DNA of 64,000 nucleotides from an uncultured Candidatus Saccharibacteria bacterium (GTDB lineage: Bacteria > Patescibacteriota > Minisyncoccia > Phycocordibacterales > UBA2100), in the NCBI GenBank assembly GCA_964437185.1, contig CAYTFU010000003.1, positions 26,409-90,408 of the forward strand, written 5' to 3'. How positions within the stretch are numbered: the stretch's first letter is position 1; every line of letters starts with the position of its first letter. This document shows positions 1-64,000 of the stretch, piece by piece. The translations under genes were made by a program, and so were the position numbers. The notes below the pieces were generated by a model. The model was given only the letters and a program-made list of their open reading frames with translations, did no database searches and had not been told where the DNA came from.

Positions 1-230
1 ACTCCATGTTTGCGACCATCAGGGCAGGTACCAAGGCAGATGTTGTTTATTGATTGCGCGCGGGCGCGCTGGAGAGTGGCGATAAGGAGATTGCGGTCGT
101 TGCGGAAGTTGGAGCCGTGGTAGCTGTTCATCGTGGCGTACAAGCCAAGACTTCCGACGATTCCAAAAATCGCGACCACTACCAAAACCTCGAGCATCGT
201 TACGCCGCGCGAGTGGGAGGAGGTGTTCAT
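1..230 (-). CDS. Type IV pilin / pseudopilin with prepilin N-terminal cleavage-methylation motif (partial, continues past window start)
   Basis: Minus-strand translation from ATG at 230: MNTSSHSRG|VTMLEVLVVVAIFGIVGSLGLYA... Class III signal peptide with G-1 and E+5. No stop before position 1. ORF is below the track threshold or open-ended, so not listed. Confidence 0.7.
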   Translation of the reverse strand, partial: MNTSSHSRGVTMLEVLVVVAIFGIVGSLGLYATMNSYHGSNFRNDRNLLIATLQRARAQSINNICLGTCPDGRKHG

Positions 231-234
231 ACGA

Positions 235-1482
235 TTAGTGAGCGTTGAGGCTCTGCGTGATCGAGTAGATCGGCGTGATGATCGACACTGCTATAAAACC
301 AACAATCAGACCCATGACGATCATGAGGATGGGCTCAAGCATGGTCGTAAGATTCTTCGTAAGGTCGTTGATCTCCTCTTCGTACATGTCGGAGAGAAAC
401 ATGAGTGAGCTGCTGAGATTACCAGTCGATTCTCCCACCAGTACCATTTGCGTCATGATGGAAGGAAAGAGCTTGGGCGTCCGCTGGAACTGCGTCGAGA
501 TGCGCTGCCCTTTGGTGATGTGTTGCGCCGCATTCACGAGCGCGCGGCGATAGACAAGGTTGCGCGTGCTTGCAGCCACGAGATCAATTGCGTTGACCAC
601 GCCGACGTCACTCTTCAAAAGAAGCGCGAGCGTACGCGAGCAATTGGCGAGGTTGTAGTACTTAGAAAGCCTGCCGATAATTGGTATTCGCAGAAGCACA
701 ACGTCCATAGCGTGGTGGAAAGCGGGAACGAAGCGCATAAGGACGAGAAATCCGATAAAAGAAAATATAAGAGCGCCGATGACGAAAAGACCCCAATTGC
801 CGAGGAATTCCGATATCACGATAAGCGCTCGCGTGGAAAAGGGCAGCGTGGCGTTTACGCCCTGAAATATCGGAATAATTTTTGGAAATATATATACGGT
901 GAGCATGGAGGTGATACCGACGGTCGCAAAGACGATCACCGCCGGATACACCATCGCGCCGATCACTTTGCGGCGAAGCGCGTGCTTCTTCTTGAGCTCC
1001 TCCGCAAGGTAATCGAGATTTTCGTGCAGCGTACCAGAACTCTCCCCTACCTTTACAATGTTGACGCAAAATTCGCCGAAAATGCGCTCGAATTTGCGCA
1101 GACCCACAGAGAGCGCCTGCCCGTTGGACACGTCGAATATAAGACTTTGGAAAATGTAGGACGCGGACTTGGTGCGCGTCTCGCCACGAAGCATGTAGAG
1201 TCCTTCCATGATCGGCATACCGGCGCGGAGAATCATGCCGAGTCGTTTGGCAAAAAATATTTGATCCTGCGTGCCGAATCGTATGGAAAAAGGCTTTCGC
1301 ACGTCGGGCACTTCACGCATCAAACTCTCCTCCGACACGTGGACGCGTTTCGAAGCCTTCCTCTCTTTCGGGGCGCGCCCAATTTTTATTTTCTTGAAGG
1401 GGGCGATTGTAGAAGCAAAAAGCTTTTCCATCGAGACGGAAAATTTGTCACCGATGTCTGCGAGTTTCTTTCGTTTACTCAT
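235..1482 (-). CDS. pilC: Type IV pilus assembly / type II secretion platform protein (PilC/GspF family)
   Basis: 435-aa ORF with polytopic membrane GspF-like repeats. Start chosen at MSKRKK, giving an 8-nt overlap with upstream pilB. Lies between the ATPase and pilin genes. Confidence 0.8.
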   Translation of the reverse strand: MSKRKKLADIGDKFSVSMEKLFASTIAPFKKIKIGRAPKERKASKRVHVSEESLMREVPDVRKPFSIRFGTQDQIFFAKRLGMILRAGMPIMEGLYMLRGETRTKSASYIFQSLIFDVSNGQALSVGLRKFERIFGEFCVNIVKVGESSGTLHENLDYLAEELKKKHALRRKVIGAMVYPAVIVFATVGITSMLTVYIFPKIIPIFQGVNATLPFSTRALIVISEFLGNWGLFVIGALIFSFIGFLVLMRFVPAFHHAMDVVLLRIPIIGRLSKYYNLANCSRTLALLLKSDVGVVNAIDLVAASTRNLVYRRALVNAAQHITKGQRISTQFQRTPKLFPSIMTQMVLVGESTGNLSSSLMFLSDMYEEEINDLTKNLTTMLEPILMIVMGLIVGFIAVSIITPIYSITQSLNAH

Positions 1483-2737
1483 AGCGCATGCGAAGCACTT
1501 CCTCAATGGTCGTGATACCAGCCGCAGCTTTGTAGAAGCCATCCACCACGATCGGCTTCATCCCCTGCGCGAGCGCGATGTCGCGCAACTCGCTCGCGGA
1601 GGCCTTACGGAGGATCGCCTCGCGAATTGGCGCATCGATAAGCATCACTTCGTGGAGACCCGCGCGGCCCATGTAGCCTGATTCATTGCACGCATCGCAC
1701 CCTTCGCCTGCGTAAAAGGTGGAGTGCTGCTCAAGAAATGCCTCAGGCATGATTTCGGAAAGGCTCTTGCTCTCCGCGTCGTTGAGGGTCTTTTGCACTT
1801 TGCAGTGTTGGCAGATTTTGCGCACGAGCCGCTGGCCGATGGCAATATTGACGGTCGAGGCGATGAGATACGGCTCTACTTTCATATCAAGCAAGCGCGG
1901 GAGCGTGGTCGGCGCGTCGTTGGTATGGAGCGTTGAAAGAATGAGGTGGCCAGTGAGCGCGGTGTTCACGGCAAGCCCGGCTGTCTCCATATCGCGGATC
2001 TCACCCACCATGATGATGTTGGGGTCTTGGCGAAGAAAGCTGCGAAGGCCGTTGGCGAAGGTGAGGCCCGTGCGCGCGTTGACTTGAATCTGATTGATAC
2101 CCGAGACGGAGTATTCGATGGGATCTTCAATCGTCATTACCGACACGTCGGGCTGATTGAGCATTTTGACGAGGGTATAGAGCGTTGTCGTTTTTCCCGA
2201 GCCTGTGGGGCCGGTGGCGAGAATCATGCCGTGCGGCATGCGAATTGCGCGCTCAATCTTTTTTCGATTTTCTGCGGTAAAGCCGAGCGTGTCGAGTGTA
2301 AACTCCTCCGCTTGATCAGAGAGCAATCGAAGCACCGCATTTTCGCCATAGTACGTCGGCACAATGGAAGTACGCACGTCGACACTCGCGCCGTCTTCGA
2401 GCGTGACTTTGAATCGGCCGTCTTGCGCCGCGTGATGTTCATCAGTGCGCAAGCCGCACAAAATTTTGAGACGGGATATTACCTCTTGATGAATGCGCGG
2501 CGCAAAATGTTGAACCTCCTGCAACACGCCGTCGATGCGAAGTCGCACCGCAAGACCGTCTGCTCGCGGGTCGAGGTGTACGTCTGACGCGCGAGCCGAA
2601 TAGGCGCACTGCACGAGCGCTTCCACGAGTCGAATGATCGAAAGTCCAGCACCTTTTTGCAGCTCCGCTGCGAGGAAGCGAGCATGATCGCGGCTCTGGG
2701 GTGCTCTGTGTTGTGTGGCCTGGTGCTGGGTGCTCAT
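1475..2737 (-). CDS. pilB: Type IV pilus/T2SS assembly ATPase (GspE/PilB family), short form lacking the N-terminal domain
   Basis: Walker A GPTGSGKTT, Asp/His boxes, tetracysteine CQHC...CDAC zinc motif typical of PilB/GspE, 420 aa. Confidence 0.85.
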   Translation of the reverse strand: MSTQHQATQHRAPQSRDHARFLAAELQKGAGLSIIRLVEALVQCAYSARASDVHLDPRADGLAVRLRIDGVLQEVQHFAPRIHQEVISRLKILCGLRTDEHHAAQDGRFKVTLEDGASVDVRTSIVPTYYGENAVLRLLSDQAEEFTLDTLGFTAENRKKIERAIRMPHGMILATGPTGSGKTTTLYTLVKMLNQPDVSVMTIEDPIEYSVSGINQIQVNARTGLTFANGLRSFLRQDPNIIMVGEIRDMETAGLAVNTALTGHLILSTLHTNDAPTTLPRLLDMKVEPYLIASTVNIAIGQRLVRKICQHCKVQKTLNDAESKSLSEIMPEAFLEQHSTFYAGEGCDACNESGYMGRAGLHEVMLIDAPIREAILRKASASELRDIALAQGMKPIVVDGFYKAAAGITTIEEVLRMRYE

Positions 2738-2894
2738 AAAAATGGCTTACATGCTGGGGGATGTCGCGACGCTTAATATCGCAAAATCATACAACGAGAT
2801 TGGCCACAAAACAAGGGCCGTGTGCACAACAGCCCCCGCACGCGGTATTCCGCGGCGGGGGCTGCAAGTTTCCTACAACGCTACTAGACCCGGG

Positions 2895-4136
2895 CTAGTT
2901 GATCGTCACAAAGCTCGCGCTCGAAGACGCTGCGTTGTTCGAGCCGTCCTTCGACTCGACGACGTAGTAGTACGTAGTCGAAGCCGTGAGGCCTGTGAGG
3001 TTGAAGCTGTGCGCGAGCGTGTACGCAGCGTTCACCATGGAAGGCGCAGTGTTCATGTCGACCGGGGAAACGGTCGAGTAGTACACCTTGCCGTTCGCGG
3101 CCTCGTTGGTCGTCCAGAGAATCGTAGCTGTCGTGCTTCCGATTGGTGAAGCAGAAACCGCAGAGATCACTGGCGCCGTGGAATCAGGCGTGAGTGTGGT
3201 GAAGGTCATGTCGCTTGAAGTTGCAACATTGCCCCTGATGTCGGTCGACATCACGCGGTAGTGATACACCATCGATGGCAAAAGTCCCGTAAGATTGGTG
3301 CTGTGTGCACCTGCGAGGGCAAACATCGGTGCGGTCGTAGAACCGTACGAAGCGGTCGTGCCGTACTCGATCTTGTCCGTCGCACTTTCGTTGGTCGTCC
3401 AATTGATCGTCGCACCAGTCGTCGTGAGGTTGGTCGATCCAACTGCTGAGATCACAGGAGCGGTCTTATCCTTCCCGCGCTCTTCTCGATCGGTATCATC
3501 ATCGTCCATTTTGTCCTCAATCCCCTTCGGCAAGTTTTGCCTCTGACACTCCGGGATTTCAGGCCGTTCACCACCATGCTTTCTGAGCCACCCAGGAGCA
3601 ATCAGGTGCCCAGGCGGGACGATAGCGCAGAGTCTTCCGTGGGCGCGAGCAGACGTGGATGTCGCACTTGTCGACGTGCCGTTCTGCCATGCGAGTGGAT
3701 GCTCGCGAAGAAATTCGTTGAGCTTCTTCAGGGTCTTTGGACCTACAAAGCCCGCCTGCTCGATGCCGTGCTTCTTCTGAAATCGCTTCACGGCTTCTGC
3801 AGTAAGGCGACCGTAGTAACCCGAGATGGTGCCTTCTGGATAGATCGAAGGATCTGCCGCAAGAAGCGCCTGAAGGGCAGTTACATCCTCACCGGTTGAG
3901 CCCTGACGAAGCGCGCGAGCGAGATCGACGATTGCCGTCTTTTGATCCTGCATGAGGGTCTTCTGTTGCTGCGCGAGCGATTGCTGCTGCTCTTGAAGCG
4001 CTTTCATTTGCGCCTGGAGACTTTTAATCTGTTCAAGCAAGGCCTGAACATTGGTTGGGGTTTGTGCAAATGCGGCGACCGGCATAAGGACGCCGAGCAT
4101 TACCGTACCCGCGAGAATCTTTTTAATTCTTGTCAT
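2895..4136 (-). CDS. Secreted protein with peptidoglycan-binding domain (PG_binding_1-like) and two Fn3-like repeats
   Basis: N-terminal signal peptide; central motif GEDVTALQALLAADPSIYPEGTISGYYGRLTAEAVKRFQKKHGI; C-terminal duplicated module TAPVISAV...TTATI.WTTNE...YGTT. Confidence 0.6.
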   Translation of the reverse strand: MTRIKKILAGTVMLGVLMPVAAFAQTPTNVQALLEQIKSLQAQMKALQEQQQSLAQQQKTLMQDQKTAIVDLARALRQGSTGEDVTALQALLAADPSIYPEGTISGYYGRLTAEAVKRFQKKHGIEQAGFVGPKTLKKLNEFLREHPLAWQNGTSTSATSTSARAHGRLCAIVPPGHLIAPGWLRKHGGERPEIPECQRQNLPKGIEDKMDDDDTDREERGKDKTAPVISAVGSTNLTTTGATINWTTNESATDKIEYGTTASYGSTTAPMFALAGAHSTNLTGLLPSMVYHYRVMSTDIRGNVATSSDMTFTTLTPDSTAPVISAVSASPIGSTTATILWTTNEAANGKVYYSTVSPVDMNTAPSMVNAAYTLAHSFNLTGLTASTTYYYVVESKDGSNNAASSSASFVTIN

Positions 4137-4319
4137 ATAATTGTTCTAACTTTTAATAGACTACTAATGCGCACACGTATTGAAGACGAATCTACCGTAC
4201 TTCCCTTACTGGACACCGCCCTAAAATCGGTGCCAAATACGTATGCTCATAGTTTACCATGCATTTTTTATACCCACGAAACGCCCAATGCCCCTCGACG
4301 GCTTTTCGCACGGGTTTCG

Positions 4320-4415
4320 CAAGGGTAACCCTTGTGAAAAGGGTTACCCTTGTTTTTGAACCGCGCACGGGGGATGTCGGCAGTAGGGGGAATGGGTAAT
4401 CAAGGGTTACCCTTG
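4320..4415. repeat. REP family 1 cluster: three copies of the 15-nt palindrome CAAGGGTWACCCTTG at the 3' flank of RAYT-1
   Basis: Units at 4320-4334, 4338-4352 and 4401-4415. The last overlaps the RAYT stop codon. Confidence 0.85.
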
Positions 4416-5120
4416 ATTGTTGCGGATGGTGAGCCACTCGTTGAGCTCCCGACCCATGTCGCGCACTGACGTAAATTTCCATGGAAACGGTTCGGGCTTA
4501 ATGATTTTTGACTGAACCCTCCGAAGCGGATGCATGTAATCTTGCAGGCTAGAATACTGATATTCCTCCAAAAACGCCGCACCCTTACGTACATCCACAA
4601 TGCCGTTCTTTTTCCACGTCCCTCCATCGGGCGCTAACTTGATCGGGTTGAGGTGAATGTAGGAAAACAGGTATTGCAGATAACGATCTTCATGTACGTG
4701 CTCCGCCTTAAACGGGCCTTGCATGAGTGACCCCACGCGCTCGTACTTCTTATTGAAATACATCGAATATGCTGTTGTAACCTTCAGCATAAATTTGGAT
4801 ATTCCGACCTCACTGTGCGATTGACGCGCAAGAATGTGAAAGTGGTTTGGCATAAGGCACCACGCCCCAATGTCGATCAATCGATTGTCGATATCGAGTG
4901 ACGCGAGTCGCTCGTATGTAAACCCGCGAATGAGGTATGCGCCTATATTTACGGGGGTCTTGGAGTTGCAAAGATACATGAGCAACACCATTCGCTGATA
5001 ATCCGCCTCGTCTGCGAAGATAGTTCGCTTTTCGACTCCGCGATTGTAAAGGTGGTAGATTTCTCCTTCCGCTAGTGCCAATCCTCGCTCCATATGAGCA
5101 TCATACCACCCCACCAGCAA
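4407..5120 (-). CDS. REP-associated tyrosine transposase (RAYT; IS200/IS605 TnpA Y1 HUH family)
   Basis: YHLYNRG N-motif, HUH motif WCLMPNHFHIL, catalytic Tyr region YIHLNPIK. Immediately flanked on both sides by REP palindromes. Confidence 0.8.
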   Translation of the reverse strand: MLVGWYDAHMERGLALAEGEIYHLYNRGVEKRTIFADEADYQRMVLLMYLCNSKTPVNIGAYLIRGFTYERLASLDIDNRLIDIGAWCLMPNHFHILARQSHSEVGISKFMLKVTTAYSMYFNKKYERVGSLMQGPFKAEHVHEDRYLQYLFSYIHLNPIKLAPDGGTWKKNGIVDVRKGAAFLEEYQYSSLQDYMHPLRRVQSKIIKPEPFPWKFTSVRDMGRELNEWLTIRNNQG

Positions 5121-5224
5121 GGGTAACCCTTTTCACAAGGGTTTCACAAGGGTTACCCTTGATAATTCGTGGCTATTAGACACCCTCTTTCGGGGCTAAT
5201 GGGCTTCAACAAGGGTTACCCTTG
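5118..5224. repeat. REP family 1 cluster at the 5' flank of RAYT-1, including a composite ~45-nt unit
   Basis: CAAGGGTAACCCTT at 5118-5131, a partial unit at 5136-5143, a full unit at 5147-5161, and the composite CGGGGCTAATGGGCTTCAACAAGGGTTACCCTTG at 5191-5224. Confidence 0.85.
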
Positions 5225-5242
5225 ATTTTGTGCGAATAACCC

Positions 5243-5527
5243 TTACCTCCCGCTCCTCCGCTCGAAAACAAGCGGCCTATTTATAAACATCGCGCCGATG
5301 GCCCACAGCCTCAACGGTGACCGCATTTTGCTCGCAGAATACACAACTCGGTAGTCGCCGACCCGTAACTTATACAAACCTTTAAGCTCGCGATGGAGGC
5401 GTTCTGGTACGACGTCGTCGTAGTTCTCTTCAAACCAAGCAACTTTCTCTATAATTCTTCGCGCAATAATCTGATCAAGTGCTTCGAGGTCTCGCAAGGC
5501 ATCTGCAGTCCACCTAACGGACGCCAT
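5243..5527 (-). CDS. Type II toxin, RelE/ParE family
   Basis: 94 aa; RelE/ParE-like pattern ...LKGLYKLRVGDYRVVY...; overlaps the upstream small ORF by 14 nt. Confidence 0.7.
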   Translation of the reverse strand: MASVRWTADALRDLEALDQIIARRIIEKVAWFEENYDDVVPERLHRELKGLYKLRVGDYRVVYSASKMRSPLRLWAIGAMFINRPLVFERRSGR

Positions 5528-5702
5528 TCTTCTTCATTACTGCAGCGTGCGGCGTGATTTTTTGTTTCTTCTGCATTCGCTTCCTTAGCTCAGTTGCAAA
5601 CGGTCTCTGCAATTTGAGGCCGGAATCTGGGTCACCAAAAAACTCGAGTATTTTCTGCTCGACAAGATTCCCGAACTTTTTATTGAGCTCTGCTGTGGTC
5701 AT
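5514..5702 (-). CDS. Putative antitoxin of the RelE/ParE module (small, basic C-terminus)
   Basis: 62-aa ORF immediately upstream of and overlapping the toxin gene. Assignment is by position; no clear family signature was read. Confidence 0.45.
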   Translation of the reverse strand: MTTAELNKKFGNLVEQKILEFFGDPDSGLKLQRPFATELRKRMQKKQKITPHAAVMKKNGVR

Positions 5703-5747
5703 GTGTTGAATATATCACGCGAACCACCGACTGCAACGACCTCCGCC

Positions 5748-5888
5748 AAAAGGGTTACCCTTGATAATTTTTAACTATCTGACACCCGCATTCGGGGCTA
5801 ATGGGCTTCAACAAGGGTTACCTTTGTTTTTTGAGGAGGGCTGGGAGCCGGTTCTCGGGGCTAAAGGTCTTCATCAAGGGTTACCCTT
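5748..5888. repeat. REP family 1 cluster (three units, two inside the composite ~45-nt element)
   Basis: AAAGGGTTACCCTTG at 5748-5763, composite CGGGGCTAATGGGCTTCAACAAGGGTTACCTTTG ending at 5828, and GGGGCTAAAGGTCTTCATCAAGGGTTACCCTTG ending at 5888. Confidence 0.85.
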
Positions 5889-5896
5889 GATTGCCT

Positions 5897-7309
5897 TTAC
5901 TGCACAAGCACTTGGAAGTTTCCTCCAGTAATGGCTACGGGACCTGATATTCCAGCAGGAGGTGTAGGTGAGGTGAAAACTACGCTGATAGTATCCCCGC
6001 TCCCCGGCTCACCGCCATCGACAATGGTGAACGTCGCGGCAACAGGCGTCTTGGCTTGGCCTTGCGTCGTGCCCTCGGCAGTGAAGATGATGGTGCTTCC
6101 GCCCCCATCAATCGAGGTAATATTGTCGAAGTGATAGCCGACGCCGCTTATGTGGTCGACAAGCTCAAACTCGCCCTGAGGATCACCTTGCTCATCGCGC
6201 CAGACACTACCGCCGAAAGTCCAGAAGGTCGTGAAGGTCTTGCTGCTCTTCACTTTGTAGTTGCCACCACCCGTCACATATTGGATGTCGGGCATGCAGG
6301 AGTAGGTGTCAACACTCAGACTACCTGTGTTATTAGGGTAGTACACATCATTAATCAAGAACGATGCCTGATTGCCGTCTCCAACAACGAGCGCCTTGTA
6401 CTCGTGCGGGGGAGTAAAGACACCCCACGGCGTCGTACCGTTGAAGGTTAGGTCGAGCAATGTCGTGCCGAGATATTCGTACGTCGACACAGCGTCTGTC
6501 CAGCCGACCGACGTTGGTGTTCGGTAGGAGTATCGAGCATCGAAGTTGATTCCGTCTCCCGCATTCGCCATACCGTACGCGCGCAAGATATAGTTGGTTC
6601 CCGTGTCGAACGTCATGCTTGAGAGCGTGGGTGATGGATTATTGGCAGCTACGGTAACGGTTTCGAGCACGGTAGATTGTGTTGTATATGCAGGACATGC
6701 CACAGGAGGAGCAATTTCCGTTACGACTACATTATCGAGCGCGGGGCCGTAGTACCCTTCAACAGTACTTGCAAACGTCAGTGTAGTGCTCAGTCCCGTT
6801 GCCACAAATGTATAGGTCTTCGTCTCCCACTGCATATCGGCAAGTGTTGTGCCGTGAGCTACGGTGTCGTAGGAGTAGCCTGTTGATGCTCCGCCAGTCG
6901 CGCTCACGGTTAGTGTTTTGAGGGACGGGCCACCAGCGGGGTTACCCGAAAGATCGAAGGAGACTTCATAACTTGCTCCGGGAACCGTTGCAAAGGTCTG
7001 ACTAATGGCACCCGGCGTGTAGCCCGTAAGGTCAAGACTCCGACCCCCCCCTGGCGATGACTGCCAATAACTGCCGATATAATCAATTGTTCCTGATTCC
7101 ACTGTCCAACCAGCAATATTAGTAGAATCAATTGCTGCCAACGTTATAAAAACGCCAGGGGATGTGCCTGTCTCGAAACCTCCGTTGGTCACTGCTGCTG
7201 CAGCAAGAGCAGGTGCCATAAGGGCCAAGGGCGTGCAGAGCGATGCGGCGAGAGCAATCTTTGTAAAGAATTTTTTCATATTATTTTTCTGATTAATTTT
7301 AGTAAGCAA
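5897..7309 (-). CDS. Secreted protein with an N-terminal DUF642/galactose-binding-like domain
   Basis: Signal peptide; VTNGGFETG...IAGWTV.SGTIDYIGSYWQ...G.RSLDL.G...G.ISQTF.T.PGASYEVSFDLSGNP pattern; Thr/Gly-rich remainder. Confidence 0.45.
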   Translation of the reverse strand: MLTKINQKNNMKKFFTKIALAASLCTPLALMAPALAAAAVTNGGFETGTSPGVFITLAAIDSTNIAGWTVESGTIDYIGSYWQSSPGGGRSLDLTGYTPGAISQTFATVPGASYEVSFDLSGNPAGGPSLKTLTVSATGGASTGYSYDTVAHGTTLADMQWETKTYTFVATGLSTTLTFASTVEGYYGPALDNVVVTEIAPPVACPAYTTQSTVLETVTVAANNPSPTLSSMTFDTGTNYILRAYGMANAGDGINFDARYSYRTPTSVGWTDAVSTYEYLGTTLLDLTFNGTTPWGVFTPPHEYKALVVGDGNQASFLINDVYYPNNTGSLSVDTYSCMPDIQYVTGGGNYKVKSSKTFTTFWTFGGSVWRDEQGDPQGEFELVDHISGVGYHFDNITSIDGGGSTIIFTAEGTTQGQAKTPVAATFTIVDGGEPGSGDTISVVFTSPTPPAGISGPVAITGGNFQVLVQ

Positions 7310-7340
7310 CCCTAATAATTACTGCCGAGTAATTGCAATT

Positions 7341-10300
7341 TTAGTTGTCCTGATGCGCCTGTTGGTTGCCCATGTTGATGAAGAGTGGCCCGACTGTGTT
7401 GAGGACAACTTTGTCATCCTTATCCCGAATAATCATGTAAGCCTGATCTTCGCCTCCCGGCTCACCAGCGTCATTGAACATGAATTGAATGGTGGCATCC
7501 TCTACTCCATTGAAGCGTCCAGTGCCCACTCCCGTGATCGTGTCGAATTCGGCATTCGGCATTCTTGGGTCAATCTCAGGATCATCTGTACACTGTGCGC
7601 TATTAAGCGTCAGCAAGTGGAATTTCTGCGCTTTCTTGCCGTTTATGCCCCAGTTGACCTCGAGGCGATTCGGTCCGCGACTTACGTCACAGTGAAGGGT
7701 AAAGCCATGTGTCACACGCGTCTCTTTTGCAGATCGGCCTGTAACTCCGCTCAACACGACACCAGTCTCAAGTGTGTTAGGAAACACACTCCCGCCACCG
7801 GTGAAGTGACCCGGTGTGTCGTTGTTGGTGAGCGTACAGGTCATGTTTTCGCCAAGCGCGACAGTCGTATCGCCGTTTACATCACAATCTCCACTAAACC
7901 CTTCGAAGATATAGCCGGGGAGCTGTGTCTCTCCTGCGGTGTATGTACCTGGATTTACAGGAACCGCTACTCCAGAAGAAACTGGAGACCCTTCAAGCGT
8001 GAGATTGAAGTCATTAGGGTTCGCAATTCCACCGTTGCCATTATCAACCACCTTTACCACGGTAATGTACGCCTGCTGGTCGTCATTGGTGATGGTGCAA
8101 GTGACGGTCTCGCCGAGGCCAATCGATACCGTGCCGTCATTGTCGCCATTGGTGCACGACCACGAAGAAGCAGCGTAGCCAGTAGGACCGGCCGATTCAG
8201 AGAGAACATAAGAGCCGGCATCGAAAGACGCACCACTCGAAACATCAGGAGAGCCTGCCGCGCCCGGGCCAGTGATTGAGGTCGGCCCAGTTGCCGTGAG
8301 GGTCCACGCTGATTCGAGAGCCGTGCCGCCGCTGTTGTTCACAACTACTTTGTTGAGGTGAAGTACGGGCGCGATGTCATCGTTGGTAATCGTACAAGTG
8401 ACATTGTCTCCCGCCCCGAGCGTGACGGTATCGCCATCGTCCTGCGTCACACCAACGCATACCCAGTCAGAAGCAGCGTAGCCGAGAGGGCCGCCACTTT
8501 CGGAGAGGTCGTACGAACCAATCGGAACAATCGCGCTCGTGATGGAGAGATCCCCTTCTTCGCCCGATATTGTGGTCTGGTCGTTGTCTGTCGCTTCAAT
8601 CGTCCAGTCGGTATCAACCGCCGTACCACCATTGTCTATCACCACTTCCTTTTCAAGCGTAAGTGTCGGAAGTTTGGTGTTCGTGAAGGTGCAGGTGACT
8701 GTTTCTCCAGCGGCAAGGTTGATCGAGGAAGGATCGGATGCGTCATCGCACGTCGCAGATGTGAGATCCCAGCCAGCTGGTACCGTCTCAGATACTGAGT
8801 AGGTGCCAGCGTCAATATCACCAGAGTCATTCGATCCGCCATTTGCGAGTACGAATCCATCCTGGTCATAGGAAGCGGCGAAGTCGAAGTTGCCGTCGCC
8901 ACCAACAGTCACTTTGTTAACAATTATTTTGCTGTCCTTCGTGTTGGTGAAGGTGCACGTGACATTCTCACCCGCCGCGACGTTGAAGGTTGCGACGCCT
9001 GTGCCGATATTGCCAGAACTATTGCTGTCGTCGCACGTAATGTCAGTGAGGTCCCAGCCTGAAGTCACAGTCTCGGTTGAGTCATAGGTACCCGGGATGA
9101 CCTCCTGCGTCGCAGTATCATTGTCGTTCAAGATGCCAGAGACATCACCGGTGAAGGTGAAGTCAGCATCGCCGCCAATGGTCTGCTTCTCGATGGTAAT
9201 CGAGCCGTGCTTCGTATTTGTGAAGACACAGGTGACTGTCTCACCCGCCGTGAGGTCGATAGTGGCTGCACTTTCGATGCCCTCGATTGAACTTGTGCAG
9301 ACCGTCGACGTGAGGTCCCATCCCGCAAGCTCAGTCTCCGCGACAGAGTACGTCCCCGGATTGAGGTCGCCCGAGTCGTCTTGCTGGCCATCGGAAATAT
9401 CCGCGTCTCCGCTGCCATACGAGAGATCGAAGTCGAAGACCGCAAGATCGCCATCGGGTATTGTCTGCTTCTCGACGATAATATTGGCATCCTTTTGATT
9501 CGTAAATGTACAGGTGATGGTTTCCCCCGCGTCGAGGTCAAGATCTTGTCCATCAGTATCTACAGGGTCACCGAGCGAGCTCGCGCAGCTAATCGATGTG
9601 TTGTCCCAACCAGCTTCCGCTGCTTCCGTGACATCGTAGACACCAGGAGCGAGGTCGCCAGAGTTGTTTGCGGTGGAACCGTCAGCGAGAACAAACGGCA
9701 AGCCGTAGTCAGTGGTGAAGCCGAACTCGGTGAGGTCGCCTGCAGGATCAGTCACCTTGTCGACGATGATAAACGCATCGGCTTCGTTGGTGAACGTACA
9801 CGTGATCTCCTCACCAGCGTTCGGAGTAATCTGGTTTACAGGATCTCCATTGCTGCATGTCGCACTCAAGAGATCCCATCCTGCTGGCACTGGAGTTTCT
9901 GCCATCGTGTAGGTGTTGTCTGGGTCGAGATCACTAAATACTTGTGAAGCTGTATTTGCGACCGTCGTCAATTGCGCACTCGAAGGAAGGCCAGCGCCCG
10001 TCATTACGAAGTCAAACGTGCCATTCCCACCGATTGTATTTTTTACAAGCGTGATCTTTGCAAGCTTCTCGTTTGTGAATGTGCACGTAACAGTTTCACC
10101 TGGCTCAACATCTATACTATTAATTGCCTCACCCTTGTCACATGTCGCGCTCTCCTGTTGCCAACCCGCAATAGCTGCTTCTGAGACCGTGTACGATCCG
10201 GGAACGACTTCGAAATCTCTTTGTTTCGGCAAGGCATTCCCTATATCCCCGTCGTCATCGAGAAGAAATGCACCAATGCTACCGCTCCCCGTAAAGGAGA

Positions 10301-13232
10301 AATCTTGCGTGCTGTTTGGTATTGCATTCTTGATAATTACGACATGACCACGCTTTGTGTTCGTGAATGTACACGTGACTGTTTCGCCAGCGCCAACATC
10401 AATATCCCCCACCGTTTCGCCCTGATCGCAGGTAGCCGAAGCCTGATCCCATCCGGCCGGAATCGTTTCTGTAACATTGTACTTGCCTGGAATTACAGAC
10501 TGACTGTTTGGTGCTGCAGCATCCGTAAGCGAAAAACTGACGTAACCAGCTCCTCCGGCAGTAAAGCTAAAGCTCTGAGTATCGCCGCTAGGATTGGTTA
10601 CTTTATCGACGATGATTGTGCCGTTTTGAGTATTGGTGAAGGTACAAGTGACGGTCTCCCCAGCTTGTAGTGAAATATTATTCACTGCACTACCGTCACT
10701 ACAGCTCGTATTCGTCAGGTTCCATCCGGCCGGAATGTTGACCTCCGATACTGAATACGTGCCTGGCGCAAGTATGCCGCTGTCACTGGCCGCAGCGGCG
10801 TCCGTAAGGTTGAAGTTGCTAACGCTCCACGAAGGGTCAAATTCAAATGATTGGTTCGAGCCCGAAGGATCAGTCACCTTGTCGATTAGAATCTTACCCT
10901 GCTTCGTATTAGTGAACGTACAGGTCACGTGCTCGCCTGCGCCGACAGTGATGGACTGTATGGTTTCGTCGAGGTCACAAGTTGCAGACGTGAGATCCCA
11001 GCCTGTAGGAACCGATTCTGTGATGTTGTACTCACCAGGTACGAAGTTATTAACGGTCTGACTTGCGGTACCACCTGAAGTGGTGAGCTGTGTAACGCCT
11101 GTGCTTCCAGTAAAGTCGAATGTGCCGTCACCACCAATTGTGTTCTTCACGATAGTGATTGAGCCGCGCCTCGTGTTGGTGAAGGTGCAAGTAATAGTTT
11201 CTCCCGCATCGAGCTCAAGGGTGCCTATAGTTTCAGTGTCTCCTATTGAGCTCACGCACGTGGCGGATGTGAGATCCCATCCCGTTGGAACAGTTTCAGA
11301 GATCGAATAAATGCCAGCATTTAGTGACTGACTGTTCGGTTGCGCAGCGTCCGTAAGAGAGAAGCCATTGTACCCAGTGCCACCCGCAGTAAAGCTGAAG
11401 CTTTGCGCGTCCGCAGCTGGGACGGTTACTTTATCGACAATAATCGTACCTTGCTGGAGAGTATTCGTGAATGTGCAAGTCACCGATTCGCTTGCAGCAA
11501 GATTGATAGTAGCGGTTCGAGTATTGAGGTCAACTGTTGAATTTGTAGTCGGATCAACGCACACAAGGTTTGTGAGGCTATACCCCGCCGCAGATGCCTC
11601 TGACACCGTGTATGCTCCCGGCGCTAACGCTGAGAATACCCGTGTGTTTGGAAGCGACCCATCGCCATCGTCGTCAAGCGAGAAATTCGTTAGGCCTGCG
11701 CCAGTTGTGGTAAAAGCAAAATCCTGTGAATCATTGGGCACAGTATCTTTAATGATTGTGATGGTCGCGTTATTTGGGATAAGAATATCTGCTCCTTTTA
11801 TCTGATTGTCTTGTGAGCCGCCCGTGCCGTCGAACTTAACCGTCTTGATGTGGTATGGGCCACCGCTAATCTGAGACGAACCGAGCCCAGGGCCCCAACT
11901 CACACCCGTCCCATCGCCTGTTACAGCTAGGTGCCCGCCGAAGAATAGCAAAATGTCGCAACCGTCCGCCGCGCTACACCCTGAAGTCGTGAACGGAATT
12001 GTTACGGTAACGACCGAGTCGCCTGTGTCACCATTCGCGGCCACGTCGTGCGCAAGAGTTATCGCACCTGGAGTAATAGTCCCTCCGTCGATGTAAATCG
12101 AGATATTACGAGGAGCTCCAAAATCCGCCATATAGGCATTCTCCTTGTTAGTCTGAGCTGCTGAGGAGCCATCCTTACTATCGAACGGATCGTTTGGAAT
12201 AGGTACAAGATGGTCAGGGGCGCTTCCTGAGGGATTTAGGTTCGTACATGCAGCTGCGTCTGCCCCCGCAAGATCCGAACAAGCGTTCAAAGTTGGAGTT
12301 CCAGGCGCAAACGATCCATTACCCTGTGCGCCCCCAGTGTTTGGATTCACAGTCGTCAAAAAGTCGTACGCGTGAATGCCGGCCTTCGTGTACTGATACG
12401 TGAACGTAATGCTGTGGGCCCCGTCCACAACTTTCGCGTCACGAAAGAGCAGCCTTTGAGGAACGGTCATTCCCTCGTAATAAATTGAGTTTGATTGCTG
12501 GACAATCGAGCCGATCCAATTGCACTCTCCCGCCGTAGGATTATTGTTCGAGCATTGGGTAAAGCTCGTTTGCAGTGGGTCTATAACACTGGTTGTGGCC
12601 AATACTGCACCATCCCCGTCCTCAGCAGAAATAGTATAAAGAGGAGTAAAAAGATCGGACAAAACGTAGTTATACGTAAACACACCTGTCTCATCAGTCA
12701 CGATGTTAAATACTTCCGTGGAATAAATTTCTGAAGGGTTGAGAAGTGATCCACCTACAATTCTCAGAACAATATTCTGTATTGCAGTAAAAAACCTTCC
12801 AAAAATAGAGACGGTTTCCTCAGGATTATATTCGGCCTTTTCTGTCGAGAGCTCGGGTGAAGGGGTCGAGGCTGCTACGGCAGCGCTTTGATCGGTAGAA
12901 TCGTTGGAGGATGATTCCGTGGTAGTCGTGGTAGAAGTGTCTTCTGGTGCGTCAACAGGAGCGTCTGTCTGCTCGGAGGTTGTCGAATCCGTACTCCCTT
13001 CACTCGCCGTAGAATCTTCCGCAACGGTATCTGCAGGTGCGTCTGCTGTCGCATCACTACTAGCGGTCGTCTCTGTAGAAGTGTCCGCAGGAGATTCGGT
13101 CGCGGCTACCGTAGTGTCCGTTAGCTCCTCGGCATACGAAACGGAATGTAAAAAAAGCATCATAAAACCCATCGATGAAAAAAGCATCAACGCTGCGATG
13201 GTCTTGCGCACATTTATTGTTGAGAGAGTCAT
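7341..13232 (-). CDS. Giant secreted surface protein (1963 aa) with an acidic S/T-rich linker and 14 tandem ~95-aa prealbumin/SpaA-like repeats, each with a conserved Cys pair
   Basis: Signal peptide MTLSTINVRKTIAALMLFSSMGF...; 14 repeats ending in the motif [VIM]TC[TV][FIL]TN across about 7650-11600; no internal stops. Confidence 0.75.
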   Translation of the reverse strand: MTLSTINVRKTIAALMLFSSMGFMMLFLHSVSYAEELTDTTVAATESPADTSTETTASSDATADAPADTVAEDSTASEGSTDSTTSEQTDAPVDAPEDTSTTTTTESSSNDSTDQSAAVAASTPSPELSTEKAEYNPEETVSIFGRFFTAIQNIVLRIVGGSLLNPSEIYSTEVFNIVTDETGVFTYNYVLSDLFTPLYTISAEDGDGAVLATTSVIDPLQTSFTQCSNNNPTAGECNWIGSIVQQSNSIYYEGMTVPQRLLFRDAKVVDGAHSITFTYQYTKAGIHAYDFLTTVNPNTGGAQGNGSFAPGTPTLNACSDLAGADAAACTNLNPSGSAPDHLVPIPNDPFDSKDGSSAAQTNKENAYMADFGAPRNISIYIDGGTITPGAITLAHDVAANGDTGDSVVTVTIPFTTSGCSAADGCDILLFFGGHLAVTGDGTGVSWGPGLGSSQISGGPYHIKTVKFDGTGGSQDNQIKGADILIPNNATITIIKDTVPNDSQDFAFTTTGAGLTNFSLDDDGDGSLPNTRVFSALAPGAYTVSEASAAGYSLTNLVCVDPTTNSTVDLNTRTATINLAASESVTCTFTNTLQQGTIIVDKVTVPAADAQSFSFTAGGTGYNGFSLTDAAQPNSQSLNAGIYSISETVPTGWDLTSATCVSSIGDTETIGTLELDAGETITCTFTNTRRGSITIVKNTIGGDGTFDFTGSTGVTQLTTSGGTASQTVNNFVPGEYNITESVPTGWDLTSATCDLDETIQSITVGAGEHVTCTFTNTKQGKILIDKVTDPSGSNQSFEFDPSWSVSNFNLTDAAAASDSGILAPGTYSVSEVNIPAGWNLTNTSCSDGSAVNNISLQAGETVTCTFTNTQNGTIIVDKVTNPSGDTQSFSFTAGGAGYVSFSLTDAAAPNSQSVIPGKYNVTETIPAGWDQASATCDQGETVGDIDVGAGETVTCTFTNTKRGHVVIIKNAIPNSTQDFSFTGSGSIGAFLLDDDGDIGNALPKQRDFEVVPGSYTVSEAAIAGWQQESATCDKGEAINSIDVEPGETVTCTFTNEKLAKITLVKNTIGGNGTFDFVMTGAGLPSSAQLTTVANTASQVFSDLDPDNTYTMAETPVPAGWDLLSATCSNGDPVNQITPNAGEEITCTFTNEADAFIIVDKVTDPAGDLTEFGFTTDYGLPFVLADGSTANNSGDLAPGVYDVTEAAEAGWDNTSISCASSLGDPVDTDGQDLDLDAGETITCTFTNQKDANIIVEKQTIPDGDLAVFDFDLSYGSGDADISDGQQDDSGDLNPGTYSVAETELAGWDLTSTVCTSSIEGIESAATIDLTAGETVTCVFTNTKHGSITIEKQTIGGDADFTFTGDVSGILNDNDTATQEVIPGTYDSTETVTSGWDLTDITCDDSNSSGNIGTGVATFNVAAGENVTCTFTNTKDSKIIVNKVTVGGDGNFDFAASYDQDGFVLANGGSNDSGDIDAGTYSVSETVPAGWDLTSATCDDASDPSSINLAAGETVTCTFTNTKLPTLTLEKEVVIDNGGTAVDTDWTIEATDNDQTTISGEEGDLSITSAIVPIGSYDLSESGGPLGYAASDWVCVGVTQDDGDTVTLGAGDNVTCTITNDDIAPVLHLNKVVVNNSGGTALESAWTLTATGPTSITGPGAAGSPDVSSGASFDAGSYVLSESAGPTGYAASSWSCTNGDNDGTVSIGLGETVTCTITNDDQQAYITVVKVVDNGNGGIANPNDFNLTLEGSPVSSGVAVPVNPGTYTAGETQLPGYIFEGFSGDCDVNGDTTVALGENMTCTLTNNDTPGHFTGGGSVFPNTLETGVVLSGVTGRSAKETRVTHGFTLHCDVSRGPNRLEVNWGINGKKAQKFHLLTLNSAQCTDDPEIDPRMPNAEFDTITGVGTGRFNGVEDATIQFMFNDAGEPGGEDQAYMIIRDKDDKVVLNTVGPLFINMGNQQAHQDN

Positions 13233-13395
13233 AGGAGTAAGAAATATTTTTTATAATGTGTCCGTGCAGAAAGAGCGGTTCGGCAACATAACATGAGGAG
13301 CAGCATCCCTGCCCCGAACTCCCTGCAGAATACCATTTTTGCCGTTTCGTCAAATTCAAAAAATGGGGACTTCGCGTGGATAAAAAGTGGATATC

Positions 13396-13427
13396 AAAAA
13401 CCGCCGCGTCATACGCGGCGGTTTTTG
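13396..13427. terminator. Bidirectional rho-independent terminator hairpin
   Basis: AAAAA-CCGCCGCG-TCATAC-GCGGCGG-TTTTTG; lies 3' of the DUF2283 gene and 5' of the giant gene. Confidence 0.6.
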
Positions 13428-13446
13428 CACGTAGAGGGAGGGATGG

Positions 13447-13722
13447 CTATGCTGCGGTCGGTGTTGCGCTTCCGACGGAGACGGGGATACCACCTTTTAT
13501 GTTCGTTTGTAGTTTAGCGAGAAATTCTCGCTGCGACGAAACATCGAGGATCTCAACGCCGACGACATCTCCCTTGGCATCAAAATCTACAACAAACGTA
13601 TCGGAATTCTTATGAGTACGGGCAACCTTCTCATCTGTCATTTTGAGGTACACAGCGTCGGCCAGCATGTCGTATTTTATGTCCATAATTTTATAAATTA
13701 TCTGGATAATATGCTGTGACAA
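13447..13722 (-). CDS. DUF2283-family protein (antitoxin partner of DUF4258)
   Basis: MDIKYDMLADAVYLKMTD... matches the DUF2283 N-terminal signature; overlaps the upstream DUF4258 gene by 32 nt. Confidence 0.65.
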   Translation of the reverse strand: MSQHIIQIIYKIMDIKYDMLADAVYLKMTDEKVARTHKNSDTFVVDFDAKGDVVGVEILDVSSQREFLAKLQTNIKGGIPVSVGSATPTAA

Positions 13723-13948
13723 TTACGTACTCCACATCTTTCTTGGTTCCCCATTTGAAGTATATAACCTCTATTACCCTCGCGTCATCAACCTTCTTTC
13801 GGACCAGTACTCTACCTTCAAAAGCGTGCTTTGTAAAGTCTGGCGAACTGATCGCTCGCTTGATGTGATCAACATCAATGCCTCGTTCCACCAATCGGCT
13901 CTGAAAATGCGCGGTGAAGCGAAGTCTCATAGTAATAGTAAGCGACAA
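13691..13948 (-). CDS. DUF4258-family protein (putative toxin of the DUF4258/DUF2283 pair)
   Basis: 85 aa, HFQSRLVERGIDVDHIKRAI...; the conserved pairing with DUF2283 is established knowledge. Confidence 0.6.
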   Translation of the reverse strand: MSLTITMRLRFTAHFQSRLVERGIDVDHIKRAISSPDFTKHAFEGRVLVRKKVDDARVIEVIYFKWGTKKDVEYVIVTAYYPDNL

Positions 13949-14093
13949 ATGGTGAGCGTAGGGTTCCAGTATAGCCTACTTGTGGACATTCACTTGATTT
14001 CGCCTTGAGCTAGGGCATAGTTGGGATACAACGGCTTCGGCCTCGAGGCGGCGGAAACGCCACCTCTTATATTTTGCACTTCAACAAGGGTAA

Positions 14094-14140
14094 CCCTTAC
14101 AGAAACCCTTGCGGAAAGGGTTACTCTTGCCTAAGCTTTT
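14094..14140. repeat. REP family 1 doublet
   Basis: CAAGGGTAACCCTT at 14094-14107 and AAAGGGTTACTCTTG at 14126-14140. Confidence 0.8.
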
Positions 14141-14260
14141 CCACCTCCTGCGGTCATACACCCGCTTGTAGAGCGGGCTGTATGTGTAAAAATATGTAAG
14201 AAGGATAGAAATAGGGCGTCTTATGTAGCGTTAGCAGAGTAATCGTTCGTAAAAAAATAT

Positions 14261-14803
14261 ATGAAAACGCATATAGCGGTTTTGGTAGGGATTATCAGTG
14301 TTATGTCTCCGGGCCTTGCGTTTGCCAACCTCTTAAACGCAGGCGTGGGGGTAAACGGAAATGTTGAGAGCAATCTCGAACTAGAGGTGGAGGAGCGCGA
14401 TCGCGAGGCAAATGAGGTGAGTGCCACCGCAAAGCTCGGGATTGGAGCGAGCACATCTGCGAGTGCGCGGGAAGATGCTCGAGATGATCGTGCAACTTCA
14501 AGTCGTGGCAATTCGGATGAAGCGGGCGATACTGCCCCGAACGCAACGAGCTCCGAGCACCGCAAAGATGGCGAAAACGCGTCCGGTGAGGATGGTCGCG
14601 GATTCGGCAAGGGCGGGCTCGTCGGGTTCTTTCGCTGGATATTCGGCCTCCCCGATGACACAACTGTCGGAGAGATCCGCACAGAGCTTCAGGCTACAAC
14701 GACCCTTTCGACAAGCTCAGGGCAGGCCGTGAGCACGGATTCGTCCTCGCAAGGTTTGGGATTCTGGGCTCGAATCTTTGGATTCCTCTCGCTGGGTAAT
14801 TAA
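14261..14803 (+). CDS. Secreted low-complexity acidic/Ser-rich protein (hypothetical)
   Basis: Signal peptide MKTHIAVLVGIISVMSPGLAFA; only + strand gene in the island; followed by a terminator. Confidence 0.5.
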   Translation: MKTHIAVLVGIISVMSPGLAFANLLNAGVGVNGNVESNLELEVEERDREANEVSATAKLGIGASTSASAREDARDDRATSSRGNSDEAGDTAPNATSSEHRKDGENASGEDGRGFGKGGLVGFFRWIFGLPDDTTVGEIRTELQATTTLSTSSGQAVSTDSSSQGLGFWARIFGFLSLGN

Positions 14804-14814
14804 CGTGCCATTCG

Positions 14815-14848
14815 AATCAAAACGCCGCCCTCTTGGGCGGCGTTTTGC
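14815..14848 (+). terminator. Rho-independent terminator
   Basis: AACGCCGCCC-TCTT-GGGCGGCGTT followed by TTTG. Confidence 0.7.
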
Positions 14849-14862
14849 GTTCTCAAGATCCC

Positions 14863-14877
14863 CAAGGGTTAACCTTG
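14863..14877. repeat. Degenerate REP family 1 unit
   Basis: CAAGGGTTAACCTTG. Confidence 0.5.
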
Positions 14878-14958
14878 CCCTTTTATGCCTGTGGATATTC
14901 ACTTGATTTTCATCCCCTATGATATACACTTTGTGGACAAATGGCCTTCGGGCTCGGG

Positions 14959-14986
14959 CCGCTCGCAAGAGCGGCTCAAATTTTTT
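14959..14986 (+). terminator. Second hairpin plus T-tract (GCAA tetraloop)
   Basis: GCCGCTC-GCAA-GAGCGGC-TCAAATTTTTT. Confidence 0.5.
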
Positions 14987-14996
14987 AAGGCGGTTT

Positions 14997-15398
14997 CTAG
15001 AGAATTGACCTCACCCGCTGACGAATCTCCTCATAGGTGTTTTTAGGTATTCGGCCCATCTTGACGAGCAACCGCTTTGAATCGAGTAGGCGCACCTGCG
15101 AAAGCAAAGCTGTGCTCTCGCCGCCAAGAAACGCAAAAGTGTAATGGTATTTACCATCGCGTTTCGCTGTGGTGAGCGGTATTCCAACAAATACATTCTT
15201 ACTGTACTTTTTTAGCACGAGTACTGGCCGAGCAAACTTCTCCCCCTTGCCATCTTGCTCGAAACCAATGTTGACACCAATGGCACACCACCATACCTCG
15301 CGTTCGTAAAAATAAAGATTAAACTCACTTTTACTGGTAGATTTTTTTCGCTCGTTCCACGTATCGAAATCCTTTTTCATTTCGCACAATGTTGTCAC
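14997..15398 (-). CDS. PemK/MazF-family toxin (orphan, no adjacent antitoxin ORF)
   Basis: EVWWCAIGVNIGFEQDGKGEKFARPVLVLKK....VGIPLTT matches the MazF/PemK signature (GEVWWVDLG..GSEQ.G.RP.LV...VIVAPLTT). Confidence 0.6.
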   Translation of the reverse strand: MTTLCEMKKDFDTWNERKKSTSKSEFNLYFYEREVWWCAIGVNIGFEQDGKGEKFARPVLVLKKYSKNVFVGIPLTTAKRDGKYHYTFAFLGGESTALLSQVRLLDSKRLLVKMGRIPKNTYEEIRQRVRSIL

Positions 15399-15420
15399 GG
15401 CAAAAGACCCGTTCCACGAT

Positions 15421-15453
15421 CAAGGGTAACCCTTTCAGAAAGGGTTACCCTTG
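15421..15453. repeat. REP family 1 doublet
   Basis: CAAGGGTAACCCTT at 15421-15434 and AAAGGGTTACCCTTG at 15439-15453. Confidence 0.85.
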
Positions 15454-15466
15454 CGGTTATAAACCG

Positions 15467-16183
15467 CTAGCGGTTGCCACGGCGAGGGGCGCCGATGACG
15501 CTTACCGTGCCATTTGCGAGGCGGATGTCGACGGTGCTCACGTTGTCGAGCTCGTCGGTCTCGAAAATGTGACCCTTCGGATCGATCTCTATCTTGAGAC
15601 GATAATCGCCGTCCGGAAGCCCTGTGATGTCGATAGACTGGCCGTCGAGTTGGTAGCCGTAGGTGTCACCCCAACCCACCGACATGCCCTGCACCTGATC
15701 TCCGCAGGAACTATAGACCGCTTGCTTCGGCGCTCCTGGGAGCTTGGTATTCATGCGCGTAGTGTCCATCACGCAGAATGTCATCTTGCTACCTACGCGA
15801 TTTTCTTGACCGTTTGCGGTAATCGGCTGGAGCGTGTACGCCGCATAATCGTCGAAGTGGAAATGATTGTGCGCTACGTGCCACGTAAAGGTGCCCGCCT
15901 TATATTCCGTATTCGTTCCGTCGTCATTGTAAACGCGCTGGAAGACATCTTGACCGTTGCTGATCACATCCCCTGCAAAAAGTTCTAGCGGCCCCGCGCC
16001 ATTGTTCCACGCCGTCGTGCTAAAGCGGAGAGACGTGCCCACAAGTGTGTTTTCAAGTCGAATATTGCTCGCCGGAAGTGCTTTTAGATTGGGCACGAGC
16101 TGCGACGCGGCGTGAAGATGCCCGCCAAACATCACAACCAACCCCGCCACAGAAAGCGCGGAGTATGCAATGGTGTTTTTCAT
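15467..16183 (-). CDS. Secreted lysyl oxidase-like copper amine oxidase (LOX catalytic domain homolog)
   Basis: Signal peptide. WHVAHNHFH matches the LOX copper site WHSCHQHYH. SKMTFCVMDT aligns with GHKASFCLEDT (LTQ Lys). GDTYGYQLDGQSIDITG aligns with YDTYGADIDCQWIDITD (LTQ Tyr). C-terminal DYRLKIEIDP...ETDELDNV matches NYILKVSVNP...ESDYTNNV. Confidence 0.75.
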   Translation of the reverse strand: MKNTIAYSALSVAGLVVMFGGHLHAASQLVPNLKALPASNIRLENTLVGTSLRFSTTAWNNGAGPLELFAGDVISNGQDVFQRVYNDDGTNTEYKAGTFTWHVAHNHFHFDDYAAYTLQPITANGQENRVGSKMTFCVMDTTRMNTKLPGAPKQAVYSSCGDQVQGMSVGWGDTYGYQLDGQSIDITGLPDGDYRLKIEIDPKGHIFETDELDNVSTVDIRLANGTVSVIGAPRRGNR

Positions 16184-16189
16184 ACGCGG

Positions 16190-16972
16190 TTATTCGCGGT
16201 GGTTGCGCGCGCGGTCCTCAGCCCAGTACACGTGTCGGAGGGTGCGCTCGCCGTGACCCAAATCCTGCTCAAAAATGGAGACGCGGCCATTGGACGATCG
16301 GTAAATCTCTTTACCCCACGCTTTCGGATCGTTGGAATCTGTATCCGCTCCGGACGATGCAGTGGACTGAGCAATCGTCGTCGAGCCATCGAGATGCGAA
16401 TAGATTGCTGCGAGCTGATCGTAATCATGGTGATTCGGCTTGGTGCTGTTCGGGCTGCTCGAGTAGTCCATACAGGTGCTCTGCGACGATCCGTCTTCGC
16501 TCGTATGGCCAAGACCGAACAAGTGCCCAACTTCCTGACACATGACGTGCAACTTCTCATCTGGGTTGTTGTATTGCGGAAGATTGAAATAGCTGTCGTT
16601 CATCTTGGCCGTACCCTTCGTGATATGCGAACCGTTAATCCATATCTGCGCGAGTCCTATCCAGCCATTGTATCCATACTTACGGTTACAGACCTCGATG
16701 CGGCCAGTCGTCGCCTTGCAGTTACTACCTCCTTGCCCAGTTACTACGACAGTGTCGAGAACGCTCGATGCGCTCCAGTCTGCTGATGCGGTAGCGAGAT
16801 ACGAATCCCACGTGCTACTTACATTGTCTCCCATCTTTATCGTAAACGGATTGGCTGTACGAGCCCAGTGATAACTCCCCCACGCGTGACTGGCGAAGAC
16901 CGTGGTCGCGCCAAGGAGCACTACAACGCCGAGTGCCGCGACGGAAATGCCTGCCTTTGTGATCTTATTCAT
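16190..16972 (-). CDS. Secreted zinc metalloprotease, metzincin (snapalysin/M7-like)
   Basis: Signal peptide; HEVGHLFGLGH (HExxHxxGxxH) followed by Met-turn CMDY; 6-nt gap to the downstream LOX-like gene. Confidence 0.7.
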   Translation of the reverse strand: MNKITKAGISVAALGVVVLLGATTVFASHAWGSYHWARTANPFTIKMGDNVSSTWDSYLATASADWSASSVLDTVVVTGQGGSNCKATTGRIEVCNRKYGYNGWIGLAQIWINGSHITKGTAKMNDSYFNLPQYNNPDEKLHVMCQEVGHLFGLGHTSEDGSSQSTCMDYSSSPNSTKPNHHDYDQLAAIYSHLDGSTTIAQSTASSGADTDSNDPKAWGKEIYRSSNGRVSIFEQDLGHGERTLRHVYWAEDRARNHRE

Positions 16973-17063
16973 AATAGTATGAGTGTTTAGGTTAATGTCT
17001 AAATGGTACGGTGCATTTCTGCACTCGTCAAGGTCCGCCGCTGCATATCCAAAAAAGGCTTTA

Positions 17064-17438
17064 TTATTGCGCTAAATTTCGTGTAAGAAACAGGATACGT
17101 TTTGCGAGCACATACGCGCCAAGCGGATCTGACGATTCTGTGGCGTACGCAGGCCAACCTTCCACTGCCTTCTCAAGCCCCAAATTTTCAAACGCCTCTT
17201 TTAAATACTGAAGGGAGCGCGCGTCGTTTTCCGGCGGGAGCGCGCCTGTAGAAAGATATGGTCGAAAATCTTTGCGGCGATCGAGTGCTGCCTGCTCATT
17301 TGGCAGGTCCGAAAGGAGCGCGCGTGCCCAATCAATCGCCTTTTGCTGCTCTGGGGTCGCCCGAGGTTTTCCATCTTTCTGCGAAGCACCCGCCGGTGAT
17401 TCAGATTCTGAATTGCTCATCGGCCAAGTATACCGCAC
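17064..17438 (-). CDS. Hypothetical protein
   Basis: 124-aa ORF abutting the upstream CAP gene stop (17439); no recognised motif. Confidence 0.35.
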   Translation of the reverse strand: MRYTWPMSNSESESPAGASQKDGKPRATPEQQKAIDWARALLSDLPNEQAALDRRKDFRPYLSTGALPPENDARSLQYLKEAFENLGLEKAVEGWPAYATESSDPLGAYVLAKRILFLTRNLAQ

Positions 17439-18593
17439 TTACGGAAGCGCGGCAGCCGCGCTCGCCATCGTGGCTTGCGGCGTGACGAGGGTGGGCAAAA
17501 AGACAAACGAATCCGCAGCCACAAGCACAGCAAGGATAAACGAGAGCATCACACCCGCGGCAACCGCCTTGCGCGTGTGATGAAGTCGGATTTCCCACTC
17601 CGTGGCAACTCCGAGAGCAATCACAATGAGAATCGCGAGGGTCCAATACAGGTACTGCATCATGCTGCGCGGCGACGCGGCGATGTGCGCCCAAATAGAT
17701 GCGTAGTTGGGCGTGGAACCCGCGACGACCGTGACGGGTGGCGCCACTTTGCTCGGCTTCACCGCTTCGGGTGCGGGTGCAGGAACTTCCTCCGCTGCTG
17801 TCCCAAGTACTTCAACCTCTTTCTCCACTCCCCCCTGCGCGATCACCCGATCTTCGGATGTCTCTGGCGCGGGCTCTTGCTCTGCGACCGGCACAGGCGT
17901 CACCTCTCCCAGGACCGATGGAGCAGAAGTCGCGAGAGCGATTTCGCTTGGGCTTTCAGGTATCGAGACGCCTGCGAGCGCTCGCTGCACGCCCGACGAA
18001 GATGGGGTGCCGAAAACCTGGGCCACAAATGTCGTGCGACGTCCCCGGTAGGTACCTTCCGCGATCGCAATGCCGATTTCTGTAAACTTGGGATTCAAAA
18101 TGTTTTCGCGGTGAGTGGGAGAATTCATCCACGCGCGCTCGACGTCGCTCGATTCAGAAAAGTCGACCGCGAGATTCTCGCCCGCGTAGTCAAACGCATA
18201 CCCTTCCTGTGTAAACCAATGCCACGGATCAATTCCTTCGGGAGAAATGTGCGCGAAATAGCTCTTTGCCGCCATGTCGTTGGCCTTGGCCTGCGCGACT
18301 GCTGTAAGGGCGGGGCTCAATGTAAGCGCGGTGAGGCTGTTTTGCGTACGATCACCATTGGTCAGATCCACAAGGACGGTGGCAAGCACCGACGCGTACT
18401 GCTGAGACGTAATGAAGTAGCGATCGACGGATGACCCGATAAAAATCGAGACGACGAGTGCCGAAACAATCGCCACGCCCGCGCCGCCAAAAAGCTCCGC
18501 TTCTTTACGCCCTTTTTTGCTCCGAGGCAGGAGGGATCGCAACATCGATCGCCGCGCAAGCGCGTTTTTCTTCGGCTCTTTCTTGCGCACCAT
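17439..18593 (-). CDS. Membrane-anchored CAP/SCP/PR-1 domain protein
   Basis: N-terminal basic region and TM; CAP signature ...ERAWMNSPTHRENILNPKFTEIGIAIA...; Pro/Glu-rich linker; C-terminal TM. Confidence 0.65.
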   Translation of the reverse strand: MVRKKEPKKNALARRSMLRSLLPRSKKGRKEAELFGGAGVAIVSALVVSIFIGSSVDRYFITSQQYASVLATVLVDLTNGDRTQNSLTALTLSPALTAVAQAKANDMAAKSYFAHISPEGIDPWHWFTQEGYAFDYAGENLAVDFSESSDVERAWMNSPTHRENILNPKFTEIGIAIAEGTYRGRRTTFVAQVFGTPSSSGVQRALAGVSIPESPSEIALATSAPSVLGEVTPVPVAEQEPAPETSEDRVIAQGGVEKEVEVLGTAAEEVPAPAPEAVKPSKVAPPVTVVAGSTPNYASIWAHIAASPRSMMQYLYWTLAILIVIALGVATEWEIRLHHTRKAVAAGVMLSFILAVLVAADSFVFLPTLVTPQATMASAAAALP

Positions 18594-18621
18594 CCTTTCA
18601 TTGTCTCATGTGAGTGCCAAC

Positions 18622-18656
18622 GCAAAAACCGCCCTCTGTGGAGGGCGGTTTTTTTA
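18622..18656 (-). terminator. Rho-independent terminator (bidirectional hairpin) 3' of the adhesin gene
   Basis: AAAAA-CCGCCCTC-TGTG-GAGGGCGG-TTTTTTT. Confidence 0.7.
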
Positions 18657-18721
18657 CCTCTTTGTTGTCTATGGAGACATGTGGATCCCACTCCTGTGGA
18701 GTTGGGATGCCTGCGCGTTGC

Positions 18722-21700
18722 CTAGGGCAACGGCGGCAATGGAATATTCAAGCTTGAGCACTTGAGCATGTTGATCCAGCGTTTGGTCGTCTTGTAGACG
18801 TAGCCGGTCGTCTCGCCCTGCTTCAAGAGTCCGCGATCAACCCATGGCTTCAAGACGCCGTCGTTCTCACTTGCCTGGAAGTCTCGCACTGCCTTGTCGG
18901 TCATTGGGCCAAAGACGCCGGTGATCGGGAGCGAAATCTTCATCTGCTCATTGAGGAACGTCTGGAGCTTCTTCACTTCCTCCGGATCGTTCTTCGTGCT
19001 GATGCGGAGGTAATCGCGCAGGAACGGAGCGCACGATGCGCCGAGCACCTGACCAGTCGATGTACCGAGCACCTGGCCCGGACCGAAAGTCGGATTACCG
19101 AAGTCGGTTCCCCCACCGCCTGTTGTCCTTGGAGGTGTAGGTGTAGTTACGACCGGCGTGTTTACCTTTATAACTACGCTCCCGTCGTCATTTGCATCGT
19201 TGGTTTCGGCATTCTCGTGAGACGAAACCGCGGTGTTCGTCACTTCAGTACCGGCGGATGCCGTTACCGTAGCGACAATCTGAAGTGATGTCGTTGCGTT
19301 TGCGGCGAGAGATCCGATAGTCCATACGCCGGTCGAAGTAGCGTAATCACCCTCTCCATTGTCGGAAACGTACGTCAAGCCAGAAGGAAGGTTATCAGTT
19401 ACGGAGACTCCCGACGCAGTAGCTGGGCCGCTGTTGGATACGGTGATGGTGAACGTTACATTCTGTCCGTTATCCGGCGTTGCGTCATCTACCTCTTTTG
19501 TCACTGCGATATCCGAACCTGTCGGAATGATCGTGTTGACGAAGGTACAAGTAATGTCATCTCCCGCGATGAGATTGCTAAAGCCCGCAAACGAACCGTC
19601 ATAATTGACCGCCGCATCAGATTCAAGCGGAGAGTCGATCACACACACCAAGCTTGTGAAGTCCCACCCTTGTGCCTGGTTCTCGCTCACGGAACTAGAG
19701 CCATCGATATCGAGAGCTACCGTTTCAGAGCCGGCTCCTCCTTCGGTCGTGATCTCAACATCAGTCTCCATACCTTGCACATTGAACGTGAACGTGCCGT
19801 TTCCACCGACCGTATTCTTCACGATCGTGAGTGTCGGGATGAAAGGGGCACAATCCGCGTCTTCAAGATCCACGCCGCCGCCTTGGCTACCGTCGTCGTT
19901 GTCGTTGTCAATGCCATCGGAGCATTCCGCGAGTGTGTTTTCTGTAAGCGGATTTACGGTGATCGATACGGTTGACTCATTGCTGTCGACAGAGCTGTCG
20001 TTTGCCTTGAAGGTAAACGAATCCGATCCACTGAAGTTGAGATTCGGCGTGTAGGTGAACTGGCCCGTGCCTACGTTGAGGAATGTAATGCTGCCATTTG
20101 AGGGATTGCTCGTGGTGGCAAACGTAAGTGGATCGCCATCTACATCGGTCGCACCGAGGACGCCGGGGACTGCGATGTTTTGATCGGTCGTGATGGATTG
20201 ACCCGTCGAGACAGGCGCGTCGTTCACTGGATTAACGGTAATGGTTACGGTTACCGATCCGCTTAGGCCGCTATTTGTGTCGTTAACGTGATACGTGAAC
20301 GAGTCAGAACCATTGAAGTTTGCGTCTGGCGCGTAATCGAAACTACCGTCGCCGCTTAGTGTAAGAATCCCGTTCGAAACATCGGTATCAAGAACCGCCG
20401 TCATCGTATCCCCGTCGGCATCCGTGTCGTTTCCGAGTACGCCCGGGGCGGCAATCGAAAGTGTCGCATCTTCGTTGACGGAATAGGCATCGGCAACAGC
20501 ATTTGGCGCATCGTTGGTGTTGCTTACGGTCACGTTGACCGTCGCAGTATCAGTGCCACCGTTATCGTCGGATATCGTGTACGTGAAGCTGTCGGAGCCT
20601 ACGTATCCGGCGTTTGGAGTGTATTTTACAGACCCTGCATCAAGAGTAGCGGTGCCGTTTGAAGCCGACCCAACACTCTGCACCGTGAGAGTTTCTGCCG
20701 TATCGGGTGAAATTAAGTCGTTCGCAAGGACATCGATGACGTTGTCGACTGAATCTTCGTTTACGTTTGCCGAGTCATTTACTGCATCGGGATCATCGTT
20801 GACTGGCGTAACGGTGATAGAGAACGATCCACTGTTGCTTCCGATAAGATCGGCTACAGAAAAGGTGAATCCATCTGGACCATTGTAGTTGAGAGCTGGA
20901 GTGTAGCTGAAAGTACCATTCGAGTTGAGCGTGAACGCTGCGGAGTTTGTCGGCCCCGTAACGATCGCGTACGTAAGCACATCGCCCTCCGCATCAATGG
21001 CAGTAACAGCACCCGAAAAGCCGACGTCCTCTGGCGTCGTGCTCGCCTGGTCGCTCACGGGGGTTGGGAATGTATTGAAGTACGTGTTGGTAACGACACA
21101 CGTGACCGTGGTGCCTGATACTACCGTAACGGTACCGCCTGGAGCACAATCGTCACCAAACGATGTCGTGTAGTGTGCGTTCGCTGGCTCACTCACCGTA
21201 TAAGAACCTGCAGTCAGCGTGTACTCAGTACCGGTCTCGGAACCTGCCGCTGGAGATCCTGTGACGTCCACACCGCCCTGCTTCACGCTGATCGGGAACT
21301 GGTCGGCAGTCGCTGTTCCACCTCCCGTGATTACTACATTCTTAATAACAGAAAGCGTCCCTGGAACAACATTAAACTCATCGTCGTCGGTCAATCCTGA
21401 ACAACCAGGATCGGCAGGGTAGTCGATCAGCCCATCGCCATCATTATCAACGCCGTCATCGCATTGATATACAACCTCGACTGTTTGAATAAATGTGGAA
21501 AGCCCACCCTCATTACCTGCCTGATTCGCATGATGGATGCTGACTCGAATGGTGTAACTGCCGGGAGCAGAGTAGGTGTGGGAAGTAGACCATGGAGTAT
21601 CCGCAATAATTCCATTGTTTGAATTGTTTGTGAAGTTTAGATCGGTCTCGTCCATAAATACGACCCAGGCCGAAGGATCGCCCCAGTCGACAGAAATGTA

Positions 21701-21931
21701 CTGCTGATTCGCTGGGCCCGTAAAAGTATTCGCAGAAGCAATGCCACTTGCCGTCACATTGAGACCGTTCAAAGTAAGCGATCCTGATATTACGTAGTTT
21801 GCAGCTGCGTGTGCCGTGTTCGGAGCAAGCGCTACGCCCGCAAACGACATCGATATCATGCTTAGAGTTACGAAAACAGATCCCGCCTTGTCGAGAAAGG
21901 ACCCCTTGTGCGCGAAGACATTAATATTCAT
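18722..21931 (-). CDS. Large secreted adhesin-like protein (1069 aa): prealbumin-like domains, cadherin-like/VCBS repeats, DUF11 repeat, C-terminal peptidoglycan-binding domain
   Basis: Signal peptide; TVTCVVTNT and ITCTFVNT Cys-pair domains; repeated VNDDP/TNDAP/VNDAP modules; VTKEVDDATPDNGQNVTFTITVSNSG...VSVTDNLPSGLTYVS (DUF11); C-terminal KKLQTFLNEQ...GVFGPMTDKAVRDFQ. Confidence 0.7.
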   Translation of the reverse strand: MNINVFAHKGSFLDKAGSVFVTLSMISMSFAGVALAPNTAHAAANYVISGSLTLNGLNVTASGIASANTFTGPANQQYISVDWGDPSAWVVFMDETDLNFTNNSNNGIIADTPWSTSHTYSAPGSYTIRVSIHHANQAGNEGGLSTFIQTVEVVYQCDDGVDNDGDGLIDYPADPGCSGLTDDDEFNVVPGTLSVIKNVVITGGGTATADQFPISVKQGGVDVTGSPAAGSETGTEYTLTAGSYTVSEPANAHYTTSFGDDCAPGGTVTVVSGTTVTCVVTNTYFNTFPTPVSDQASTTPEDVGFSGAVTAIDAEGDVLTYAIVTGPTNSAAFTLNSNGTFSYTPALNYNGPDGFTFSVADLIGSNSGSFSITVTPVNDDPDAVNDSANVNEDSVDNVIDVLANDLISPDTAETLTVQSVGSASNGTATLDAGSVKYTPNAGYVGSDSFTYTISDDNGGTDTATVNVTVSNTNDAPNAVADAYSVNEDATLSIAAPGVLGNDTDADGDTMTAVLDTDVSNGILTLSGDGSFDYAPDANFNGSDSFTYHVNDTNSGLSGSVTVTITVNPVNDAPVSTGQSITTDQNIAVPGVLGATDVDGDPLTFATTSNPSNGSITFLNVGTGQFTYTPNLNFSGSDSFTFKANDSSVDSNESTVSITVNPLTENTLAECSDGIDNDNDDGSQGGGVDLEDADCAPFIPTLTIVKNTVGGNGTFTFNVQGMETDVEITTEGGAGSETVALDIDGSSSVSENQAQGWDFTSLVCVIDSPLESDAAVNYDGSFAGFSNLIAGDDITCTFVNTIIPTGSDIAVTKEVDDATPDNGQNVTFTITVSNSGPATASGVSVTDNLPSGLTYVSDNGEGDYATSTGVWTIGSLAANATTSLQIVATVTASAGTEVTNTAVSSHENAETNDANDDGSVVIKVNTPVVTTPTPPRTTGGGGTDFGNPTFGPGQVLGTSTGQVLGASCAPFLRDYLRISTKNDPEEVKKLQTFLNEQMKISLPITGVFGPMTDKAVRDFQASENDGVLKPWVDRGLLKQGETTGYVYKTTKRWINMLKCSSLNIPLPPLP

Positions 21932-22152
21932 ATTTTGTTAGTAATTAGGTAATAAATTGACCCTAGTAATGACTTCAGGAAAGATCTAAATTTCGGGCGT
22001 ACTTTACACTGTATACGGGAGTTTTGTCAAGACCTCCGCATTAGACGCAATATCACAACACTACCCACGCCTCAAACTTACCACAAGCGCAAAATTGGTG
22101 AAATGGTGTGCGTAAAGTGTGCATAAATATCAAAATCTGTGGATTACACGCA

Positions 22153-22179
22153 TCATGTGGGGTTTCGTAAATCCCACGT
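22153..22179. repeat. REP family 2 palindrome (3' flank of RAYT-2)
   Basis: CATGTGGGGTTTCGTAAATCCCACGTA. Confidence 0.75.
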
Positions 22180-22206
22180 ACCACCAAAATAGCCAAGTAA
22201 CACTTC

Positions 22207-22860
22207 TTACTCGAGCAGGGCGATTTCCATTTTCCAAGAAATATCTTTTATGAAGCGCTGTGTTTTTGATACGACACCACCGTATGCCTCCTCGAATAAT
22301 TCTCTGTTCAGAATCGACGGGAAATTTACCTGTCCCGAATAGTCAGGAAAACTGCTCCAGCGATATGTCCGTAGAAATGCCATGGCCTTTCTTTCACTTG
22401 CGATTCCGCCCTCGCGCCAGCCTTTAGCCCCTTCGAGAAAGTCGAGGGGATTGAGATGAATGTAATGCAGGATGTGCAAAAAATGCGCTTCGCGCTCGAT
22501 CAGTACCTTCTTGGTGCGTCCCTGAAACAGCGCTCCCTCGCGTTCATGAAGTTCGTTGTAATAGTTGGCATACCCAACATTGAGCTTGCGAATAAATTTT
22601 GTTAGTCCTCCGTCCTCTATTTCGGATACGAGTAAATGGTAATGATTTTTCATAAGACACCACCCGTGTAAATCAATCAGCCGCTTTCGCTTCGCCAACG
22701 TGGGGTTTCGTAAATCCCACGTCTTTCGTCTATATGCGTCTGGCGCAGGCCGAATATCATTGAATTCGTATATGTCTCGCACAAAGCGAGCGCAGTGCGC
22801 ATCGTCATCAAAAATTGTTCGCTTATCTACACCCCTATTGAGTACATGATACAGCTCCAC
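22207..22860 (-). CDS. REP-associated tyrosine transposase (RAYT-2; IS200/IS605 TnpA Y1 family) carrying an internal REP-2 copy
   Basis: YHVLNRG, HUH motif WCLMKNHYHLL, YIHLNPLDF; internal palindrome at 22698-22724 encodes ...TWDLRNPTLA... in frame. Confidence 0.75.
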   Translation of the reverse strand: MELYHVLNRGVDKRTIFDDDAHCARFVRDIYEFNDIRPAPDAYRRKTWDLRNPTLAKRKRLIDLHGWCLMKNHYHLLVSEIEDGGLTKFIRKLNVGYANYYNELHEREGALFQGRTKKVLIEREAHFLHILHYIHLNPLDFLEGAKGWREGGIASERKAMAFLRTYRWSSFPDYSGQVNFPSILNRELFEEAYGGVVSKTQRFIKDISWKMEIALLE

Positions 22861-22876
22861 TCCAATAGTGTACTTT

Positions 22877-22907
22877 CAACGTGGGATTTACGAAATCCCA
22901 CGTGGGG
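22877..22907. repeat. REP family 2 perfect hairpin (5' flank of RAYT-2)
   Basis: CAACGTGGGATTTACGAAATCCCACGTGGGG. Confidence 0.8.
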
Positions 22908-22912
22908 AAATG

Positions 22913-24100
22913 TTAGCCGAAAGTAAATGTGTATGCCTGAAGTCCGGGATTTTCAATAAAGATTTCAAGCGTGTGCATGCCGTAGTCAGCGTCTTCAACG
23001 AGTTTGTACAACCCGTTTTTTTGGATGACTACTTCCCCGCTTCCATTCACATCCTCCCCGCGCGCATCACCAAGCGGTTTGCCATCGCGCGTTACTTTGA
23101 TCTTTATAGCGGTCTCCGCACTCGCGACGAAATACACGCTCCTCGCGTTGTAAATATATTTTATATATGCGCCTGCAGTTTTGTTGGTCGCGTATTCGGG
23201 ATGAATATTCCACGTGCCCGAAAGATAAAAAGCATTTTGTTTCAAAGTAGACGGAATCGCGAGCGTCTGTTCGCCCTCGCTCCAGAGAAGCCCGTTGCCA
23301 AAACGATCATTCCGCTCCGCGCCAAAATATGTCTCGGGGCTCTGTACGCGCCGGAGATCGCTCTCCGAAAGTCCGCCCTTCTGACTGATCGGCATATTCG
23401 TGTCGATAGAAAGACCAAGTCGCTCCGCTCGCTCAGCAAGCGCTTTCTGAATCGCGCGCTCTGTCTCGGCGTAGGCCCCCTCTCCCGCGTGATCAAACAC
23501 AATGTACCCGTCGATGTCGATAAGATATTTTCGCGGCCAGTACTGGTTGCCAAACGCGTTCCACGTCTTGTATGCGTTGTCGAGAATGACAGGATACTTG
23601 ATTCCGTCTTCATCTACTGCACTCTGCACGTTTTTGAGTAGCTTTTCGAAGGCAAACTCGGGTGTATGGACGCCGATGATTTCGAGTCCCTTATCCGAAT
23701 ACTTGCTGTACCAATCTTTCAAATACGGCAGCGTACGCTCACAATTGATGCAGCTGTAGGTCCAAATATCTATAAGGACGACTTTCTTTCCCCGAAACTC
23801 ACCGATTGTGATAGGCTCGCCTTTTGTGTTTATGTAGCCGTCGGGTGATACGAGCTCCGGAGAACGCTTAAATTGCCGTGCTTTTTTCGCTGCCTCGGAG
23901 GGTTGTGGCGATGTCGCCGGTACCTGGGTCGGCACGCTTCCTACTTCTATCGGCGCAACGTCCATAGCAAGCGCATCAGCCGTCTCGATCTCAAGGGGAG
24001 CCGCCACGTCTCCCAAGTCTCGAGAATTCAAAAATACGAGCACCGACCCGATACCGAGAGCCACGGCAACGATACTACCTATGATGAATTCGAGTCTCAT
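22913..24100 (-). CDS. Membrane-anchored TlpA/ResA-like thiol:disulfide oxidoreductase with extra C-terminal domain
   Basis: N-terminal TM; redoxin fold with the CINC active site (WTYSCINCERTLPYL...); last gene of the trx-ccdA-tlpA operon. Confidence 0.7.
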   Translation of the reverse strand: MRLEFIIGSIVAVALGIGSVLVFLNSRDLGDVAAPLEIETADALAMDVAPIEVGSVPTQVPATSPQPSEAAKKARQFKRSPELVSPDGYINTKGEPITIGEFRGKKVVLIDIWTYSCINCERTLPYLKDWYSKYSDKGLEIIGVHTPEFAFEKLLKNVQSAVDEDGIKYPVILDNAYKTWNAFGNQYWPRKYLIDIDGYIVFDHAGEGAYAETERAIQKALAERAERLGLSIDTNMPISQKGGLSESDLRRVQSPETYFGAERNDRFGNGLLWSEGEQTLAIPSTLKQNAFYLSGTWNIHPEYATNKTAGAYIKYIYNARSVYFVASAETAIKIKVTRDGKPLGDARGEDVNGSGEVVIQKNGLYKLVEDADYGMHTLEIFIENPGLQAYTFTFG

Positions 24101-24101
24101 A

Positions 24102-24836
24102 CTAATTGACTAATTGTAACAAGTGCTGCTCGATTCTCGTCACATCAAGAAAACCGGTATCAAGTATTTTGATCTGCAGTGCCTTGTCGGCGCCGGTAAT
24201 GATGGCAATGCCGACAAGAATAAAGAGCACGCCGAGCACACGCTTTAAGAGGCCTTTGGAATCTGCAGCGAGACCAAGCTTGTCGACAAGCCTCTGACCG
24301 ATAAGCGCGATCAGCATGAGGACTATGCATAGGCCGAGCACATACACGGTGAGGTACACGACACCGAGCGCGTAGCTCACGGGAAGGACCGTCGCTAGCA
24401 CGAGAAAGTAGGTGGGGCTGCACGCCGAGAATACTGGACCGAGCGCGGCTCCCATAATCACATCTCCGAGAAAACTCTTTCGCTGGTATCCCTGCGCCAA
24501 GAGTTGATTGGATCCCCTATTAAGGCCCGATACGAAGGGGAGATTCTCCCACAGTGCAGGAAATATGAGTATGAGACCAAACGCGAGTATGATACCACCA
24601 GAAAAAGCCTTCCAGAACGATTCGGGAACACCAATGAGCACGGTACTCGCCTTCAGAAGCAGGGTAAACGCGATCAGCGAAATGCCGAGCGATGAGACGA
24701 TCACCAACGCGCGCTTCTTGTCGGCACCCCCATCAATCGAACCGCCAATAATTACGGGGAGAATCGGAAGAACGCATGGAGCGAGGACCGTCAGAATCCC
24801 CGAAACGAATGCGACGAACAGGAAGGAAATCTCCAT
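24102..24836 (-). CDS. ccdA: Cytochrome c-type biogenesis / disulfide reductant transfer protein CcdA (DsbD transmembrane family)
   Basis: 244-aa polytopic membrane protein; the two cysteines in TM regions are typical of CcdA (LAPCVLPILPVI...). Confidence 0.7.
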   Translation of the reverse strand: MEISFLFVAFVSGILTVLAPCVLPILPVIIGGSIDGGADKKRALVIVSSLGISLIAFTLLLKASTVLIGVPESFWKAFSGGIILAFGLILIFPALWENLPFVSGLNRGSNQLLAQGYQRKSFLGDVIMGAALGPVFSACSPTYFLVLATVLPVSYALGVVYLTVYVLGLCIVLMLIALIGQRLVDKLGLAADSKGLLKRVLGVLFILVGIAIITGADKALQIKILDTGFLDVTRIEQHLLQLVN

Positions 24837-24840
24837 GTAG

Positions 24841-25452
24841 TTACTGCACCTCGGCGACGAGTGTAGCGAGCGTAGCAGATCCGCTCCACTTCTTAATCAT
24901 GGTGCCATCTGCCTTTACCTGAACGAATGTGTGTTGGTAGGTCACGCCGTACTTCTTTTTGAGATCGGCAGAGCTGTCGTAATTGACGTCGAGAATGGCA
25001 AGACCTTTGGGTATTGACGCTACCCTTGCTCTAATGTCGGCATCTACAGCTTTACAGGAAGGGCACCACAACGCTCGGAAAAAAAGTACAACATCCCCAG
25101 ACTCAGCTTTTGCGAGCTTCTCAGCGGCATACGCTTCATACGTGCCGGCAAACATCATCGCCTCTGCAGGAGCAGCCTCTTTCTTTTCCATCATTGCGCC
25201 GTCCTTCTTCTCCATCGCTTCAGGCGCTTTCTCCATAGCTGCATCTTTGTTCATGGCGTCTTCAGACATCACCGCGTCATTTTTCTCCATTACTTCCGCT
25301 ACCTCTCCCGATTGTGCACCGCTCGATCTGCCCGAATCTGAAATTACGTAATATCCTCCTCCGAGCACAACGATAGCGCCGAAGATTAGTATGAGAATGC
25401 CGTTCATAGATTTTCTTGAGCTTATAGTTCCTGTATTGTATTTTCTCCCCAA
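24841..25452 (-). CDS. Membrane-anchored thioredoxin-like protein (CPSC active site)
   Basis: N-terminal TM; Met/Ala/Glu-rich linker; thioredoxin fold ...VVLFFRALWCPSCKAVD.... Confidence 0.65.
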   Translation of the reverse strand: MGRKYNTGTISSRKSMNGILILIFGAIVVLGGGYYVISDSGRSSGAQSGEVAEVMEKNDAVMSEDAMNKDAAMEKAPEAMEKKDGAMMEKKEAAPAEAMMFAGTYEAYAAEKLAKAESGDVVLFFRALWCPSCKAVDADIRARVASIPKGLAILDVNYDSSADLKKKYGVTYQHTFVQVKADGTMIKKWSGSATLATLVAEVQ

Positions 25453-25494
25453 CCGATGTCAAGGCGACTTTACATTTACCTGTGGATAATTGGA

Positions 25495-25860
25495 TCAATG
25501 GTACCGGGTGCTGTAGTAGCGCGCTCCCACCTTCGCTATGATCATCGCAAGCAGCGCCCACACGAGCCAGGGGTCGAGCGCGTGCGCAAAGGTCTGCACG
25601 ATGATGCCGAGAAGTAGCACTCCCCCGCCAGCAAAAAAGGCCGCGCGACCAGCTACTTGCCGATGCTCAATATCTCGCTCATCAAGAGCGGATTCGGAAA
25701 GCACGAATACCGAGAAAATACCGGCGACGAACACCGCGGCGCCAAGAATGAGCATGTGCACCATATCTGTCATCCAGAACTTCAACGGATTCACGAGACA
25801 GATCGCGAGCACCGCAAACACGAGCGCGCATATTCCCTGCAATATTAAGTGTTTGTTCAT
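25495..25860 (-). CDS. Small polytopic membrane protein (hypothetical), co-transcribed with the HTH regulator
   Basis: 121 aa with 3-4 predicted TM helices; 4-nt overlap with the upstream HTH gene. Confidence 0.45.
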   Translation of the reverse strand: MNKHLILQGICALVFAVLAICLVNPLKFWMTDMVHMLILGAAVFVAGIFSVFVLSESALDERDIEHRQVAGRAAFFAGGGVLLLGIIVQTFAHALDPWLVWALLAMIIAKVGARYYSTRYH

Positions 25861-26093
25861 AGACTAAAAATATCTTCTACCGATCTTTTAAAGTATCGCG
25901 CGATTTTGAGCGCGAGCATAACCGACGGTGTGTAATTCCCCTTTTCGATCGCAATGATCGTCTGCCGACTGACACCAACACGCGCCGCGAGTTCTTCTTG
26001 CGTAACGCCCGTTGAGGCGCGCAGTTGCTGCACTCGATTTGTTACATATTTCATTACAGCTGTAACGCTACATTCTATGAAGGTACCTGTCAA
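25857..26093 (-). CDS. XRE-family helix-turn-helix transcriptional regulator
   Basis: LRASTGVTQEELAARVGVSRQTIIAIEKGNYTPSVMLALKIARYF: Cro/C1-type HTH. Confidence 0.7.
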   Translation of the reverse strand: MTGTFIECSVTAVMKYVTNRVQQLRASTGVTQEELAARVGVSRQTIIAIEKGNYTPSVMLALKIARYFKRSVEDIFSL

Positions 26094-26153
26094 ACGAACT
26101 TTACATGTGTACTGCAGCGCGAAGGGGCATTATTGCACGATATACTGCTCAGC

Positions 26154-27803
26154 ATGAATATTCGCGAAGATATCGCTCGAATCATAAAGGGCGATGCGCA
26201 GGACGACGACGCGACGCGGGCGCAGTATAGTCACGACACAAGCATTTTTGAAAAAACTCCGGCCGTGGTTGTCTTTCCGAAGGATGCGGAGGATGTGTCA
26301 TCTGTCGTGAAATACGCGAACGACGCGAAGCTTGCGGGCAACCACATATCGGTAGCCGCGCGCTCGGCAGGCACCGACATGACGGGCGGCCCGCTTACCG
26401 ACTCGATCTCAATGGTGTTTACAAAATACATGAACCACATTGGCGAAATTGGTGATGATTACGCCGAGACGGAACCCGGCGTGTACTACCGAGATTTTGA
26501 GAAGGCGACACTCGAAAAACGCGGCATGATCATGCCTTCATACCCCGCTTCTCGTGGAATCTGCGCGCTCGGAGGCATGGTCTCCAATAATTCTGGAGGA
26601 GAACTCACCCTGCAGTATGGAAAAACGAATCGCTTTGTCCGATCTCTCGATGTCGTGCTTTCCGATGGCACCAAAGCGACTTTCAAACCGCTTACGAGTG
26701 CCGAACTTGCCGAAAAAAAGGCGCTCGATACGCTTGAAGGAAGCATTTATCGCGACGTTCATTCGCTCATCACTGAGCATGCCTCGGAAATAGAGGCCGC
26801 TCGTCCTACCGTGACCAAAAATTCCGCTGGCTACGCACTCTGGGATGTCATGAATCCGAAGTACGGAACATTCGATCTTTCGCAACTCGTCGTCGGATCC
26901 CAAGGTACGCTTGCGATTGTGACAAAAGCCCGCCTCGGCCTCGTGAAGACAAAGGAGCATCGCGCAATGCTCGTCATTTTTCTCTCAGACATCAGTATTT
27001 TGCCGGAGATCGTATCGCGCGTACTGAAATACAACCCTGAGTCGTTTGAATCGTATGATGATCAGACCTTCAAGCTCGCGGTGCGCTTCGTGCGACAGAT
27101 CGTGAGCCACTTTGGTATCGAACGAATGATTCGACTCGGCTTTTCTTTCATCCCCGAAATGTGGCTCGTGCTTACGGGCGGCGTCCCGAAGCTCGTCCTG
27201 ATGGCGGAATTTGCTGAGGACACGCCTGAGGAGGCGCTCCGGCAAGCTGAAGGCGCGCGCGACGCGCTTCACGATCTCTCCGTCCAAACCAAGATCGCGC
27301 AGTCGGAGGCAGCGGCGGCCAAATATTGGACGATTCGCCGCGAGAGCTTTTCGCTGCTGCGAAAAAATCTGAAAGGGCTTTACGCCGCCCCTTTTATCGA
27401 TGACATCGTGGTGCATCCCAGCGACTACCCGAAGTTTCTTCCGGAGCTCCAGGCCATACTTTCTGAATATAAACTCATTTACACCATTGCGGGGCATATC
27501 GGCGACGGCAACTTTCACATTATCCCTCTCATGAACCTTGGCCGCCCCGCCGATCACCAGCATATTTTGGAACTCTCGCCGCGCGTGTATGAACTCGTCG
27601 GCAAGTATCGCGGCTCGATCACGGGCGAGCACAACGACGGCATAATACGCACACCCTACCTGCCGCTCATGTTTGGAGAGAAGATGTGCGCGCTCTTCGC
27701 CGAAGTGAAGAGAATTTTTGATCCTCTCAACATCTTCAATCCTGGCAAAAAAATCGGTGGTACGATTGCAGATATAGAAGCGTTTATGATTAAACATGGT
27801 TGA
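26154..27803 (+). CDS. FAD-linked oxidase (PCMH-type FAD-binding domain; GlcD / D-lactate dehydrogenase-like)
   Basis: SAGTDMTGGPL... FAD-binding signature; start moved to the internal ATG at 26154 (MNIRED...) to avoid overlapping the convergent HTH gene. Confidence 0.65.
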   Translation: MNIREDIARIIKGDAQDDDATRAQYSHDTSIFEKTPAVVVFPKDAEDVSSVVKYANDAKLAGNHISVAARSAGTDMTGGPLTDSISMVFTKYMNHIGEIGDDYAETEPGVYYRDFEKATLEKRGMIMPSYPASRGICALGGMVSNNSGGELTLQYGKTNRFVRSLDVVLSDGTKATFKPLTSAELAEKKALDTLEGSIYRDVHSLITEHASEIEAARPTVTKNSAGYALWDVMNPKYGTFDLSQLVVGSQGTLAIVTKARLGLVKTKEHRAMLVIFLSDISILPEIVSRVLKYNPESFESYDDQTFKLAVRFVRQIVSHFGIERMIRLGFSFIPEMWLVLTGGVPKLVLMAEFAEDTPEEALRQAEGARDALHDLSVQTKIAQSEAAAAKYWTIRRESFSLLRKNLKGLYAAPFIDDIVVHPSDYPKFLPELQAILSEYKLIYTIAGHIGDGNFHIIPLMNLGRPADHQHILELSPRVYELVGKYRGSITGEHNDGIIRTPYLPLMFGEKMCALFAEVKRIFDPLNIFNPGKKIGGTIADIEAFMIKHG

Positions 27804-28851
27804 TGGGCTCGGGAAAACGTTTGCGCTCGCTGGAATTGGATTTTTCTCCTTGATTGGAAATTTCGTTCCACGCGTGGCTTCGGCACACGAAGTGTACGTC
27901 TTGGATCCTGTCACGGTGGAGCACGCGATGGCGAGTGTCTCTCCAAACCCCTTCCTTGCATATTTTGGCAACGAAATACTTTTCTTCTTTTGGGGGTTTG
28001 TGGCTGCGGTGATTTTCTCCACGATGTTTGCAGGTTCGATATTCCACGTGCTGGAACATAAATTGGGCCCTACACTTTTCGCACTCAAAAAGTATGCACT
28101 TCCTATTGCACGTATCACGGTGGGTCTTTGTTTTGTCGCATTCGCGCTTTCAGGCAACATCTACGGCTCTGAACTCTTCCTTAAGCAGGGCTTCGGAGAG
28201 GCGACCCTCCTAATGCAAATCTTCCTCACCACCCTCGGAGCTCTGGCGACCCTCGGCCTCTTCACGCGAATAGCTGGCATCGGCATGTTGGTGGTCTACG
28301 GGCTTGCGTGGAGCGTGTGGGGAAACTATCTCCTCACGTACACTGACTTTCTTGGTGTCGCCGCACTGCTTGCAATCTTGGGCGGAGGGATGTTTTCAAT
28401 TGATTCTCTCCTCGGAGAAAAGATATCGGCGACCAATTCTTTCACCCTGAGGCTGCGCCCATATGCATTTCCGTTTCTTCGCATATGTTTCGGTTGGGGA
28501 GTGCTGTACGCTTCTATCTATGCGAAGTTTATTCATAGCCAGCTTGCGCTCGACGTCGTCAACATCCACGACCTCACACGCTTCTTCCCTTTTGATCCCC
28601 TCTTTGTTGTGCTCGGCGCACTTATCGTCGAATTCATCGCTGGATTGCTGGTCTTTTTCGGTGTCATGTTGCGCTGGACGCTCGTCTTTCTCGCCTTCTG
28701 GCTCACCCTCTCGCTCATCTACTTCCAGGAGCTCATTTGGCCTCACGGCATTCTCTTCGGCCTCGCCGTGGCACTCTTCTTGCATGGGTACGATGAATAC
28801 TCTATCGGTGGTCGATTCTTTAAGCGAAACGGAAAGGAGCCGGTAATTTAG
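27796..28851 (+). CDS. Polytopic membrane protein (hypothetical), 8-nt overlap with the oxidase gene
   Basis: 351 aa with multiple hydrophobic helices; no catalytic motif recognised. Confidence 0.45.
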   Translation: MVDGLGKTFALAGIGFFSLIGNFVPRVASAHEVYVLDPVTVEHAMASVSPNPFLAYFGNEILFFFWGFVAAVIFSTMFAGSIFHVLEHKLGPTLFALKKYALPIARITVGLCFVAFALSGNIYGSELFLKQGFGEATLLMQIFLTTLGALATLGLFTRIAGIGMLVVYGLAWSVWGNYLLTYTDFLGVAALLAILGGGMFSIDSLLGEKISATNSFTLRLRPYAFPFLRICFGWGVLYASIYAKFIHSQLALDVVNIHDLTRFFPFDPLFVVLGALIVEFIAGLLVFFGVMLRWTLVFLAFWLTLSLIYFQELIWPHGILFGLAVALFLHGYDEYSIGGRFFKRNGKEPVI

Positions 28852-29327
28852 CGCGGAGTTTTCCACAGGTCAGATGGCGGGGCACCTGATACAGTGCAAA
28901 TGGAGTTGCACTTTGACTGTTCCAATGAGGCGAGCTTTTTGATTCCCACATCCACGGGTGGGGCCCAAAACGCTCGCCTCTTGCTCTTAAACGAGGGAGG
29001 CGAGCGGCCAAGTTTTTAACATTCTGGGAGATTGACGTGTCACATGAACCTGAACGCCTCTCATTCGGCTTCCGGGATCAACCGTTGGCTACACTCGATG
29101 ATCCGAGCGAGTCGCAGACACCTGCACCCGCGCAGCCGATTTCCCTCGCCGGCCCACCCACTCCCGGCGATGATGCACAGAGCGAAGAAGAGTCTGACCA
29201 GGACCCGTTCGGCGTCCACGATGTCGAAAGCGATCCCATGTACGAGGGCCCCAACCGCTGCGACGACTGAACTCCTCGCGCCGACTCCATGTAAGGGGCC
29301 GCCACACAATTGTGGCGGCCTCAAGCA

Positions 29328-29888
29328 CTACGCGTTCGCGCCTTTTCGCACAAACAACATCAACACTATCAAAAACGCAAAGGCAGAAATTGCCATCATC
29401 GGATACGTAACATAGCCAAACTCGAGAAAGAGAATTTGCGTGCAGCTCACCATCCCATCACTCGGGCACGGGAGAGACCCGGCCGGATACATTTGGAGTA
29501 TGTGGTGGTAGATCGCTACACCAAGCCCTACCACAGAGAGTGCGATTGAGTAATCCGCGATTCGGACGTCGCGTTTCCATAGCGCCAAGGCAAATAGAAT
29601 CACCTGCGGATAGAGAAAGGCGCGCTGCCACCAGCACAGCGGACACGGAGGAAGGCTAAAAATGCTTGAATGAATGATAGTCATCGCGCTCGCGCCGAGC
29701 GTGACCACAAATCCAATTACGAGACCCCAACTATTCAAAAACCACGCGACGTCCTGGAGGTCGGGAAGCTTTTTGCGCAAAAAATAGAGTGCGAGCAAGC
29801 TCGCTGCAAATACCTGAATCGCGATCGTTCCAAGCGCCAACCAGTAGTTGAGCGTCTCAAGGGGCATGGTTACTGCGGCAAAGCGCAC
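29328..29888 (-). CDS. dsbB: Disulfide bond formation protein B (DsbB/BdbC family)
   Basis: Four TM helices; the CPLCWWQR motif in the first periplasmic loop is characteristic of DsbB/BdbC. Confidence 0.65.
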   Translation of the reverse strand: MRFAAVTMPLETLNYWLALGTIAIQVFAASLLALYFLRKKLPDLQDVAWFLNSWGLVIGFVVTLGASAMTIIHSSIFSLPPCPLCWWQRAFLYPQVILFALALWKRDVRIADYSIALSVVGLGVAIYHHILQMYPAGSLPCPSDGMVSCTQILFLEFGYVTYPMMAISAFAFLIVLMLFVRKGANA

Positions 29889-30250
29889 CCGCTTAGTTGT
29901 GACAATTCAATGAGTGAGCGCTCGCCCGTGAGCGTGCTTGTGCTGTTGGGAAATACCCACGTCGGATAGCTCGAAATGTTCTTCGCCTTGCACTCTTCAG
30001 TCTGCCCCTTACCGTCGGCGGTCGAGCACTCCACGTAGGGCAAGAGTTTCGCTGATCGGCCAAACATGGCCTTGGTCTTCTGACAGTGAGGGCACCAGAA
30101 AGCACCGTAAAATATCACGCCCTTATCCTTCAAGCACTGCGCGAAGGTGTCGAGTTGCCCCGGTCGTGCGTTTGCCATCGAAAGACTGCCGATTCCCGCG
30201 ACGATGATCGCGATTATCAAAAGCCAAAATATCATTACTCCTTTCTTCAT
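29870..30250 (-). CDS. Membrane-anchored DsbA-like thiol:disulfide oxidoreductase (CPHC active site)
   Basis: FYGAFWCPHCQKTKAMFG: thioredoxin fold with the DsbA-type CPHC motif; start chosen at MKKGVMIFWLL; 19-nt overlap with dsbB. Confidence 0.65.
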   Translation of the reverse strand: MKKGVMIFWLLIIAIIVAGIGSLSMANARPGQLDTFAQCLKDKGVIFYGAFWCPHCQKTKAMFGRSAKLLPYVECSTADGKGQTEECKAKNISSYPTWVFPNSTSTLTGERSLIELSQLSGCALPQ

Positions 30251-30270
30251 GGTTGAAATAATACACTGCC

Positions 30271-30831
30271 TTGCCACTGATGCCAAATGCTCGTATCTCA
30301 TATACAATGCCGCATATGAGCACACCGATTGAGAATATTGAGAAAGCGCTTCACGTAGAAGATATAGACCGCGATTTCGTTCTTCGCATTGTCCAACCGG
30401 CGCTCAACGGCCTTCTCGACGGATCAATTTCTACTCTCGCACCGCTCTTTGCCGCCGCATACGCAACGGGCAACTCTCACGTAACGTTTCTCGTCGGGAC
30501 CTCAGCGGCAATCGGAGCTGGCATCAGCATGGCCTTCGCTGAAGCGCTTTCCGACACGGGAGAATTGACGGGACGAGGCCACCCCGCAATGCGTGGTTTT
30601 ATTGTAGGCTTTATGACGTTTATTGGCGGAATACTGCACACACTCCCCTTCCTCATTTCAAATCTTTCAGTTGCGCTTTACCTCGCGTACCTCGTCGTTG
30701 GGCTCGAACTTATCGCCATCGCCTACATTCGATACAGATATTTCAAGATGCGATTCTGGCTCTCTGTAGTACAGGTCGTTATTGGCGGCGCGCTCGTATT
30801 TCTCGCCGGGGTTTTGATCGGCAGTGCATAA
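30271..30831 (+). CDS. VIT1/CCC1-family membrane protein (putative Fe/Mn transporter)
   Basis: Pattern ...GTSAAIGAGISMAFAEALSDTGELTGRG... and C-terminal TM helices resemble the VIT family; start uncertain (alternative 30316). Confidence 0.45.
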   Translation: MPLMPNARISYTMPHMSTPIENIEKALHVEDIDRDFVLRIVQPALNGLLDGSISTLAPLFAAAYATGNSHVTFLVGTSAAIGAGISMAFAEALSDTGELTGRGHPAMRGFIVGFMTFIGGILHTLPFLISNLSVALYLAYLVVGLELIAIAYIRYRYFKMRFWLSVVQVVIGGALVFLAGVLIGSA

Positions 30832-30856
30832 TTCAAGTGAGATTTTTTTATTTCTA

Positions 30857-30889
30857 CAAGGGTAACCCTTGAGAAAAGGGTTACCCTTG
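30857..30889. repeat. REP family 1 doublet
   Basis: CAAGGGTAACCCTTG at 30857-30871 and AAAGGGTTACCCTTG at 30875-30889. Confidence 0.85.
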
Positions 30890-30906
30890 TATTGACACAA
30901 GAGATT

Positions 30907-31353
30907 TTAGTGGTGGCGGGCGGCGCCGCACTTACAGCCCACCGGACGGATGAATTCGTCGTAATACTCTAAGTCGTAATCGATCGTGATCTCCTCGCAC
31001 TTTTGTATATCTCTCGTCGCGTGGATAAGTATTTTTCCATTGGTAATTTCCGCCTCGGTATTCGGATCGCAGCAGTGATTGATATATCGGGCGGTATTCG
31101 ATTGTGGAGAGCCGTCGATCGTCCACATCTCGTCGATTTCAAACAGGTAGCGAGATTTCGAGGTATCGGCCACCGGTGTCGGTATTTTCTGTCCCGTATA
31201 TTCGAGAATGAACTCGCCGTTCTTAATATCGGTGAGCGCAAAAAGTCCAGATCCCACGTCGGGCGCAACATCCTTTATCACAAAGCGAGCATCTATCGTT
31301 TCCATAACGAGCGAGTATAATGCATGTATGTCCAAACGCGAACACATTTCCAC
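30907..31353 (-). CDS. SET-domain protein (putative protein-lysine methyltransferase)
   Basis: GSGLFAL...EYTG...NHCCDPN...ITIDYD: canonical SET motifs; start may instead be METIDARF (30907..31305), which removes the overlap with hisS. Confidence 0.7.
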   Translation of the reverse strand: MEMCSRLDIHALYSLVMETIDARFVIKDVAPDVGSGLFALTDIKNGEFILEYTGQKIPTPVADTSKSRYLFEIDEMWTIDGSPQSNTARYINHCCDPNTEAEITNGKILIHATRDIQKCEEITIDYDLEYYDEFIRPVGCKCGAARHH

Positions 31354-32590
31354 GGAAAATTACAAGGGCGTGCGAGATTTTTATCCCGAAGACTTCTTTC
31401 TTCAGAAATATATTTTTGAACACATGGAGCGCGTGTGCGAGCTTTTCGGCTACGAAGAGTACACTGCCTCCGTGCTTGAACCGGCGGAGTTGTACCGCGC
31501 AAAGAGCAGCGAGGAAATTGTAAATGAGCAGACCTACACCTTTACGGATCGCGGAGGCAGGGATGTAACGCTTCGTCCCGAAATGACTCCCACGCTCGCG
31601 CGCATGATCGCCGCTCGACAGCGTGACATTCCACTCCCCGCTCGCTGGTACACCATCGCCAATGTGTTTCGATACGAACGACCTCAGCGAGGCCGACTCC
31701 GCGAGCACTGGCAGCTCAACGCCGACATCGTGGGCGTGGAGGGCGTCGAGGCCGACGCCGAAATTATCGCAGTCGCGCACGGCGTCATGCGCTCAATGGG
31801 AGCGGATGAGAGAAATTTTGAAATCAGAGTGTCCGACCGCCGCATTCTCGACGCAATCTATCAGTCCGTTGGAATTGCCAAAGAATATGCGGGTAATGTT
31901 ACGCGCCTTCTAGATCGCCGGGCAAAGATAGATGACTTTGAAAAAGAATTGACCGAAATGATTGCGCACGAGGAAAAGGCTATCAAGCTCATCGAGGAAC
32001 TCGAGAACATTACCTCTACCGCGTACCTCGAAGAACTTCGCACGCGTCTTGAACAGATGGGTGTGCGCAACATGGTCGTTGATACCAAAATTACGCGCGG
32101 CTTTGATTATTACACAGGAATGGTTTTTGAAGTGTACGACACCGATGAGAGCAATCGGCGATCGCTCTTTGGCGGAGGTCGATACGACAGTCTTCTGAGC
32201 CTCTTTGGCGGCGAGTCGATCCCCGCTGTCGGATTCGGCATGGGCGACGTCACGGCGCGCGATTTCCTTGAGACGCACAACCTCATCCCCTCATACGTAC
32301 CGTCTACCGAACTCATGATCTGCGTCGTCGAACCTGAAGCGACATCACATGCAGTGCAACTCGCACAGAGCCTTCGTCGCGAAGACGTGACGGTAGCTGT
32401 GAACTTCTCCGGCAAGCGCATCGGCGATCAAATCCGTCACGCGGACAAAGCAAAAATCCCCTTCGTCATCGCCGTCGGCTCAAAGGAACGCGACACCGGG
32501 CGCTATACGATCAAAAACCTTTCGACGGGCAACGAAATCACGCTTTCCGCCGACCGTATTTCTGAGCATCTCTTCTCCTCACTCGGCTAA
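31328..32590 (+). CDS. hisS: Histidine--tRNA ligase
   Basis: Class II aaRS motifs and a HisRS-specific anticodon-binding domain; start at MSKREHIS, internal to the longer track ORF. Confidence 0.85.
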   Translation: MSKREHISTENYKGVRDFYPEDFFLQKYIFEHMERVCELFGYEEYTASVLEPAELYRAKSSEEIVNEQTYTFTDRGGRDVTLRPEMTPTLARMIAARQRDIPLPARWYTIANVFRYERPQRGRLREHWQLNADIVGVEGVEADAEIIAVAHGVMRSMGADERNFEIRVSDRRILDAIYQSVGIAKEYAGNVTRLLDRRAKIDDFEKELTEMIAHEEKAIKLIEELENITSTAYLEELRTRLEQMGVRNMVVDTKITRGFDYYTGMVFEVYDTDESNRRSLFGGGRYDSLLSLFGGESIPAVGFGMGDVTARDFLETHNLIPSYVPSTELMICVVEPEATSHAVQLAQSLRREDVTVAVNFSGKRIGDQIRHADKAKIPFVIAVGSKERDTGRYTIKNLSTGNEITLSADRISEHLFSSLG

Positions 32591-32609
32591 TATTCCCGAC
32601 ATACCGAAC

Positions 32610-33185
32610 ATGCGAACCGTTGTTTTCGATATTGAGACCGCAAATTGGATGAGCGACATCGGCTCTTCTGACCCGGCCGATCTTACGATCGCGATTGTAT
32701 GTATCCACGATTCCGAGACCGACACCTACTCTAGCTACCTCGAAAGTGAGCTTCACCAACTTTGGAACATTCTTGAGCGCACCGATGTGCTCGTCGGCTA
32801 CAACTCCGATCATTTCGATATTCCGCTTTTGAATAAGTACTACCCGGGCGATCTCACGCGCATAAAAAGTCTCGACATAATGAAAGAGGTACACTCATCG
32901 CTCGGGCGGAGGCTCAAGCTCGACTCCATCGCCGAAGCGACGCTCGGCACCAAAAAATCCGCATCCGGCTCTCAATCGCTCCAATGGTGGCGTGCTGGAG
33001 AAGTCGAAAAGGTGCGATCTTATTGCCTCAAGGACGTCGAGATCACAAAAAATATTTTTGACTATGCACTAAAAAACGGCTCTATAAAGTACAAAGACCT
33101 CGGCCGTTCGCGCGAAGTGAAGCTCAACACTTCAAAATGGCTCTCTCCCGCCGGCGGCGCCATGACATTTACGCTTGGGTTGTAA
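32610..33185 (+). CDS. DEDDy-type 3'-5' exonuclease-like (RNase H-like fold) protein
   Basis: Exo I VVFDIETAN, Exo II GYNSDHFDIPLL, Exo III YCLKDVEIT. Confidence 0.55.
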   Translation: MRTVVFDIETANWMSDIGSSDPADLTIAIVCIHDSETDTYSSYLESELHQLWNILERTDVLVGYNSDHFDIPLLNKYYPGDLTRIKSLDIMKEVHSSLGRRLKLDSIAEATLGTKKSASGSQSLQWWRAGEVEKVRSYCLKDVEITKNIFDYALKNGSIKYKDLGRSREVKLNTSKWLSPAGGAMTFTLGL

Positions 33186-33268
33186 ATATTTGACAGTCTG
33201 TGCCGCGCTGCTAGTCTGCTCGGCAGGCGGGTATATTCCCGCGTTCACAACGCACAGAGGAGGCGCTT

Positions 33269-33820
33269 ATGTGGAGGATGCTCATCCCAAACAGCTTAAC
33301 TGCGTACAGGCTCTGTGTAGGTCTCGTACTGCCAGGGTTGTATCTTCACGGATGGCGATTGGGGCTACTTGTTTTCGGCGTAACCGCCGCTGCAAGTGAT
33401 TTGCTTGACGGTTTCAGTGCACGCCTGCTCAAAAGCACCAGCGAACTCGGCAAGAAGTTCGATCCCGTAGCCGACATGACTTTATGTATCGGGGGTGTTT
33501 CAGTGGTACTCATCGACGTCGGTGTCACTTGGTACGCTCTGATCTACTGGGTACCTGTAGCATGGGCCGCCTACTACACGGTGGCCGTGTCGGCAATGCG
33601 ATGCCATGGACTCATCGAGGCTTCGAACCTGGAAGCGCGAGTCGCAATTGCGTTAATGATGATAAGTGGTTGTGCATTTTACGGACGCATAACCTTACAT
33701 CAGGAACCTGACCCGTCGTTTCGTCTCGAGCGAATCGCCATTGGCCTCCTGATTATCGGCTGCGTTTTCGAGATGCTTGCAATCCGAAAGTATCGGTTAG
33801 AGGCCAGCCAGACTATCTAG
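33269..33820 (+). CDS. CDP-alcohol phosphatidyltransferase family protein
   Basis: DLLDGFSARLLKSTSELGKKFDPVAD matches D-x2-DG-x2-AR-x8-G-x3-D-x3-D; multi-TM. Confidence 0.75.
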   Translation: MWRMLIPNSLTAYRLCVGLVLPGLYLHGWRLGLLVFGVTAAASDLLDGFSARLLKSTSELGKKFDPVADMTLCIGGVSVVLIDVGVTWYALIYWVPVAWAAYYTVAVSAMRCHGLIEASNLEARVAIALMMISGCAFYGRITLHQEPDPSFRLERIAIGLLIIGCVFEMLAIRKYRLEASQTI

Positions 33821-33904
33821 GCGTTCTTTTACCCTAATGGCCCGCTCCTGGAGGAAGCGGGCCGCGCTATTTATAGTGTGTGTTTACACGAGCTTGTCGA
33901 ATTG

Positions 33905-33977
33905 TGCTTGGGACCAGAATCGAACTGGTGACCCTTCCCTCTTCAGGGGAATGCTCTACCAACTGAGCTACCCAAGC
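33905..33977 (-). tRNA. tRNA-Phe (anticodon GAA)
   Basis: Cloverleaf read from the reverse complement: acceptor GCTTGGG/CCCAAGC, D arm GCTC-AGTTGGTA-GAGC, anticodon loop CTGAAGA, T arm ACCAG-TTCGATT-CTGGT, discriminator A. Confidence 0.8.
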
Positions 33978-34149
33978 CCATACACCAAATTTGCCATCGT
34001 TTTTATTGCATCCCAAACTAGTCCGCGGACACACTCGATGGGCAAACGGTATGTACATGCATCATCTCAAAATAAAACATAAATGCAATTACGGCAAAAT
34101 TGGTGTCGGGGCAAGCGTGCAGTCACTGCCACGCCAACCCAGATCATTT

Positions 34150-34491
34150 TTACTCTGGCGTGGAGGTGGCCTGTGTCGATGAGGGAGATCGCAAAAAACT
34201 CGACAATTTACCCACGATTTCCTCCAATTGATCGCGAAAACCGCCCATTTGCGTCCCCGCCTCTACGCCAACACCCTGAACCTTGTTGACCGTCTGCAAC
34301 ACCTGCTGTACTGAAGGATTGACGTACGTCATGTAAAACCATAGCGGGCCGAGGAGGAGGAGCGCGTAGATAAGAAATTTTACGAGACCGCCCCAAAACG
34401 CATTGCGCCGCATCGCGTGGAGCATTTTGTTGTTTTCACGAACCATCTTGTATATCTCCTGCTGCTGCCCCTGGTATGGATTGATTTCCAT
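34150..34491 (-). CDS. Small membrane protein (hypothetical)
   Basis: 113 aa with a central TM helix. Confidence 0.4.
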   Translation of the reverse strand: MEINPYQGQQQEIYKMVRENNKMLHAMRRNAFWGGLVKFLIYALLLLGPLWFYMTYVNPSVQQVLQTVNKVQGVGVEAGTQMGGFRDQLEEIVGKLSSFLRSPSSTQATSTPE

Positions 34492-34532
34492 GTGTTTATT
34501 ATATCATCATCAAAATGCTACAGTAACGATGC

Positions 34533-34604
34533 GCCCTCGTAGCACAATGGATAGTGCGGACCCGTCCTAAGGGTATGATTTCGGTTCGATTCCGGACGAG
34601 GGCA
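34533..34604 (+). tRNA. tRNA-Arg (anticodon CCT)
   Basis: Acceptor GCCCTCG/CGAGGGC, D arm GCAC-AATGGATA-GTGC, anticodon loop GTCCTAA, T arm TTCGG-TTCGATT-CCGGA, discriminator A. Confidence 0.7.
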
Positions 34605-34847
34605 CTAAATCGCGAGCAGCTCGCGTAGGCGGTGCTCGTCGAAGCCGACGACGAGGTCACTGCCTACGGTGATCACAGGGACGCCCATCTGTCCGCTTTT
34701 TTCGATCATCTCCTTGCGCTTCGGGAGATCGGTGCCCACATTGTATTCGGTAAAAGACACTCCATTTGCAGCAAAGAAGTCTTTGGCCAAGTGGCAAAAG
34801 TGGCAGGTGTTGGTCGTATAAATAGTTACGGGCTTTTTTGTTGCCAT
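34605..34847 (-). CDS. Glutaredoxin/NrdH-like redoxin (CHFC active site)
   Basis: VTIYTTNTCHFCHLAKDFF...GVPVITVG: glutaredoxin fold. Confidence 0.7.
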   Translation of the reverse strand: MATKKPVTIYTTNTCHFCHLAKDFFAANGVSFTEYNVGTDLPKRKEMIEKSGQMGVPVITVGSDLVVGFDEHRLRELLAI

Positions 34848-34924
34848 ATAATTATTTTGAAAATATTAAAGGACGGTCAGTATACCACGCGGACTTATCC
34901 ACAGCTGACACTCATGGGACTGTG

Positions 34925-34995
34925 TGCGGAATACGAGAATCGAACTCGTATCTACTGCTTGGGAAGCAGTCGTTCTACCACTAAACTAATTCCGC
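34925..34995 (-). tRNA. tRNA-Gly (anticodon CCC)
   Basis: Reverse complement: acceptor GCGGAAT/ATTCCGC, anticodon stem-loop ACTGC-TTCCCAA-GCAGT, T arm ACGAG-TTCGATT-CTCGT, discriminator A. Confidence 0.75.
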
Positions 34996-35039
34996 CTGAC
35001 GTGAAATTTATCAAAATTTTTACGTTTCCGCGAGCTACC

Positions 35040-35408
35040 TCACCACCCGAACACTCCCCTGATTTTCTGCATCATCGTGGATGTCGCTTCGGTAACCGTC
35101 GCAGCTTGCGGCTCGACGATAACGATGAGTCCCTCTCCCTCGCGCGCCAAAGAGTACTGTTCACGTAGAAGCTCCTCCATGCCGCGCTGCGACTGGAGGC
35201 TCGCGATATCTTTGTCAAGCTGCTGTCTCCTTGTCGCCAGGTCAGCGAGCTGAATTTCAGCCTCAATGCGAAGAGCGGCGGATTCGCGTTCTTTCTCATA
35301 CGCGCTCCACAAACTGAAACCAGCAAAAACGACAAGAGCGACCACGAGTGCCAAAACAACACGCCGACCAAAAAGCCTCACCGGATCGTTTCTTTGTCTA
35401 ATTGCCAT
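35040..35408 (-). CDS. Septum formation initiator (FtsB/DivIC-like) cell division protein
   Basis: N-terminal TM followed by coiled coil ...LRIEAEIQLADLATRRQQLDKDIASLQS... . Confidence 0.5.
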   Translation of the reverse strand: MAIRQRNDPVRLFGRRVVLALVVALVVFAGFSLWSAYEKERESAALRIEAEIQLADLATRRQQLDKDIASLQSQRGMEELLREQYSLAREGEGLIVIVEPQAATVTEATSTMMQKIRGVFGW

Positions 35409-35578
35409 ACGATAACTATTCCATTATACTAACAAAGCGAGTGTATATGAGTTTTCTTTTTCACAAACGAACAAAAAAAGCGATTCAGATTATCTGGAGC
35501 GTGGTGGCCGTGCTGATCATTCTCGGTATGGTGGTATTCTTCGCCCCTGGGTTTGCCAACCTTATCTAGCCTTTTCCA

Positions 35579-35593
35579 CAAGGGTTACCCTTG
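35579..35593. repeat. REP family 1 unit
   Basis: CAAGGGTTACCCTTG between ftsB-like and lepA. Confidence 0.8.
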
Positions 35594-35606
35594 TTGGAGT
35601 GAAGGA

Positions 35607-37391
35607 CTATCCTTCTCGCACGACTTTCAGAAAGACGTCGTGTGGAATATCTACCTTGCCGCGAGCAAGCATTTTCTTTTTCCCTTTTTTCTGTTTTTCT
35701 CGCAATTTCATCTTTCGCGTAATGTCGCCTCCGTAGAGATATCCCGTCACATCTTTGCGCATGGCAGATTTGCGACGCGACGCGATGATTCGCCCCATGG
35801 TCTTCGCCTGAATTTTGAGTTCAAACATTTGGCGCGGAAGCAATTTCTCAAGCTTTTCTACCATCGCCTCTGCTTCATGCTGTACCCGACGGCGCGACAC
35901 GATGCGCGCAAAAGCGGGCACGGGCTCTTCTGCGACAAGTATATCGAGGCGGACCACATCCGCGTTGCGCATACCGAGTAATTCGTAGGAGAGCGACGCA
36001 AAGCCGCTCGACACACTCTTGAGTCGGTCGAAGAAACCTCGCATGAGTTCGCGCAACGGCATTTCGGCCGCGAGGCGCGTTTTTCCATCGGGAAGTGTCT
36101 CGGTTTCGCCGACCACCGCTTCGTGATCGTAGAGAAGCTGCGTAATCACTCCGAGATGTTCGGGTGGTGAAATTACAAATACTTTCGCCCACGGTTCATG
36201 GACTTCTTTTGCGGTACCGTCGTCGGGAAAGCGTGCGGGCGAGTATATATGTTCTATCTCGCCGTTTGCTTTTACGATCTCATAGACGGTTGTGGGCATG
36301 GTTACGACGAGTTCGAGAGAAAATTCCCGCCGTAAACGCTCGATCACGATCTCGAGATGAAGCATGCCGAGGAATCCGCAACGAAAACCTTTGCCCATCA
36401 CACCTGAGGACTCTTCTTCATACGAAAGCGACGAGTCCGAGAGACGGAGGCGCTCCAGCGATTGCCGCACGATTGTGAGATCGTCTTGGCTCTCTGGATA
36501 CACGCTTGCCCAAATGACAGGCGTGGGGGAACGATATCCAAAAAGACCCGGCGCGGGATTTCGAACCGACGTCACGGTATCTCCCACAGACGCGATTCCA
36601 GGCTTCTTAATGCCGGTAACCACGTACCCGATTTCCCCTTCGTGTATTCGCTCGGTTGGTCGCTCCTCGGGCATAAGAACTCCGACTTCAAGCGCGACGA
36701 AATCCGCCTCTCCCGCAACGAGCCGCAGGGAATCGCCCTTGGCGATGGAGCCTCCAAATACGCGCATAAAAACGATCACGCCGCGGTGATCGGAGTATCC
36801 AAAATCAAACACAAGCGCCTGCACACCCGTATTTGCAGGTACCGGTGCGGGTATATTCTCTACAATAGCGTTTAACACTTCTACGACTCCCGCACCCGTC
36901 TTCCCCGAGGCGCGCAAGACTTCCGATTCCGGACATTTGAGCAGGAGCGCGAGTTCACTCACGATGTCGTCTACGCGCGCGTGAGGGGCATCAATCTTCG
37001 AAACAATAGGAATAATTTTTAGATTCAGTTCCTGTGCGACTGAAAGTACGGAAAGCGTTTGTGCCTCCACCCCTTGCGTCGAGTCTACGAGCAAAAGCAC
37101 GCCTTCGACGGCGGTGAGCGCGCGCGACACTTCGTATGCAAAATCCACGTGCCCGGGCGTGTCGATGAGGTTGAGTATGTATTCCTCTCCCTTATGATTC
37201 CACTTCATCCGCACCGGCTGCATTTTGATCGTAATGCCGCGTTCACGCTCCAAATCCATCCGGTCGAGCACTTGCTCCTGCATGCGACGCGGCTCGATCG
37301 TGCCCGTAAGTTCAAGCATGCGATCAGCCAGCGTCGATTTGCCGTGGTCGATATGAGCAATAATACTAAAATTTCTAATTCGTGAAGACAT
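35607..37391 (-). CDS. lepA: Elongation factor 4 (LepA)
   Basis: NFSIIAHIDHGKSTLADR G-domain and LepA-specific C-terminal domain. Confidence 0.9.
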   Translation of the reverse strand: MSSRIRNFSIIAHIDHGKSTLADRMLELTGTIEPRRMQEQVLDRMDLERERGITIKMQPVRMKWNHKGEEYILNLIDTPGHVDFAYEVSRALTAVEGVLLLVDSTQGVEAQTLSVLSVAQELNLKIIPIVSKIDAPHARVDDIVSELALLLKCPESEVLRASGKTGAGVVEVLNAIVENIPAPVPANTGVQALVFDFGYSDHRGVIVFMRVFGGSIAKGDSLRLVAGEADFVALEVGVLMPEERPTERIHEGEIGYVVTGIKKPGIASVGDTVTSVRNPAPGLFGYRSPTPVIWASVYPESQDDLTIVRQSLERLRLSDSSLSYEEESSGVMGKGFRCGFLGMLHLEIVIERLRREFSLELVVTMPTTVYEIVKANGEIEHIYSPARFPDDGTAKEVHEPWAKVFVISPPEHLGVITQLLYDHEAVVGETETLPDGKTRLAAEMPLRELMRGFFDRLKSVSSGFASLSYELLGMRNADVVRLDILVAEEPVPAFARIVSRRRVQHEAEAMVEKLEKLLPRQMFELKIQAKTMGRIIASRRKSAMRKDVTGYLYGGDITRKMKLREKQKKGKKKMLARGKVDIPHDVFLKVVREG

Positions 37392-37394
37392 ACG

Positions 37395-39104
37395 TTATTG
37401 AGGTCCCGTGAGACTTCCCTCTTCAGCAGAAGCAACGACCGCCACGCCGCGCGGCGTCGATAGCGACTTACGCCATAGGCGATCGTGAATGGCGGAAGCG
37501 TTGTCTTTAAATTCACTGTTGCCGAGGAGCCAATATACAAGAGCGCACGACAGAATACCACACATACCGCCGATAAAGCCTCGAGACAAGACTGAGAGCG
37601 TTGTCGAGGCGAGCGAAATGGGACCTATCGCCCCCAGCACAACGTACGTGACCGCACCTCCCACGAGCGCCGCAAACGCACTTTCACTCCACGATTGTAT
37701 AACCTGCTGGAAAAACCCTCTGAACGTGCGCTCAAAATGGAGAAGCAGCACGAGCGTGCTCACAATCGCAACCAACGAATACGCAAACGCGAGTGTGAGA
37801 ATGCTACTTCCCGGAACTCCGGTCACGCGCAAGATTTCCTGCCCCACGAGCATGAGCAACTCGTTCTGAAAAAAACCGATAAGCACAGCGCTGAGAGCAA
37901 CGGTTGCGACGGCCGTCCCCGCCGCAACGGCAAATGGTACAAGCGTGCGGCCAGCAGCGTAGTACCCACGGACAAGAAGCAGCGTGAGGCTCTGAAAGAC
38001 AAGCGATACGGCGAGCAGCCCAAATGCCGCAGCGGTGAGCCGCGTGTCAGTCCAGTCAAACGATCCAGCGCCAAGCACCACCCGCACCATGTGTGCGCGC
38101 AAAACGATGATCAGCGCGGTAATCGGAAGCGACCAAAAGAATATGTGCCGCGCGGCAGTTGCAATGTGCGATATGAAAGCGCTTTGCTCTCCGCGCGCCA
38201 TAGCCGCTGCCAAGGTCGGAAATGCCGCGACGGAATACGATGCGCCCACAATGGCCAAAGGTACCGCTTGAAGGTTGTACGCAAACATGAACACCGCGAT
38301 AGACCCAGAAGCGAGCAATCCCGCAAGCGCCGTAAGACCGAGAAAGGTGATTTGATTCATCGAAAGTGCAAAAGCGCGCGGTACGGATATCCGGACAGTT
38401 TCGGCGATTGCTCTCATATCCAGCGTGCGCGGCATTGCGTGAAAGAATCCATCTCCAAACGTCGTGGGTATTTGAATCGCGAAGTGCAAAAAGGCCCCTA
38501 GGACGACACCTATAGCCAATCCGGCTGCGCCCCACAACGGATACAACACCAGCACTCCAACGATGATGCCGAGATTGTAGAGAAGTGGCGAAAGCGCATA
38601 GAGGGCGTAGCGATGTCGCGCCTGAGTTATTGCCGCACAAATGTTTGAAAAGCCCAGAAAAATCGGCTGAAGCAGCATGATGCGCGTGAGCAATAAGAGA
38701 TCGGTATCGGCGGACATAAGCTGCGGGAAAAAGAGCTGGAGCAATGCTGGGGCCGCGATGTACGCAATAATCGAAACGATAATTGCGAGTGTGGAAAATC
38801 CAGCAAGAATGGTGTCGATATATTTTTTCTGCGCGTCAGGAGCTCGCTTGGCCAGCTCTGGAATAAGCACATAGACCGAGACGAGTGCGCCAATCGCGAC
38901 GAAAATAATGTCGGGTATTCGAAATGCCGCGTAATACACATCAAGCGTTGCTGACGCGCCAAACGCACTTGCCAGCATGCGGTCGCGCAGGAGGGCGAGA
39001 AGCGACGAAAGAAGAGCGGATGACGCGAGAATGTAAACAGCAATGTGCAGGCCTCGGACTTCGTAAGAGAGAAATTTAAACGCCCGCCCCGTTAGAGCGA
39101 TCAT
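37395..39104 (-). CDS. murJ: Lipid II flippase MurJ (MviN)
   Basis: 569-aa 14-TM protein with MurJ N-terminal signature ...RDRMLASAFGASATLDVYYAAFRIPD. Confidence 0.8.
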   Translation of the reverse strand: MIALTGRAFKFLSYEVRGLHIAVYILASSALLSSLLALLRDRMLASAFGASATLDVYYAAFRIPDIIFVAIGALVSVYVLIPELAKRAPDAQKKYIDTILAGFSTLAIIVSIIAYIAAPALLQLFFPQLMSADTDLLLLTRIMLLQPIFLGFSNICAAITQARHRYALYALSPLLYNLGIIVGVLVLYPLWGAAGLAIGVVLGAFLHFAIQIPTTFGDGFFHAMPRTLDMRAIAETVRISVPRAFALSMNQITFLGLTALAGLLASGSIAVFMFAYNLQAVPLAIVGASYSVAAFPTLAAAMARGEQSAFISHIATAARHIFFWSLPITALIIVLRAHMVRVVLGAGSFDWTDTRLTAAAFGLLAVSLVFQSLTLLLVRGYYAAGRTLVPFAVAAGTAVATVALSAVLIGFFQNELLMLVGQEILRVTGVPGSSILTLAFAYSLVAIVSTLVLLLHFERTFRGFFQQVIQSWSESAFAALVGGAVTYVVLGAIGPISLASTTLSVLSRGFIGGMCGILSCALVYWLLGNSEFKDNASAIHDRLWRKSLSTPRGVAVVASAEEGSLTGPQ

Positions 39105-39255
39105 ACTACGGTTTTAATAAGTAAAATATTTAAAAGTCGCAAATCTGGAACACGCTCTAACGGGGCAAGATTCATCATATCTATTCAGTCAGAAATACCG
39201 CCATATTCATGCGGATGGTATCACACTACACACAAACCCGCCGTGAGGCGGGGTT

Positions 39256-39762
39256 GTGTGTTTCTGCGTAATGAGCCGGATTCTGTGCCGATTCTGTCCA
39301 CCGCAGGTGGTTACAGAATCGAGCATCCTGCGAAGCCTTGGCGAAGCAGGATAGTACCATAGTACTTCTCCGCTAAAGCTACGAAGCATACTCGATTTTG
39401 CAACTGCCTGCGGCAGGCAAAATCGGTAGCAACCATGTATCTAGCCCCGAGATTGCTCGCGGGGTCGAGCGACTCTCCCGTGAGATATCCAATTGGTGTA
39501 TCCCATGGGCACGGTCTTGCACGCGGGTAGGATTTTTGCCGTTGCACCCCCAACGTCTCCATTGGGGCTAATGCGATGAGATGACATCTCATCGCATCCC
39601 CTTGCTTCTCAGCTTGGGCGTCTCTGTTCGCATCCCTAGGATTACCCCGGCGGGCGTTACCCGCTACCGTCCTCCACCTTCCTTTCGAAACGTGGGCGTG
39701 TCCGGACTTTCCTAACCATCTCTCCGAAGATCGATGGCTCAGCTGCCTAACGCAGAGAACCA
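39256..39762 (-). ncRNA. rnpB: RNase P RNA (bacterial type A-like) with an inserted palindromic hairpin
   Basis: On the minus strand: P4 5' strand GGTTAGGAAAGTCCGGACACG, P4 3' strand CACAGAATCCGGCTCATTACGCAG, P1 pairing GTTCTCTGCGTTA / TTACGCAGAAAC, internal GGGTAACGCCCGCCGGGG. Ends are approximate. Confidence 0.7.
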
Positions 39763-39837
39763 TTCTACTGCATATTGACAAAATCATCAAGTAATAGTAT
39801 AAATAATTTTAGAATAACAACGGGGGATACGATCATG

Positions 39838-40026
39838 CGTTCGCCTATGCAGAAAAGGGCGGTGAAGGCCGCTATGTGGGTGGCGGTACTCGGATTAGCT
39901 TTGGCAGTACTAGGGCTCATGCTTTGGCCTTACGCCTCCTCGCTGGGGGCTCCGGTACTTTTTATAGTCCCGTTCCTAATCTTCGTCTTGGCTTTATTAT
40001 GCTGGGGTTTGAGCCGGGAGGATTAA
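39838..40026 (+). CDS. Small membrane protein (hypothetical)
   Basis: MRSPMQKRAVKAAMWVAVLGLALAVLGLMLWPY... with two TM segments; followed by a terminator. Confidence 0.4.
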   Translation, partial: RSPMQKRAVKAAMWVAVLGLALAVLGLMLWPYASSLGAPVLFIVPFLIFVLALLCWGLSRED

Positions 40027-40029
40027 ACT

Positions 40030-40090
40030 GCCCGACGAACGAGAAAGTAGCCCTGCGGCACTTTCTTCCGTCGGGCTCTTTCTTTTTTAT
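40030..40090 (+). terminator. Rho-independent terminator (long hairpin plus T-tract)
   Basis: GCCCGACG...CCGTCGGGC followed by TCTTTCTTTTTT. Confidence 0.6.
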
Positions 40091-40097
40091 CGCTCAC

Positions 40098-42455
40098 TTA
40101 GATGATCTCGCACGTCCCTCCCGCGCACGCCAATTCCTTCGCTTGTTCGGTCTCGTCGGTGCGCTCGTACACAATGAGCTTCGAGTAATCGATGACCGGG
40201 AACTTCGCAGCAAGTGCCTCGTACGTCTTTTTGTCGATCGTCTCGTACGGTGCGAGGCGATACACGTGATTCTCGCGCGGGAGGAATGAGAGGCCGCCGA
40301 TTATGTCCCAATTGTCCGAGATCCAGGCGACCACTGCTACCCATTCTTCGTCGCCGACAGAAATCGTCGCGGAAGGATTGTGTTCGGTGAAGTTGAGCTT
40401 GACCATCTTCCAATATTCGAGCTGCTGAATTGCGGTCAGATCATTTTTGAATACCGATCCGCTCGGCGCCTTCACCGGAAATTCAAGGACAAAGGTACTC
40501 GCGTCGTGGGCCTGTTGCCCGACTTCGGGATGAGCTTGTACGCCCTGATCACGCATCATCTTGTAGAGCGAGTCCGTCGCAGAGATACGGACGCGGCGGA
40601 TGTAGTACTGCGAATGACGTGGGTGAATACCCGAAGAGCAGTTGAAGGTCTGGGACACAGTGCCCGATGGCTTCACGCAAGTAATCGAGCTGGACGGATT
40701 GACGCCAAACCGCTTCGCGTACATTGCATTGGTGCGCTTCGTCGCCTCACGCATTTTTCGCATGACCTTTGGATCGCGAACGGCCGGGCAATCCCACTGA
40801 CCGGTGATCGAGACGCCGAGCAAACGCTCTGCCTCACAATTCTCCTGCCAATCCTTCGAAATGTAGTTGAACTTCGTGAGTGTGGACTGGTAGGTACCGA
40901 GAAGCGTCGCGAGACGAGCTTTGCGAAGAAGCGAAACTTCCGTGTCGTCGGCTCGCGCGATCACCTCAGAGAGATTACAAAACTGCTTTGATTGAAGAAT
41001 GATCTCTCCACACGGATTGGTGCCCACCTGGCCGATGAAGCCGTTTTTCTTGCCATGCTTTTTCTGGAGAAGCGCAATTCGGCGCTCAGGCATTGTCTTT
41101 TCGAGCGAGCCTCGATTGAAGATGCCTCTCTCACCCGTACCGCTCTTCATAAGCGCCACCCACTCATCCATAAGCTCAGCATTCGTGGGCTTCATCTCAT
41201 AAACGGCGGAATTGTTGGCAACGGATCGGTATGGATCAGTGAGGAAAAATTGTCCTTTCTTTGCGTCTCGAATCTCTACGTCGTCGAGATCAGAAAGCGA
41301 GATCATTGCGGTGCGGCGCACGCCGCCCGCGACCACGCACTCACCGATCTTACAGATGATGTCGTGCGCGTCGATGTTGCGAAGGCGCCTTCCCTGTCGG
41401 CGAAGAATGCGCTCGCGCGCAAAGGCAAGCAAGCTGCGCAGCGGCTCGGGGCCGGAAGCCTTGCCTCCCATCGTCTTCAAGCGCGCGCCTGCGGGGCGAA
41501 TCAAAGAAAAATCAAATTCAATGTCTTTGCCCGAGTACCATGCTTTGAGTCCGAGCGTGAGCGCGTCGCACCAACCCTCTTTCGTATCAACGACAACGTG
41601 CGTCCCCAATTTTTCTCCTGTCTGCTTTTCAATTTGCGGAAGCTGCTGCACGTTTTGACTCTCGACGGCGTATCCGACACCACATCCCTGCATCGAGAGA
41701 TACATAATCTCGGCAAAATCTTCGAGCTTCACCGGCGCGGTGAAGGAGCAGTTGTAGAAACACGTGTTGCACTTGCGAGCGGGACCACCGGCAAACTGCA
41801 TCGCGCGCATGCTCGGCATCACCTCTTGATTCAAAATCGCTTGGCGAATTTCCGCATACTCTTTTTTGCTGAGCTTGTCGCCAAGATTTTCTTTCATAAA
41901 TCCAACGTAGCGATCGACGGTCTCGATCCACGTCTCGCGTCGCTGCTCGCTCTCGATCCACCGCGCGTAAGTGCGCAAATAGATAAATTCTCCGAGCGCG
42001 TTGTTTTTGAAATACTGCTTACTCTCTTCCGCGAGCTTCTTCACATGCTCCGGCACCTCACCCTGCTCCTTGCGAAGCTTGGATCGCTCCGCGCGATACA
42101 AAATGTACGCCTTTGCGGTCGCCACGTAATCAGAGAGTATGAGCTGCCGCTCCACTTCGTCTTGGCACCCTTCGACGGTCGGTAAAAAGTTCTTGTACGT
42201 CTTCGCAATGCGCATCATTTCGCTCGCCACCTTGTGCGCGACAACAGTCGCCTCATCAGAAGATCCTTCATTTGAAGCGATCATCGCCTTATGAATCACG
42301 CCGACTATTTTTGGGAAATCAAACGGCACAATTCGTCCGTCGCGCTTCTGTATCTGAGATAAATATTTTTTGTACACTCGAATCGCAGCACTATCACTCG
42401 CTGCGGGGGCGACCTTTGCTCTCACCAAACGTGTTGTGGCTCTTGTCATGCGCAT
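40098..42455 (-). CDS. nrdJ: Class II (adenosylcobalamin-dependent) ribonucleotide reductase NrdJ
   Basis: 785-aa monomeric RNR with ATP-cone-less N-terminus, catalytic Cys region and C-terminal CxxC...C tail (ELACAGGTCEI). Confidence 0.85.
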   Translation of the reverse strand: MRMTRATTRLVRAKVAPAASDSAAIRVYKKYLSQIQKRDGRIVPFDFPKIVGVIHKAMIASNEGSSDEATVVAHKVASEMMRIAKTYKNFLPTVEGCQDEVERQLILSDYVATAKAYILYRAERSKLRKEQGEVPEHVKKLAEESKQYFKNNALGEFIYLRTYARWIESEQRRETWIETVDRYVGFMKENLGDKLSKKEYAEIRQAILNQEVMPSMRAMQFAGGPARKCNTCFYNCSFTAPVKLEDFAEIMYLSMQGCGVGYAVESQNVQQLPQIEKQTGEKLGTHVVVDTKEGWCDALTLGLKAWYSGKDIEFDFSLIRPAGARLKTMGGKASGPEPLRSLLAFARERILRRQGRRLRNIDAHDIICKIGECVVAGGVRRTAMISLSDLDDVEIRDAKKGQFFLTDPYRSVANNSAVYEMKPTNAELMDEWVALMKSGTGERGIFNRGSLEKTMPERRIALLQKKHGKKNGFIGQVGTNPCGEIILQSKQFCNLSEVIARADDTEVSLLRKARLATLLGTYQSTLTKFNYISKDWQENCEAERLLGVSITGQWDCPAVRDPKVMRKMREATKRTNAMYAKRFGVNPSSSITCVKPSGTVSQTFNCSSGIHPRHSQYYIRRVRISATDSLYKMMRDQGVQAHPEVGQQAHDASTFVLEFPVKAPSGSVFKNDLTAIQQLEYWKMVKLNFTEHNPSATISVGDEEWVAVVAWISDNWDIIGGLSFLPRENHVYRLAPYETIDKKTYEALAAKFPVIDYSKLIVYERTDETEQAKELACAGGTCEII

Positions 42456-42559
42456 GTTCGACTACACCTCTCTATTAATCCCCTTGTCTATTGAATCGGA
42501 GATATATTGTACTCCTCCAGTGGTCGATTTGGGAGCAGAAAAAACTGTGGAAAACTCCC

Positions 42560-43111
42560 TTAAAGTCGCACAATATCGCCTATCGCTATTTTATGTTGAT
42601 CTGTATAGCCCGCCGGAAGCTCCAAAACGTAGCGCACAGGCAGAGGGGGCTCAAAACTCGTGGGATACGTGCTCGGGGACACACTTTTTGCAATATGTAC
42701 AATCTTTCCTTCCGCTGAGATCCACACGATGTCGATAGAAAAGAGCATATCCTTCATCCAAAAGGCATACACGCCATCTTCCGGAAAAACGAAAAGCATT
42801 CCTTCGTCTGGTTCGAGCCCACCTCTTCCACTCAAACCCTTCTGTCGCAACTCCGGCGTGTCGACGACGGTAACTCTAATTGCAGCGCCATTCAGATAGA
42901 TAGTTTCCTGGCTCGCATTCGCCTCGCCTCCTGTCTGCTTGCCTACGTCAACGGGATTCCTGGCGATGCCCGTGATCCACAGAAGAAGCGTAAAAAAAAC
43001 TACGCCCGCGCACGTCAGTACGATACTGCGCCACATGAATGCCAATCCTACACTATTGATCGCGTCTGCGCGCGGCTTATTTGTGCGATGCGACGATCCG
43101 CTCGTACACAT
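42560..43111 (-). CDS. DUF192 (COG1430) family protein
   Basis: N-terminal TM; conserved DUF192 blocks ...PELRQKGLSGR...GMLFVFP...FWMKDMLFSIDIVWI... . Confidence 0.65.
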   Translation of the reverse strand: MCTSGSSHRTNKPRADAINSVGLAFMWRSIVLTCAGVVFFTLLLWITGIARNPVDVGKQTGGEANASQETIYLNGAAIRVTVVDTPELRQKGLSGRGGLEPDEGMLFVFPEDGVYAFWMKDMLFSIDIVWISAEGKIVHIAKSVSPSTYPTSFEPPLPVRYVLELPAGYTDQHKIAIGDIVRL

Positions 43112-44222
43112 TGAGATAGGAATCCGTCATCCTCTGAATGGTGAAGTGGTCTATAACTCGCTTTCGACAAGCGTGCCGCATTGCTTTGTACTCCCTCGGA
43201 TCCAAATCATAGATTTTTTGGACAGCCTCGCGCAACCCTTCCACGCCTGTTTTTTTGATAATCCAGTCTCCGCGAACATTTGCTTCGGAAGAATTCACTA
43301 TAAAACCTGTTACTCCATCTTCGACAACTTCAGGTATTGATCCGCGAGCAAACGCTACAACGGGCGTGCCGCAGCTCATGGCTTCAATAAGTACGAGGCC
43401 AAACTGCTCCTCGCATGATACGGGCAAGAAAAACAACTTGCTTTCTTGGTAGTGTCGGATGAGCTGGTGTCGGTTGAGATCTGTCTCGATTGTGATTTGT
43501 GAAGCAGAATCTTGGGTACCAACCTGGCCGAGAACTGATTCTTGATACCACTGGGCATGTTCTCTTTTTGGGATTCCAAATAGTCTGGCCTCACGACCAA
43601 GATCATGAGCAACAGCAATAGCAATGTCCGCGCCTTTTTCAGGAATCATACGCCCGGCCCACATTATGCACCTCCCCCCATCGGGGCTAAACCCGAATGT
43701 ATCTGGATCTATACCGTGATAGATCGTATCCGCATATCGCAGATCCGGCAGCAATTTTCTCAGCGCATTGCTCGCCGACACAAAGTGCACATGCGGCAAT
43801 TCTCTGAAAAAACCGAAAAATCTCCGCACGTAGTCCGCATCATGCATGTTGTGGATAGTGATGATGATTGGTTTTTTGACAAATGGGGCAAAAGGGAGCG
43901 CTATATCGCCGTCGCCAATATTTATGTGGTATATATCAAAATCATCTTGCATGCCAAACGCCTTAGAGATGAGCGCTTGTTCAAAAAGGATGTGCTTACC
44001 GGACGTTGCGAGACTTACGTCCGCCGATGATGGAAGGTGATCAATACTTACCGTACGCACCGGGAGCTCTGACGCGCCGGAGGCAAATGCAGTCACATTG
44101 AGCGAGGTGCTGCTCAGACGCTTCGCGAGTTCCTCCGCGTAACTGTAAATAAACACCGCCGTGCCGTTCGGAGTTCCCTTCCTCATATTGAAGTAATTGG
44201 AGCAAATCAGCGCGACATTCAT
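43077..44222 (-). CDS. Glycosyltransferase family 4 (GT-B fold)
   Basis: [29 protein letters not shown]...GFIV: the GT4 E-x7-E region. Confidence 0.8.
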
Positions 44223-44234
44223 ACTACAAACTCG

Positions 44235-46478
44235 CTAATCCAGCGTAATGAGAGTTCTAATAAGTTCTGCCGACCATCGATAAATATTGTAATCGCGAAC
44301 GGAAGTCCTCATAGATTTCATGCGGCGACACTGCTCGCTCTTTGGCATAGTGAGCGCAGCGTGGAGGGCATCTGAGGTCTCCTCGGCGCTGTACGGATTG
44401 ATGAGTAGGGCACCTTTCAGGTCGCGAGAGGCACCCGCAAATTGACTCAATACCAGCACCCCCTCGTTGTCCGAACGAGCTGCTGCATACTCCTTGGCGA
44501 CAAGGTTCATACCATCATGTAACGACGTGATGAGACACACGTACGCACTGCGGTACAACTGCCGCAGCTCCTCGTGCGAGTAATGCCGCTTTTCGAGGAC
44601 AATTGGACGCCAATCTTTAGTGCCAAATTTTTGGTTAATACGTTCTGCTTCCGCGGTGATGCGTGCGGCATACTCTCGGTATTTTTCTACTGATTCGCGC
44701 GTCGGCGCCGCAATCTGGAGAAGGGTGAGATTGCTACGATATTGCGGATGTTTATCAAATAAAAATTCAATCGCTTTGAACCTCTCAAGTATCCCCTTGG
44801 TGTAGTCCAACCTATCGACACCGAGAATAATGTGCGGCGTCTTAATCTGGAGGGAATCGATACGGCGCGAATCCGGTCTTTCATGCGCATCTGAATCTCC
44901 TGAGAACGCTATGGAGATTGGAAACGGCTTCACATGAGTCTGGTGCCCCCCTCGATACACGGAAAACTGATCGTAGTCGATGCGCGATTCGATCTCGAGT
45001 TCTACCGTATCAATGAAGCTATTGCAGTGCTGCTGCATATGAAAACCGATAAGATCGGCTCCGAGCATTCCGTCGAGCAACTCTCGCCTCCACGGGCATA
45101 TATTGAACTGCGCTGCTGAAGGCCAAGGAATGTGCCAAAAGATAGCAACGAGCGCATCGGGGCGACTCTTTTTTATGATTTCCGGAACCAACGCAAGATG
45201 GTAATCATTGACGATAACGAGCGGCCGCTCAACGTGACGTATTTCTTCAAGCAAAGTTTTTGCAAACTTTGCACTCACTTTTTTATACTGCTTCCAATCT
45301 TCAGTACGAAAAATCGGGCGTGTGTGTGCCATGTGACAGAGTGGCCATAGCACTTCATTTGAAAAGCCCGTGTAATATCCCCCCACTTCCTTTTCGGAGA
45401 GCCACACACGCTTGAGCGTGTACTTGGGCTCGTCTGGAGGGACACGTACCTTCCCATCTGCATCCGCTGTTTCCACATCGGCGTTGCCGCTACCGTGCGC
45501 AATCCACATTCCCCCACATGCCTCCATGACTGGTTCGAGAGCCGTCACCACACCTCCCGCAGGCACCGACCATTCAATCTTGTTCTTTATTTTCGAGTGC
45601 ACGTATGGCTCTCGATTCGATAACACAAATATTGGTCGATCGCGGAGGTGCGCCTTGATAAACTCTCGCAACCGCTCCGCAGTCCACGGTGAATCGATTT
45701 TTTCAAGACGCATGCGCGCCTCCTCACTTGCTGCGTGACGCGCCTGTCGCAGACTTTTTGTAACCTTGGAGATTTCGCCAGCCAGTGGACTCAAAAAACT
45801 TGAATCGTGAAATATCTCTGCCGCGTGATTCCCCCTCCGAACCTCTTGAAGAGACTCAACCAGCTTTGAGATCGCGCGAAAGAACACCCACCGAACGAGG
45901 ACAAACACGACTATCGCTGTCAAAATGATCTGGGAAAACAATCGAATAAGATTGTCCCGCCAAATTGCGCGAATATTGTCCTCGATGTAGGTCGCATTCT
46001 GCGAGACGGCGAGTGCGCCGACGACGCGCTCTTCTTCGTGCAGCGGGAGTACGTAGGTATAAAAAGAGCTCGCTCCAAGCTGCACGAAATCGCCACGCGC
46101 TTCGTCGCTGTCCATCACATACGTTACAAAATTTTCTTGCTCTGGAAGGGGCAAATCTTGCGACACTGCTACGGGTACGCCCGTACTGTCAAACACGCCG
46201 AGCCCCGCAAGACGCTCGTCGTTCACAAACCGATCAATCACACGCTGCACGGTGCTTGTCGCCTTTGTGTTGTACGAAGGCTCGATACTCTCGGCAAGGC
46301 TGTCGGCGAGAACCTGGCTGCGAGATTGGAGCCGCGAAGTCAGCTCGATCCGTGCCTGACTCACCTGATTGAAGGCAAAGGCTGCGATAACGAGACTTAC
46401 GGCGAGCACAGCGCCACCAGTAACAAGGAGAACCTGTCGCATTCGAGACATACTACCCGTAATTGTGGATAACCTCAA
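44235..46478 (-). CDS. otsA: Trehalose-6-phosphate synthase (OtsA, GT20) fused to an N-terminal two-TM extracytoplasmic sensor / HAMP-like region
   Basis: C-terminal ~460 aa is OtsA (RPIFVLSNREPY..., GVDRLDYTKGI..., HDGMNLVAKEY). N-terminal ~290 aa has a TM, a periplasmic-like domain, a second TM and a HAMP-like helix. Confidence 0.8.
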   Translation of the reverse strand: MRLSTITGSMSRMRQVLLVTGGAVLAVSLVIAAFAFNQVSQARIELTSRLQSRSQVLADSLAESIEPSYNTKATSTVQRVIDRFVNDERLAGLGVFDSTGVPVAVSQDLPLPEQENFVTYVMDSDEARGDFVQLGASSFYTYVLPLHEEERVVGALAVSQNATYIEDNIRAIWRDNLIRLFSQIILTAIVVFVLVRWVFFRAISKLVESLQEVRRGNHAAEIFHDSSFLSPLAGEISKVTKSLRQARHAASEEARMRLEKIDSPWTAERLREFIKAHLRDRPIFVLSNREPYVHSKIKNKIEWSVPAGGVVTALEPVMEACGGMWIAHGSGNADVETADADGKVRVPPDEPKYTLKRVWLSEKEVGGYYTGFSNEVLWPLCHMAHTRPIFRTEDWKQYKKVSAKFAKTLLEEIRHVERPLVIVNDYHLALVPEIIKKSRPDALVAIFWHIPWPSAAQFNICPWRRELLDGMLGADLIGFHMQQHCNSFIDTVELEIESRIDYDQFSVYRGGHQTHVKPFPISIAFSGDSDAHERPDSRRIDSLQIKTPHIILGVDRLDYTKGILERFKAIEFLFDKHPQYRSNLTLLQIAAPTRESVEKYREYAARITAEAERINQKFGTKDWRPIVLEKRHYSHEELRQLYRSAYVCLITSLHDGMNLVAKEYAAARSDNEGVLVLSQFAGASRDLKGALLINPYSAEETSDALHAALTMPKSEQCRRMKSMRTSVRDYNIYRWSAELIRTLITLD

Positions 46479-46501
46479 ACATGCTTTAATCGCCGCGACG
46501 C

Positions 46502-47764
46502 ATGATTAATGTCATGCGCGATAACTGTGCGGCGCAGTGGTACAGTACTCTCATGAAATCAACAGAGAGCTGCGTGCACTGCGGCACCGCACCCGTCAAT
46601 CACTCAGCACACTGGCTCGACGCATCGCTCACGATCGTGGTGACGACAGTACTTTCGCCGCTTCTACCTTTGGTGCCGAGCGCAGTGAGTCTTGAGCGAT
46701 CTGCGCTGATACGCGCGGCGCTTAGAGCGACGACCGCACTCACCGTTTTCCTCGGCATCATTCGCTTCAGAGATGCCATTGAGGGAGCAGGTGCTCGCAC
46801 GCAGATGATGTGGGATGAGGCAAAACGTCGCGGTATAAAAATCCAACAAGCAGAAATATTCGGTCGCCCTTCGGAATACTGCCGCGCCCTGCTTCCGATA
46901 GCGCCCGAAGCAGAAAAGAAGGAATGGATGCTTTTTGAAAGCATGCCCGTGCCGCCGTGGATCAACGCTCGAAATCCGCACTCTATAGACGACAAACTGT
47001 CATTCAAGAAAGTTTTTACGGCAGCGAATCTTCCCGTCGCCGAGGGCCGCGCAGCCCTTACCTACCGCGCTGCGTTGCGCGCATTTCGCAGCATCGGCGC
47101 TCCCCTGGTCGTCAAACCGCGCGAGGGTTCGCGCGCGCGCCACACGAGCGTACACATTTCAAGCGAACAGCAACTCAGATCAGCGTACGACATTGCAAAA
47201 CAGCTCTGCCCGGTCGTCATGGTTGAAAAATTTATACCGGGCATCTTATACCGTGCGACATGCGTAGGGGGGAAACTTGTCGGAGTTGTCCAGTTTGTTC
47301 GACCATCGGTCATTGCGGATGGCGTACAGACGATTATGGAACTCCTTAATTACCACAACAATCACAAGCGCTTTGCTAATCTTACCGACGTAAAGGATGA
47401 CTGGTGGTTTCGCGAGGCGATCGTTCATCAAGGGTATTCCGTGGATGATGTGCCTCCGAAGGGGGCGGTTATCACCCTCTCCGAACACTCTGAACGCCCA
47501 AATGGCGGCTACTTTATCGATGTCACGGATTCAATTCCTGAGAGTCATAGACGAACTATTGAGTCCGGTGCCTCTGTCGCAAACATTCCTGTCATCGGCT
47601 TTGACATCATTTCAGAAGACCTCACCGAAGGCGACAAAACATTTACCTTTATCGAGGGCAACGCGCTCCCATTTATAGAGCTGCACCATATTCCTTACGA
47701 AGGCACGCCTCGAAATGCCGCCGCTGCGGTGTGGGATTTGTGGCAACAGCCTTCCCACTCTTAA
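46502..47764 (+). CDS. Membrane-anchored ATP-grasp ligase (RimK / cyanophycin-synthetase-N-terminal-like)
   Basis: N-terminal hydrophobic segments then the ATP-grasp pattern ...APLVVKPREGSRARHTSV...VMVEKFIPG...; start could be 46554. Confidence 0.55.
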   Translation: MINVMRDNCAAQWYSTLMKSTESCVHCGTAPVNHSAHWLDASLTIVVTTVLSPLLPLVPSAVSLERSALIRAALRATTALTVFLGIIRFRDAIEGAGARTQMMWDEAKRRGIKIQQAEIFGRPSEYCRALLPIAPEAEKKEWMLFESMPVPPWINARNPHSIDDKLSFKKVFTAANLPVAEGRAALTYRAALRAFRSIGAPLVVKPREGSRARHTSVHISSEQQLRSAYDIAKQLCPVVMVEKFIPGILYRATCVGGKLVGVVQFVRPSVIADGVQTIMELLNYHNNHKRFANLTDVKDDWWFREAIVHQGYSVDDVPPKGAVITLSEHSERPNGGYFIDVTDSIPESHRRTIESGASVANIPVIGFDIISEDLTEGDKTFTFIEGNALPFIELHHIPYEGTPRNAAAAVWDLWQQPSHS

Positions 47765-48684
47765 CGCACCATAATTACGACCTGGGTGAGAACAAAAACG
47801 ATCGCGAATCCAGCGCAAAGGCCGATTATCAGACTGGCGGTTCGCGGAAGTCCGTAGAGCACTGTCGCAAGAAACCTCAACTCCGCCCTCCCACTCTCAA
47901 ATCGTATGGGAGCGGGATGGTACGGATGCCGATCGTCGCGCCACTCATCTGTGAGCGCCAATACGCGCGTCGCATCACTTGCAAGGAGTTTCTTTAATTG
48001 CACGCTTTTCGGATCTCGCACCCACTCATTTCCATTCCAATACTCCAGCGGCTGAAAATATGTTTTGATGTGCATATTCGCTCCGCACGTAATTCCGAGG
48101 TAGGCATATTTCTTCTGTACACTGCGAGCGCGACGGACGAAATCCAAAAACATGTACGCTCCAAAATTGCTATTTCTTAATTCCGGCGCGTACGCAATGT
48201 GCCACAGGTGAAAGAAATCCCTGCCTTGTGTTTCGAGTGAATACGCGATTCCACCATTGTCAGTGCGGTATTCGATAATGTGGGTGAGTAAGGGAGATGC
48301 GAGCATTGCGTTGAGTCGGTCACGTGGCATCGCCTCTCGGCCAAATCGAGATGCGAAGTGGCGCACTAAAAAATCTAGCAAGTCATTCTTTCGATCGAAC
48401 TCCTCCTTCTGATGCGTCTGTACATCAAGCGTGCCAAATCTTGCTTTCACCCGTCGATCGATTCTGCGATTCTCAGAGGACTCCTCGAAAAGGTCTACTC
48501 GAACTCGAGAACCGCGAGCCATAAAGAGCATCTCAGTTTTTTCCTCGCGTACTCCCACGAATGGCAAAAAACCTTTTTGGTAACATTCGGAAAGATCGTC
48601 CCCTTCCTCAAGGTATGCGTATGTGGAGTATCCAAACGAATATAGGCTCGGATTGATAGCGAGCTCTGAGTGGAATACTCTCAT
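47761..48684 (-). CDS. Arginyl/leucyl-tRNA--protein transferase-like (ATE/Bpt family) protein with C-terminal TM
   Basis: ATE_C block FFHLWHIAYAPE...YAYLGITCGANMHIKTYFQPLEYWNG matches the consensus Y.YLGY.I..C.KM.YK..F.P.E. Confidence 0.55.
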   Translation of the reverse strand: MRVFHSELAINPSLYSFGYSTYAYLEEGDDLSECYQKGFLPFVGVREEKTEMLFMARGSRVRVDLFEESSENRRIDRRVKARFGTLDVQTHQKEEFDRKNDLLDFLVRHFASRFGREAMPRDRLNAMLASPLLTHIIEYRTDNGGIAYSLETQGRDFFHLWHIAYAPELRNSNFGAYMFLDFVRRARSVQKKYAYLGITCGANMHIKTYFQPLEYWNGNEWVRDPKSVQLKKLLASDATRVLALTDEWRDDRHPYHPAPIRFESGRAELRFLATVLYGLPRTASLIIGLCAGFAIVFVLTQVVIMVR

Positions 48685-48738
48685 GTGCCCATAATAACAG
48701 GCGCCATTCGAGAAATCCGAAAGCGCACATCAGACATT

Positions 48739-48960
48739 TCAATGCCTGCGACTTCCCAGCTGATAATCCTTGCGCTGCCGCTCCGACAAACCTTGCGCCT
48801 TACCGGAACGTGATGGCTTCGCTTTTGTATTTTTCGACTTCCGCGTCGGCTGCATCATTGCCTCTTTCACGACACCCTCAAGCCGGGGCGGCCGCGTTAG
48901 GCGCGTGTCTTTCCGAATATCTTTTTTATCACGTTTGGTTTTGTGTACTTTTGCTGTCAT
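48739..48960 (-). CDS. Small highly basic protein (hypothetical)
   Basis: 73 aa, Lys/Arg-rich. Confidence 0.35.
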   Translation of the reverse strand: MTAKVHKTKRDKKDIRKDTRLTRPPRLEGVVKEAMMQPTRKSKNTKAKPSRSGKAQGLSERQRKDYQLGSRRH

Positions 48961-49132
48961 ATACGTTATCGGCTAACGAGTAAACCGGAACTCGACCTCT
49001 TTTATAATACGCTCAGCGGGAAAACGCACCAGCGCTCAGTGAAGGCGCGGGCAAGTACGCATTGATGCTGCACCGGCCGAAAAAGACGAAATCCGGTCCT
49101 CCGCAAGGGAGAGACCGGACCTTGATACTCCC

Positions 49133-49381
49133 TCACTGAGGCGCTCGTCGAATGAACCGGCGAAGGCAATCACCGACAATCGTGCCAGCGAGGAGGCTAA
49201 GCAACGCGCTGCCCACAGTAGCGACAAATTCGGGGTCCAGCAGACCAGGCCACTTATTCAGGTACTGCCAAATCGTCATCGCAGCCACTAGCGCCCCCAA
49301 AAGGCGGACCACAATGACATAAGGCCCCCCTCCCAAGTAAGCGAAAGCAATAGCCGTGACGAACAAGCTTCTAAGTAGCAT
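49133..49381 (-). CDS. Small two-TM membrane protein (hypothetical)
   Basis: 82 aa with hydrophobic helices. Confidence 0.35.
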   Translation of the reverse strand: MLLRSLFVTAIAFAYLGGGPYVIVVRLLGALVAAMTIWQYLNKWPGLLDPEFVATVGSALLSLLAGTIVGDCLRRFIRRAPQ

Positions 49382-49540
49382 CGGGTTGGCTCCTCATGTG
49401 AGACTAAGCGTTACAGCAACGCATTATTCGTGCTGACTGCCGTTGACTCTACTATAGCTGTACTTTCCCGTAAACTATGGCCCCCAAGTGATCGTAACTC
49501 TCAGTACCATTCGGCATGTTCTGCTTTCTCCCACACAAAG

Positions 49541-49623
49541 CGGAGGCGGAGAGATTCGAACTCTCGATGCCTTGCGGCATGCCGCCTTTCCAAGGCGGTG
49601 GAATAAACCACTATCCGACGCCT
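49541..49623 (-). tRNA. tRNA-Ser (anticodon GGA) with long variable arm
   Basis: Reverse complement: acceptor GGAGGCG/CGCCTCC, anticodon stem-loop CCGCC-TTGGAAA-GGCGG, variable arm ATGCC-GCAA-GGCAT, T arm GAGAG-TTCGAAT-CTCTC, discriminator G. Confidence 0.75.
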
Positions 49624-49727
49624 CCGTGTAGGAGATTTATAACACGCCATAGCTATACTCGCATCCCTTTCAACTCTGCGATGCCCCCCGCCGACTTTCA
49701 GGTGCCAAACGCACATGCATTCTAGTC

Positions 49728-50006
49728 TTACCGATTTTGCGCCATGTGATAGACGCGAACTATGAAGATTTCACCTCTCCGCGGATGATGTTCATATATC
49801 AAAACATATGGAAATGGTAGGGTAAGTTTTTCTCGTGTCCCCTTGACGGTCCCCGTACGACCGCTTCGTGGTAACGTGCGCAATCCGTCGGCTGTAGTAA
49901 TGATGTGCGCAACAACCCGACACGCAACAGACTCGCTATGAAGCGAAAGATATTTTTCGATGTGCAAGAGATCGCGTTCTGCGTGTCGCGACCACCATAC
50001 GGTCAT
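49728..50006 (-). CDS. Type II toxin, ParE/RelE family
   Basis: 92 aa ...LTLPFPYVLIYEHHPRRGEIFIVRVYHMAQN; 4-nt overlap with the upstream antitoxin ORF. Confidence 0.65.
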   Translation of the reverse strand: MTVWWSRHAERDLLHIEKYLSLHSESVACRVVAHIITTADGLRTLPRSGRTGTVKGTREKLTLPFPYVLIYEHHPRRGEIFIVRVYHMAQNR

Positions 50007-50233
50007 ACCCCGACTCGCTTCCGGATTGTCAAAATGCTTTTCTTAGAAGCAAACTCTCCGCGTCGCATCGCGGCTTGCGCTTCTTTGACTCCTTTAATTT
50101 GTTCTGTGGTTAGTAGGTACGCAGTACGATTCACTAAGTCAGCGTAATTGATCAACCCTTCAGCTGCCTCATTCTGCTCGGCCAGAGGGAGAGCTTGAAC
50201 TTTCGCAATAGCCTTTTGAAGTAACGTTTTCAT
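50003..50233 (-). CDS. Putative antitoxin (ParD/StbD-like) of the ParE module
   Basis: 76-aa ORF translationally coupled to the toxin; assignment by position and size. Confidence 0.5.
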   Translation of the reverse strand: MKTLLQKAIAKVQALPLAEQNEAAEGLINYADLVNRTAYLLTTEQIKGVKEAQAAMRRGEFASKKSILTIRKRVGV

Positions 50234-50272
50234 GCAAATACTGTACCAGAAAGTACCCTGGTCGCACAGCGC

Positions 50273-50770
50273 TTAGGAGTCGGATATGTGTATGCCTCGT
50301 TTTAAAGCACCGCGAATTCTACTTTCTTTGAGGAGGAGACGCTCCTTTCGGCTGATTATTTTTGCTCGGAGCCGCTTTTCAAACTCATCGGCTTTTTGCG
50401 ATGCTCTCCAACCGAGCCACGCCATAACGACGTTCACAAAGAGCACGGCAAAAAATAACGCGATCACATTCGATACGGGGAGACCCTCTGCGAGCACAAA
50501 AACGGGGACAAAACTGGCGAGCCCAGCTACCACATCCATAAAACGATTTTGCGGCGTCTCTGCTATTTTCACCATCGCCTCCCACAATTCGTATGCTGTA
50601 AAAGCGAGAAAGGCGATGACCGTGGAGGCAAGAAATCCAAAGCCGAACAGAGAGAGGCCGAGTGCGGTCGATACTCCCGTGAGCAGATGAACGACGCTCC
50701 AAAGATCCACCCACTTCCCTTCGCGCCACAAATCGGTTCGTTCAAACCGACCGTCACGAGTTATCCGCAT
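50273..50770 (-). CDS. Polytopic membrane protein (hypothetical)
   Basis: 165 aa with ~4 TM helices; lies between the TA module and htpX. Confidence 0.4.
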   Translation of the reverse strand: MRITRDGRFERTDLWREGKWVDLWSVVHLLTGVSTALGLSLFGFGFLASTVIAFLAFTAYELWEAMVKIAETPQNRFMDVVAGLASFVPVFVLAEGLPVSNVIALFFAVLFVNVVMAWLGWRASQKADEFEKRLRAKIISRKERLLLKESRIRGALKRGIHISDS

Positions 50771-50774
50771 ACCA

Positions 50775-51665
50775 TTACATCCGCATTCCCTGCAATGCGG
50801 CTACTCGCTCTTCGACCGGCGGATGCGTGGAAAAGATCCTTGCGATAAATTTTCCGGCCTCATGCGATCCGAAGGGATTGGAGATGAAAAGGTGTGCGGT
50901 CGCATTGCTCGCGCGCTGCATAGGCGCTTCGTATGAGGAGATTTTTTGGAGCGCGGATGCCAGGCCGTCTGGGTAGCGCGTGAGGAGAGCGCCCGAGGCG
51001 TCGGCAAGAAACTCTCGCCTTCGAGACACCGCCATCTGAATGATCTGCGCGGCAATCGGCGCAATAATGATCGCAGCAATTCCGGCTATGAGCATGAGCG
51101 GATTTTTGTTGTCCCTGTCCCCTCCGCCAAAAAAGCTCATTCGCAAAAAGAGGTCGGCAAGCATTGCTATTACGCCCGCAAGTACTACCGCCACCGTCAT
51201 CACGAGAATATCGCGATTACCGATATGCGAGAGCTCGTGTGCAAGCACTCCCTCAAGCTCGCTGCGATCAAGCCGCGCAAGTAGCCCCATCGTCACGGCG
51301 ACGACGGCGTGCTTCGCATCGCGGCCTGCGGCAAACGCGTTGGGGGCGGGATCTTCAATGACATACACGCGCGGCTTGGGAAGTCCCGCGGTAATCGCGA
51401 GATTTTCCACAAGACGATGCAACTCAAGAAATTGCACAGGGTCTGCCTCTTTCGCACCGGTCGAAGAAAGCGCAACTTTGTCGGAAAACCAGTACGCTGT
51501 GATGTTCATAATAAGAGAAAACGCGACCGCGCCGTAAAGAATCCAAGAATTTCCATATAACTGCGACACGAGCCAGCCGAGCGCGATCACGACGACTAAG
51601 AACCCCGTCATAAGAAACCAGGTCTTTCGTACGTTCGCGCGCTGATGTGTGTAGAGTGATGCCAT
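50775..51665 (-). CDS. htpX: M48-family zinc metalloprotease HtpX
   Basis: HELSHIGNRD (HExxH) and HtpX-like TM topology. Confidence 0.85.
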   Translation of the reverse strand: MASLYTHQRANVRKTWFLMTGFLVVVIALGWLVSQLYGNSWILYGAVAFSLIMNITAYWFSDKVALSSTGAKEADPVQFLELHRLVENLAITAGLPKPRVYVIEDPAPNAFAAGRDAKHAVVAVTMGLLARLDRSELEGVLAHELSHIGNRDILVMTVAVVLAGVIAMLADLFLRMSFFGGGDRDNKNPLMLIAGIAAIIIAPIAAQIIQMAVSRRREFLADASGALLTRYPDGLASALQKISSYEAPMQRASNATAHLFISNPFGSHEAGKFIARIFSTHPPVEERVAALQGMRM

Positions 51666-51716
51666 AGGAACAGCTTACAGCTTTTGGCTGTGAGTTTCTA
51701 GTGGAAAGTTGTTTGA

Positions 51717-52286
51717 TTAAAAACTAACCTTCACCGGATTGCGCGCCTCAGACTCGCCCTCCGCAAGCTGGAAGAATTCGCGCGTCTTGAAGCCAAACAT
51801 GCTGCCGATGAAGTTGGTCGGGAATTGTTCAATCGCATTCTGAAGCTCCTGCACCACTGTGTTGTAGAAGCGGCGAGCTGCCTGAATCTTGTTTTCGGTG
51901 TCGGAGAGTTCGCGCTGAAGCTCGACGAAATTGGTATTCGCTTTGAGATCTGGATATGCTTCGGAAACAGCAAAAAGCGATTTGAGTGCGCCCGTAAGCA
52001 TATTCTCCGCCTGCGCGTGCTCAGCCACAGTCTGAGCACCCATAGCAGTGGTGCGAGCTTCCGTGACCTTCTGGAGCGTTCCCGCTTCGTGCGCTGCGTA
52101 ACCCTTCACTGTATTTACAAGATTCGGAATAAGATCGTAGCGGCGCTTCATCTGCACCTCAATATCCGACCACGCTTCCTCGCAACGATTGATAAGCCGC
52201 ACAAAGCGGTTGTACGCCCAAATCGCCCAGACAACGACCGCCGCCCCTACGCCCAATAATATAAGTGGTGTATTCATATGAGGCAT
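51717..52286 (-). CDS. lemA: LemA family protein
   Basis: N-terminal TM; YNRFVRL...YDLIPNLVNTVKGYAAHE... LemA signature. Confidence 0.8.
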   Translation of the reverse strand: MPHMNTPLILLGVGAAVVVWAIWAYNRFVRLINRCEEAWSDIEVQMKRRYDLIPNLVNTVKGYAAHEAGTLQKVTEARTTAMGAQTVAEHAQAENMLTGALKSLFAVSEAYPDLKANTNFVELQRELSDTENKIQAARRFYNTVVQELQNAIEQFPTNFIGSMFGFKTREFFQLAEGESEARNPVKVSF

Positions 52287-52366
52287 TATAGCATCTGCGG
52301 CAACCTTTCAACAGAGATCCTCGAGACAACGTGACCGATCGGATCATAAATGAGGTGTCCGCCTTG

Positions 52367-52540
52367 TTACCAAGGCGGACCACGTCTCCATGAGCTAGAA
52401 CTGGAAATTCTCGACGCCGGGCCGAAAAACTGAGCCCGGTAACGCCAGCTGAGAACGGCGGCACCAATGATGCCAAAAGCTCCGGCCCCTCCAACATAGA
52501 GGAGCACGACCCAGAAAACGACTAACAGTAGGTTATTCAT
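52367..52540 (-). CDS. Possible small hydrophobic peptide (57 aa) not in the ORF track
   Basis: MNNLLLVVFWVVLLYVGGAGAFGIIGAAVLSWRYRA...; below the 60-aa threshold; intergenic between lemA and groEL. Confidence 0.25.
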   Translation of the reverse strand: MNNLLLVVFWVVLLYVGGAGAFGIIGAAVLSWRYRAQFFGPASRISSSSSWRRGPPW

Positions 52541-52690
52541 GGGTGCTCTCCCGATTGCCGTCGCCCATTGCGTACGGCTTTCTATTCAAATGTATACATC
52601 GGCAGGATAAGCTCGTCAACGAACCGAAGCAGCCGCCCCCAATTGTTCTTATGGGGCGGCCGCTTTTGAGTTGCGTTGCGTGAGGCGAAA

Positions 52691-54352
52691 TTACATGTCA
52701 TCCCCCATTCCCATGCCACCTCCCATACCTCCACCCCCAGGGGCAGCTTTTTTGTCCTCTGGAATGTCGGCGACAGCAGCCTCCGTGGTGAGCAAGACCG
52801 CAGCAGCAGACGCGGCGTTTTCTACACAACTTCGTGTGACCTTCACCGGATCGAGAATGCCCGCCTCGTACATATCGACGATGGATTCCTCCTCAGATTC
52901 GGCGGCGGCGTTGAAGCCGAAGTTGCCGCCCTTCTTCACAACATCTTTTAGCACAACAGCACCGTCCTCTCGCCCGGCATTTTTTGCAATCTGCAGAAGT
53001 GGGGCGGAGAGCGCCGTCACGAGGATTCGGTACCCGACCGAGTATTCATCGTGCGCGTTTTCGTCAATCTTTTTAGCGAGTTTGGCTCCCACCTTTGCGA
53101 GCGCAGATCCTCCACCCGTAACGATTCCCTCGGCGATCGCGGCCTTCGTCGCATTGACGGCGTCTTCGATTTTGTCTTTCAAGTATTTCATCTCTGTCTC
53201 TGTAGCAGCACCTACGCGGATTACCGCTACACCACCCGAGAGCTTCGCGATGCGCTCCTGAAGCTTTTCTTTGTCAAACTTCGAATCGCTGTTTTCAGCG
53301 AGTGTGCGAAGCTGAGCGACGCGATCCTCGATCTCGGATTTCTTACCCTTACCACCGACGATCACCGTCGATTCCTTGGTGGCCACCACGCGCTGCGCGC
53401 GGCCGAGCATTCCCAAATCGGCGTTTTCAAGCTTGATGCCGAGGTCTTCGGAAATTACTGTGCCGCCGACGGTGATCGCAATATCAGCGAGCATCTCTTT
53501 CTTGCGATCGCCATAGCCGGGCGCCTTCACTGCGAGCACGTTGAACGCACCGCGGAGCTTGTTGACCACAAACGTCGCGAGCGCCTCGCCATCCACGTCA
53601 TCCGCAATGATGACGAGATCCTTCTTGCCCGTCTGCGCGACTTTCTCAAGAAGCGGGAGAATGTCCTTAATAGTGGAAATCTTTTTGTCGGTAATAAGAA
53701 TCGGCGCATCCTTCACTTCCGCTTCCATGCGCTCCGCATTCGTCACCATGTAGGCCGACACGTAACCCTTGTCGAATTCCATTCCCTCGACGAAATCAGA
53801 CTCGATACCAAATGAGTGAGATTCCTCTACCGTCACCACGCCGTCCTTCCCTACTTTTTCCACAATGTCTGCGATCGTCTTTCCAAGTTCTTCGGATTCT
53901 GCAGAAATCGTCGCCACCTGTCGCACGTCATTCTTTCCCTTCACTTCACGTGACATTTTTTTGAGTTCATCTACTGCGTCTTTCGCAGCGGCTTCGATGC
54001 CGCGTCGCACCATCATGCCGTTCGCGCCGAGCGCAGTGCGCTTCAGACCCTCGTGAATGATCGCCTGCGTGAGCACCACTGCGGTCGTCGTGCCATCACC
54101 CGCTTTATCGTTGGTCTTGGTAGCCACTTCCTTCACGATCGACGCACCCATGTCTTCAAACTTATCAGCGAGTGTGATTTCTTTTGCAATAGACACGCCG
54201 TCGTTGGTAATCGTCGGGCCTCCCCACGATTTCGAGAGCGCGACGTTGCGACCCTTGGGCCCGAGCGTCACGCGCACCGCGCCCGCGACCACATCGACAC
54301 CACGCTTTAGCGCGGATCGGAGGTCTTGGTCAAAAATAACTTGTTTTGCCAT
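52691..54352 (-). CDS. groEL: Chaperonin GroEL
   Basis: Full-length Cpn60 with C-terminal GGM repeats. Confidence 0.95.
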
Positions 54353-54397
54353 AGCAATAGTTTTTAGTTAGTAGTAAATAGTATGTAGTGAGTATGC

Positions 54398-54724
54398 CTA
54401 CTTTATTACGGCGAGAATATCGCTCTCCTTTACGAGGAAGAGCTCTTCATCCTTGTCGTCCGACGGAACCTCATTGTCCCACCCAGCGTTGAAGAACACT
54501 TTTGCTCCCACCTTCACTGTCATCGGGATAAGATCGCCCTCATCGCCAAAGCGCCCCGGCCCCACCGCGAGCACGACCCCGCGCTTCGACTTCTCCTTTT
54601 GCGCCGTGTCTGGAATGATAATTCCCGACGGCGACTTCGTATCAGCATTTTCGTCTCGCTGCACGAGCACTCGGTCTCCGAGCGGCTGGATAGTAATTTT
54701 GGAACCTTTCGTATCTTTACTCAT
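54398..54724 (-). CDS. groES: Co-chaperonin GroES
   Basis: Start at MSKDTKGSKITIQPLGDRVLV..., internal to the longer track ORF. Confidence 0.9.
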   Translation of the reverse strand: MSKDTKGSKITIQPLGDRVLVQRDENADTKSPSGIIIPDTAQKEKSKRGVVLAVGPGRFGDEGDLIPMTVKVGAKVFFNAGWDNEVPSDDKDEELFLVKESDILAVIK

Positions 54725-54935
54725 AGATAAGATATTCATTAAACCAATAAATGTATGTACGCCGATTGCTCGACGAGGACTGCGAAATGATCGGCTAAAG
54801 CGTTGCCTGGACATTCGCAATCCAGAGGGGTCAAATATACCCGAATCGCCATCCCCTCACAACTTGACGCAATTGCTCCGACGACGTCTCGTACAAAAAC
54901 TTGCTGTAGGAAATATTTGTGCTACACTTTCGTCA

Positions 54936-55169
54936 ATGGTTTGGCTCCAGCAGATGTTGCCCTTCGTGCAAATTGGGTTGTCGATTCTCCTCATCGTCAC
55001 CATCCTTTTGCAGCGCACGGGTGCATCGCTCGGTGGTGCGTTTGGGGCCGATAACTTTAGTTCTGGTTTTCATACCCGCCGTGGATTGGAAAAGACCCTC
55101 TTCCACACGACGATTGTGCTTGGTATACTGTTTGCGATTTCGGCATTGGTCAATCTTGTTATTAGTTAA
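54936..55169 (+). CDS. secG: Preprotein translocase subunit SecG
   Basis: 77 aa: two TM helices with the conserved ILLQ..G..LGGAFG loop; internal start MVWLQQM in the long track ORF. Confidence 0.65.
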   Translation: MVWLQQMLPFVQIGLSILLIVTILLQRTGASLGGAFGADNFSSGFHTRRGLEKTLFHTTIVLGILFAISALVNLVIS

Positions 55170-55229
55170 ACATTCCTGACGTTTCGTACGTCGGAAGGGG
55201 CATCTGCCTCAATATGCGCACAAAGCGCT

Positions 55230-57020
55230 ATGGATTTTCATTCTTACTTCGAAAAGCTGACACAGCCGCGAACCATCCTCCGACTCTCCACTCTTGAGGA
55301 CATGTTGCGAGCCTTCACGCCGGGAGAACGCCTTGCGTTGTACGCACTTACCATAGTCCTCGGAGCCTCGGCGATCGGCCTCTTGATCGGGCTCAACAGC
55401 GCAGTATCGGTCCGCATGCCGACCTACGGAGGCGCGTTTACCGAAGGGCGCGTCGGATCTGCGCGCTTTATTAATCCGATTCTTGCAATTTCTCAATCAG
55501 ACGAGGATTTATCCGAGCTCATATATTCCGGACTCACGCGAATTCACCCGGACGGAAGACTCATCATGGACATTGCGCAAAGTTACGAAATTTCCCCAGA
55601 CGGCACCATGTATACATTTAAAATCAAACCGGACGCCGCTTTTCATGACAAGTCACCGGTGACCGCCGCCGACGTCATGTTTACGGTGGACGCGGCAAAG
55701 AATGCCGCGTTGCGATCTCCCCGCAGGGCGGATTGGGAAGGAGTAGAAGTATCTTCCCCCGATCCGCTCACCGTCGTGTTCAAATTACCGCGCCCCTACA
55801 CGCCATTTATAGAAAATACTTCGCTCGGGATTTTGCCGAAACACATTTGGGCAAATGTCTCTCCCGAAGATTTTCCCTTTAATCCTGCAAACACCCGCCC
55901 CATTGGCAGCGGACCATACCGAATCGTGCGGACAGAATTCGACGCGACGGGGGCAGCGACGCGCTACGATCTCGCGCCATTTTCGCGCTTCGCGCTTGGT
56001 AAACCATTTCTCAAACGCATGACGTTTATTTTCTATCCCAATCAAACCGCCCTAATCGAAGCCCTCAACGAGGGAGAAATTGACGCCGTTGCGGGCGTTG
56101 CACCACACGATCTCGGTATGGTCACGCGCACCGACATGATGGTCGCCCGTGTCGCCCTGCCGCGCGTCTTTGGCGTTTTTTTCAACCAAAATCATGCGCC
56201 GGTTCTCGCCGACCAAGCTGTCCGAGAGGCACTTCTTGCGTCCGTCGACAAGCAGGAGATCATCCGTTCGGTTCTCGGCGGATACGGGGTCGCGCTCGAC
56301 GGAGCAGTTCCACCGGGCGCAACAGGTACCCATGCGCCGGCGGTACCCGAGCCCTTCGTGAACAATGTGTCGACCAGCACCGAAGCGGAGCTCCGCGCTG
56401 CGCTCGTCGACTCGGCGCGTTCAATCCTTATCCGCGGCGGATGGACCTTCGACGAAGCGGCGGGTGTTTGGAAAAAGAAGAAACTTGAATTATCGTTTTC
56501 GCTCGCAACAGCAGACGAACCAGAGCTCGTTGCAACCGTCAACGCGGTAGCGAAATACTGGCGCGCCGCAGGGATCAAAGTGGCGGTGCAGATTTATCCG
56601 CTCTCCGAACTCAACACCAACGTCATTCGTCCGCGCTCATACGACGCGATCCTTTTTGGAGAAGTGGTTGGACGCACAGCAGATCTGTTTGCGTTTTGGC
56701 ATTCTTCTCAACGCAACGACCCGGGTCTCAATCTTGCGCTCTACGCAAACTCAAAAGTGGATGGGCTCCTTGCGCAAGCTCGCGCAACGACAGAAAGAAA
56801 AGCACGCGAAGCCTTGTATGTGCAATTTGACAACGAGATTGCAAAAGACAATCCTGGTGTGTTTCTGTACGCGCCCGAATTTATTTACCTTGTTCCACAG
56901 TCAGTGCACGGCATTAAGCTTGGCGCACTCTCGACCCCGTCGGAACGATACCAGAACGCATACGAATGGTACGCCGATACGGAAAACGTGTGGAGTATTT
57001 TTACTAGTTCGAACAATTAA
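55230..57020 (+). CDS. ABC-type oligopeptide/nickel-family extracellular solute-binding protein (SBP_bac_5)
   Basis: N-terminal TM anchor; family 5 SBP architecture; no adjacent permease or ATPase genes. Confidence 0.7.
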   Translation: MDFHSYFEKLTQPRTILRLSTLEDMLRAFTPGERLALYALTIVLGASAIGLLIGLNSAVSVRMPTYGGAFTEGRVGSARFINPILAISQSDEDLSELIYSGLTRIHPDGRLIMDIAQSYEISPDGTMYTFKIKPDAAFHDKSPVTAADVMFTVDAAKNAALRSPRRADWEGVEVSSPDPLTVVFKLPRPYTPFIENTSLGILPKHIWANVSPEDFPFNPANTRPIGSGPYRIVRTEFDATGAATRYDLAPFSRFALGKPFLKRMTFIFYPNQTALIEALNEGEIDAVAGVAPHDLGMVTRTDMMVARVALPRVFGVFFNQNHAPVLADQAVREALLASVDKQEIIRSVLGGYGVALDGAVPPGATGTHAPAVPEPFVNNVSTSTEAELRAALVDSARSILIRGGWTFDEAAGVWKKKKLELSFSLATADEPELVATVNAVAKYWRAAGIKVAVQIYPLSELNTNVIRPRSYDAILFGEVVGRTADLFAFWHSSQRNDPGLNLALYANSKVDGLLAQARATTERKAREALYVQFDNEIAKDNPGVFLYAPEFIYLVPQSVHGIKLGALSTPSERYQNAYEWYADTENVWSIFTSSNN

Positions 57021-57044
57021 AAAATTATAAATCTCAGAAAATCT

Positions 57045-58952
57045 ATGAACCCCGACAGCAATCTTAATCCATCGACACATCCTCGCGCAGCGTCTCCGCG
57101 GCCAAGCGCGCCGCAGCACGCACGGCCAAGTGGCCGACCTCCGCAGCCCCAGCGCACGGGCCGGCCAGGAGGGGCGCGCCGCTTTGGACGCCCGAGCCAC
57201 CCCCCGCGGCGCGGAAAAGCGCGGGTAGAACACCAACAGCCGACCGCCCGCAAGCAGGCAACAGCACCAATACCTGCACCCGCCGCTGATACCGTGCGCA
57301 TTATTCCTCTCGGCGGCGTAGAAGAAATCGGACGCAACATGACGGCCGTCGAATACGGGAACGACATCTTTATTCTCGACTGCGGCTTCGCTTTTAGCGA
57401 AGAAGATACACCAGGCATCGACTACATCTTGCCTAATACCGGCTATCTCGAAGAACGTCGCGACAAAATACGCGGTCTCCTCATTTCGCACGGCCACCTC
57501 GACCACATCGGCGGCATCCCCTACATCATCGACCGCATCGGCAATCCGATCGTCTACACGCGCAAACTGACGGGTATGATGATCAAAAAGCGACAGGAGG
57601 AATTTGCGCAAACCGCGCCCGTGCAAATACGCGAAGTTGAACGCGACGAAGTGATCAAGCTCGGCGCAGCGACAATTCGATTCTTCGGCGTTACACACAC
57701 CGTCCCCGATTCCATGGGTATCATTATCGAGACGCCCTACGGCGATGTGGTGTTCACGGGCGACATCAAGCTCAACCACCAAGATGGAATTCCGTCTGAC
57801 GAAGAAAAACGCGAGTTTGGCATCTTTAAGGATCGCAAGGTACTCGCTCTCCTCATGGACTCGACCAACGTTTGGCAGCCCGGATTCTCAATCCCTGAGG
57901 CCACCGTGTATAAAACGCTTGAGAAAGTGATCAGCGAAACAAAAGGCCGCCTCATCATCGCGATGTTTGCTTCGCACTTGGAGCGCCTCATCCGCGTGGT
58001 TCACTTCGCCGAACAGTATGGAAAAAAGATTGTCATCGACGGCCGCTCCATGCGCACCAACATCGAGATTGCGCGCGAAATCGGACTCATCAAGTACAAA
58101 GACGACACGGTGATCGCGGTCGAAAACATCACTCAGTATCCGCCTGAGCGCATCATCATTCTCGCCACGGGAGCGCAGGGCGACGAATTCGCTTCACTCG
58201 CGCGCATCGGCAACAAAACACACAAGTACATTCGATTGCAGCCAACTGACACGGTGGTGCTCTCTTCCTCAGTAATTCCGGGCAACGAACGCGCGGTGCA
58301 AAAACTCAAAGACAATCTTTCGAGGCAAGGCGCACATATCATTACCTACCACGCCTCCGACGTGCACGCCTCCGGCCACGGCAACCGCGAAGAGGCCGCA
58401 TGGATCCACACTCAGATCAAGCCAAAATTCTTCATCCCGGTTCACGGCTATCACTACATGCTGCGTGTTCACGGCGACCTCGCCGTGCAGATGGGCGTGC
58501 AACCAGAGAACGTCGTGATTCCCGACAACGGTACGATCGTCGACATCAAAGCGGGAGAAAAAGCCATCCGTCATACGGCAAAGGCACCCGCGGAGCTCCG
58601 CGTAGTGGAGGGGCAAACGGTATCCGAACTTTCTGATGTGCTCATGCGCGATCGCAAGGCGCTTGGGCAGGAAGGATTCTGCGTCGTCGTCGCCACCGTA
58701 GATCGCCGCACGGGCAAGCTTCACAAATCACCAGACATCATCTCTCGCGGATTCGTCTACCTGCGTGACAACAAGGATCTCATGGATCAGACGCGCCTCA
58801 TCATTCGCAAATCGGTAGAAACATCGCTCCGCAATCCCCGCTCGGCCGACCTCGACGTCGCCCGCGAAGACCTCGCCGACTCCGTCGCGCAGTTCCTCCT
58901 CCAGCGCACTATGAAAAGGCCGATTGTGATTCCAGTAATCGTGTCGATCTAA
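57045..58952 (+). CDS. rnj: Ribonuclease J (metallo-beta-lactamase / beta-CASP) with ~80-aa Pro/Arg-rich N-terminal extension
   Basis: HGHLDHIGG motif, beta-CASP domain and C-terminal domain. Confidence 0.85.
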   Translation: MNPDSNLNPSTHPRAASPRPSAPQHARPSGRPPQPQRTGRPGGARRFGRPSHPPRRGKARVEHQQPTARKQATAPIPAPAADTVRIIPLGGVEEIGRNMTAVEYGNDIFILDCGFAFSEEDTPGIDYILPNTGYLEERRDKIRGLLISHGHLDHIGGIPYIIDRIGNPIVYTRKLTGMMIKKRQEEFAQTAPVQIREVERDEVIKLGAATIRFFGVTHTVPDSMGIIIETPYGDVVFTGDIKLNHQDGIPSDEEKREFGIFKDRKVLALLMDSTNVWQPGFSIPEATVYKTLEKVISETKGRLIIAMFASHLERLIRVVHFAEQYGKKIVIDGRSMRTNIEIAREIGLIKYKDDTVIAVENITQYPPERIIILATGAQGDEFASLARIGNKTHKYIRLQPTDTVVLSSSVIPGNERAVQKLKDNLSRQGAHIITYHASDVHASGHGNREEAAWIHTQIKPKFFIPVHGYHYMLRVHGDLAVQMGVQPENVVIPDNGTIVDIKAGEKAIRHTAKAPAELRVVEGQTVSELSDVLMRDRKALGQEGFCVVVATVDRRTGKLHKSPDIISRGFVYLRDNKDLMDQTRLIIRKSVETSLRNPRSADLDVAREDLADSVAQFLLQRTMKRPIVIPVIVSI

Positions 58953-59219
58953 AAACTTGCTCAAAGTCTTCGTTTGTGGTATCAACCTTGTGCACGAAAG
59001 GAAGGAAAACCAATGTCGATGCACAGCTCTTTACGCGGGAGAAAATCGCGGCGAGAACGGGCCCACCCGGGCCAACTACAGGGATCAGCGAGAAAAAACG
59101 GAATCGGATAGCCGCCCACCACAGTCCGGCACCAAACGGATGGTCAGAGTCCGAACCTGTGACCATCAGGGATTCGACTCCAGAAGGGTGGTTCGTAAGT
59201 ACCTTGCTGTGAGTTGTGT

Positions 59220-59259
59220 GGCGGGGTTCTATCGTTGAACCCCGCCGCAACGCTTTTTA
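59220..59259 (+). terminator. Rho-independent terminator closing a ~260-nt non-coding region downstream of rnj
   Basis: GGCGGGGTTC-TATCGT-TGAACCCCGCC then GCAACGCTTTTTA. Confidence 0.6.
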
Positions 59260-60084
59260 TGCAATCTTCCACTTCCCTTTTTTCTTCACAACCAACCCAT
59301 CCCGCTCCAACCCTTCGATCGCCGATTTGAATCTGCTGTCCGTCGCGATGAGATGACATCTCATCGCACTTTCGGCCTGAGGACCAAAGTGTAACGCGCG
59401 CAAGATTGCGCCGCGGACTTGGCGGAGAGAGCCTTCAAACTTAGATTGCTTTACATGGTGCGCGCTTTTGCGGGCTGGATTTTTGTAAAGTTTTTTGATA
59501 TACACTCCATAATCCATCAGTGCCCAATGCCATTCTCTTGATCCGCCAATGGACGGATGCCCCCTAGATGCCTTTTCCGCATATCTTATTATTCTACGGT
59601 CGTATACTAATAAGATACGGGAAAAGAAGTGGTGGATGAAGGCGGCGCGTATGTTTGTTTCGATAAGGACGTCAAATTCGTTGAATGCAAACACTCGAAC
59701 AGCACCTGCGGTGTAATCCCCGATTCCGGGTAGTGCCTTGAGGTGCGCTTTATCCTTGGGCACTATGCCGTTGTATTTTTCTACAATTACTTTCGCGGCA
59801 TCATGCAGATACTTGCCCCTCCTGTTGTATCCGAGCCCACTCCAGATTTTTAGTACGTCGGCCAATTTTGCGCGGGCCAACTTTCTTACCGTCGGAAACA
59901 CCTTCAAAAACTTCTCATACTTCTCCTGCACCCTCGACACTTGCGTCTGTTGCAACATCACCTCCGACACAAGAATTCGATACGGATCCTTAGTCTTTCG
60001 CCACGGCAAATCATGCCGCCCGTTTTTTCTCCAATACTTCCAGACCGTTGTTCTGAATGCGCGCATACGCGCATTAGAGTTCAT
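59257..60084 (-). CDS. MutY-like HhH-GPD DNA glycosylase lacking the [4Fe-4S] cysteine cluster
   Basis: PYRILVSEVMLQQT..., HhH LPGIGDYTAGAV, ...WALMDYG with no following Cys ligands; 24-nt palindrome inside the C-terminal region. Confidence 0.7.
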   Translation of the reverse strand: MNSNARMRAFRTTVWKYWRKNGRHDLPWRKTKDPYRILVSEVMLQQTQVSRVQEKYEKFLKVFPTVRKLARAKLADVLKIWSGLGYNRRGKYLHDAAKVIVEKYNGIVPKDKAHLKALPGIGDYTAGAVRVFAFNEFDVLIETNIRAAFIHHFFSRILLVYDRRIIRYAEKASRGHPSIGGSREWHWALMDYGVYIKKLYKNPARKSAHHVKQSKFEGSLRQVRGAILRALHFGPQAESAMRCHLIATDSRFKSAIEGLERDGLVVKKKGKWKIA

Positions 60085-60793
60085 ATACGACGTCCTTTCG
60101 CTCCACTACCACCTTCCAATTCGCGCGTTTTGCGTATCGATAGAGGTTTGCGTTGGGGTTGAAACAAATTGGCTTCGAGACGATTTCGAGAAACGATATG
60201 TCGGATTCTGTGTCGCCAACTCCGATGGAGTGCGCGAGCGAAAGCCCTTCCTTCTCCACCGCCCTGCGCACGATAGCCGCTTTGTTGAGAATTAAATGTT
60301 GATCCGTAATGTTGCCCGTAAAACATTCCTGCGGCCCGATCTCGTAGAGCATGCCGTATGTCTTATCAAATCCGAGTCGCGGGCAGAATTTGTCGAGCAC
60401 GGTCTTCGGCGAGTGCGACACGGCGAGTAAGAAGTATCCGCGCTTTTTGAGATCGCGCAGCAAATCGCGTGTGTAACGATACACGCGTTTCCACTGTTCA
60501 TCCACCACCTCCTGCGCAGTATCCGCGAGCTCGCTATAGTGCACGCCCTTAAGATGCTCAACGAAAGATTCGACCACTGCCCCTATATATTCATCATAAT
60601 GCCCTTCGCGATTGAGCCAGCGCTCATACTCGTGCTCATAGACACGACGCGCCGAGACAGGAAAAATACGCCGCTCGATTAGGCGATTTACCACCTGAAT
60701 CAACAGACTCGACCGAAAGATTGTCCCGTCGACATCAAATATCGCCACCTTTCTCTTTTCACTTCGGGAACTACCCCCTTTAGCCGCACTCAT
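60074..60793 (-). CDS. HAD-superfamily hydrolase
   Basis: Motif I IFDVDGTI, motif III K, motif IV GVGDTESD. Confidence 0.75.
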   Translation of the reverse strand: MSAAKGGSSRSEKRKVAIFDVDGTIFRSSLLIQVVNRLIERRIFPVSARRVYEHEYERWLNREGHYDEYIGAVVESFVEHLKGVHYSELADTAQEVVDEQWKRVYRYTRDLLRDLKKRGYFLLAVSHSPKTVLDKFCPRLGFDKTYGMLYEIGPQECFTGNITDQHLILNKAAIVRRAVEKEGLSLAHSIGVGDTESDISFLEIVSKPICFNPNANLYRYAKRANWKVVVERKDVVYEL

Positions 60794-60887
60794 GCCACCA
60801 TACTACCCTCCCGCGACGAGAGGGCAATACGTACTCTCATATTGGTCGCATGTATCCAAACGATGCTCAATCTAGTATTCTTCTCGT

Positions 60888-62153
60888 GTGGTACGAAACC
60901 TCAAAGATAGACTGTATTTCCTCGTCGCCAGCTACTTCTGGTTTTTCGCCCGCATTCGCCTAGCGCACTGGAAGCCCCGCATCGTCGTCATCACAGGCTC
61001 AAATGGCAAGACGACCACCCTCGGTCTCATCGAGGCACAGCTTGGCCCCCTCGCGCGATACTCACACCACGCCAACAGCAGTTTTGGAATCCCTTTCGAT
61101 ATATTGGGACTTCGACGCACCACCCTTCGTCCAGCCGAATGGATCATTCTGGTTTTGAGTGCGCCTTTTGCGATTTGGAAAAAACCGTATCCAGAGAAGA
61201 TCTACATTGTTGAAGCAGACTGCGATAGGCCGGGGGAAGGAATGTTTTTGAGCACGTTGCTCCAACCTGAGGTCGTCGTGTGGCTAAGCAGCGCACGCAC
61301 GCACAGCAAGAATTTTGAAAAATCCGTCGCGCGAGGTCGTGCCCAGAACATCGAAGAAGCAATCGCGCGGGAGTTTGCACATTTCATAGAGCATGCGTCG
61401 CGGCAGGTAATCATCAATGCCGACAACTCGCTCATTGTGGGGCAGAGTGCGCGAGCCACAGCGGACGTGATTGAAATCCACGAGCGAGAACAACTCGAAC
61501 ACTACACCGTCTCAGACTCGGGCACCACTTTCACGCTAAATGGAATCACCTACGCGCTTCCGTATTTACTTCCGCGCGAGACGGTGTACGGCATCGCGGC
61601 ATCGCTTAAGCTGGCCGCCTATTTGGATATACGATCCAATGATTTTACTTCCTTCGCCATGCCGCCGGGCCGCAGCTCACTTTTTCGGGGTATACAAAGC
61701 ACAACGATTGTGGACAGTTCCTACAACGCAAACGTCGATTCTGTCGCGGCGATTCTTCACATGACGCGCGAACTTTCGGCAGAGAAAAAATGGGCGGTGA
61801 TCGGCGACCTCACTGAGCAAGGCAAGCTCGAAAAAGAGGAGCACGAAAAGATCGCCCACCTTTTGCGTGAAGAAAAATTTGAAAAAATTATTATTGTCGG
61901 CCCGCGACTCGCTCGTTTCGCGCGCCCCATTCTCATGCAGCAGTCCGAGACTCCCGTTCTATCGTTCCAGAGTCCACGAGAAGCGCTGGATCACATTCAA
62001 TCGACGCTCACCGGCGGCGAGATGTTGATCTTCAAGGGTGCGCGATTTCTCGAAGGAGTTATCGAGCACCTGCTCGCCGACCCCGCTGATCGCAATAAAC
62101 TCTGTAGGCGGGAGGCGATCTGGCGTGCGCGCCGAAAACATTGGGGACTATGA
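60888..62153 (+). CDS. murF: UDP-N-acetylmuramoyl-tripeptide--D-alanyl-D-alanine ligase (Mur ligase family, MurF-like)
   Basis: ITGSNGKTTT P-loop and Mur ligase central and C-terminal domains; 13-nt overlap with the downstream gene. Confidence 0.7.
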   Translation: MVRNLKDRLYFLVASYFWFFARIRLAHWKPRIVVITGSNGKTTTLGLIEAQLGPLARYSHHANSSFGIPFDILGLRRTTLRPAEWIILVLSAPFAIWKKPYPEKIYIVEADCDRPGEGMFLSTLLQPEVVVWLSSARTHSKNFEKSVARGRAQNIEEAIAREFAHFIEHASRQVIINADNSLIVGQSARATADVIEIHEREQLEHYTVSDSGTTFTLNGITYALPYLLPRETVYGIAASLKLAAYLDIRSNDFTSFAMPPGRSSLFRGIQSTTIVDSSYNANVDSVAAILHMTRELSAEKKWAVIGDLTEQGKLEKEEHEKIAHLLREEKFEKIIIVGPRLARFARPILMQQSETPVLSFQSPREALDHIQSTLTGGEMLIFKGARFLEGVIEHLLADPADRNKLCRREAIWRARRKHWGL

Positions 62154-62851
62154 CACGCACCTTTATTTTGCACGGCTGGACATATCAAACTGACACATGG
62201 CAGCCAGCGCTCACGATGCTTCGTGATCGCGGATTCGACGTAGAGTTTCTCAACATCCCCGGCCTTACTGACACGATGGAACTGATACCCGCTTCAGGCT
62301 GGACGCTCGACGATTACGTCGAGTGGTTAGGCAAAAAAACTGAGGCGTACCCCAAAGTCATTCTTATCGGCCATTCAAATGGTGGCCGCATATCAATGGC
62401 GTTTGCTGCACGGTATCAAGAAAAAGTAGAGCGACTCGTTCTTGAAGACAGCGCAGGAATTCCTGCACGCGGTCGGCGCGCACTCAAGCGCGATCTGTTT
62501 CGAGTCATTGCAAAACTCGGAGGCCTTGTCAGCAAATCGCAATTTCTGAGAAAACTTCTTCACAAAATTGCGCGTGAAAACGACTATCAGAATGCAACGC
62601 CGGAGATGCGCAAGACCATGGTGAATCTTGGATCAGTGGATTTCACACCCATCTTCGAGAAGATTAAAGCGCCCACGCTTGTCATCTGGGGCGAAAACGA
62701 TACGACGACACCCCTCTCTGCCGGAATGGAGATCCACAAACAAATCGTCGGTTCGCGTATGACGATCGTAAAAGGCGCTCGCCATTCGCCGCACATTACG
62801 CACACTAGTGAGTTTGTCGATCTGGTCGAGAGAGAACTTTCACAGACATGA
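62141..62851 (+). CDS. Alpha/beta-fold hydrolase
   Basis: Nucleophile elbow GHSNGG and C-terminal His (GARHSPH). Confidence 0.7.
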   Translation: MGTMTRTFILHGWTYQTDTWQPALTMLRDRGFDVEFLNIPGLTDTMELIPASGWTLDDYVEWLGKKTEAYPKVILIGHSNGGRISMAFAARYQEKVERLVLEDSAGIPARGRRALKRDLFRVIAKLGGLVSKSQFLRKLLHKIARENDYQNATPEMRKTMVNLGSVDFTPIFEKIKAPTLVIWGENDTTTPLSAGMEIHKQIVGSRMTIVKGARHSPHITHTSEFVDLVERELSQT

Positions 62852-64000
62852 ATATTTTTAACTCCCTCGGCTCGAACTACACGTTTGGTTTTGCGTTGCG
62901 TGCGCTCTTATCGCGAGACGGGGCGAGCGCTCGGGACGAACTTCAAACCTACCTCGAATCCCGCTACGGTGGCACTGCGACACTCACATACAAGGGCCGC
63001 GAGGCGCTATATCTTGCCGCATCGACGCTCCCCGAGGGGGCAATTGCGATACAGGGCTATACATGCCTCGCCGTCTACGAAGCGATTATCGAAAGCGGTC
63101 ACGCCGTGCATTACCTCGACACCCCTGAAAACGGGCTCAATTTTTCTCCCGCCACTCTTCAATCTGCTCTTGAGGCCAATCCCAATATCCGCGGCGTCGT
63201 GATTCAAAATACGATCGGGGCCTCCTGCGACATTCAGACGATTAAAAAATTGTGCGGTAAGTACGGCGTCGCCCTCATCGAGGATCTCGCACACTCTATC
63301 GGCGCACGCTACGCATCGGGCGAAGAGGCAGGTACGGTGGGCGACATGGCGATTCTCTCCTTTAGTCAGGACAAAGTGGTGGATGCTGTCTCAGGAGGCG
63401 CGCTCATTGTCCGCAATCAAAAATATGAGACCGCTTCAATACACTTTGCGCGTGTATCTGTGTTGCAACAGCTCAAAGACAGAATCTATCCTGTTCTCAC
63501 TTGGAAAATACGGACCGCGTATCGCATGCATGTGGGCAAGGCCGTTCACGGTATCGCCCGCGCGCTTCGATTACTCTCATCTCCTTTCGGCAAACATTCC
63601 GCGCGATTCGTGCGCGCGCTTCCCGGATGGTATTGCGCGAATATCCTAAGACAGTTCCAGGTCCTGGATAATACTGCCAGACATCGACGCGAAGTTGCCG
63701 CCACCTATGCCCGAATTCTCGATAAGCACTTACTCTTTTCGTACGACATCCCACATTCAGCAAATCTTCGCTTTCCCATTCACACACACGATCGCGACAG
63801 TCTTATTCGATTTCTTAAGGCGCGCGGCGTTCATATCTCCGACATCTGGTACGACGCGCCAATCGCTCCCGAAAAGTACATGCGCCGAACGGAGTACAAA
63901 GGCCAGTGTCCTCATGCTGAGAGGATTTCAGAAATGATGCTCAATCTCCCAACGCACGTCAACGTCTCGATGGCAGACGCAGAAGCGATAGCAAATGCAG
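62848..64000 (+). CDS. DegT/DnrJ/EryC1/StrS-family PLP-dependent aminotransferase (partial, runs off window end)
   Basis: Frame-1 ORF from ATG 62848 (ATGA overlap with the upstream stop) with no stop to 64000; motifs LIEDLAHSIG and SFSQDKVV (PLP lysine). Not in the ORF track because it is open-ended. Confidence 0.65.
   Translation, partial: MNIFNSLGSNYTFGFALRALLSRDGASARDELQTYLESRYGGTATLTYKGREALYLAASTLPEGAIAIQGYTCLAVYEAIIESGHAVHYLDTPENGLNFSPATLQSALEANPNIRGVVIQNTIGASCDIQTIKKLCGKYGVALIEDLAHSIGARYASGEEAGTVGDMAILSFSQDKVVDAVSGGALIVRNQKYETASIHFARVSVLQQLKDRIYPVLTWKIRTAYRMHVGKAVHGIARALRLLSSPFGKHSARFVRALPGWYCANILRQFQVLDNTARHRREVAATYARILDKHLLFSYDIPHSANLRFPIHTHDRDSLIRFLKARGVHISDIWYDAPIAPEKYMRRTEYKGQCPHAERISEMMLNLPTHVNVSMADAEAIANA

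Follow-up and report, generated by a model that had tools for sequence, protein, structure and literature searches.

The RAYT-1 locus

The window analysed here, a 64,000-nt stretch of a Patescibacteria genome, contains two paralogous genes, RAYT-1 and RAYT-2, each with a different palindrome. The palindrome of RAYT-1, the 15-mer CAAGGGTWACCCTTG (REP), and that of RAYT-2 (REP-2) occur at the sites listed below with the neighbouring features; positions are those of the window, and the strand is given where a feature has one.

4320–4415: downstream REP module, with an inverted doublet (4320–4334/4338–4352), a 48-nt linker and REP 4401–4415
4407–5093, minus strand: RAYT-1, a 228-aa class-2 Y1 HUH endonuclease, with the HUH motif H84-F-H86 and the predicted catalytic Tyr145 in YIHLNP
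5100–5108, minus strand: putative extended −10 element read from the sequence (minus-strand letters TGGTATGAT), separated from the ATG by 6 nt
5118–5224: upstream REP module, with REP 5118–5132 (12 nt before the −10), a half-site remnant (5136–5144), REP 5147–5161, a 48-nt linker and REP 5210–5224
5243–5527, minus strand: ParE-family toxin (Pfam ParE_toxin, 33.4 bits)
5514–5702, minus strand: small antitoxin-like ORF, forming with the toxin a cassette (5243–5702) between REP modules
5749–5889: three-REP array beyond the ParE cassette, with REPs at 5749, 5812 and 5875 and a 63-nt period
14085–14129: degenerate REP doublet between divergent genes, next to a DUF4258/DUF2283 pair
14863–14877: REP singleton with one mismatch, between convergent genes and 3′ of a terminator-like hairpin
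15421–15453: REP inverted doublet, 13 nt past the stop of a lysyl-oxidase-like gene and upstream of a PemK/MazF toxin gene
22157–22179: REP-2 copy, about 28 nt past the RAYT-2 stop codon
22207–22860, minus strand: RAYT-2, a RAYT-1 paralogue with its own palindrome, with the motifs NHYH, YIHLNP and WSS
22700–22722: REP-2 copy in RAYT-2, in frame (it encodes KTWDLRNPT) and within the variable region that precedes the HUH strand
22881–22903: REP-2 copy with the sequence ACGTGGGATTTcgtAAATCCCACGT, upstream of RAYT-2, which starts at 22860; its hairpin core has an offset of −13
30857–30889: REP inverted doublet between VIT1 and SET, which are separated by a 76-nt spacer
35579–35593: REP singleton, 13 nt past the lepA stop codon

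A first-pass annotation had placed an HUH tyrosine transposase with an HFH motif and a catalytic Tyr region at 4407–5120, bracketed by REPs. The ORF is real, HFH and YIHLNP are both present, and REP modules lie on either side of it, but the start has to be revised: judged from the sequence, the true start is almost certainly ATG 5093 rather than TTG 5120, because RAYT-1 then fits the family N-terminus MxRxxxFxxGExYHxYNRG. The profile search proposed for this ORF returned Pfam Y1_Tnp (PF01797) at 29.7 bits (cut-off 23), whereas the score against NCBIfam REP_Tyr_transpos (NF047646 equivalog) was 43.9 bits, under the 80-bit cut-off. Residues H84, H86, Y145, N149 and P150 were invariant when RAYT-1 was aligned among 31 homologues, and the C-terminal tail is helical and contains a YSS motif. 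The closest PDB fold to the AF2 model (pLDDT 87.6) was 4ER8, the complex of E. coli TnpA-REP with a REP hairpin (Foldseek E 2.2e-6, TM 0.69), with IS608 and ISDra2 TnpA ranking behind it (E about 1e-3).

The extended −10 element would give rise to a leaderless or very short-leader RAYT-1 mRNA, and TGnTATAAT was found at the matching position in most of 90 homologues. A generic sigma-70 scan of the window did not detect the RAYT-1 promoter because it has no −35 element. The stop codon of the gene, TAA, is the centre of REP 4401–4415. Read on the gene strand, both flanks consist of REP, 48 nt, REP, a short gap and an inverted REP, and are thus direct copies of one composite module. The upstream 5118/5147 pair forms a long hairpin (−24.3 kcal/mol and z −3.9 for the 131-nt fold) and the downstream doublet a 14-bp hairpin. 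Same-strain Logan contigs end at 5157 and 5218, both inside REPs of the upstream module.

No tnpB partner was found at RAYT-1, whose neighbours are the ParE toxin and a PG-binding protein; the ParE/antitoxin cassette is a passenger or neighbour outside the REP mechanism. RAYT-1 had one and the same context in four independent assemblies, and its copy number was assessed on these assemblies and the window.

REP copies, their siting and insertion polymorphism

At up to one mismatch, the 15-mer gave 16 matches in the 64-kb window compared with 0.00 expected in 100 shuffles, and a seventeenth copy, at 14115, was found at two mismatches. The copies start at 4320, 4338, 4401, 5118, 5147, 5210, 5749, 5812, 5875, 14085, 14115, 14863, 15421, 15439, 30857, 30875 and 35579. 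At least 14 copies had been reported initially, at coordinates that are essentially correct, and the suspected over-representation is borne out within the window. Copies were counted over 64 kb plus about 20 kb, from a contig of at least 250 kb. Nine of the 17 are grouped around the RAYT-1 ORF and 11 lie more than 600 nt from the gene, with a distal density in this genome of about 1.8 copies per 10 kb (window). All 17 are extragenic, in the roughly 10% of the window that is non-coding (89.6% is coding), and a gene 3′ end lies within 60 nt at seven of the eight REP sites.

The A-centred and T-centred forms of the palindrome are two orientations of one element. Inverted doublets consist of an A-form, 3 nt and a T-form, the spacing between 15-mers being 3 nt and not the 4–5 nt first described, and form long hairpins of high stability (z between −6.4 and −6.6; for 15421–15453, −17.9 kcal/mol and z −6.6). 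The copies previously located at 14094–14140 make up a degenerate doublet, 14085/14115. A REP, a 48-nt linker and a second REP recur with a 63-nt period at 4338–4415, 5147–5224 and 5749–5826–5889, and the four resulting 78-nt units share a mean column identity of 78%; in the 5749–5889 array the linkers are related, with CGGGGCTAATGGGCTTCAA adjoining the REP. A longer composite unit had been counted three times: this 34-mer occurs twice exactly, and the third occurrence carries three mismatches. The GT[AG]G foot was absent from the flanks of all 17 copies, and the stem starts CAAGGG. A separate palindrome of the same genome lies inside an RNase P RNA helix and has no known cognate enzyme.

Comparison with relatives revealed insertion polymorphism. 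In their syntenic loci (LepA 87–90% identical), no REP was found in about 80 kb, where the same strain has three. The SET/VIT1 site is empty in relatives, the two genes overlapping in L148 and lying 8 nt apart in L150, and the spacer is present only together with the REP doublet; the lepA-side REP (35579–35593) is likewise missing from the orthologous site. In L155, the ParE cassette directly adjoins the PG-binding gene, with neither RAYT nor REP, and comparison with L155 and L154 shows the REP-bounded RAYT-1 cassette to be an indel. As syntenic relatives lack both the REPs and the gene cassette, both are insertions. The same doublet was present on 62 metagenome contigs with GC contents of 37–58%, and several of these copies lie in frame within an SMC gene loop.

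Gene-proximal hairpins in Patescibacteria homologues

Patescibacteria contain a great many homologues of RAYT-1, which at E ≤ 1e-30 and 50% identity make up about 1,150 clusters. Among 90 homologues, 79% carried a perfect hairpin of at least 6 bp at −90 to −10, compared with 10.7% in shuffles, and 60% carried one of at least 8 bp, compared with 0.9%. This upstream hairpin is locus-specific and sits some 50 nt before the start codon, just ahead of the extended −10 box; it ends 8–15 nt before that box, which corresponds to the −35 position. A hairpin at the stop codon that matches the upstream one was found in about 70% of the 90 homologues, and a third copy lies in frame within the gene in about 23–30%. 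RAYT-2, which is 39.5% identical to RAYT-1 (tblastn) and matches Y1_Tnp at 24.0 bits (cut-off 23), carries its in-gene REP-2 copy at the same position as these in-gene cognate hairpins.

Upstream and downstream hairpins agreed within a locus in 76% of cases, compared with 7% between loci, and the apex read AGG-N5-CCT in 55 of 72 loci. Protein similarity correlated with apex similarity (Mantel r 0.35, reached by 0 of 2,000 permutations). Several homologues are bracketed as RAYT-1 is: L005, from another organism, holds an orthologue 74% identical to RAYT-1, with different neighbours and the same core palindrome on both sides; in three metagenome loci (L132, L142 and L145) the homologue has AAGGGTWACCCTT doublets on both sides, and in L043 it is likewise flanked on both sides by a palindromic repeat. 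A distal hairpin copy was detected in 11 of 73 loci, at 0.17 per 10 kb compared with 0.057 for non-cognate cores. Hairpin dispersal is the exception in this family, and this genome is among the exceptions; in most members, the hairpins may serve their own gene rather than a repeat population.

Relation to known systems and interpretation

The closest parallel is E. coli TnpA-REP (Nunvar 2010; Ton-Hoang 2012; Messing 2012, 4ER8), which belongs to subclass 2.2, or Bertels Group 2. RAYT-1 shares its single-domain HUH/Tyr fold and Y-x3-NP motif, and its gene is bracketed by its own palindromic repeats, which in the window are extragenic, lie mostly past stop codons and are arranged singly or in inverted pairs; gene copies are few in both systems, here as sampled in the window and four assemblies, and divergent paralogues each have their own repeat. 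However, RAYT-1 is only about 11% identical to TnpA-REP in structural alignment, falls under the NCBIfam equivalog cut-off and exceeds it in length by about 65 residues, ending in a helical tail. Its REP, a short palindrome of perfect symmetry (7+1+7), lacks the GT[AG]G foot and has no bulges, and is placed at a fixed promoter distance and at the stop codon. RAYT-1 is thus not a canonical RAYT/REP of the E. coli or Pseudomonas type.

Y-x3-NP is the motif of class 2 TnpA-Y1 proteins (PMC6006769); YIHLNP is invariant in the homologues and also present in RAYT-2. Going by motifs and length only, RAYT-1 appears to fit subclass 2.1 (Quentin et al. 2018, PMC6006769), which corresponds to the Group 1 RAYTs (Bertels 2017, PMC5581495) and largely to TIRYT/TIRtrons (Di Nocera 2013, PMC3733652). 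The subclass signature of NH[YF]H, FQ, Y[IV]HLNP, an SS tail motif and a median of 238 aa (PMC6006769 Table 1) is matched by NHFH, (F/M)Q (MQ in RAYT-1), YIHLNP, YSS and 228 aa. As in subclass 2.1, inverted or terminal repeats flank the gene at fixed distances and the paralogues are divergent (about two per genome at about 49% identity there; here two in the window, with 34–59% identity between paralogues of one genome); as in Group 1, where flanking 16-mers number about 12 per replicon, the flanking repeats are moderately abundant. Subclass 2.1 yielded no REP-like structures in the survey by Quentin et al. (PMC6006769), whereas the Patescibacteria clade has short perfect hairpins with the AGG-N5-CCT apex, which have proliferated in this genome. 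The GGGGWSAS motif common to the Di Nocera TIRs (PMC3733652) was not found in the RAYT flanks here.

Two further systems offer partial likenesses. In the REPIN-RAYT system of Pseudomonas fluorescens SBW25 (Bertels & Rainey 2011, PMC3116915), as here, inverted doublets fold into one long hairpin, and a genome has several RAYT paralogues, each with its own repeat family flanking the gene. At 33 nt, with a 3–12-nt spacer, the present doublets are much shorter, the 78-nt REP-linker-REP form, in which both REPs share the same centre-base orientation, is additional, and the copy number sampled is small. Subclass 2.4 RAYTs (PMC6006769) also carry a cognate repeat in frame within the transposase gene, as RAYT-2 and 23–30% of the family do; by contrast, the in-gene copy here has a single constant position, ahead of the HUH strand, and takes the place of a 5-residue motif, [QEK]-G-x-[STPA]-[LF], instead of lengthening it.

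We consider it probable that this Patescibacteria genome harbours a REP/RAYT-type system composed of RAYT-1 and its cognate palindrome CAAGGGTWACCCTTG. On single-stranded DNA, the palindrome would form a 6–7-bp hairpin with the apex AGG-N5-CCT, and the gene sits inside a REP-bounded unit, at about 4320–5224, with one hairpin before the putative −10 and another supplying the stop codon. On the model of IS608 TnpA and E. coli TnpA-REP, from which we also take the cleavage chemistry and strand specificity, RAYT-1 would bind this hairpin on transiently single-stranded DNA, and Tyr145 would cut beside it while His84 and His86 hold a metal ion. Rejoining by RAYT-1, which we infer to be the enzyme that moves REPs, would then copy or move them to new sites, mostly just past stop codons. 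The mobile forms would be REP singletons, 78-nt REP-linker-REP units and the inverted doublets, which as 33-nt hairpins resemble REPINs.

Alternatively, the locus could be an autonomous IS200/IS605-like element (hairpin, gene, hairpin; about 4320–5224), the dispersed palindromes being solo ends or MITE-like derivatives. Such an element would account for the REP-bounded indel relative to L155 and L154, the different context of the L005 orthologue and the compact, stereotyped unit with hairpins about 50 nt before the ATG and at the stop. Moreover, the two hairpins are direct in 23 and inverted in 18 of 41 informative loci, the direct arrangement being that of the left and right ends of IS608; Group 1 RAYTs are the most IS-like (Bertels 2017, PMC5581495); and the HUH/Tyr fold, subterminal hairpins at both ends and presumed single-strand chemistry are shared with IS200/IS605 TnpA (IS608, ISDra2; subclass 1.1). 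We nevertheless regard it as unlikely. IS200 has the tyrosine motif Y-x3-Q instead of the Y-x3-NP of class 2 (PMC6006769 Table 1), and IS200/IS605 proteins are 130–150 aa long without a tail, encoded by multiple, about 99% identical copies, often with the tnpB gene that is absent here. A search of the window and of 80 genome loci yielded no near-identical RAYT gene copies, and paralogues inside one genome are 34–59% identical with differing hairpins. The RAYT-1 structure is nearer to 4ER8 than to IS608 TnpA, and gene-less repeats far outnumber the gene in the window. Over the loci sampled, RAYT-1 does not behave as an insertion sequence, given its divergent paralogues, its constant context in four assemblies and the synteny of some orthologue groups even where flank proteins are just 45–75% identical.

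It is also conceivable that the palindrome is a double-stranded operator or terminator, which the Y1 protein, by way of the helices of its C-terminal tail, or some other dimeric regulator would bind so as to autoregulate the gene, the other copies being regulatory or terminator sites and not mobile. The palindromes are perfect and symmetric, and would be equally compatible with a dimer on double-stranded DNA; the upstream copy occupies the −35 position, 8–15 nt before the −10 box, and the downstream copy overlaps the stop codon. Within the window, several copies score terminator-like, with T runs after them, a stop codon lies just before seven of the eight sites, and most family members show no dispersal. 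Against this stand the absence of the element from orthologous sites of close relatives, one spacer existing only with the doublet, and the copies in frame within SMC genes. Tandem 63-nt arrays and 33-nt doublets are the behaviour of a repeat element, assembly contigs end at REP copies, and all seven REP singletons share the same centre-base orientation on the plus strand, which a symmetric dimer site would not need. We regard a primarily regulatory palindrome as improbable, although autoregulation by the two gene-proximal hairpins and mobility may coexist.

Returning to the probable REP/RAYT-type system, it belongs to a known kind, and the variant found here is undescribed for this bacterial group, represented by a tiny-genome groundwater bacterium (Candidatus Kaiserbacteria). 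More tentatively, the class-2 Y1 HUH clade of Patescibacteria could constitute a self-referential module and not simply a transposase; the hairpin of the module would have escaped as a REP/REPIN population in a minority of lineages, this genome included. Each gene may hold up to three copies of one hairpin, at the −35 position of a leaderless promoter, in frame at codon ~52–62 and at the stop codon. That the three copies stay identical while the hairpin diverges between lineages would point to enzyme-mediated homogenisation or to autoregulatory binding to the gene's own DNA or mRNA. If this is true, the escaped hairpin inserts in frame even into essential genes, such as that encoding SMC.

Copies, forms and placement of REP-1

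REP-1 (CAAGGGTWACCCTTG) is a family of extragenic repeats with hairpin-forming potential and a bias towards gene 3′ ends. Its over-representation, proposed in the first-pass annotation, was confirmed: 16 matches with at most one mismatch occur in 64 kb, and dinucleotide-preserving shuffles contained none. A 17th, more degenerate copy at 14115 was found at two mismatches. Because the palindrome has a 7+1+7 layout, the A-centred and T-centred forms are its two orientations. Copies occur as singletons, inverted doublets and a 63-nt periodic form.

Multi-copy arrangements of REP-1
4320/4338, 15421/15439 and 30857/30875: inverted doublets (A-form, 3 nt, T-form)
5118/5147 and 14085/14115: degenerate inverted doublets
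4338-4415, 5147-5224 and 5749-5826-5889: 63-nt periodic form, two same-orientation REPs with a 48-nt linker between them

A 34-nt composite unit described earlier as occurring three times has two exact copies; the third carries three mismatches. In folding of the doublets as single-stranded DNA, each gave a single 14-16-bp hairpin (-17 to -18 kcal/mol, z approximately -6.5), the geometry of a REPIN. Rfam at gathering thresholds returned tRNAs only and no RNA family matching the REP units. A CRISPR-like nature of the 63-nt array was ruled out, given that its 48-nt ‘spacers’ are mutually related and that it comprises merely 2-3 units.

Coding sequence makes up 89.6% of the window in a greedy ORF map, and all 17 copies are extragenic; the sole contact with a gene is the copy at 4401, which overlaps the stop codon of RAYT-1, the Y1 HUH protein gene. 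Seven of eight independent sites are no more than 60 nt from a gene 3′ end. All seven singletons present the T-form on the + strand, a uniformity that, at about five independent sites, is suggestive only. The overall density is about one copy per 4-6 kb.

Other repeats and cassettes share this region. The 17-mer GGAYATTCACTTGATTT occurs twice (13984-14000 and 14893-14909), 16-85 nt from REP-1 copies. A 1,963-aa ORF (7341-13232) consists of repeats of about 270-290 nt (…TCTFTNT… modules); these account for most of the direct-repeat output and have no relation to the REPs. Within 10 kb there are three toxin-antitoxin-type modules, ParE with a small antitoxin (5243-5702), DUF4258/DUF2283 (13447-13948) and PemK/MazF (14997-15398), and REP-1 copies adjoin each of them. 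Giant SpaA-like surface proteins are encoded in the same region, which looks like a variable island.

RAYT-1 and hairpins flanking its family

RAYT-1 gene and flanking elements
4407-5093, minus strand: RAYT-1, 228 aa from ATG 5093
4401-4415: REP centred on the RAYT-1 TAA stop
5100-5108: putative extended -10 box of RAYT-1, TGGTATGAT

The gene previously placed at 4407-5120 stands with a different start, as TTG 5120 falls inside a REP and the family alignment gives ATG 5093. The expected Y1 profile match was obtained (Pfam Y1_Tnp, 29.7 bits; cut-off 23). H84-F-H86 and Y145-I-H-L-N-P are invariant across 31 homologues. Searching the PDB with the single sequence gave nothing at E ≤ 1, and a profile search gave only ISDra2 TnpA and 4ER8, the E. 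coli RAYT on a REP hairpin (E ~0.3). Because these sequence searches were nearly blind, structure prediction and Foldseek were required. The AlphaFold model (pLDDT 87.6) has the HUH/Tyr fold and motifs; its top match is 4ER8 (E 2.2e-6, target TM 0.69), with IS608 and ISDra2 TnpA next (E ~1e-3). A tblastn search of plasmids gave only remote (27-35%) ‘transposase’ matches in Proteobacteria and Firmicutes, of no help for subclass assignment. The window’s LepA shares 87% identity with proteins of Candidatus Kaiserbacteria.

The TAA stop lies at the centre of a REP, which therefore encodes the last residues of the protein (NQG and the stop). Read on the gene strand, both flanks have the same layout (REP, 48 nt, REP, short gap, inverted REP), so that RAYT-1 is enclosed by a composite module present as two direct copies.

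A protein search with RAYT-1 yielded at least 7,973 matches at E ≤ 0.001 (7,973 of 8,000 scored candidates), about 225 aa long, with Paceibacterota, Nomurabacteria, Yonathbacteria and Minisyncoccia as named sources. Among 1.84 billion 50%-identity representatives, a profile search found 1,153 clusters at E ≤ 1e-30 and 13,394 at E ≤ 1e-10. We fetched 80 genome loci and analysed 90 genes; the best among the genome-contig matches listed is 50% identical to RAYT-1. Since the hairpins had been ascertained as perfect palindromes, stems were tested by positional enrichment against shuffles instead of covariation counting. Between -90 and -10 of the start, 79% of the 90 genes have a perfect hairpin of at least 6 bp, compared with 10.7% of shuffles, and 60% have one of at least 8 bp, compared with 0.9%. 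A hairpin lies within -20 to +50 of the stop codon in 70%, overlapping the stop in half of these.

Association of gene and hairpin, and their covariation, extend across the family. Upstream and downstream hairpins have the same sequence in 76% of loci, compared with 7% between loci. The apex AGG-N5-CCT recurs in 55 of 72 upstream hairpins (AAGG-GTAAC-CCTT in the window), and lower stem and loop vary by locus. Apex similarity follows protein similarity (Mantel r 0.35, reached by 0 of 2000 permutations), with a contribution from shared genome ancestry. Paralogues within a genome share 34-59% identity and differ in their hairpins, and some orthologue groups are syntenic despite flanking proteins of only 45-75% identity.

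Most of about 90 upstream regions aligned on the ATG (for example L103, L063 and L045) have TGnTATAAT, an extended -10 box, at a distance of 6-12 nt from the start and with no Shine-Dalgarno spacing. A box so near the start codon would imply leaderless mRNA across the family. The upstream hairpin ends 8-15 nt before the box and thus occupies the -35 position. For 4100-6000, a generic sigma-70 scan returned no promoter; it took the alignment of 90 upstream regions to reveal the -10 element.

The pairing of the RAYT-1 type with its palindrome recurs elsewhere. In L005, from another sample and with other neighbours, a 74%-identical orthologue is bracketed by copies of GAAGGGTWACCCTTC; the homologue in L043 (48% identity) has CAAGGGTAACCCTTG at each end. 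Scanning metagenomes for the REP-1 doublet recovered 62 contigs of 37-58% GC, among them Hainich-labelled ones and none from the window’s own organism. Three of these (L132, L142 and L145) encode a full-length homologue (at least 42% identity), bracketed by doublets on both sides. Across the 62 contigs, complementary outer flanks and spacers of 4-12 nt, often palindromic themselves, make each doublet one long hairpin.

Some doublets lie inside long ORFs. That the palindrome is a coding motif was ruled out by the variable, often palindromic spacers, by the complementary outer flanks and by SMC homologues lacking the segment. The doublet AAGGGTAACCCTT...AAGGGTTACCCTT is in frame in SMC genes (L103 6671-6704, L108 656-689, L129 8599-8632 and L136 281-314), at a head-domain loop (...DT-KGNPS(L/F)(T/P)KGYP-LLEF...); SMC proteins of other Patescibacteria loci, such as L125, lack these ~10 residues. 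In L103, SMC is directly followed by a RAYT homologue whose hairpin is a different one, GAAGGaccgaCCTTC.

Hairpins inside the genes

Many family members contain their own hairpin a further time, within the coding sequence. The gene’s own 13-nt core occurs inside 18 of 80 genes at two or fewer mismatches, and 14 copies are perfect. All lie at codon ~52-62 and all but one are in the phase xAA GGx xxx xCC TTx, encoding [Q/E/K]-G-x-[S/T/P/A]-[L/F]. For non-cognate cores the rate is 2.9% of tests, and matches fall into a bimodal distribution, either perfect or unrelated. At the aligned internal site, 22 of 74 genes have at least 5 of 7 palindromic pairs, compared with 1.3% at control in-frame positions. 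Overall, the internal hairpin is present in ~23-30% of family members (L007, L009, L011, L016, L018, L020, L033, L042-L046, L054, L063, L070, L082, L103 and L142) and covaries with the flanks; in L007 it repeats even an imperfection of the flanking hairpin. RAYT-1 has no copy at its internal site (RGFTY, 1/7 pairs). The internal copy may be kept identical to the flanks by gene conversion, enzyme-mediated exchange or selection for autoregulatory binding. Subclass 2.4 genes also contain in-frame REPs, but these are insertions that lengthen the gene, and their position differs (Quentin et al., PMC6006769).

Examples of internal copies, and RAYT-2 with its palindromes
L043: CAAGGGTTACCCTTG, encoding QGLPL; the window’s own REP type
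L142: GAAGGGTTACCCTTT, encoding EGLPF
L016: GAAGGTCGGACCTTC, encoding EGRTF
22207-22860, minus strand: RAYT-2, ~40% identical to RAYT-1; NHYH, YIHLNP; Pfam 24.0 bits (cut-off 23)
22881-22903: RAYT-2 palindrome upstream of the start
22700-22722: RAYT-2 palindrome in frame (KTWDLRNPT), same protein region as the family’s internal hairpin
22157-22179: RAYT-2 palindrome ~28 nt after the stop

RAYT-2, the paralogue, has the full hairpin triad, a 25-nt palindrome (REP-2, ACGTGGGATTTnnnAAAyCCCACGT) found nowhere else in the window. GCGATGAGATG-W-CATCTCATCGC is a third perfect palindrome, with two copies (39573-39595 and 59345-59367), and no cognate enzyme for it was seen in the window. The first copy belongs to a divergent RNase P RNA gene on the minus strand (39420-39747), which scores 69.7 bits with Rfam RNaseP_bact_a (E 6.6e-21, below the gathering score); the copy sits at a helix tip, and that helix differs in the relative L148. 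The second reads in frame as AMRCHLIA, close to the C-terminus of ORF 59257-60084.

Insertion polymorphism, proposed mechanism and relation to known systems

REP-1 insertions are polymorphic between the window strain and its relatives. The strain is assembled in ERR30942xx and ERZ272478xx. Its Logan contigs match the window at 100% identity and break off within REPs, at 5157 or 5218, and the same-strain locus L151 has both the post-lepA singleton and the SET-VIT1 doublet. In the syntenic relatives L148/L149 (LepA 90% identical), L150 (87%) and L154, ~80 kb contained no REP-1 core at up to two mismatches and no RAYT homologue. Between SET and VIT1, the window strain has a 76-nt spacer that contains the doublet; in L150 the spacer is 8 nt, and in L148 the two genes overlap. 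The RAYT-1 cassette is likewise an indel. The orthologous antitoxin-ParE pair of L155 lies next to the PG-binding gene, across a spacer of ~148 nt with neither REP nor RAYT, and the counterpart in the window spans 1,106 nt and is made up of RAYT-1 with a REP module on either side. Neither the toxin-antitoxin pair nor RAYT is present in L154. Before antitoxin-ParE, L155 (1-270) encodes the C-terminus of a class-1 IS200-like TnpA (…YVKNQGKHY…), followed by two canonical GTAG-footed hairpins, CCTCGCAGCtctGCTGCGAGGTAG and CCGCGACAGCtcgGCTGCGCGGTAG; the same island thus contains another Y1 system.

Dispersal beyond the gene is uncommon in the family. Beyond ±400 nt of the gene, a locus’s own 13-nt core was present again in only 11 of 73 cases, at 0.17 per 10 kb versus 0.057 for non-cognate cores and ~1.8 per 10 kb in the window. 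Most members thus resemble single genes flanked by hairpins, in agreement with Group 1 / subclass 2.1 in Bertels 2017 (PMC5581495) and Quentin 2018 (PMC6006769). The lineages with a proliferated hairpin are the window genome, L046 and the organisms of the 62 doublet contigs.

By analogy with IS608 TnpA and E. coli TnpA-REP, RAYT-1 would recognise the folded REP hairpin on single-stranded DNA, cleave next to it through Tyr145 with metal bound by His84/His86, and spread REP singletons and doublets by strand transfer. We regard as improbable an IS-like alternative in which the whole REP-bounded cassette still moves. The gene-proximal hairpins may also act as operator or terminator.

In function and architecture, the system probably works like REP/RAYT (a REPtron). 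RAYT-1 is a class-2 TnpA-Y1, its signature matching subclass 2.1 / Group 1 / TIRYT (NHFH, (F/M)Q, YIHLNP, YSS tail, ~230 aa; Table 1, PMC6006769). In contrast to canonical RAYT/REP, RAYT-1 falls below the NCBIfam equivalog for the E. coli-type REP-associated tyrosine transposase (43.9 vs 80) and REP-1 lacks a GT[AG]G foot. Unlike subclass 2.1, for which REP-like hairpins are reported absent, the system has them, and it lacks the GGGGWSAS terminal repeats reported for 2.1. Our literature search found no paper linking RAYT, REPIN or TnpA-REP to Patescibacteria or the candidate phyla radiation. To our knowledge, REP/RAYT descriptions come almost wholly from Proteobacteria, Cyanobacteria and Bacteroidetes.

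Ultra-small genomes of this kind are usually described as poor in mobile DNA, and here a streamlined one maintains at least two pairs of Y1 enzyme and palindrome. REP repeats break Patescibacteria metagenome assemblies and also insert into coding and RNA genes. The in-frame internal hairpin bears on the regulation of these enzymes or on the homogenisation of their repeats. Subclass 2.1 / Group 1 is the largest RAYT-like group, and published accounts give its DNA partner as absent or unclear; in the Patescibacteria clade the partner is obvious, stereotyped and covarying with the protein, which makes this clade a tractable model for what subclass 2.1 / Group 1 recognises.

Follow-up and report, generated by a model that had tools for sequence, protein, structure and literature searches.

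The 64-kb window analysed here (the whole stretch of 64,000 nucleotides) carries part of what appears to be a chromosomal cell-envelope gene neighbourhood kept across one clade of Patescibacteria. The best overall explanation, which we consider probable, is that this clade-conserved neighbourhood encloses a site of gene turnover (slot 1, window positions 4.3–16.2 kb) with a recent layer of toxin cassettes and REP hairpins. The locus is ordinary in kind, being a shared surface-gene neighbourhood with one gene-swapping slot. It was compared with five relatives for which enough sequence was available (L171, L173, L175, L177 and L179), all of them metagenome-assembled genomes, and the source names of homologues point to Kaiserbacteria-like organisms. 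Protein localisation is taken from N-terminal hydrophobic segments, and protein functions from domains only. The features are listed in Table 1; open reading frames and Pfam and NCBIfam searches recovered every gene named in an earlier sequence-only reading of the locus at its place.

Table 1. Features of the locus (window coordinates)
Feature	Position	Strand	Description
PG-binding/FN3 protein	2895..4136	-	secreted; coiled-coil, PG_binding_1, two FN3-like domains (Pfam); directly upstream of pilB; backbone
REP-1 doublet and single copy	4309..4414		doublet 4321-4351, 14-bp stem, 5-nt loop; single 4402-4414
RAYT-1	4407..5093	-	Y1 HUH transposase; Pfam Y1_Tnp 29.7 bits (cut-off 23); REP-1 on both sides
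REP-1 cluster	5119..5229		holds first 85-nt REP-spacer-REP unit, 5145-5229
ParE toxin	5243..5527	-	Pfam ParE_toxin 33.4 bits; cassette bracketed by 85-nt units
Putative antitoxin, 62-aa ORF	5514..5702	-	upstream of ParE, 14-nt overlap
Two overlapping 85-nt REP-spacer-REP units	5747..5894		87% and 69% identical to first unit
Choice-of-anchor C/DUF642 protein	5897..7279	-	secreted; Pfam DUF642 82.8 bits; post-COAP-1-like C-terminus
Giant, 1963 aa	7341..13232	-	secreted; Pfam SpaA_4 and SpaA_2
DUF2283	13447..13722	-	Pfam; paired with DUF4258
DUF4258 (toxin-like)	13691..13948	-	Pfam; 32-nt overlap with DUF2283
105-nt element A and REP-1 doublet	13975..14128		element A 13975-14078; doublet 14086-14128
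Low-complexity protein, 180 aa	14261..14803	+	secreted; sole plus-strand gene of locus
Degenerate REP-1 and 105-nt element B	14864..14987		REP-1 14864-14876; element B 14883-14987, paralogue of element A
Orphan PemK/MazF-like toxin	14997..15398	-	Pfam 44.5 bits
REP-1 doublet	15422..15452		between PemK and LOX; fold -16 kcal/mol, z -7.3
Lysyl-oxidase-like (LOX) protein	15467..16183	-	secreted; Pfam Lysyl_oxidase 69.5 bits (cut-off 20.4)
Zincin-like protein	16190..16972	-	secreted; motif C-Q-E-V-G-H-x-F-G-L-x-H; backbone
124-aa ORF	17064..17438	-	window-specific
CAP-domain protein	17439..18593	-	membrane-anchored; Pfam 65.7 bits; backbone
Adhesin, 1069 aa	18722..21931	-	Big_9/Cadherin x4, SpaA_4, DUF11, PG_binding_1 (Pfam); backbone
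RAYT-2	22207..22860	-	Pfam Y1_Tnp 24.0 bits (cut-off 23); unit with palindromes 22157..22901
Second variable slot (slot 2)	22913..26093	-	Redoxin/Thioredoxin_10, CcdA, thioredoxin, 121-aa four-TM protein, HTH protein

On the redox side, the common gene order is HisRS, SET, VIT1, thioredoxin, DsbB, (FAD oxidase), slot 2 and the large adhesin; on the pilus side it continues from the adhesin through the CAP protein, the zincin-like protein, slot 1 and the PG-binding/FN3 protein to PilB, PilC and the pilins. The order of the adhesin, CAP and zincin-like genes (16.2–21.9 kb) and of the PG/FN3–PilB flank is identical in four relatives, and 16.2–21.9 kb is assigned to the clade core because the relatives hold this same gene order. 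PilB and the CAP protein share 89 and 68% identity, respectively, with those of L171, 86 and 62% with those of L173, and 84 and 62% with those of L179, while the CAP identity is 60% in L175 and 47% in L177; the CAP and zincin-like proteins together span 55–68% across four relatives (60–68% for CAP). Orthologues of the PG/FN3 protein, always adjoining PilB, share 42–56% identity in L171, L173 and L179, the relatives whose fetched stretch covers the gene. The slot 2 genes are missing in L171, L173, L175 and L179, and a fused CcdA-Redoxin gene is found at the equivalent position in L177. The backbone gene products are predicted to be secreted or membrane-anchored. A Kyte-Doolittle scan of the locus finds eight proteins with an N-terminal signal or anchor segment, in agreement with the proposal of a secreted and surface-protein locus: seven large proteins have one N-terminal hydrophobic segment each, and the CAP protein has an N-terminal anchor and two C-terminal transmembrane segments. 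The description of almost every gene as either a mobile or addiction element or a signal-bearing protein fits most of them, but not the 124-aa ORF, for which neither a signal peptide nor a family was found. The nearby DsbB, thioredoxin, CcdA and redoxin could plausibly serve the many paired cysteines of the surface proteins.

Slot 1 appears to be a site of gene turnover inside this conserved neighbourhood. It is empty in L179, where the PG/FN3 gene comes 190 nt after the zincin-like gene, and it holds two other genes in L173, three in L171 (a RAYT gene and genes for proteins of 882 and 544 aa) and at least five in L175, including those for an Amidase_3 protein, a 249-aa protein, a homologue of the low-complexity protein and a 1931-aa SpaA giant. 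An older layer of the slot would comprise the disulfide-rich repeat giant of 1963 aa and its low-complexity neighbour, while the choice-of-anchor C protein, the LOX-like oxidase, the three toxin cassettes, and RAYT-1 and the REP-1 hairpins that go with it would be lineage-specific additions. The giant of L175 is syntenic with that of the window and shares 31% identity with it over residues 126–1718; the low-complexity protein, which has no family in Pfam or NCBIfam, has a weak syntenic homologue there (28% identity). The two genes adjoin in L175, without the DUF4258/DUF2283 pair that sits between them in the window. The DUF642 protein, the LOX-like protein, the toxin modules and RAYT-1 have no counterparts in the loci of the five relatives. 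Conserved flanks and backbone, species-specific slot content and an enrichment in secreted proteins and toxin modules recall the hypervariable surface-protein or plasticity regions of bacterial chromosomes, in which toxin-antitoxin genes are frequent; unlike these, the slot lacks integrase, tRNA and phage remnants, and it lies inside a co-directional envelope cluster, beside the pilus operon, in a reduced CPR genome.

The giant combines a signal peptide and an acidic stretch of low complexity with an Ig-like domain, a head domain that is uncharacterised, SpaA-type repeats and a domain at the C-terminus. The 14 repeats previously counted in it are exact: each matches TC[TV][FIL]TN and has two cysteines, and all 36 cysteines of the protein are paired. 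The head domain has 141 homologues spread over many phyla, and belongs to no Pfam family; its AF2 model (pLDDT 89.9) matches no PDB entry above TM 0.24. The giant's signal peptide, distinct N-terminal head and long prealbumin-like/SpaA arrays resemble the Cna/SpaA repeat adhesins of Gram-positive bacteria (MSCRAMM-like). It differs from these in the two cysteines per repeat, which suggest disulfides over isopeptide bonds, and in having a head without a Pfam family or close PDB fold; anchoring in the window, where evident, is by a PG_binding_1 tail. Sortase anchoring was rejected, as the giant, the adhesin and the DUF642 and PG/FN3 proteins all lack a C-terminal LPXTG motif with a hydrophobic tail. 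The DUF642 protein matches TIGR04362 with 144.9 bits (cut-off 120) and post_COAP_1 with 35.1 bits, below the cut-off of 40. The LOX-like protein aligns with human LOXL2 (PDB 5ze3; E 5e-12), with the HxHxH copper site (WHxxHxHxH motif) and the Lys/Tyr cofactor positions matched by WHVAHNHFH, the K of GSKMTFC and the Y of DTYGY. By this alignment, it has the copper His triad and Lys/Tyr quinone pair of a putative lysyl oxidase; in contrast to LOXL2, this secreted protein of a CPR bacterium is a stand-alone domain of 238 aa.

The locus has three toxin modules and two Y1 transposases, and its REPs are genuine, as had been proposed. ParE with the 62-aa ORF, for which no family was found, and DUF4258 with DUF2283 are paired as predicted type II toxin-antitoxin modules, whereas PemK has no plausible partner ORF and is an orphan, as first described. 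PADLOC returned no matches. The ParE cassette lies between direct 85-nt REP-spacer-REP units, 602 nt apart, and four independent assemblies stop at window position 5793, inside the pair of overlapping units at 5747..5894. REP-1 (CAAGGGTWACCCTTG), counted with the pattern AAGGGTWACCCTT and one mismatch allowed over the 64-kb window, has 17 copies (0.01 expected), of which 14 lie between 4.3 and 15.5 kb and within 11 kb of RAYT-1. It flanks RAYT-1 at 4321–4414 and 5119–5223, where the single copy at 4402–4414 overlaps the RAYT-1 stop codon; the DNA fold of the 4309..4414 element has an energy of -15.7 kcal/mol (z -7.1). A REP-1 doublet is also found in the gap between SET and VIT1, genes that overlap in L171 and L173. 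No copy of REP-1 was found at the locus of any relative. REP-1 occurs in six of the seven intergenic gaps next to a toxin gene or RAYT-1 and in none of the gaps between other genes, an association that is partly trivial because the REP-free gaps are short and operon-like and leave little space for an insertion. REP-1 is lineage-specific and locally multiplied and marks toxin-cassette borders, so the cassettes and REPs look like the most recent layer, with RAYT-catalysed or REP-mediated recombination as a possible cause.

RAYT-1 (motifs NHFHIL and YIHLNP) and RAYT-2 (NHYHLL and YIHLNP) score 44 and 39 bits, respectively, against the curated RAYT family REP_Tyr_transpos (NCBIfam NF047646), below its cut-off of 80, and by these scores they would be only distant relatives of that family. 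As in the REP/RAYT (REPIN-RAYT) systems of Proteobacteria, known from the RAYTs of Pseudomonas and Stenotrophomonas and from E. coli TnpA-REP, PDB 4er8 (PMC2817692, PMC5581495, PMC8266576), both proteins are of the Y1 HUH type, carry the HUH motif and a tyrosine helix of the YIHLNP type, and are encoded by genes flanked by their own palindromes. The RAYT-1 palindromes are moreover repeated intergenically, frequently in inverted pairs that fold into a single long hairpin. In contrast to Proteobacterial REPs, the REP-1 unit has a length of only 15 nt, its 17 copies share no conserved GTAG/CGTC head when aligned, and the copies are strongly clustered by the RAYT gene instead of dispersed, as far as the visible 64 kb show. 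A literature search found no paper tying RAYTs or REPINs to CPR bacteria or Patescibacteria.

The palindrome of RAYT-2 occurs almost exclusively at this gene, with a third, in-frame copy that also sets it apart from Proteobacterial RAYTs. All three copies in the window are at RAYT-2, in the 5′ flank (22881–22901), in frame (22700–22720, residues 47–54) and in the 3′ flank (22157–22177). The AF2 model of RAYT-2 (pLDDT 80.9) has the E. coli RAYT 4er8 as its best PDB match. The search returned more than 3300 proteins of the large Patescibacteria family of which RAYT-2 is a member; in this family, the inside copy of the hairpin, at nucleotides 132–173, encodes a disordered surface loop. As in RAYT-2, the flanking hairpin is present a third time, in frame and in this disordered loop, at about two-thirds of the 77 loci examined. 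The hairpin sequence varies between loci of the family while the three copies within one locus match, which implies either continual homogenisation or selection to match. Solo hairpins occur occasionally in the flanks of RAYT-2 homologues (11 in 334 kb). The unit resembles IS200/IS605 elements (TnpA of IS608 and ISDra2) in the structure of the protein and in having a short Y1 transposase gene between subterminal hairpins, and further likenesses are the different positions of the RAYT-2-type unit in two related genomes and the many homologues on very short contigs. Unlike these elements, the window proteins are longer (217–228 aa), with a RAYT-type C-terminal extension and the YIHLNP motif, and the window holds no multiple gene copies. 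A transposase gene whose coding sequence contains the gene's own target hairpin is apparently undescribed, and the RAYT literature searched has no mention of a third, in-frame palindrome copy. We tentatively suggest that a RAYT-2-type enzyme may recognise a site within its own gene or transcript, which would be a built-in self-regulation or self-limitation of a RAYT/IS200-type element.

Whether REP/RAYT activity directly causes the shuffling, with RAYT-1 mobilising REP-bounded cassettes such as ParDE and RAYT-2-type units carrying adjacent genes into slots, is doubtful. Besides the bracketing of toxin cassettes by REP-1 and of ParDE by direct 85-nt units, this is favoured by the RAYT-2-type gene at the conserved/variable boundary in both the window and L171, at differing positions and orientations; the L171 copy is only 54% identical to RAYT-2, while the best database matches reach 67–68%, which argues against simple vertical descent. 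However, the contexts of the 80 RAYT-2 homologues are unrelated, only about three of these lying near pilus or redox genes, and the compared loci contain no pair of empty and filled sites in which a REP-bounded cassette has moved. The REP-free relatives have equally variable slots, and turnover does therefore not need REP-1. The variation in repeat number that the sequence-only reading proposed to look for is absent, as are structural variants, from 10 contigs of the same population derived from seven sequencing runs or assemblies. We know of no demonstration of gene movement by a known RAYT. The presence of REP-1 at toxin-cassette junctions fits REP/RAYT-linked turnover without proving it, and the suggestion that the locus is maintained or shuffled by REP/RAYT activity is circumstantial.

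The backbone proteins bear on a second alternative, in which the locus serves an episymbiont's interaction with its host and the PG-binding domains and adhesins grip the wall of a partner cell, not the organism's own. Patescibacteria are widely held to be episymbionts, and such a role would suit a locus that adjoins type IV pilus genes and encodes large adhesins with Ig-like repeats along with a protease-like protein, a CAP protein and a LOX-like oxidase. The CAP protein has more than 1200 homologues, whose source names are mainly Kaiserbacteria and Parcubacteria. The protease-like protein had been called a metzincin, which is a mere resemblance because all its Pfam matches are below cut-off; its PDB matches have E values of 0.14 or worse. 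It departs from a zincin metalloprotease in that QEVGHxFGLxH stands in place of the HEXXHXXGXXH zinc site; a Met is present after the conserved Cys. The Gln that replaces the first zinc-binding His is invariant in the close orthologues of four relatives (55–64% identity), and in the family of about 2000 representative proteins, Gln is found in 27 of 39 sampled members and His in 11. In the adhesin, the N-terminal ectodomain (Big_9/cadherin x4) is variable between species, while the C-terminal SpaA_4, DUF11 and PG_binding_1 anchor is conserved, with 49–58% identity of the C-terminus in L171, L173 and L175; residues 192–756 share 55% identity with L179. This fixed tail with exchanged outer domains is the pattern that would be expected of a protein held by the organism's own wall and displaying a fast-changing ectodomain.

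A partner-directed role had been argued from a thin-walled organism whose PG-binding domains would not bind its own wall. Genes for MurJ, a Mur ligase and a Fem/ATE-like transferase lie in the window, and by these the organism has its own wall, against that premise. Since these genes are present and the PG-binding tail is the conserved, C-terminal end of the adhesin, as for an anchor, the tails would most simply anchor to the organism's own wall. The window also identifies no partner, and a grip on a partner's wall is accordingly an unlikely function of the locus. For the distal domains, interaction with a partner cell is compatible with the conserved neighbourhood and its turnover slot; for the PG-binding tails it is not.

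It is very unlikely that the whole interval is a horizontally acquired accessory island that brought in surface proteins with mobile and addiction elements and is held by toxin modules: the toxin modules, the two Y1 transposases, the genes missing from all five relatives and a GC3 slightly below that of the rest of the window (0.548 against 0.596; p=0.009) would fit such an island, but the synteny of the adhesin, CAP and zincin-like genes and both flanks in four relatives largely refutes it for 16.2–21.9 kb, the giant and low-complexity proteins have their syntenic counterparts in L175, and no island boundary was found (no Pfam match to an integrase among the locus genes, the nearest tRNA at 33.9 kb, no island-scale direct repeats). 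The expected compositional deviation is small: GC does not differ (p=0.28), nor significantly does the codon-usage fit (p=0.11), and the GC3 shift is driven by the small RAYT and toxin genes and the giant, the LOX gene (GC3 0.66) and the zincin-like and CAP genes looking native. What holds of the accessory island first proposed is the difference between relatives in 4.3–16.2 kb; the conserved order of the backbone and the PG/FN3–PilB flank, and the L175 counterparts within the slot, partly contradict it. Some slot genes, especially the toxin modules and RAYTs, could still be of foreign origin.

The window presents a REP/RAYT system of Patescibacteria in which very short palindromes gather around the toxin cassettes. 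If functional, the RAYT gene with its triple hairpin would offer a simple, testable example of a transposase-like enzyme that recognises a site in its own coding sequence; such self-recognition, if true, is not described for this enzyme class. For CPR biology, a clade-conserved envelope set (adhesin, CAP, zincin-like and PG/FN3 proteins) beside pilus genes and a thiol-redox cluster is set apart from a slot of fast turnover, and this split provides candidates for a core attachment apparatus on the one hand and for strain- or species-specific proteins on the other.

The interval at 5897-21931 is a conserved envelope-gene neighbourhood with a turnover slot, not a single acquired island. The gene inventory of the sequence-only reading was reproduced nearly gene for gene by ORF listing and Pfam/NCBIfam scans (see table). 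Seven large proteins have a single N-terminal hydrophobic segment, the CAP protein has an anchor at its N-terminus and two membrane segments at its C-terminus, and none of the eight large surface proteins carries an LPXTG signal. A PADLOC defence scan of the small proteins and RAYTs gave a generic HTH as its sole match.

Coordinates of genes in and around the interval
Feature	Position	Strand	Basis
PG_binding_1/FN3 protein	2895-4136	-	ORF listing, Pfam/NCBIfam
RAYT-1	4407-5093	-	ORF listing, Pfam/NCBIfam
ParE + 62-aa partner	5243-5702	-	ORF listing, Pfam/NCBIfam
choice-of-anchor C / DUF642 protein	5897-7279	-	ORF listing, Pfam/NCBIfam
1963-aa protein, 14 SpaA-type repeats (giant)	7341-13232	-	ORF listing, Pfam/NCBIfam
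DUF2283 and DUF4258	13447-13948	-	ORF listing, Pfam/NCBIfam
180-aa low-complexity protein	14261-14803	+	ORF listing
orphan PemK	14997-15398	-	ORF listing, Pfam/NCBIfam
lysyl-oxidase-like (LOX-like) protein	15467-16183	-	ORF listing, Pfam/NCBIfam
zincin-like protein	16190-16972	-	ORF listing, Pfam/NCBIfam
124-aa ORF, no family	17064-17438	-	ORF listing, Pfam/NCBIfam
CAP protein	17439-18593	-	ORF listing, Pfam/NCBIfam
1069-aa adhesin	18722-21931	-	ORF listing, Pfam/NCBIfam
RAYT-2	22207-22860	-	ORF listing, Pfam/NCBIfam
MurJ	37395-39104		
Fem/ATE-like transferase	47761-48684		
Mur ligase	60888-62153		

The island question is settled decisively by synteny. The CAP neighbourhood was fetched from five relatives, whose CAP proteins share 68% (L171, the closest relative), 62% (L173), 62% (L179), 60% (L175) and 47% (L177) identity with that of the window; PilB identity is 89%, 86% and 84% in L171, L173 and L179, respectively, and PilB is not in the locus in L175 or L177. 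The order HisRS, SET, VIT1, thioredoxin, DsbB, (FAD oxidase), large adhesin, CAP and zincin-like protein is common to L171, L173, L179 and L175, and 16.2-21.9 kb is therefore clade core. The PG_binding_1/FN3 protein, PilB and PilC come next in L171, L173 and L179, while the L175 locus stops short of that flank. Between the zincin-like and PG_binding_1/FN3 genes lies a slot with different content in each genome. It is empty in L179, holds two genes in L173, and in L171 holds a RAYT-2-type gene with 882-aa and 544-aa proteins. In L175 it contains an Amidase_3, a 249-aa protein and a low-complexity homologue on the opposite strand, adjoining a 1931-aa SpaA giant that aligns with residues 126-1718 of the 1963-aa protein. 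The expectation of presence and absence among relatives thus held for this slot and failed for the ordered 16.2-21.9 kb. The giant and low-complexity genes, adjacent in L175, are separated in the window by the DUF4258/DUF2283 pair and a doublet of the palindrome REP-1, so the toxin pair was inserted later, splitting an older pair of genes. None of the five relatives has a counterpart of RAYT-1, ParDE, the DUF642 protein, PemK, the LOX-like protein or the 124-aa ORF, and in a wider comparison via PilB, covering 80 loci, island genes were shared by the closest relative only.

The FAD oxidase and adhesin genes bound a second slot, which in the window is occupied by an HTH gene, a 121-aa protein with four TM segments, thioredoxin, CcdA, redoxin and RAYT-2. 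Its redox genes are missing in four relatives, and the more distant L177 carries CcdA and redoxin there as a fusion (54-59% identity). The thiol-redox operon, previously taken as a border of the island, therefore varies between genomes, although it is old at this site. The 22913-26093 block closes at its far end with an overlapping HTH/121-aa four-TM gene pair.

Composition says little on the island question. The GC profile is flat across the window, and the deviation that had been anticipated came down to a weak shift in GC3 (0.548 inside the interval vs 0.596 outside, p=0.009, per-gene comparison), whereas fit to the window's codon usage did not differ significantly between inside and outside (p=0.11). 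The shift is driven by the RAYTs, the toxin genes and the giant; the LOX-like, zincin-like and CAP genes look native. The per-gene comparison covered GC, GC3 and codon fit, and GC3 was the sole measure to shift. Neither border of the interval has a tRNA or an integrase, no Rfam boundary feature was found near the locus, and a relaxed Rfam search of the REP and intergenic regions returned only sub-threshold, terminator-driven matches.

The nearest relatives of PilB, HisRS and other window proteins are metagenome-assembled Patescibacteria, and those CAP and RAYT-2 homologues that bear a source name are mostly from Candidatus Kaiserbacteria or Parcubacteria. Ten contigs, drawn from seven sequencing runs or assemblies within a single sample series, match the window sequence at 99.99-100% identity, so the window is no assembly chimera. 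Population-level variation in repeat number, also proposed earlier, did not appear: these ten contigs contain no indels or repeat-number change. Four independent assemblies end at an identical base, 5793, within the REP cluster.

The conserved part of the adhesin is its C-terminal SpaA_4, DUF11 and PG_binding_1 region (49-58% identity); its outer domains are swapped between species, with the cadherin/Big_9 part common to L179 at 55%. It had been suggested that the peptidoglycan-binding tails may target a partner cell, on the premise of a thin wall. That premise is contradicted by the MurJ, Mur ligase and Fem/ATE-like transferase genes of the window, from which it follows that the organism has peptidoglycan, and the simplest reading is that the tails bind its own wall. 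All 36 cysteines of the giant fall into pairs, one pair in each repeat plus three in the head and one in the tail, which would fit a dependence on the DsbB, thioredoxin, CcdA and redoxin genes nearby. Its head domain (residues about 210-480, window about 11780-12600) belongs to no Pfam or NCBIfam family, and has 141 homologues across many bacterial and archaeal phyla, located N-terminally in large surface proteins. The AF2 model of this domain is confident (pLDDT 89.9), with no PDB match above TM 0.24. For a C-terminal domain common to the DUF642 protein and the giant, a BLASTP match of just 43 residues (E=0.003) is suggestive and carries no weight here. The LOX-like protein is a stand-alone secreted domain of native codon composition that retains, in alignment, the LOXL2 copper site and Lys/Tyr cofactor positions. 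The zincin-like protein was rejected as a canonical metzincin: its motif, CQEVGHxFGLxH, has Gln where the first zinc-binding His is expected. This Gln is invariant in four close orthologues and predominates in a family sample (Q 27, H 11; n=39 of about 2000 representatives), in which His35, His116, His182 and His193 are near-invariant.

REP-1 (CAAGGGTWACCCTTG) occurs in 17 copies in the window vs 0.01 expected, and 14 of the 17 lie within 4.3-15.5 kb. Five sites are inverted doublets, each of which, as ssDNA, forms a single hairpin of 14-15 bp (about -16 kcal/mol, z about -7); GTAG/CGTC heads were not found. Copies are located on both sides of RAYT-1, beside the DUF4258 pair and on either side of PemK, while the ParDE cassette is bracketed by direct copies of an 85-nt REP-spacer-REP unit (5145-5229, 5747-5831 and 5810-5894) with a conserved 48-nt spacer. 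The relatives' loci contain neither REP-1 nor dispersed palindromes of their own. A doublet at 30858-30888 lies where the convergent genes SET and VIT1, overlapping in L171 and L173, are 75 nt apart, and looks like a clean case of recent REP insertion into backbone DNA. Together with the absence of REP-1 from the relatives, it marks REP-1 as a recent, lineage-specific proliferation. Shuffling of the locus by REP/RAYT activity, as the sequence-only reading had it, fits in one respect: REP-1 copies coincide with the borders of lineage-specific cassettes, which is compatible with REP/RAYT-linked turnover without showing it. However, slots are equally variable in relatives without REPs, no filled/empty site pair with hairpin breakpoints was found, and the REP-free gaps are short and of operon type.

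Two paralogous intergenic elements of ~105 nt (13975-14078 and 14883-14987) adjoin toxin genes and REP-1. Both have a 21-nt box (CTGTGGAYATTCACTTGATTT) and a UUCG-type mini-hairpin, followed by a GC hairpin of differing sequence and a T-run on the plus strand; neither has an Rfam match. PemK is without a protein antitoxin, and the elements may encode small RNAs or be remnants of toxin-cassette promoter regions.

Both RAYT-1 and RAYT-2 have Y1 HUH motifs, and both fall under the curated RAYT family cut-off; the best structural match of the RAYT-2 model is the E. coli RAYT (4er8). Within the 64 kb visible, RAYT-1 and REP-1 behave like a classical REP/RAYT pair. No REP-1 copy lies inside RAYT-1 (best match, 5/13 mismatches). 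RAYT-2 looks more element-like. Its own palindrome (GTGGGATTTACGAAATCCCAC) has three copies in the window, all at RAYT-2, and the RAYT-2-type copy of the closest relative differs in position and strand within the locus and is only 54% identical vs 67-68% for unrelated database matches. RAYT-2 homologues showed no association with adhesin or pilus loci, and only 2-3 of 80 loci hint at this neighbourhood as a recurrent landing place for them. In L109 and L156, two metagenome loci of the family, RAYT-2 homologues of other organisms adjoin FAD-oxidase/DsbB/thioredoxin or PilB/PilC genes.

The three RAYT-2 palindromes lie within 22157-22901, the third in frame inside the gene (nucleotides 141-161, residues 47-54). 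The homologue in the closest relative (L011 3386-4155) is laid out in the same way, its spacings being 545 and 183 nt vs 543 and 181 nt in the window, and has a different palindrome, GATAGACCTCSGAGGTCTATC. Hairpins were surveyed in 77 loci with both flanks, comprising 75 metagenome loci of the family, the window and L011. Of these, 68 have a flank hairpin whose stem is 7 bp or longer, and in 47 of the 68 the ORF contains the 21-nt core of this hairpin again, with at most 4 mismatches. In 46 of these 47 loci the repeated core falls within ORF nucleotides 132-173. The next-best site elsewhere in the ORF differs from the core by 6-10 mismatches, likewise in 46 of the 47 loci. A third, in-frame palindrome is present in about two-thirds of the 77 loci. 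Since the palindromes vary widely among loci, the three copies of one locus co-vary; their loop orientations follow no rule, with four patterns about equally common. In the AF2 model, the internal hairpin is encoded within the sole disordered segment (residues 39-55, pLDDT <50), where the protein seems to tolerate any sequence that the hairpin encodes. The internal copy may be a target for regulation or self-limitation, or a side effect of the copies being homogenised. The RAYT and HUH literature searched contained no description of a REP inside a RAYT gene, and no paper linking RAYT/REPIN with CPR bacteria was found.

Overall, the original observation is confirmed and its interpretation supported in part. 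No prior report of a REP/RAYT system in this lineage was found. In kind the region is ordinary, a variable surface-protein region with toxin cassettes and a REP/RAYT system, and the part worth pursuing is the triple-hairpin RAYT gene.

Follow-up and report, generated by a model that had tools for sequence, protein, structure and literature searches.

The window analysed here, a 64,000-nucleotide stretch of DNA from an uncultured Candidatus Saccharibacteria bacterium, carries a short lysyl oxidase (LOX) gene directly behind a gene for a metzincin-fold protein whose first zinc-binding histidine is replaced by glutamine (QExxH). We favor, with a probability of roughly 0.6, the reading that the two genes are a unit, in a patescibacterium of the Candidatus Kaiserbacteria type, encoding two Sec-secreted enzymes, a minimal LOX and a QExxH metzincin-fold hydrolase, whose functions are probably coupled. 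What the analysis shows is to which family and fold the proteins belong, which residues are conserved, how the genes are arranged and that the pair recurs. Neither the recurring LOX-QExxH partnership nor the unusual, possibly copper-linked metal site of the partner protein was known before. The native role of prokaryotic LOX is still called enigmatic, and in Patescibacteria the enzyme now gains a genomic partner and giant-adhesin neighbours that recur across loci and provide concrete, testable substrates and partners. Coordinates of all features are collected in Table 1.

Table 1. Features of the LOX-QExxH region, in window coordinates
Feature	Position	Strand	Basis or remark
Minimal LOX gene, secreted, 238 aa	15467..16183	-	Signal peptide aa 1 to ~25, then LOX catalytic domain only
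Copper-site motif W101-H102-V-A-H105-N-H107-F-H109	15857..15883	-	Aligned to WHDCHRHYH of LOXL2
Lys133, predicted lysine tyrosylquinone (LTQ) lysine, in SKMTFCVMDT (aa 132-141)	15785..15787	-	Aligned to Lys in HKASFCLEDT of LOXL2
Tyr175, predicted LTQ tyrosine, in GWGDTY (DTYG, aa 173-176)	15659..15661	-	Aligned to Tyr in DMYRHD of LOXL2
Spacer, 6 nt, partner stop TAA to LOX start ATG	16184..16189	-	Sequence
Perfect 14-bp hairpin, 15-45 nt 3' of LOX stop	15422..15452	-	RNA fold; candidate terminator or 3' end element
Intergenic region 5' of partner gene, two overlapping sigma-70-like promoter matches (17031-17003, 17001-16974)	16973..17031	-	Position only
Secreted metzincin-fold protein gene, 260 aa, Gln-substituted metal site (partner)	16190..16972	-	Signal peptide aa 1-27
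Active-site helix C145-Q146-E147-V-G-H150-L-F-G-L-G-H156	16505..16540	-	Gln at first zinc-binding His position
Met-turn C167-M168-D169-Y170	16463..16474	-	Invariant in aligned relatives; aligned to ALMY Met-turn of MMP-8
Membrane-anchored CAP/YkwD-domain protein	17439..18593	-	PF00188 E = 9e-18, TIGR02909
Cadherin/Big_9-like secreted surface protein, 1069 aa; candidate substrate	18722..21931	-	Homologues recur near CPR LOX genes
SpaA-like repeat surface protein, 1963 aa; candidate substrate	7341..13232	-	Homologues near CPR LOX

The LOX gene

The first-pass annotation had described the 238-aa protein as a LOX homolog that keeps every catalytic determinant, and both sequence and structure comparison bore this out. 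In a Pfam profile search the protein scored 69.5 bits with PF01186 (E = 4e-19; gathering cutoff 20.4), far above chance, with the match spanning profile positions 74-201 of 204. All of the relatives listed (120/120) carry the same domain. The sole PDB sequence match was the human LOXL2 structure 5ZE3 (phmmer, E = 5e-12), which was also the sole significant match when an AF2 model of the protein (pLDDT 76.3, pTM 0.73) was compared with the PDB by Foldseek (E = 3e-9, probability 1.0, TM 0.55). The model has the LOX catalytic-domain fold, with active-site loops (aa 139-178) of low confidence.

The copper-site region reads TWHVAHNHFH at aa 101-109. H102, H105, H107 and H109 were invariant across 24 aligned LOX relatives and the HxxHxHxH pattern was present in 120/120 of the relatives listed, while the Cys of the family copper motif WxWHxCHxHYH is Ala in this protein. 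K133 and Y175 were likewise invariant in the 24 aligned relatives, and their motif occurred in 120/120 of those listed. The C-terminal block was located as annotated, reading DYRLKIEIDP at aa 193-202, with an ending of "DN" in place of the "NN" originally given for it. By eye, the signal peptide is of the Sec type with cleavage at about A25/A26; in the alignments with LOXL2 and all relatives, the catalytic domain begins with the sequence that follows (QLVPNL...). The mature protein has two Cys only, C137 and C160. The gene product is of a short form (~240 aa) whose C-terminal tail is rich in Gly and Arg. Judged on its sequence, the gene encodes a LOX-family protein that is secreted and keeps every catalytic determinant; by homology it is predicted to contain copper, to form LTQ and to act as a BAPN-sensitive amine oxidase.

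The copper His triad and the LTQ Lys and Tyr align with those of LOXL2, but overall identity is ~20-22% and the window protein lacks SRCR domains and a propeptide. The animal catalytic domain, as in 5ZE3, has ten Cys in five disulfides, compared with the two Cys here. The hallmarks of the animal LOX/LOXL1 pro-enzymes, an N-terminal propeptide that BMP-1/tolloid removes and a five-disulfide domain, are thus both absent.

The notion that a prokaryotic LOX is itself a novelty did not hold. Such proteins were described in 2015 from five phyla of bacteria and two groups of archaea (Grau-Bove et al., PMC4448552), HTU-LOX of Haloterrigena turkmenica has been characterised as an amine oxidase that is active and sensitive to BAPN (Pestov et al. 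2019, PMC6452851), and NCBI names the relatives "lysyl oxidase family protein". The window protein resembles known prokaryotic LOX in consisting of one LOX domain behind a signal peptide, free of accessory domains, in keeping the copper His and LTQ Lys/Tyr, and in its patchy, HGT-like distribution. It differs in its patescibacterial host, which lies outside the five bacterial phyla of 2015, in its length of ~240 aa, where Burkholderiales, Nitrospira and Methylomirabilota commonly have a form of ~340 aa that is extended at the C-terminus by an Ig-like part, and in the recurrent QExxH-metzincin neighbour, a feature unlike other bacterial LOX loci. Our literature search on LOX in CPR/Patescibacteria and on newer bacterial LOX biochemistry returned nothing relevant. 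The exact LOX and partner proteins are present, without a name, in NCBI, ENA and Logan.

The QExxH partner

In the partner, the catalytic domain (about aa 40-195) is followed by a linker rich in Ser/Thr and by a small C-terminal mini-domain of beta-sheet (aa 221-250). Its Sec-type signal peptide, read by eye, is cleaved between VFA and SHAWG, and the mature N-terminus (x-H-S-W-G-x-Y-H-W-A-R) is conserved, as are two Cys pairs; the protein has no recognisable propeptide. It had been annotated as a secreted HExxHxxGxxH metzincin with a Met-turn. Secretion, Met-turn (C-M-D-Y) and the metzincin catalytic-domain fold were all recovered, but the extended motif HExxHxxGxxH/D was not, since the protein reads QEVGHLFGLGH, keeping the Glu, the second His, the Gly and the third His. 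In an hhalign comparison the motif fell on lvaaHEFGHSLGLAH of MMP-8, placing Q146, encoded by CAG at 16535-16537, on the first His of HEFGH.

The glutamine is not a sequence error, because it is invariant, together with E147, H150, G153 and H156, across 23 aligned partner relatives, and it occupies the first-ligand position in 120/120 close matches and 78/80 metagenome loci. Among 150 diverse representatives the site reads CQE in 128 and CHE in 14. The ligand also covaries with the Met-turn: every one of the Gln-site sequences has Met (124/124), whereas the His-site sequences mostly have Leu (11/14; Fisher p = 6e-14, with sequences counted as independent and kinship not formally excluded). This covariation suggests altered metal chemistry.

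Placement of the partner within known peptidase families was less straightforward. All of its Pfam matches were sub-threshold, including the only ones to M10, and there were none to M7 or astacin. At E <= 10, none of 23 partner-family members matched Peptidase_M7 or Peptidase_M11 (gametolysin/VMP), and a PDB sequence search with the family profile returned nothing. No sequence model, then, places the partner in M7, M10 or M12, as the annotation had suggested one might. By structure comparison the closest solved structure was snapalysin (4HX3_A), and the partner was nearer to snapalysin and the MMPs than to astacins. It shares with the snapalysin/MMP-karilysin group (M7/M10A) the active-site helix, the Gly, the third His, a Met-turn followed by Tyr, and secretion, and differs from it in the Gln at the first zinc ligand, the extra conserved N-terminal segment, the two conserved Cys pairs, the C-terminal mini-domain and the lack of a recognisable propeptide. 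The third ligand of snapalysin is Asp, while that of the partner is His156. The label "snapalysin-like" is apt for structural closeness and fails for the HExxHxxGxxD site and for M7 sequence membership. Neither the astacin/BMP-1 (M12A) profile nor its HExxHxxGFxHExxRxDRD motif was found in the partner.

The partner family is very abundant, with >7,000 clusters at 90% identity and 2,627 at 50%, and it represents thousands of proteins that have no Pfam model and whose zinc ligand is systematically Gln, covarying with the Met-turn Met. As part of the favored reading, and with the same probability, we take the partner to be a hydrolase with a metzincin fold, from a large family that is mostly patescibacterial and unclassified, in which the catalytic Glu and Met-turn are intact; its enzymatic activity is predicted. 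It could instead be a catalytically dead pseudo-protease that serves, for instance, in binding or as a scaffold; loss of a canonical zinc ligand and failure of every family model to pass threshold would allow for this. Such a role seems very unlikely to us given the strict purifying selection on the whole site (catalytic Glu, both remaining His, Gly, and the Met and Tyr of the Met-turn), the His/Gln interchange at that single position within the family, and the precedent of an active QExxH enzyme, VMP3 of Volvox carteri (as summarised in PMC7717551).

Recurrence of the pair

Both open reading frames are real. They lie on the same strand 6 nt apart, as annotated, with no terminator-like site between the partner and LOX genes, and at one other locus (L085/L086) the same gene order is seen with an overlap of 8 nt. 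The genes are therefore spaced as one transcription unit, and co-transcription appears likely from this arrangement. Promoter-like sites in a 4-kb scan were found at about the expected number (3 observed, 2.3 expected from shuffles). Downstream of the LOX gene there is a strong hairpin without a U-tract; the RNA fold of the whole 81-nt stretch was -37.2 kcal/mol (z = -5.2 against shuffles).

A survey of LOX neighbourhoods showed that adjacency to the partner recurs in related Patescibacteria. The two genes lie within 3 kb of each other at 6 of 8 distinct patescibacterial LOX loci (the window, L004, L005, L006/80/81, L079/L172 and L085/86) in five arrangements, which include convergent and divergent orientations and a separation of 2.3 kb. 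The remaining two CPR-type LOX loci, L018 and L087, have no partner within the DNA available, and among ~70 non-CPR bacterial LOX loci none has one. Seen from the other side, no LOX was found near the partner gene at any of 80 metagenome loci or at L170, L174 and L176. Most partner genes thus occur without LOX nearby, which argues that the function of the partner does not depend on LOX. In an all-versus-all clustering of the 80 loci, the only conserved neighbours of the partner gene were frames overlapping the gene itself, and neither LOX nor the partner has a paralogue elsewhere in the window. Small unannotated LOX neighbours in L079, L085 and L087 had no Pfam match. The 217-aa proteins near the pair in the window (22207-22860) and in L079 (8660-9313) were considered as a shared neighbour and rejected, being unrelated.

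It has to be asked whether the pairing reflects any functional coupling, or whether the genes merely sit in a variable island of secreted and surface genes, their adjacency being due to shared ancestry of a few related lineages. The abundance of the partner family in Patescibacteria, with most copies lacking LOX, and the richness of the region in secreted proteins and toxin-antitoxin genes are what one would expect in that case. The paired LOX genes also fall mostly in one clade of a crude NJ tree, so independent juxtapositions may be few. Several observations are hard to reconcile with simple shared ancestry. The pair occurs in five different arrangements, and LOX-linked partners are no special subtype, since types with both 10- and 12-residue spacers take part. 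The gene histories are incongruent: pairwise identities of LOX and partner correlated poorly (Spearman 0.35, p = 0.19), and between the window and L079 the partners are 70% identical, the highest value, while the LOX proteins are 58% identical, among the lowest. LOX may be present or absent right beside a syntenic QExxH gene in close relatives. The nearest relative genome (LepA 90%; L176) has a syntenic giant adhesin-CAP-QExxH arrangement, with CAP at 68% identity, and neither LOX nor a LOX remnant. Finally, we estimate, assuming about one partner gene per ~1-Mb genome, that chance proximity within 3 kb would be <1% per locus, as against the 6/8 observed. On balance we hold the absence of coupling to be rather unlikely.

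The annotation had also likened the pair to animal pro-LOX and its activation by BMP-1, and a protease that cleaves pro-LOX to switch it on would account for the adjacency and its recurrence in Patescibacteria. As in the BMP-1/tolloid system, a metzincin-fold protease and a LOX are here encoded or act together extracellularly, and the activity of archaeal HTU-LOX rose on N-terminal truncation (PMC6452851). The analogy is nonetheless unsupported. The catalytic domain of the window LOX starts right after the signal peptide, leaving no propeptide to cleave; the partner resembles snapalysin and MMPs more than astacins and has no astacin motif; and most LOX and partner genes occur unpaired, two LOX genes of the CPR and ~70 from outside it having no such protease neighbour. 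We consider activation of this kind highly improbable.

Possible roles and the copper question

From the conserved residues and the gene arrangement we infer the following on enzymatic activity, substrates and any functional coupling. By homology, the LOX would bind Cu(II) through His105, His107 and His109, its Lys133 and Tyr175 would be self-processed into the LTQ cofactor, and the enzyme would turn primary amines into aldehydes, giving off H2O2 and NH3. Its likeliest substrates would be lysine side chains on extracellular proteins. The partner would be the resident gene and LOX an accessory gene that repeatedly arrived beside it in Patescibacteria, which points to a shared extracellular target or a shared requirement, probably. 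The best candidates for these are the nearby giant SpaA/cadherin-like surface proteins and copper supply. A functional link between LOX and partner, possibly copper-centred, is plausible, and LOX may cross-link surface or partner-cell proteins. Patescibacteria are thought to live attached to host cells.

The surface proteins are a recurrent feature. Homologues of the 1963-aa SpaA-like protein lie within 5 kb of 4 of 7 other CPR LOX loci, compared with 5 of 43 QExxH-only loci. The annotation was right that a CAP-domain protein and giant adhesins lie nearby, and overstated the matter in calling the adhesins Cys-rich; they have regularly spaced Cys pairs in each repeat.

LOX may alternatively act on small free amines (polyamines, amino acids or aminoglycosides), serving nitrogen scavenging, detoxification, or production of H2O2 against host or competitors. 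HTU-LOX, the sole prokaryotic LOX characterised, is relaxed in its specificity and oxidises taurine, glycine, aminoglycosides and polymyxin (PMC6452851), which means that one cannot count on protein lysine being the substrate here, and collagen-type cross-linking was judged unlikely in bacteria (Grau-Bove et al., PMC4448552). HTU-LOX also oxidises lysine-containing polypeptides (PMC6452851), however, and giant surface proteins are enriched beside CPR LOX genes while no amine transporter or aldehyde-handling gene adjoins the pair in the window. A small-amine role is in our judgment on the unlikely side, and we retain extracellular protein lysine as the better candidate within the coupled two-enzyme reading.

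What the two enzymes might share could be copper. The QExxH protein may be a copper-preferring metalloprotease, or an accessory protein that loads copper, tied to secreted cuproenzymes, and the operon would then encode two copper-dependent extracellular proteins. VMP3, a gametolysin-type enzyme of Volvox carteri, is extracellular and has the same change of the first His to Gln in an otherwise complete metzincin motif (a natural QEXXHXXGXXH site); it is an active enzyme with a catalytic preference for copper (Heitzer & Hallmann 2002, as summarised in PMC7717551). The partner has the VMP3-type motif but no detectable relation to Peptidase_M11, so the substitution would probably be convergent. 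The covariation of Gln with the Met-turn Met points in the same direction, as does the genomic neighbourhood, in which the partner gene is found beside three kinds of copper protein. These are LOX at 6 loci, multicopper oxidases at L103 (300 nt away), L111 and L170, and copper-translocating P-type ATPases at L132 (640 nt away), L136 and L170, with TIGR01511 scores of 528-628 bits against a cutoff of 397.

The copper genes are sparse, however: apart from L170, just 4 of the 80 metagenome loci have one near the partner, and the sole control, 0 matches in 182 kb, is not a proper patescibacterial base rate. Support for a copper preference of the partner is circumstantial. Tentatively, and as a possibility short of our favored reading, the QExxH proteins may be a large family of copper-dependent or copper-handling extracellular enzymes, tied to secreted cuproenzymes, in which Gln and an obligatory Met retune the zinc site. 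The operon would then be a module of two cuproenzymes, a copper protease and a copper amine oxidase, that remodels and covalently cross-links giant adhesins or, for an episymbiotic bacterium, the surface of its host cell. Should the site turn out to select copper, for which algal VMP3 is the single precedent, this would be the first case from a bacterium and would shed light on the role of the conserved metzincin Met and on metal selectivity in this fold.

Rfam matches in the window were four tRNAs only.

LOX and its secreted partner

The window encodes, on the same strand and 6 nt apart (TAA ccgcgt ATG), a lysyl oxidase (LOX) family protein and a secreted partner, as the first-pass annotation had proposed, and both exact proteins were found in NCBI, ENA and Logan assemblies, on contigs as long as 250 kb. 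Elsewhere the window holds ordinary housekeeping genes. Its LepA shares 87% identity with named Candidatus Kaiserbacteria sequences, so the host is a Parcubacteria-type Patescibacterium (CPR). The two genes are likely co-transcribed; no terminator-like site was found between them, and a perfect 14-bp hairpin without a U-tract (z = -5.2) follows the LOX stop codon. Two promoter-like matches lie directly upstream of the partner gene, not above shuffle expectation.

LOX-family membership is secure because of profile, alignment, invariant residues and fold, and the original motif-based call held on profile and structural comparison alike. The protein matched PF01186 at 69.5 bits (cutoff 20.4), and human LOXL2 (5ZE3) was the only hit in a PDB sequence search (E = 5e-12). 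In that alignment the copper histidines WHVAHNHFH fall on WHDCHRHYH, the Lys of the lysine tyrosylquinone (LTQ) cofactor in sKMTFCVMDT on hKASFCLEDT, and its Tyr in DTYGYQLD on DMYRHDID. Residues H102, H105, H107, H109, K133, C137, C160 and Y175 are invariant across 24 diverse bacterial relatives, and all three motifs were present in 120 of 120 relatives among the matches listed. An AF2 model (pLDDT 76, pTM 0.73, loops 139-178 of low confidence) had LOXL2 as its sole significant Foldseek match in the PDB (E = 3e-9, probability 1.0). We infer amine oxidase activity by homology. The signal peptide leads immediately into the catalytic domain, with no propeptide or accessory domain. Short (~240 aa) CPR-type LOX proteins share a conserved Gly/Arg-rich C-terminal tail (G-x-G-R-G-N-R; alignment A2), while in the ~340-aa proteins of Burkholderiales, Nitrospira and Methylomirabilota an Ig-like extension of ~100 aa (PF01833 in protein P0099) occupies the C-terminus instead.

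Bacterial LOX is a known kind of protein; NCBI names the relatives "lysyl oxidase family protein". Grau-Bove et al. (2015, PMC4448552) reported LOX from five phyla of bacteria and two groups of archaea, mostly as the LOX domain alone, whether or not a signal peptide precedes it. Pestov et al. (2019, PMC6452851) demonstrated BAPN-sensitive amine oxidase activity of relaxed specificity for an archaeal LOX, whose native role is cryptic. Its description as rare and patchy was fair: scanning one genome per species, we found 75 loci in 185,579 species, an underestimate because exact peptide patterns were used, scattered over Patescibacteria, Burkholderiales, Xanthomonadales, Nitrospira, Chloroflexota, Actinomycetota, Methylomirabilota, Acidobacteriota and Verrucomicrobiota. 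A literature search joining LOX with CPR bacteria found no paper.

A metzincin fold with a Gln-substituted metal site

The partner had been described as an HExxH snapalysin-like metzincin. The fold stands, but the motif had been misread and the family is unclassified. The motif is C-Q-E-V-G-H-L-F-G-L-G-H, and its Gln is a family trait: invariant in 23 aligned relatives and present in 120 of 120 close hits listed and in 78 of 80 metagenome loci. An hhalign comparison aligns the motif exactly with HEFGHSLGLAH of MMP-8, and C-M-D-Y with its ALMY Met-turn. The AF2 model (pLDDT 75.9, pTM 0.74) predicts a metzincin fold, with MMPs, karilysin, astacins and serralysins matched by Foldseek at probability 1.0. 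The profile comparison with M7, M10 and M12 gave nothing above threshold: Pfam matches of the partner were sub-threshold, to metzincin-clan families, with none accepted, and the family gave no M7, astacin or M11 match. The family is large: grouped at 90% identity it has more than 7,188 clusters, and at 50% identity 2,627 representatives (E <= 1e-3). It has no precomputed Pfam domain, and the few sources named for it are Patescibacteria or Peribacteria.

At the first-ligand position, the 150 most diverse representatives included 128 with CQE, 14 with canonical CHE, and one each with AQE and CEE; Gln and His thus interchange at a single position, the behaviour expected of a genuine ligand. The Met-turn Met was present in 124 of 124 scorable Gln-site members, whereas 11 of 14 His-site members had Leu (Fisher p = 6e-14). 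Most nearest relatives of the His-site members are Gln/Met types, so the His-site members do not resemble a single compact clade. The only characterised QExxH precedent found in the literature was Volvox VMP3 (Heitzer & Hallmann 2002), described in PMC7717551 as a copper-preferring extracellular metalloproteinase whose site reads QEXXHXXGXXH.

The family also conserves two pairs of Cys, invariant His at several other positions, a small C-terminal beta-sheet and a mature N-terminus, x-H-S-W-G-x-Y-H-W-A-R. This last segment (aa 26-35) begins right after the predicted signal-peptide cleavage, with no propeptide, and could serve as a short inhibitory or metal-binding element. Some relatives have Glu three residues before its His, mimicking ExxHxxGxxH and giving a false regex match.

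Association of the partner with LOX and possibly with copper genes

The neighbourhood survey placed a partner within 3 kb of LOX in six distinct patescibacterial lineages and five arrangements (see table). No partner was found in the DNA available for CPR-type LOX loci L018 and L087, or near any of about 70 non-CPR LOX loci, and no LOX near the 80 metagenome partner loci (43 with >=3 kb of flank) or at partner loci L170, L174 and L176. LOX-linked partners come from both spacer subtypes, and pairwise identities of LOX and partner correlate poorly: between the window and L079, the partners are 70% identical (closest) and the LOX proteins 58% (among the most distant). The nearest relative genome (L176; LepA 90% identical) has a giant SpaA adhesin, CAP-domain gene (68%) and QExxH gene (60%) in synteny with the window, with LOX absent and no remnant; therefore, the partner is the resident gene and LOX an accessory gene that comes to adjoin it. 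Together these patterns speak for a functional link, tempered by the small sample and by a crude tree in which most paired LOX genes share one clade. The pairing itself is a genuine association, restricted to particular lineages.

As to the nature of the link, the partner had been likened to BMP-1, which activates pro-LOX. This analogy is not supported, because LOX has no propeptide to remove and most LOX genes have no such neighbour. At 4 of 7 other CPR LOX loci, versus 5 of 43 partner-only loci, giant SpaA/cadherin-like surface proteins are encoded within 5 kb; they are therefore candidate LOX substrates. Copper offers another reading. The window partner's closest relative, P0122 (67%), lies in a same-strand cluster ordered copper-translocating P-type ATPase, DUF7282, QExxH, DsbA, multicopper oxidase. 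Among the 80 metagenome loci, a multicopper oxidase lies within 1.5 kb of the partner in L103 (300 nt) and L111, and a copper ATPase in L132 (640 nt) and L136. With LOX, also a copper enzyme, counted in, the copper proteins found repeatedly next to the partner gene are of three kinds. The association with copper genes is no more than suggestive, and a copper-linked partner family is suggested as the most interesting open reading.

Other neighbouring genes

Coordinates and gene arrangements in the window and in retrieved loci (L-numbers)
Feature	Locus	Position	Strand	Remark
LOX ORF	window	15467-16183	-	238 aa
Partner ORF	window	16190-16972	-	260 aa
Partner Gln codon	window	16535-16537		CAG
Partner N-terminal segment	window	16868-16897	-
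LOX C-terminal tail	window	15467-15496	-
Toxin-antitoxin-type genes	window	13447-13948; 14997-15398	-	flank pair
Toxin-antitoxin-type gene	L001	20657-20717
180-aa ORF	window	14261-14803	+
118-124-aa ORF	window	17064-17438	-
Redox cluster	window	22913-25452	-	L001: 777-3271
DUF7282	L101	8861-9382
DUF7282	L109	1159-1680
DUF7282	L165	1661-2188
DUF7282	L152	1691-1894
DUF7282	L170	5461-5973
Multicopper oxidase	L111	4551-6629	+	693 aa
Pilus genes	L174	6847-11866
Pilus genes	L176	17403-20804
Example of a non-CPR LOX locus	L029	3074-3652	+
Partner then LOX	window			6-nt gap
Partner then LOX	L085/86			8-nt overlap
LOX then partner	L004
LOX and partner convergent	L005			Adlerbacteria
LOX and partner divergent	L079, L172/173
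LOX and partner same strand	L006/80/81			2.3 kb apart

A MazF/PemK toxin, with no obvious antitoxin called, lies directly downstream of LOX; a DUF4258 and DUF2283 pair and, farther along, a ParE toxin were also seen. Encoded on the opposite strand, the 180-aa ORF combines a signal-peptide-like N-terminus with low-complexity charged sequence; it had no Pfam match and is called as a gene in 3 of 3 public copies of the locus. The 118-124-aa ORF that separates the CAP gene from the QExxH gene lacks a signal peptide, matches nothing in Pfam or NCBIfam and is without counterpart in the syntenic relative L176.

A membrane-anchored DUF7282 protein (~170 aa) immediately adjoins the QExxH gene in five loci, and the multicopper oxidase of L111, 1.4 kb from its QExxH gene, carries an N-terminal DUF4396 fusion. 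A thioredoxin/DsbD_TM (CcdA-like)/AhpC-TSA-redoxin cluster lies ~6 kb upstream of the pair, and DsbA or DsbB genes recur near QExxH genes (L170, L174, L176, L144, L155), which fits the disulfide-bonded secreted proteins encoded in the window. Two lineages (L174, L176) have type IV pilus genes (T2SSE, T2SSF, N_methyl pilins, LVIVD-repeat protein) immediately following QExxH genes or a few kb from them, and in L080 the same LVIVD/pilin set is found ahead of the SpaA adhesin and LOX.

Recurrent neighbours of non-CPR LOX (L007-L078; Burkholderiales-type and others) differ from those of CPR LOX. At 27 loci there is a small secreted protein of ~150-160 aa, rich in Cys and without a Pfam match (upstream of LOX in 21 of the 27); a LuxR-type response regulator is found at 26 loci and a DsbA-like thioredoxin at 9 or more.
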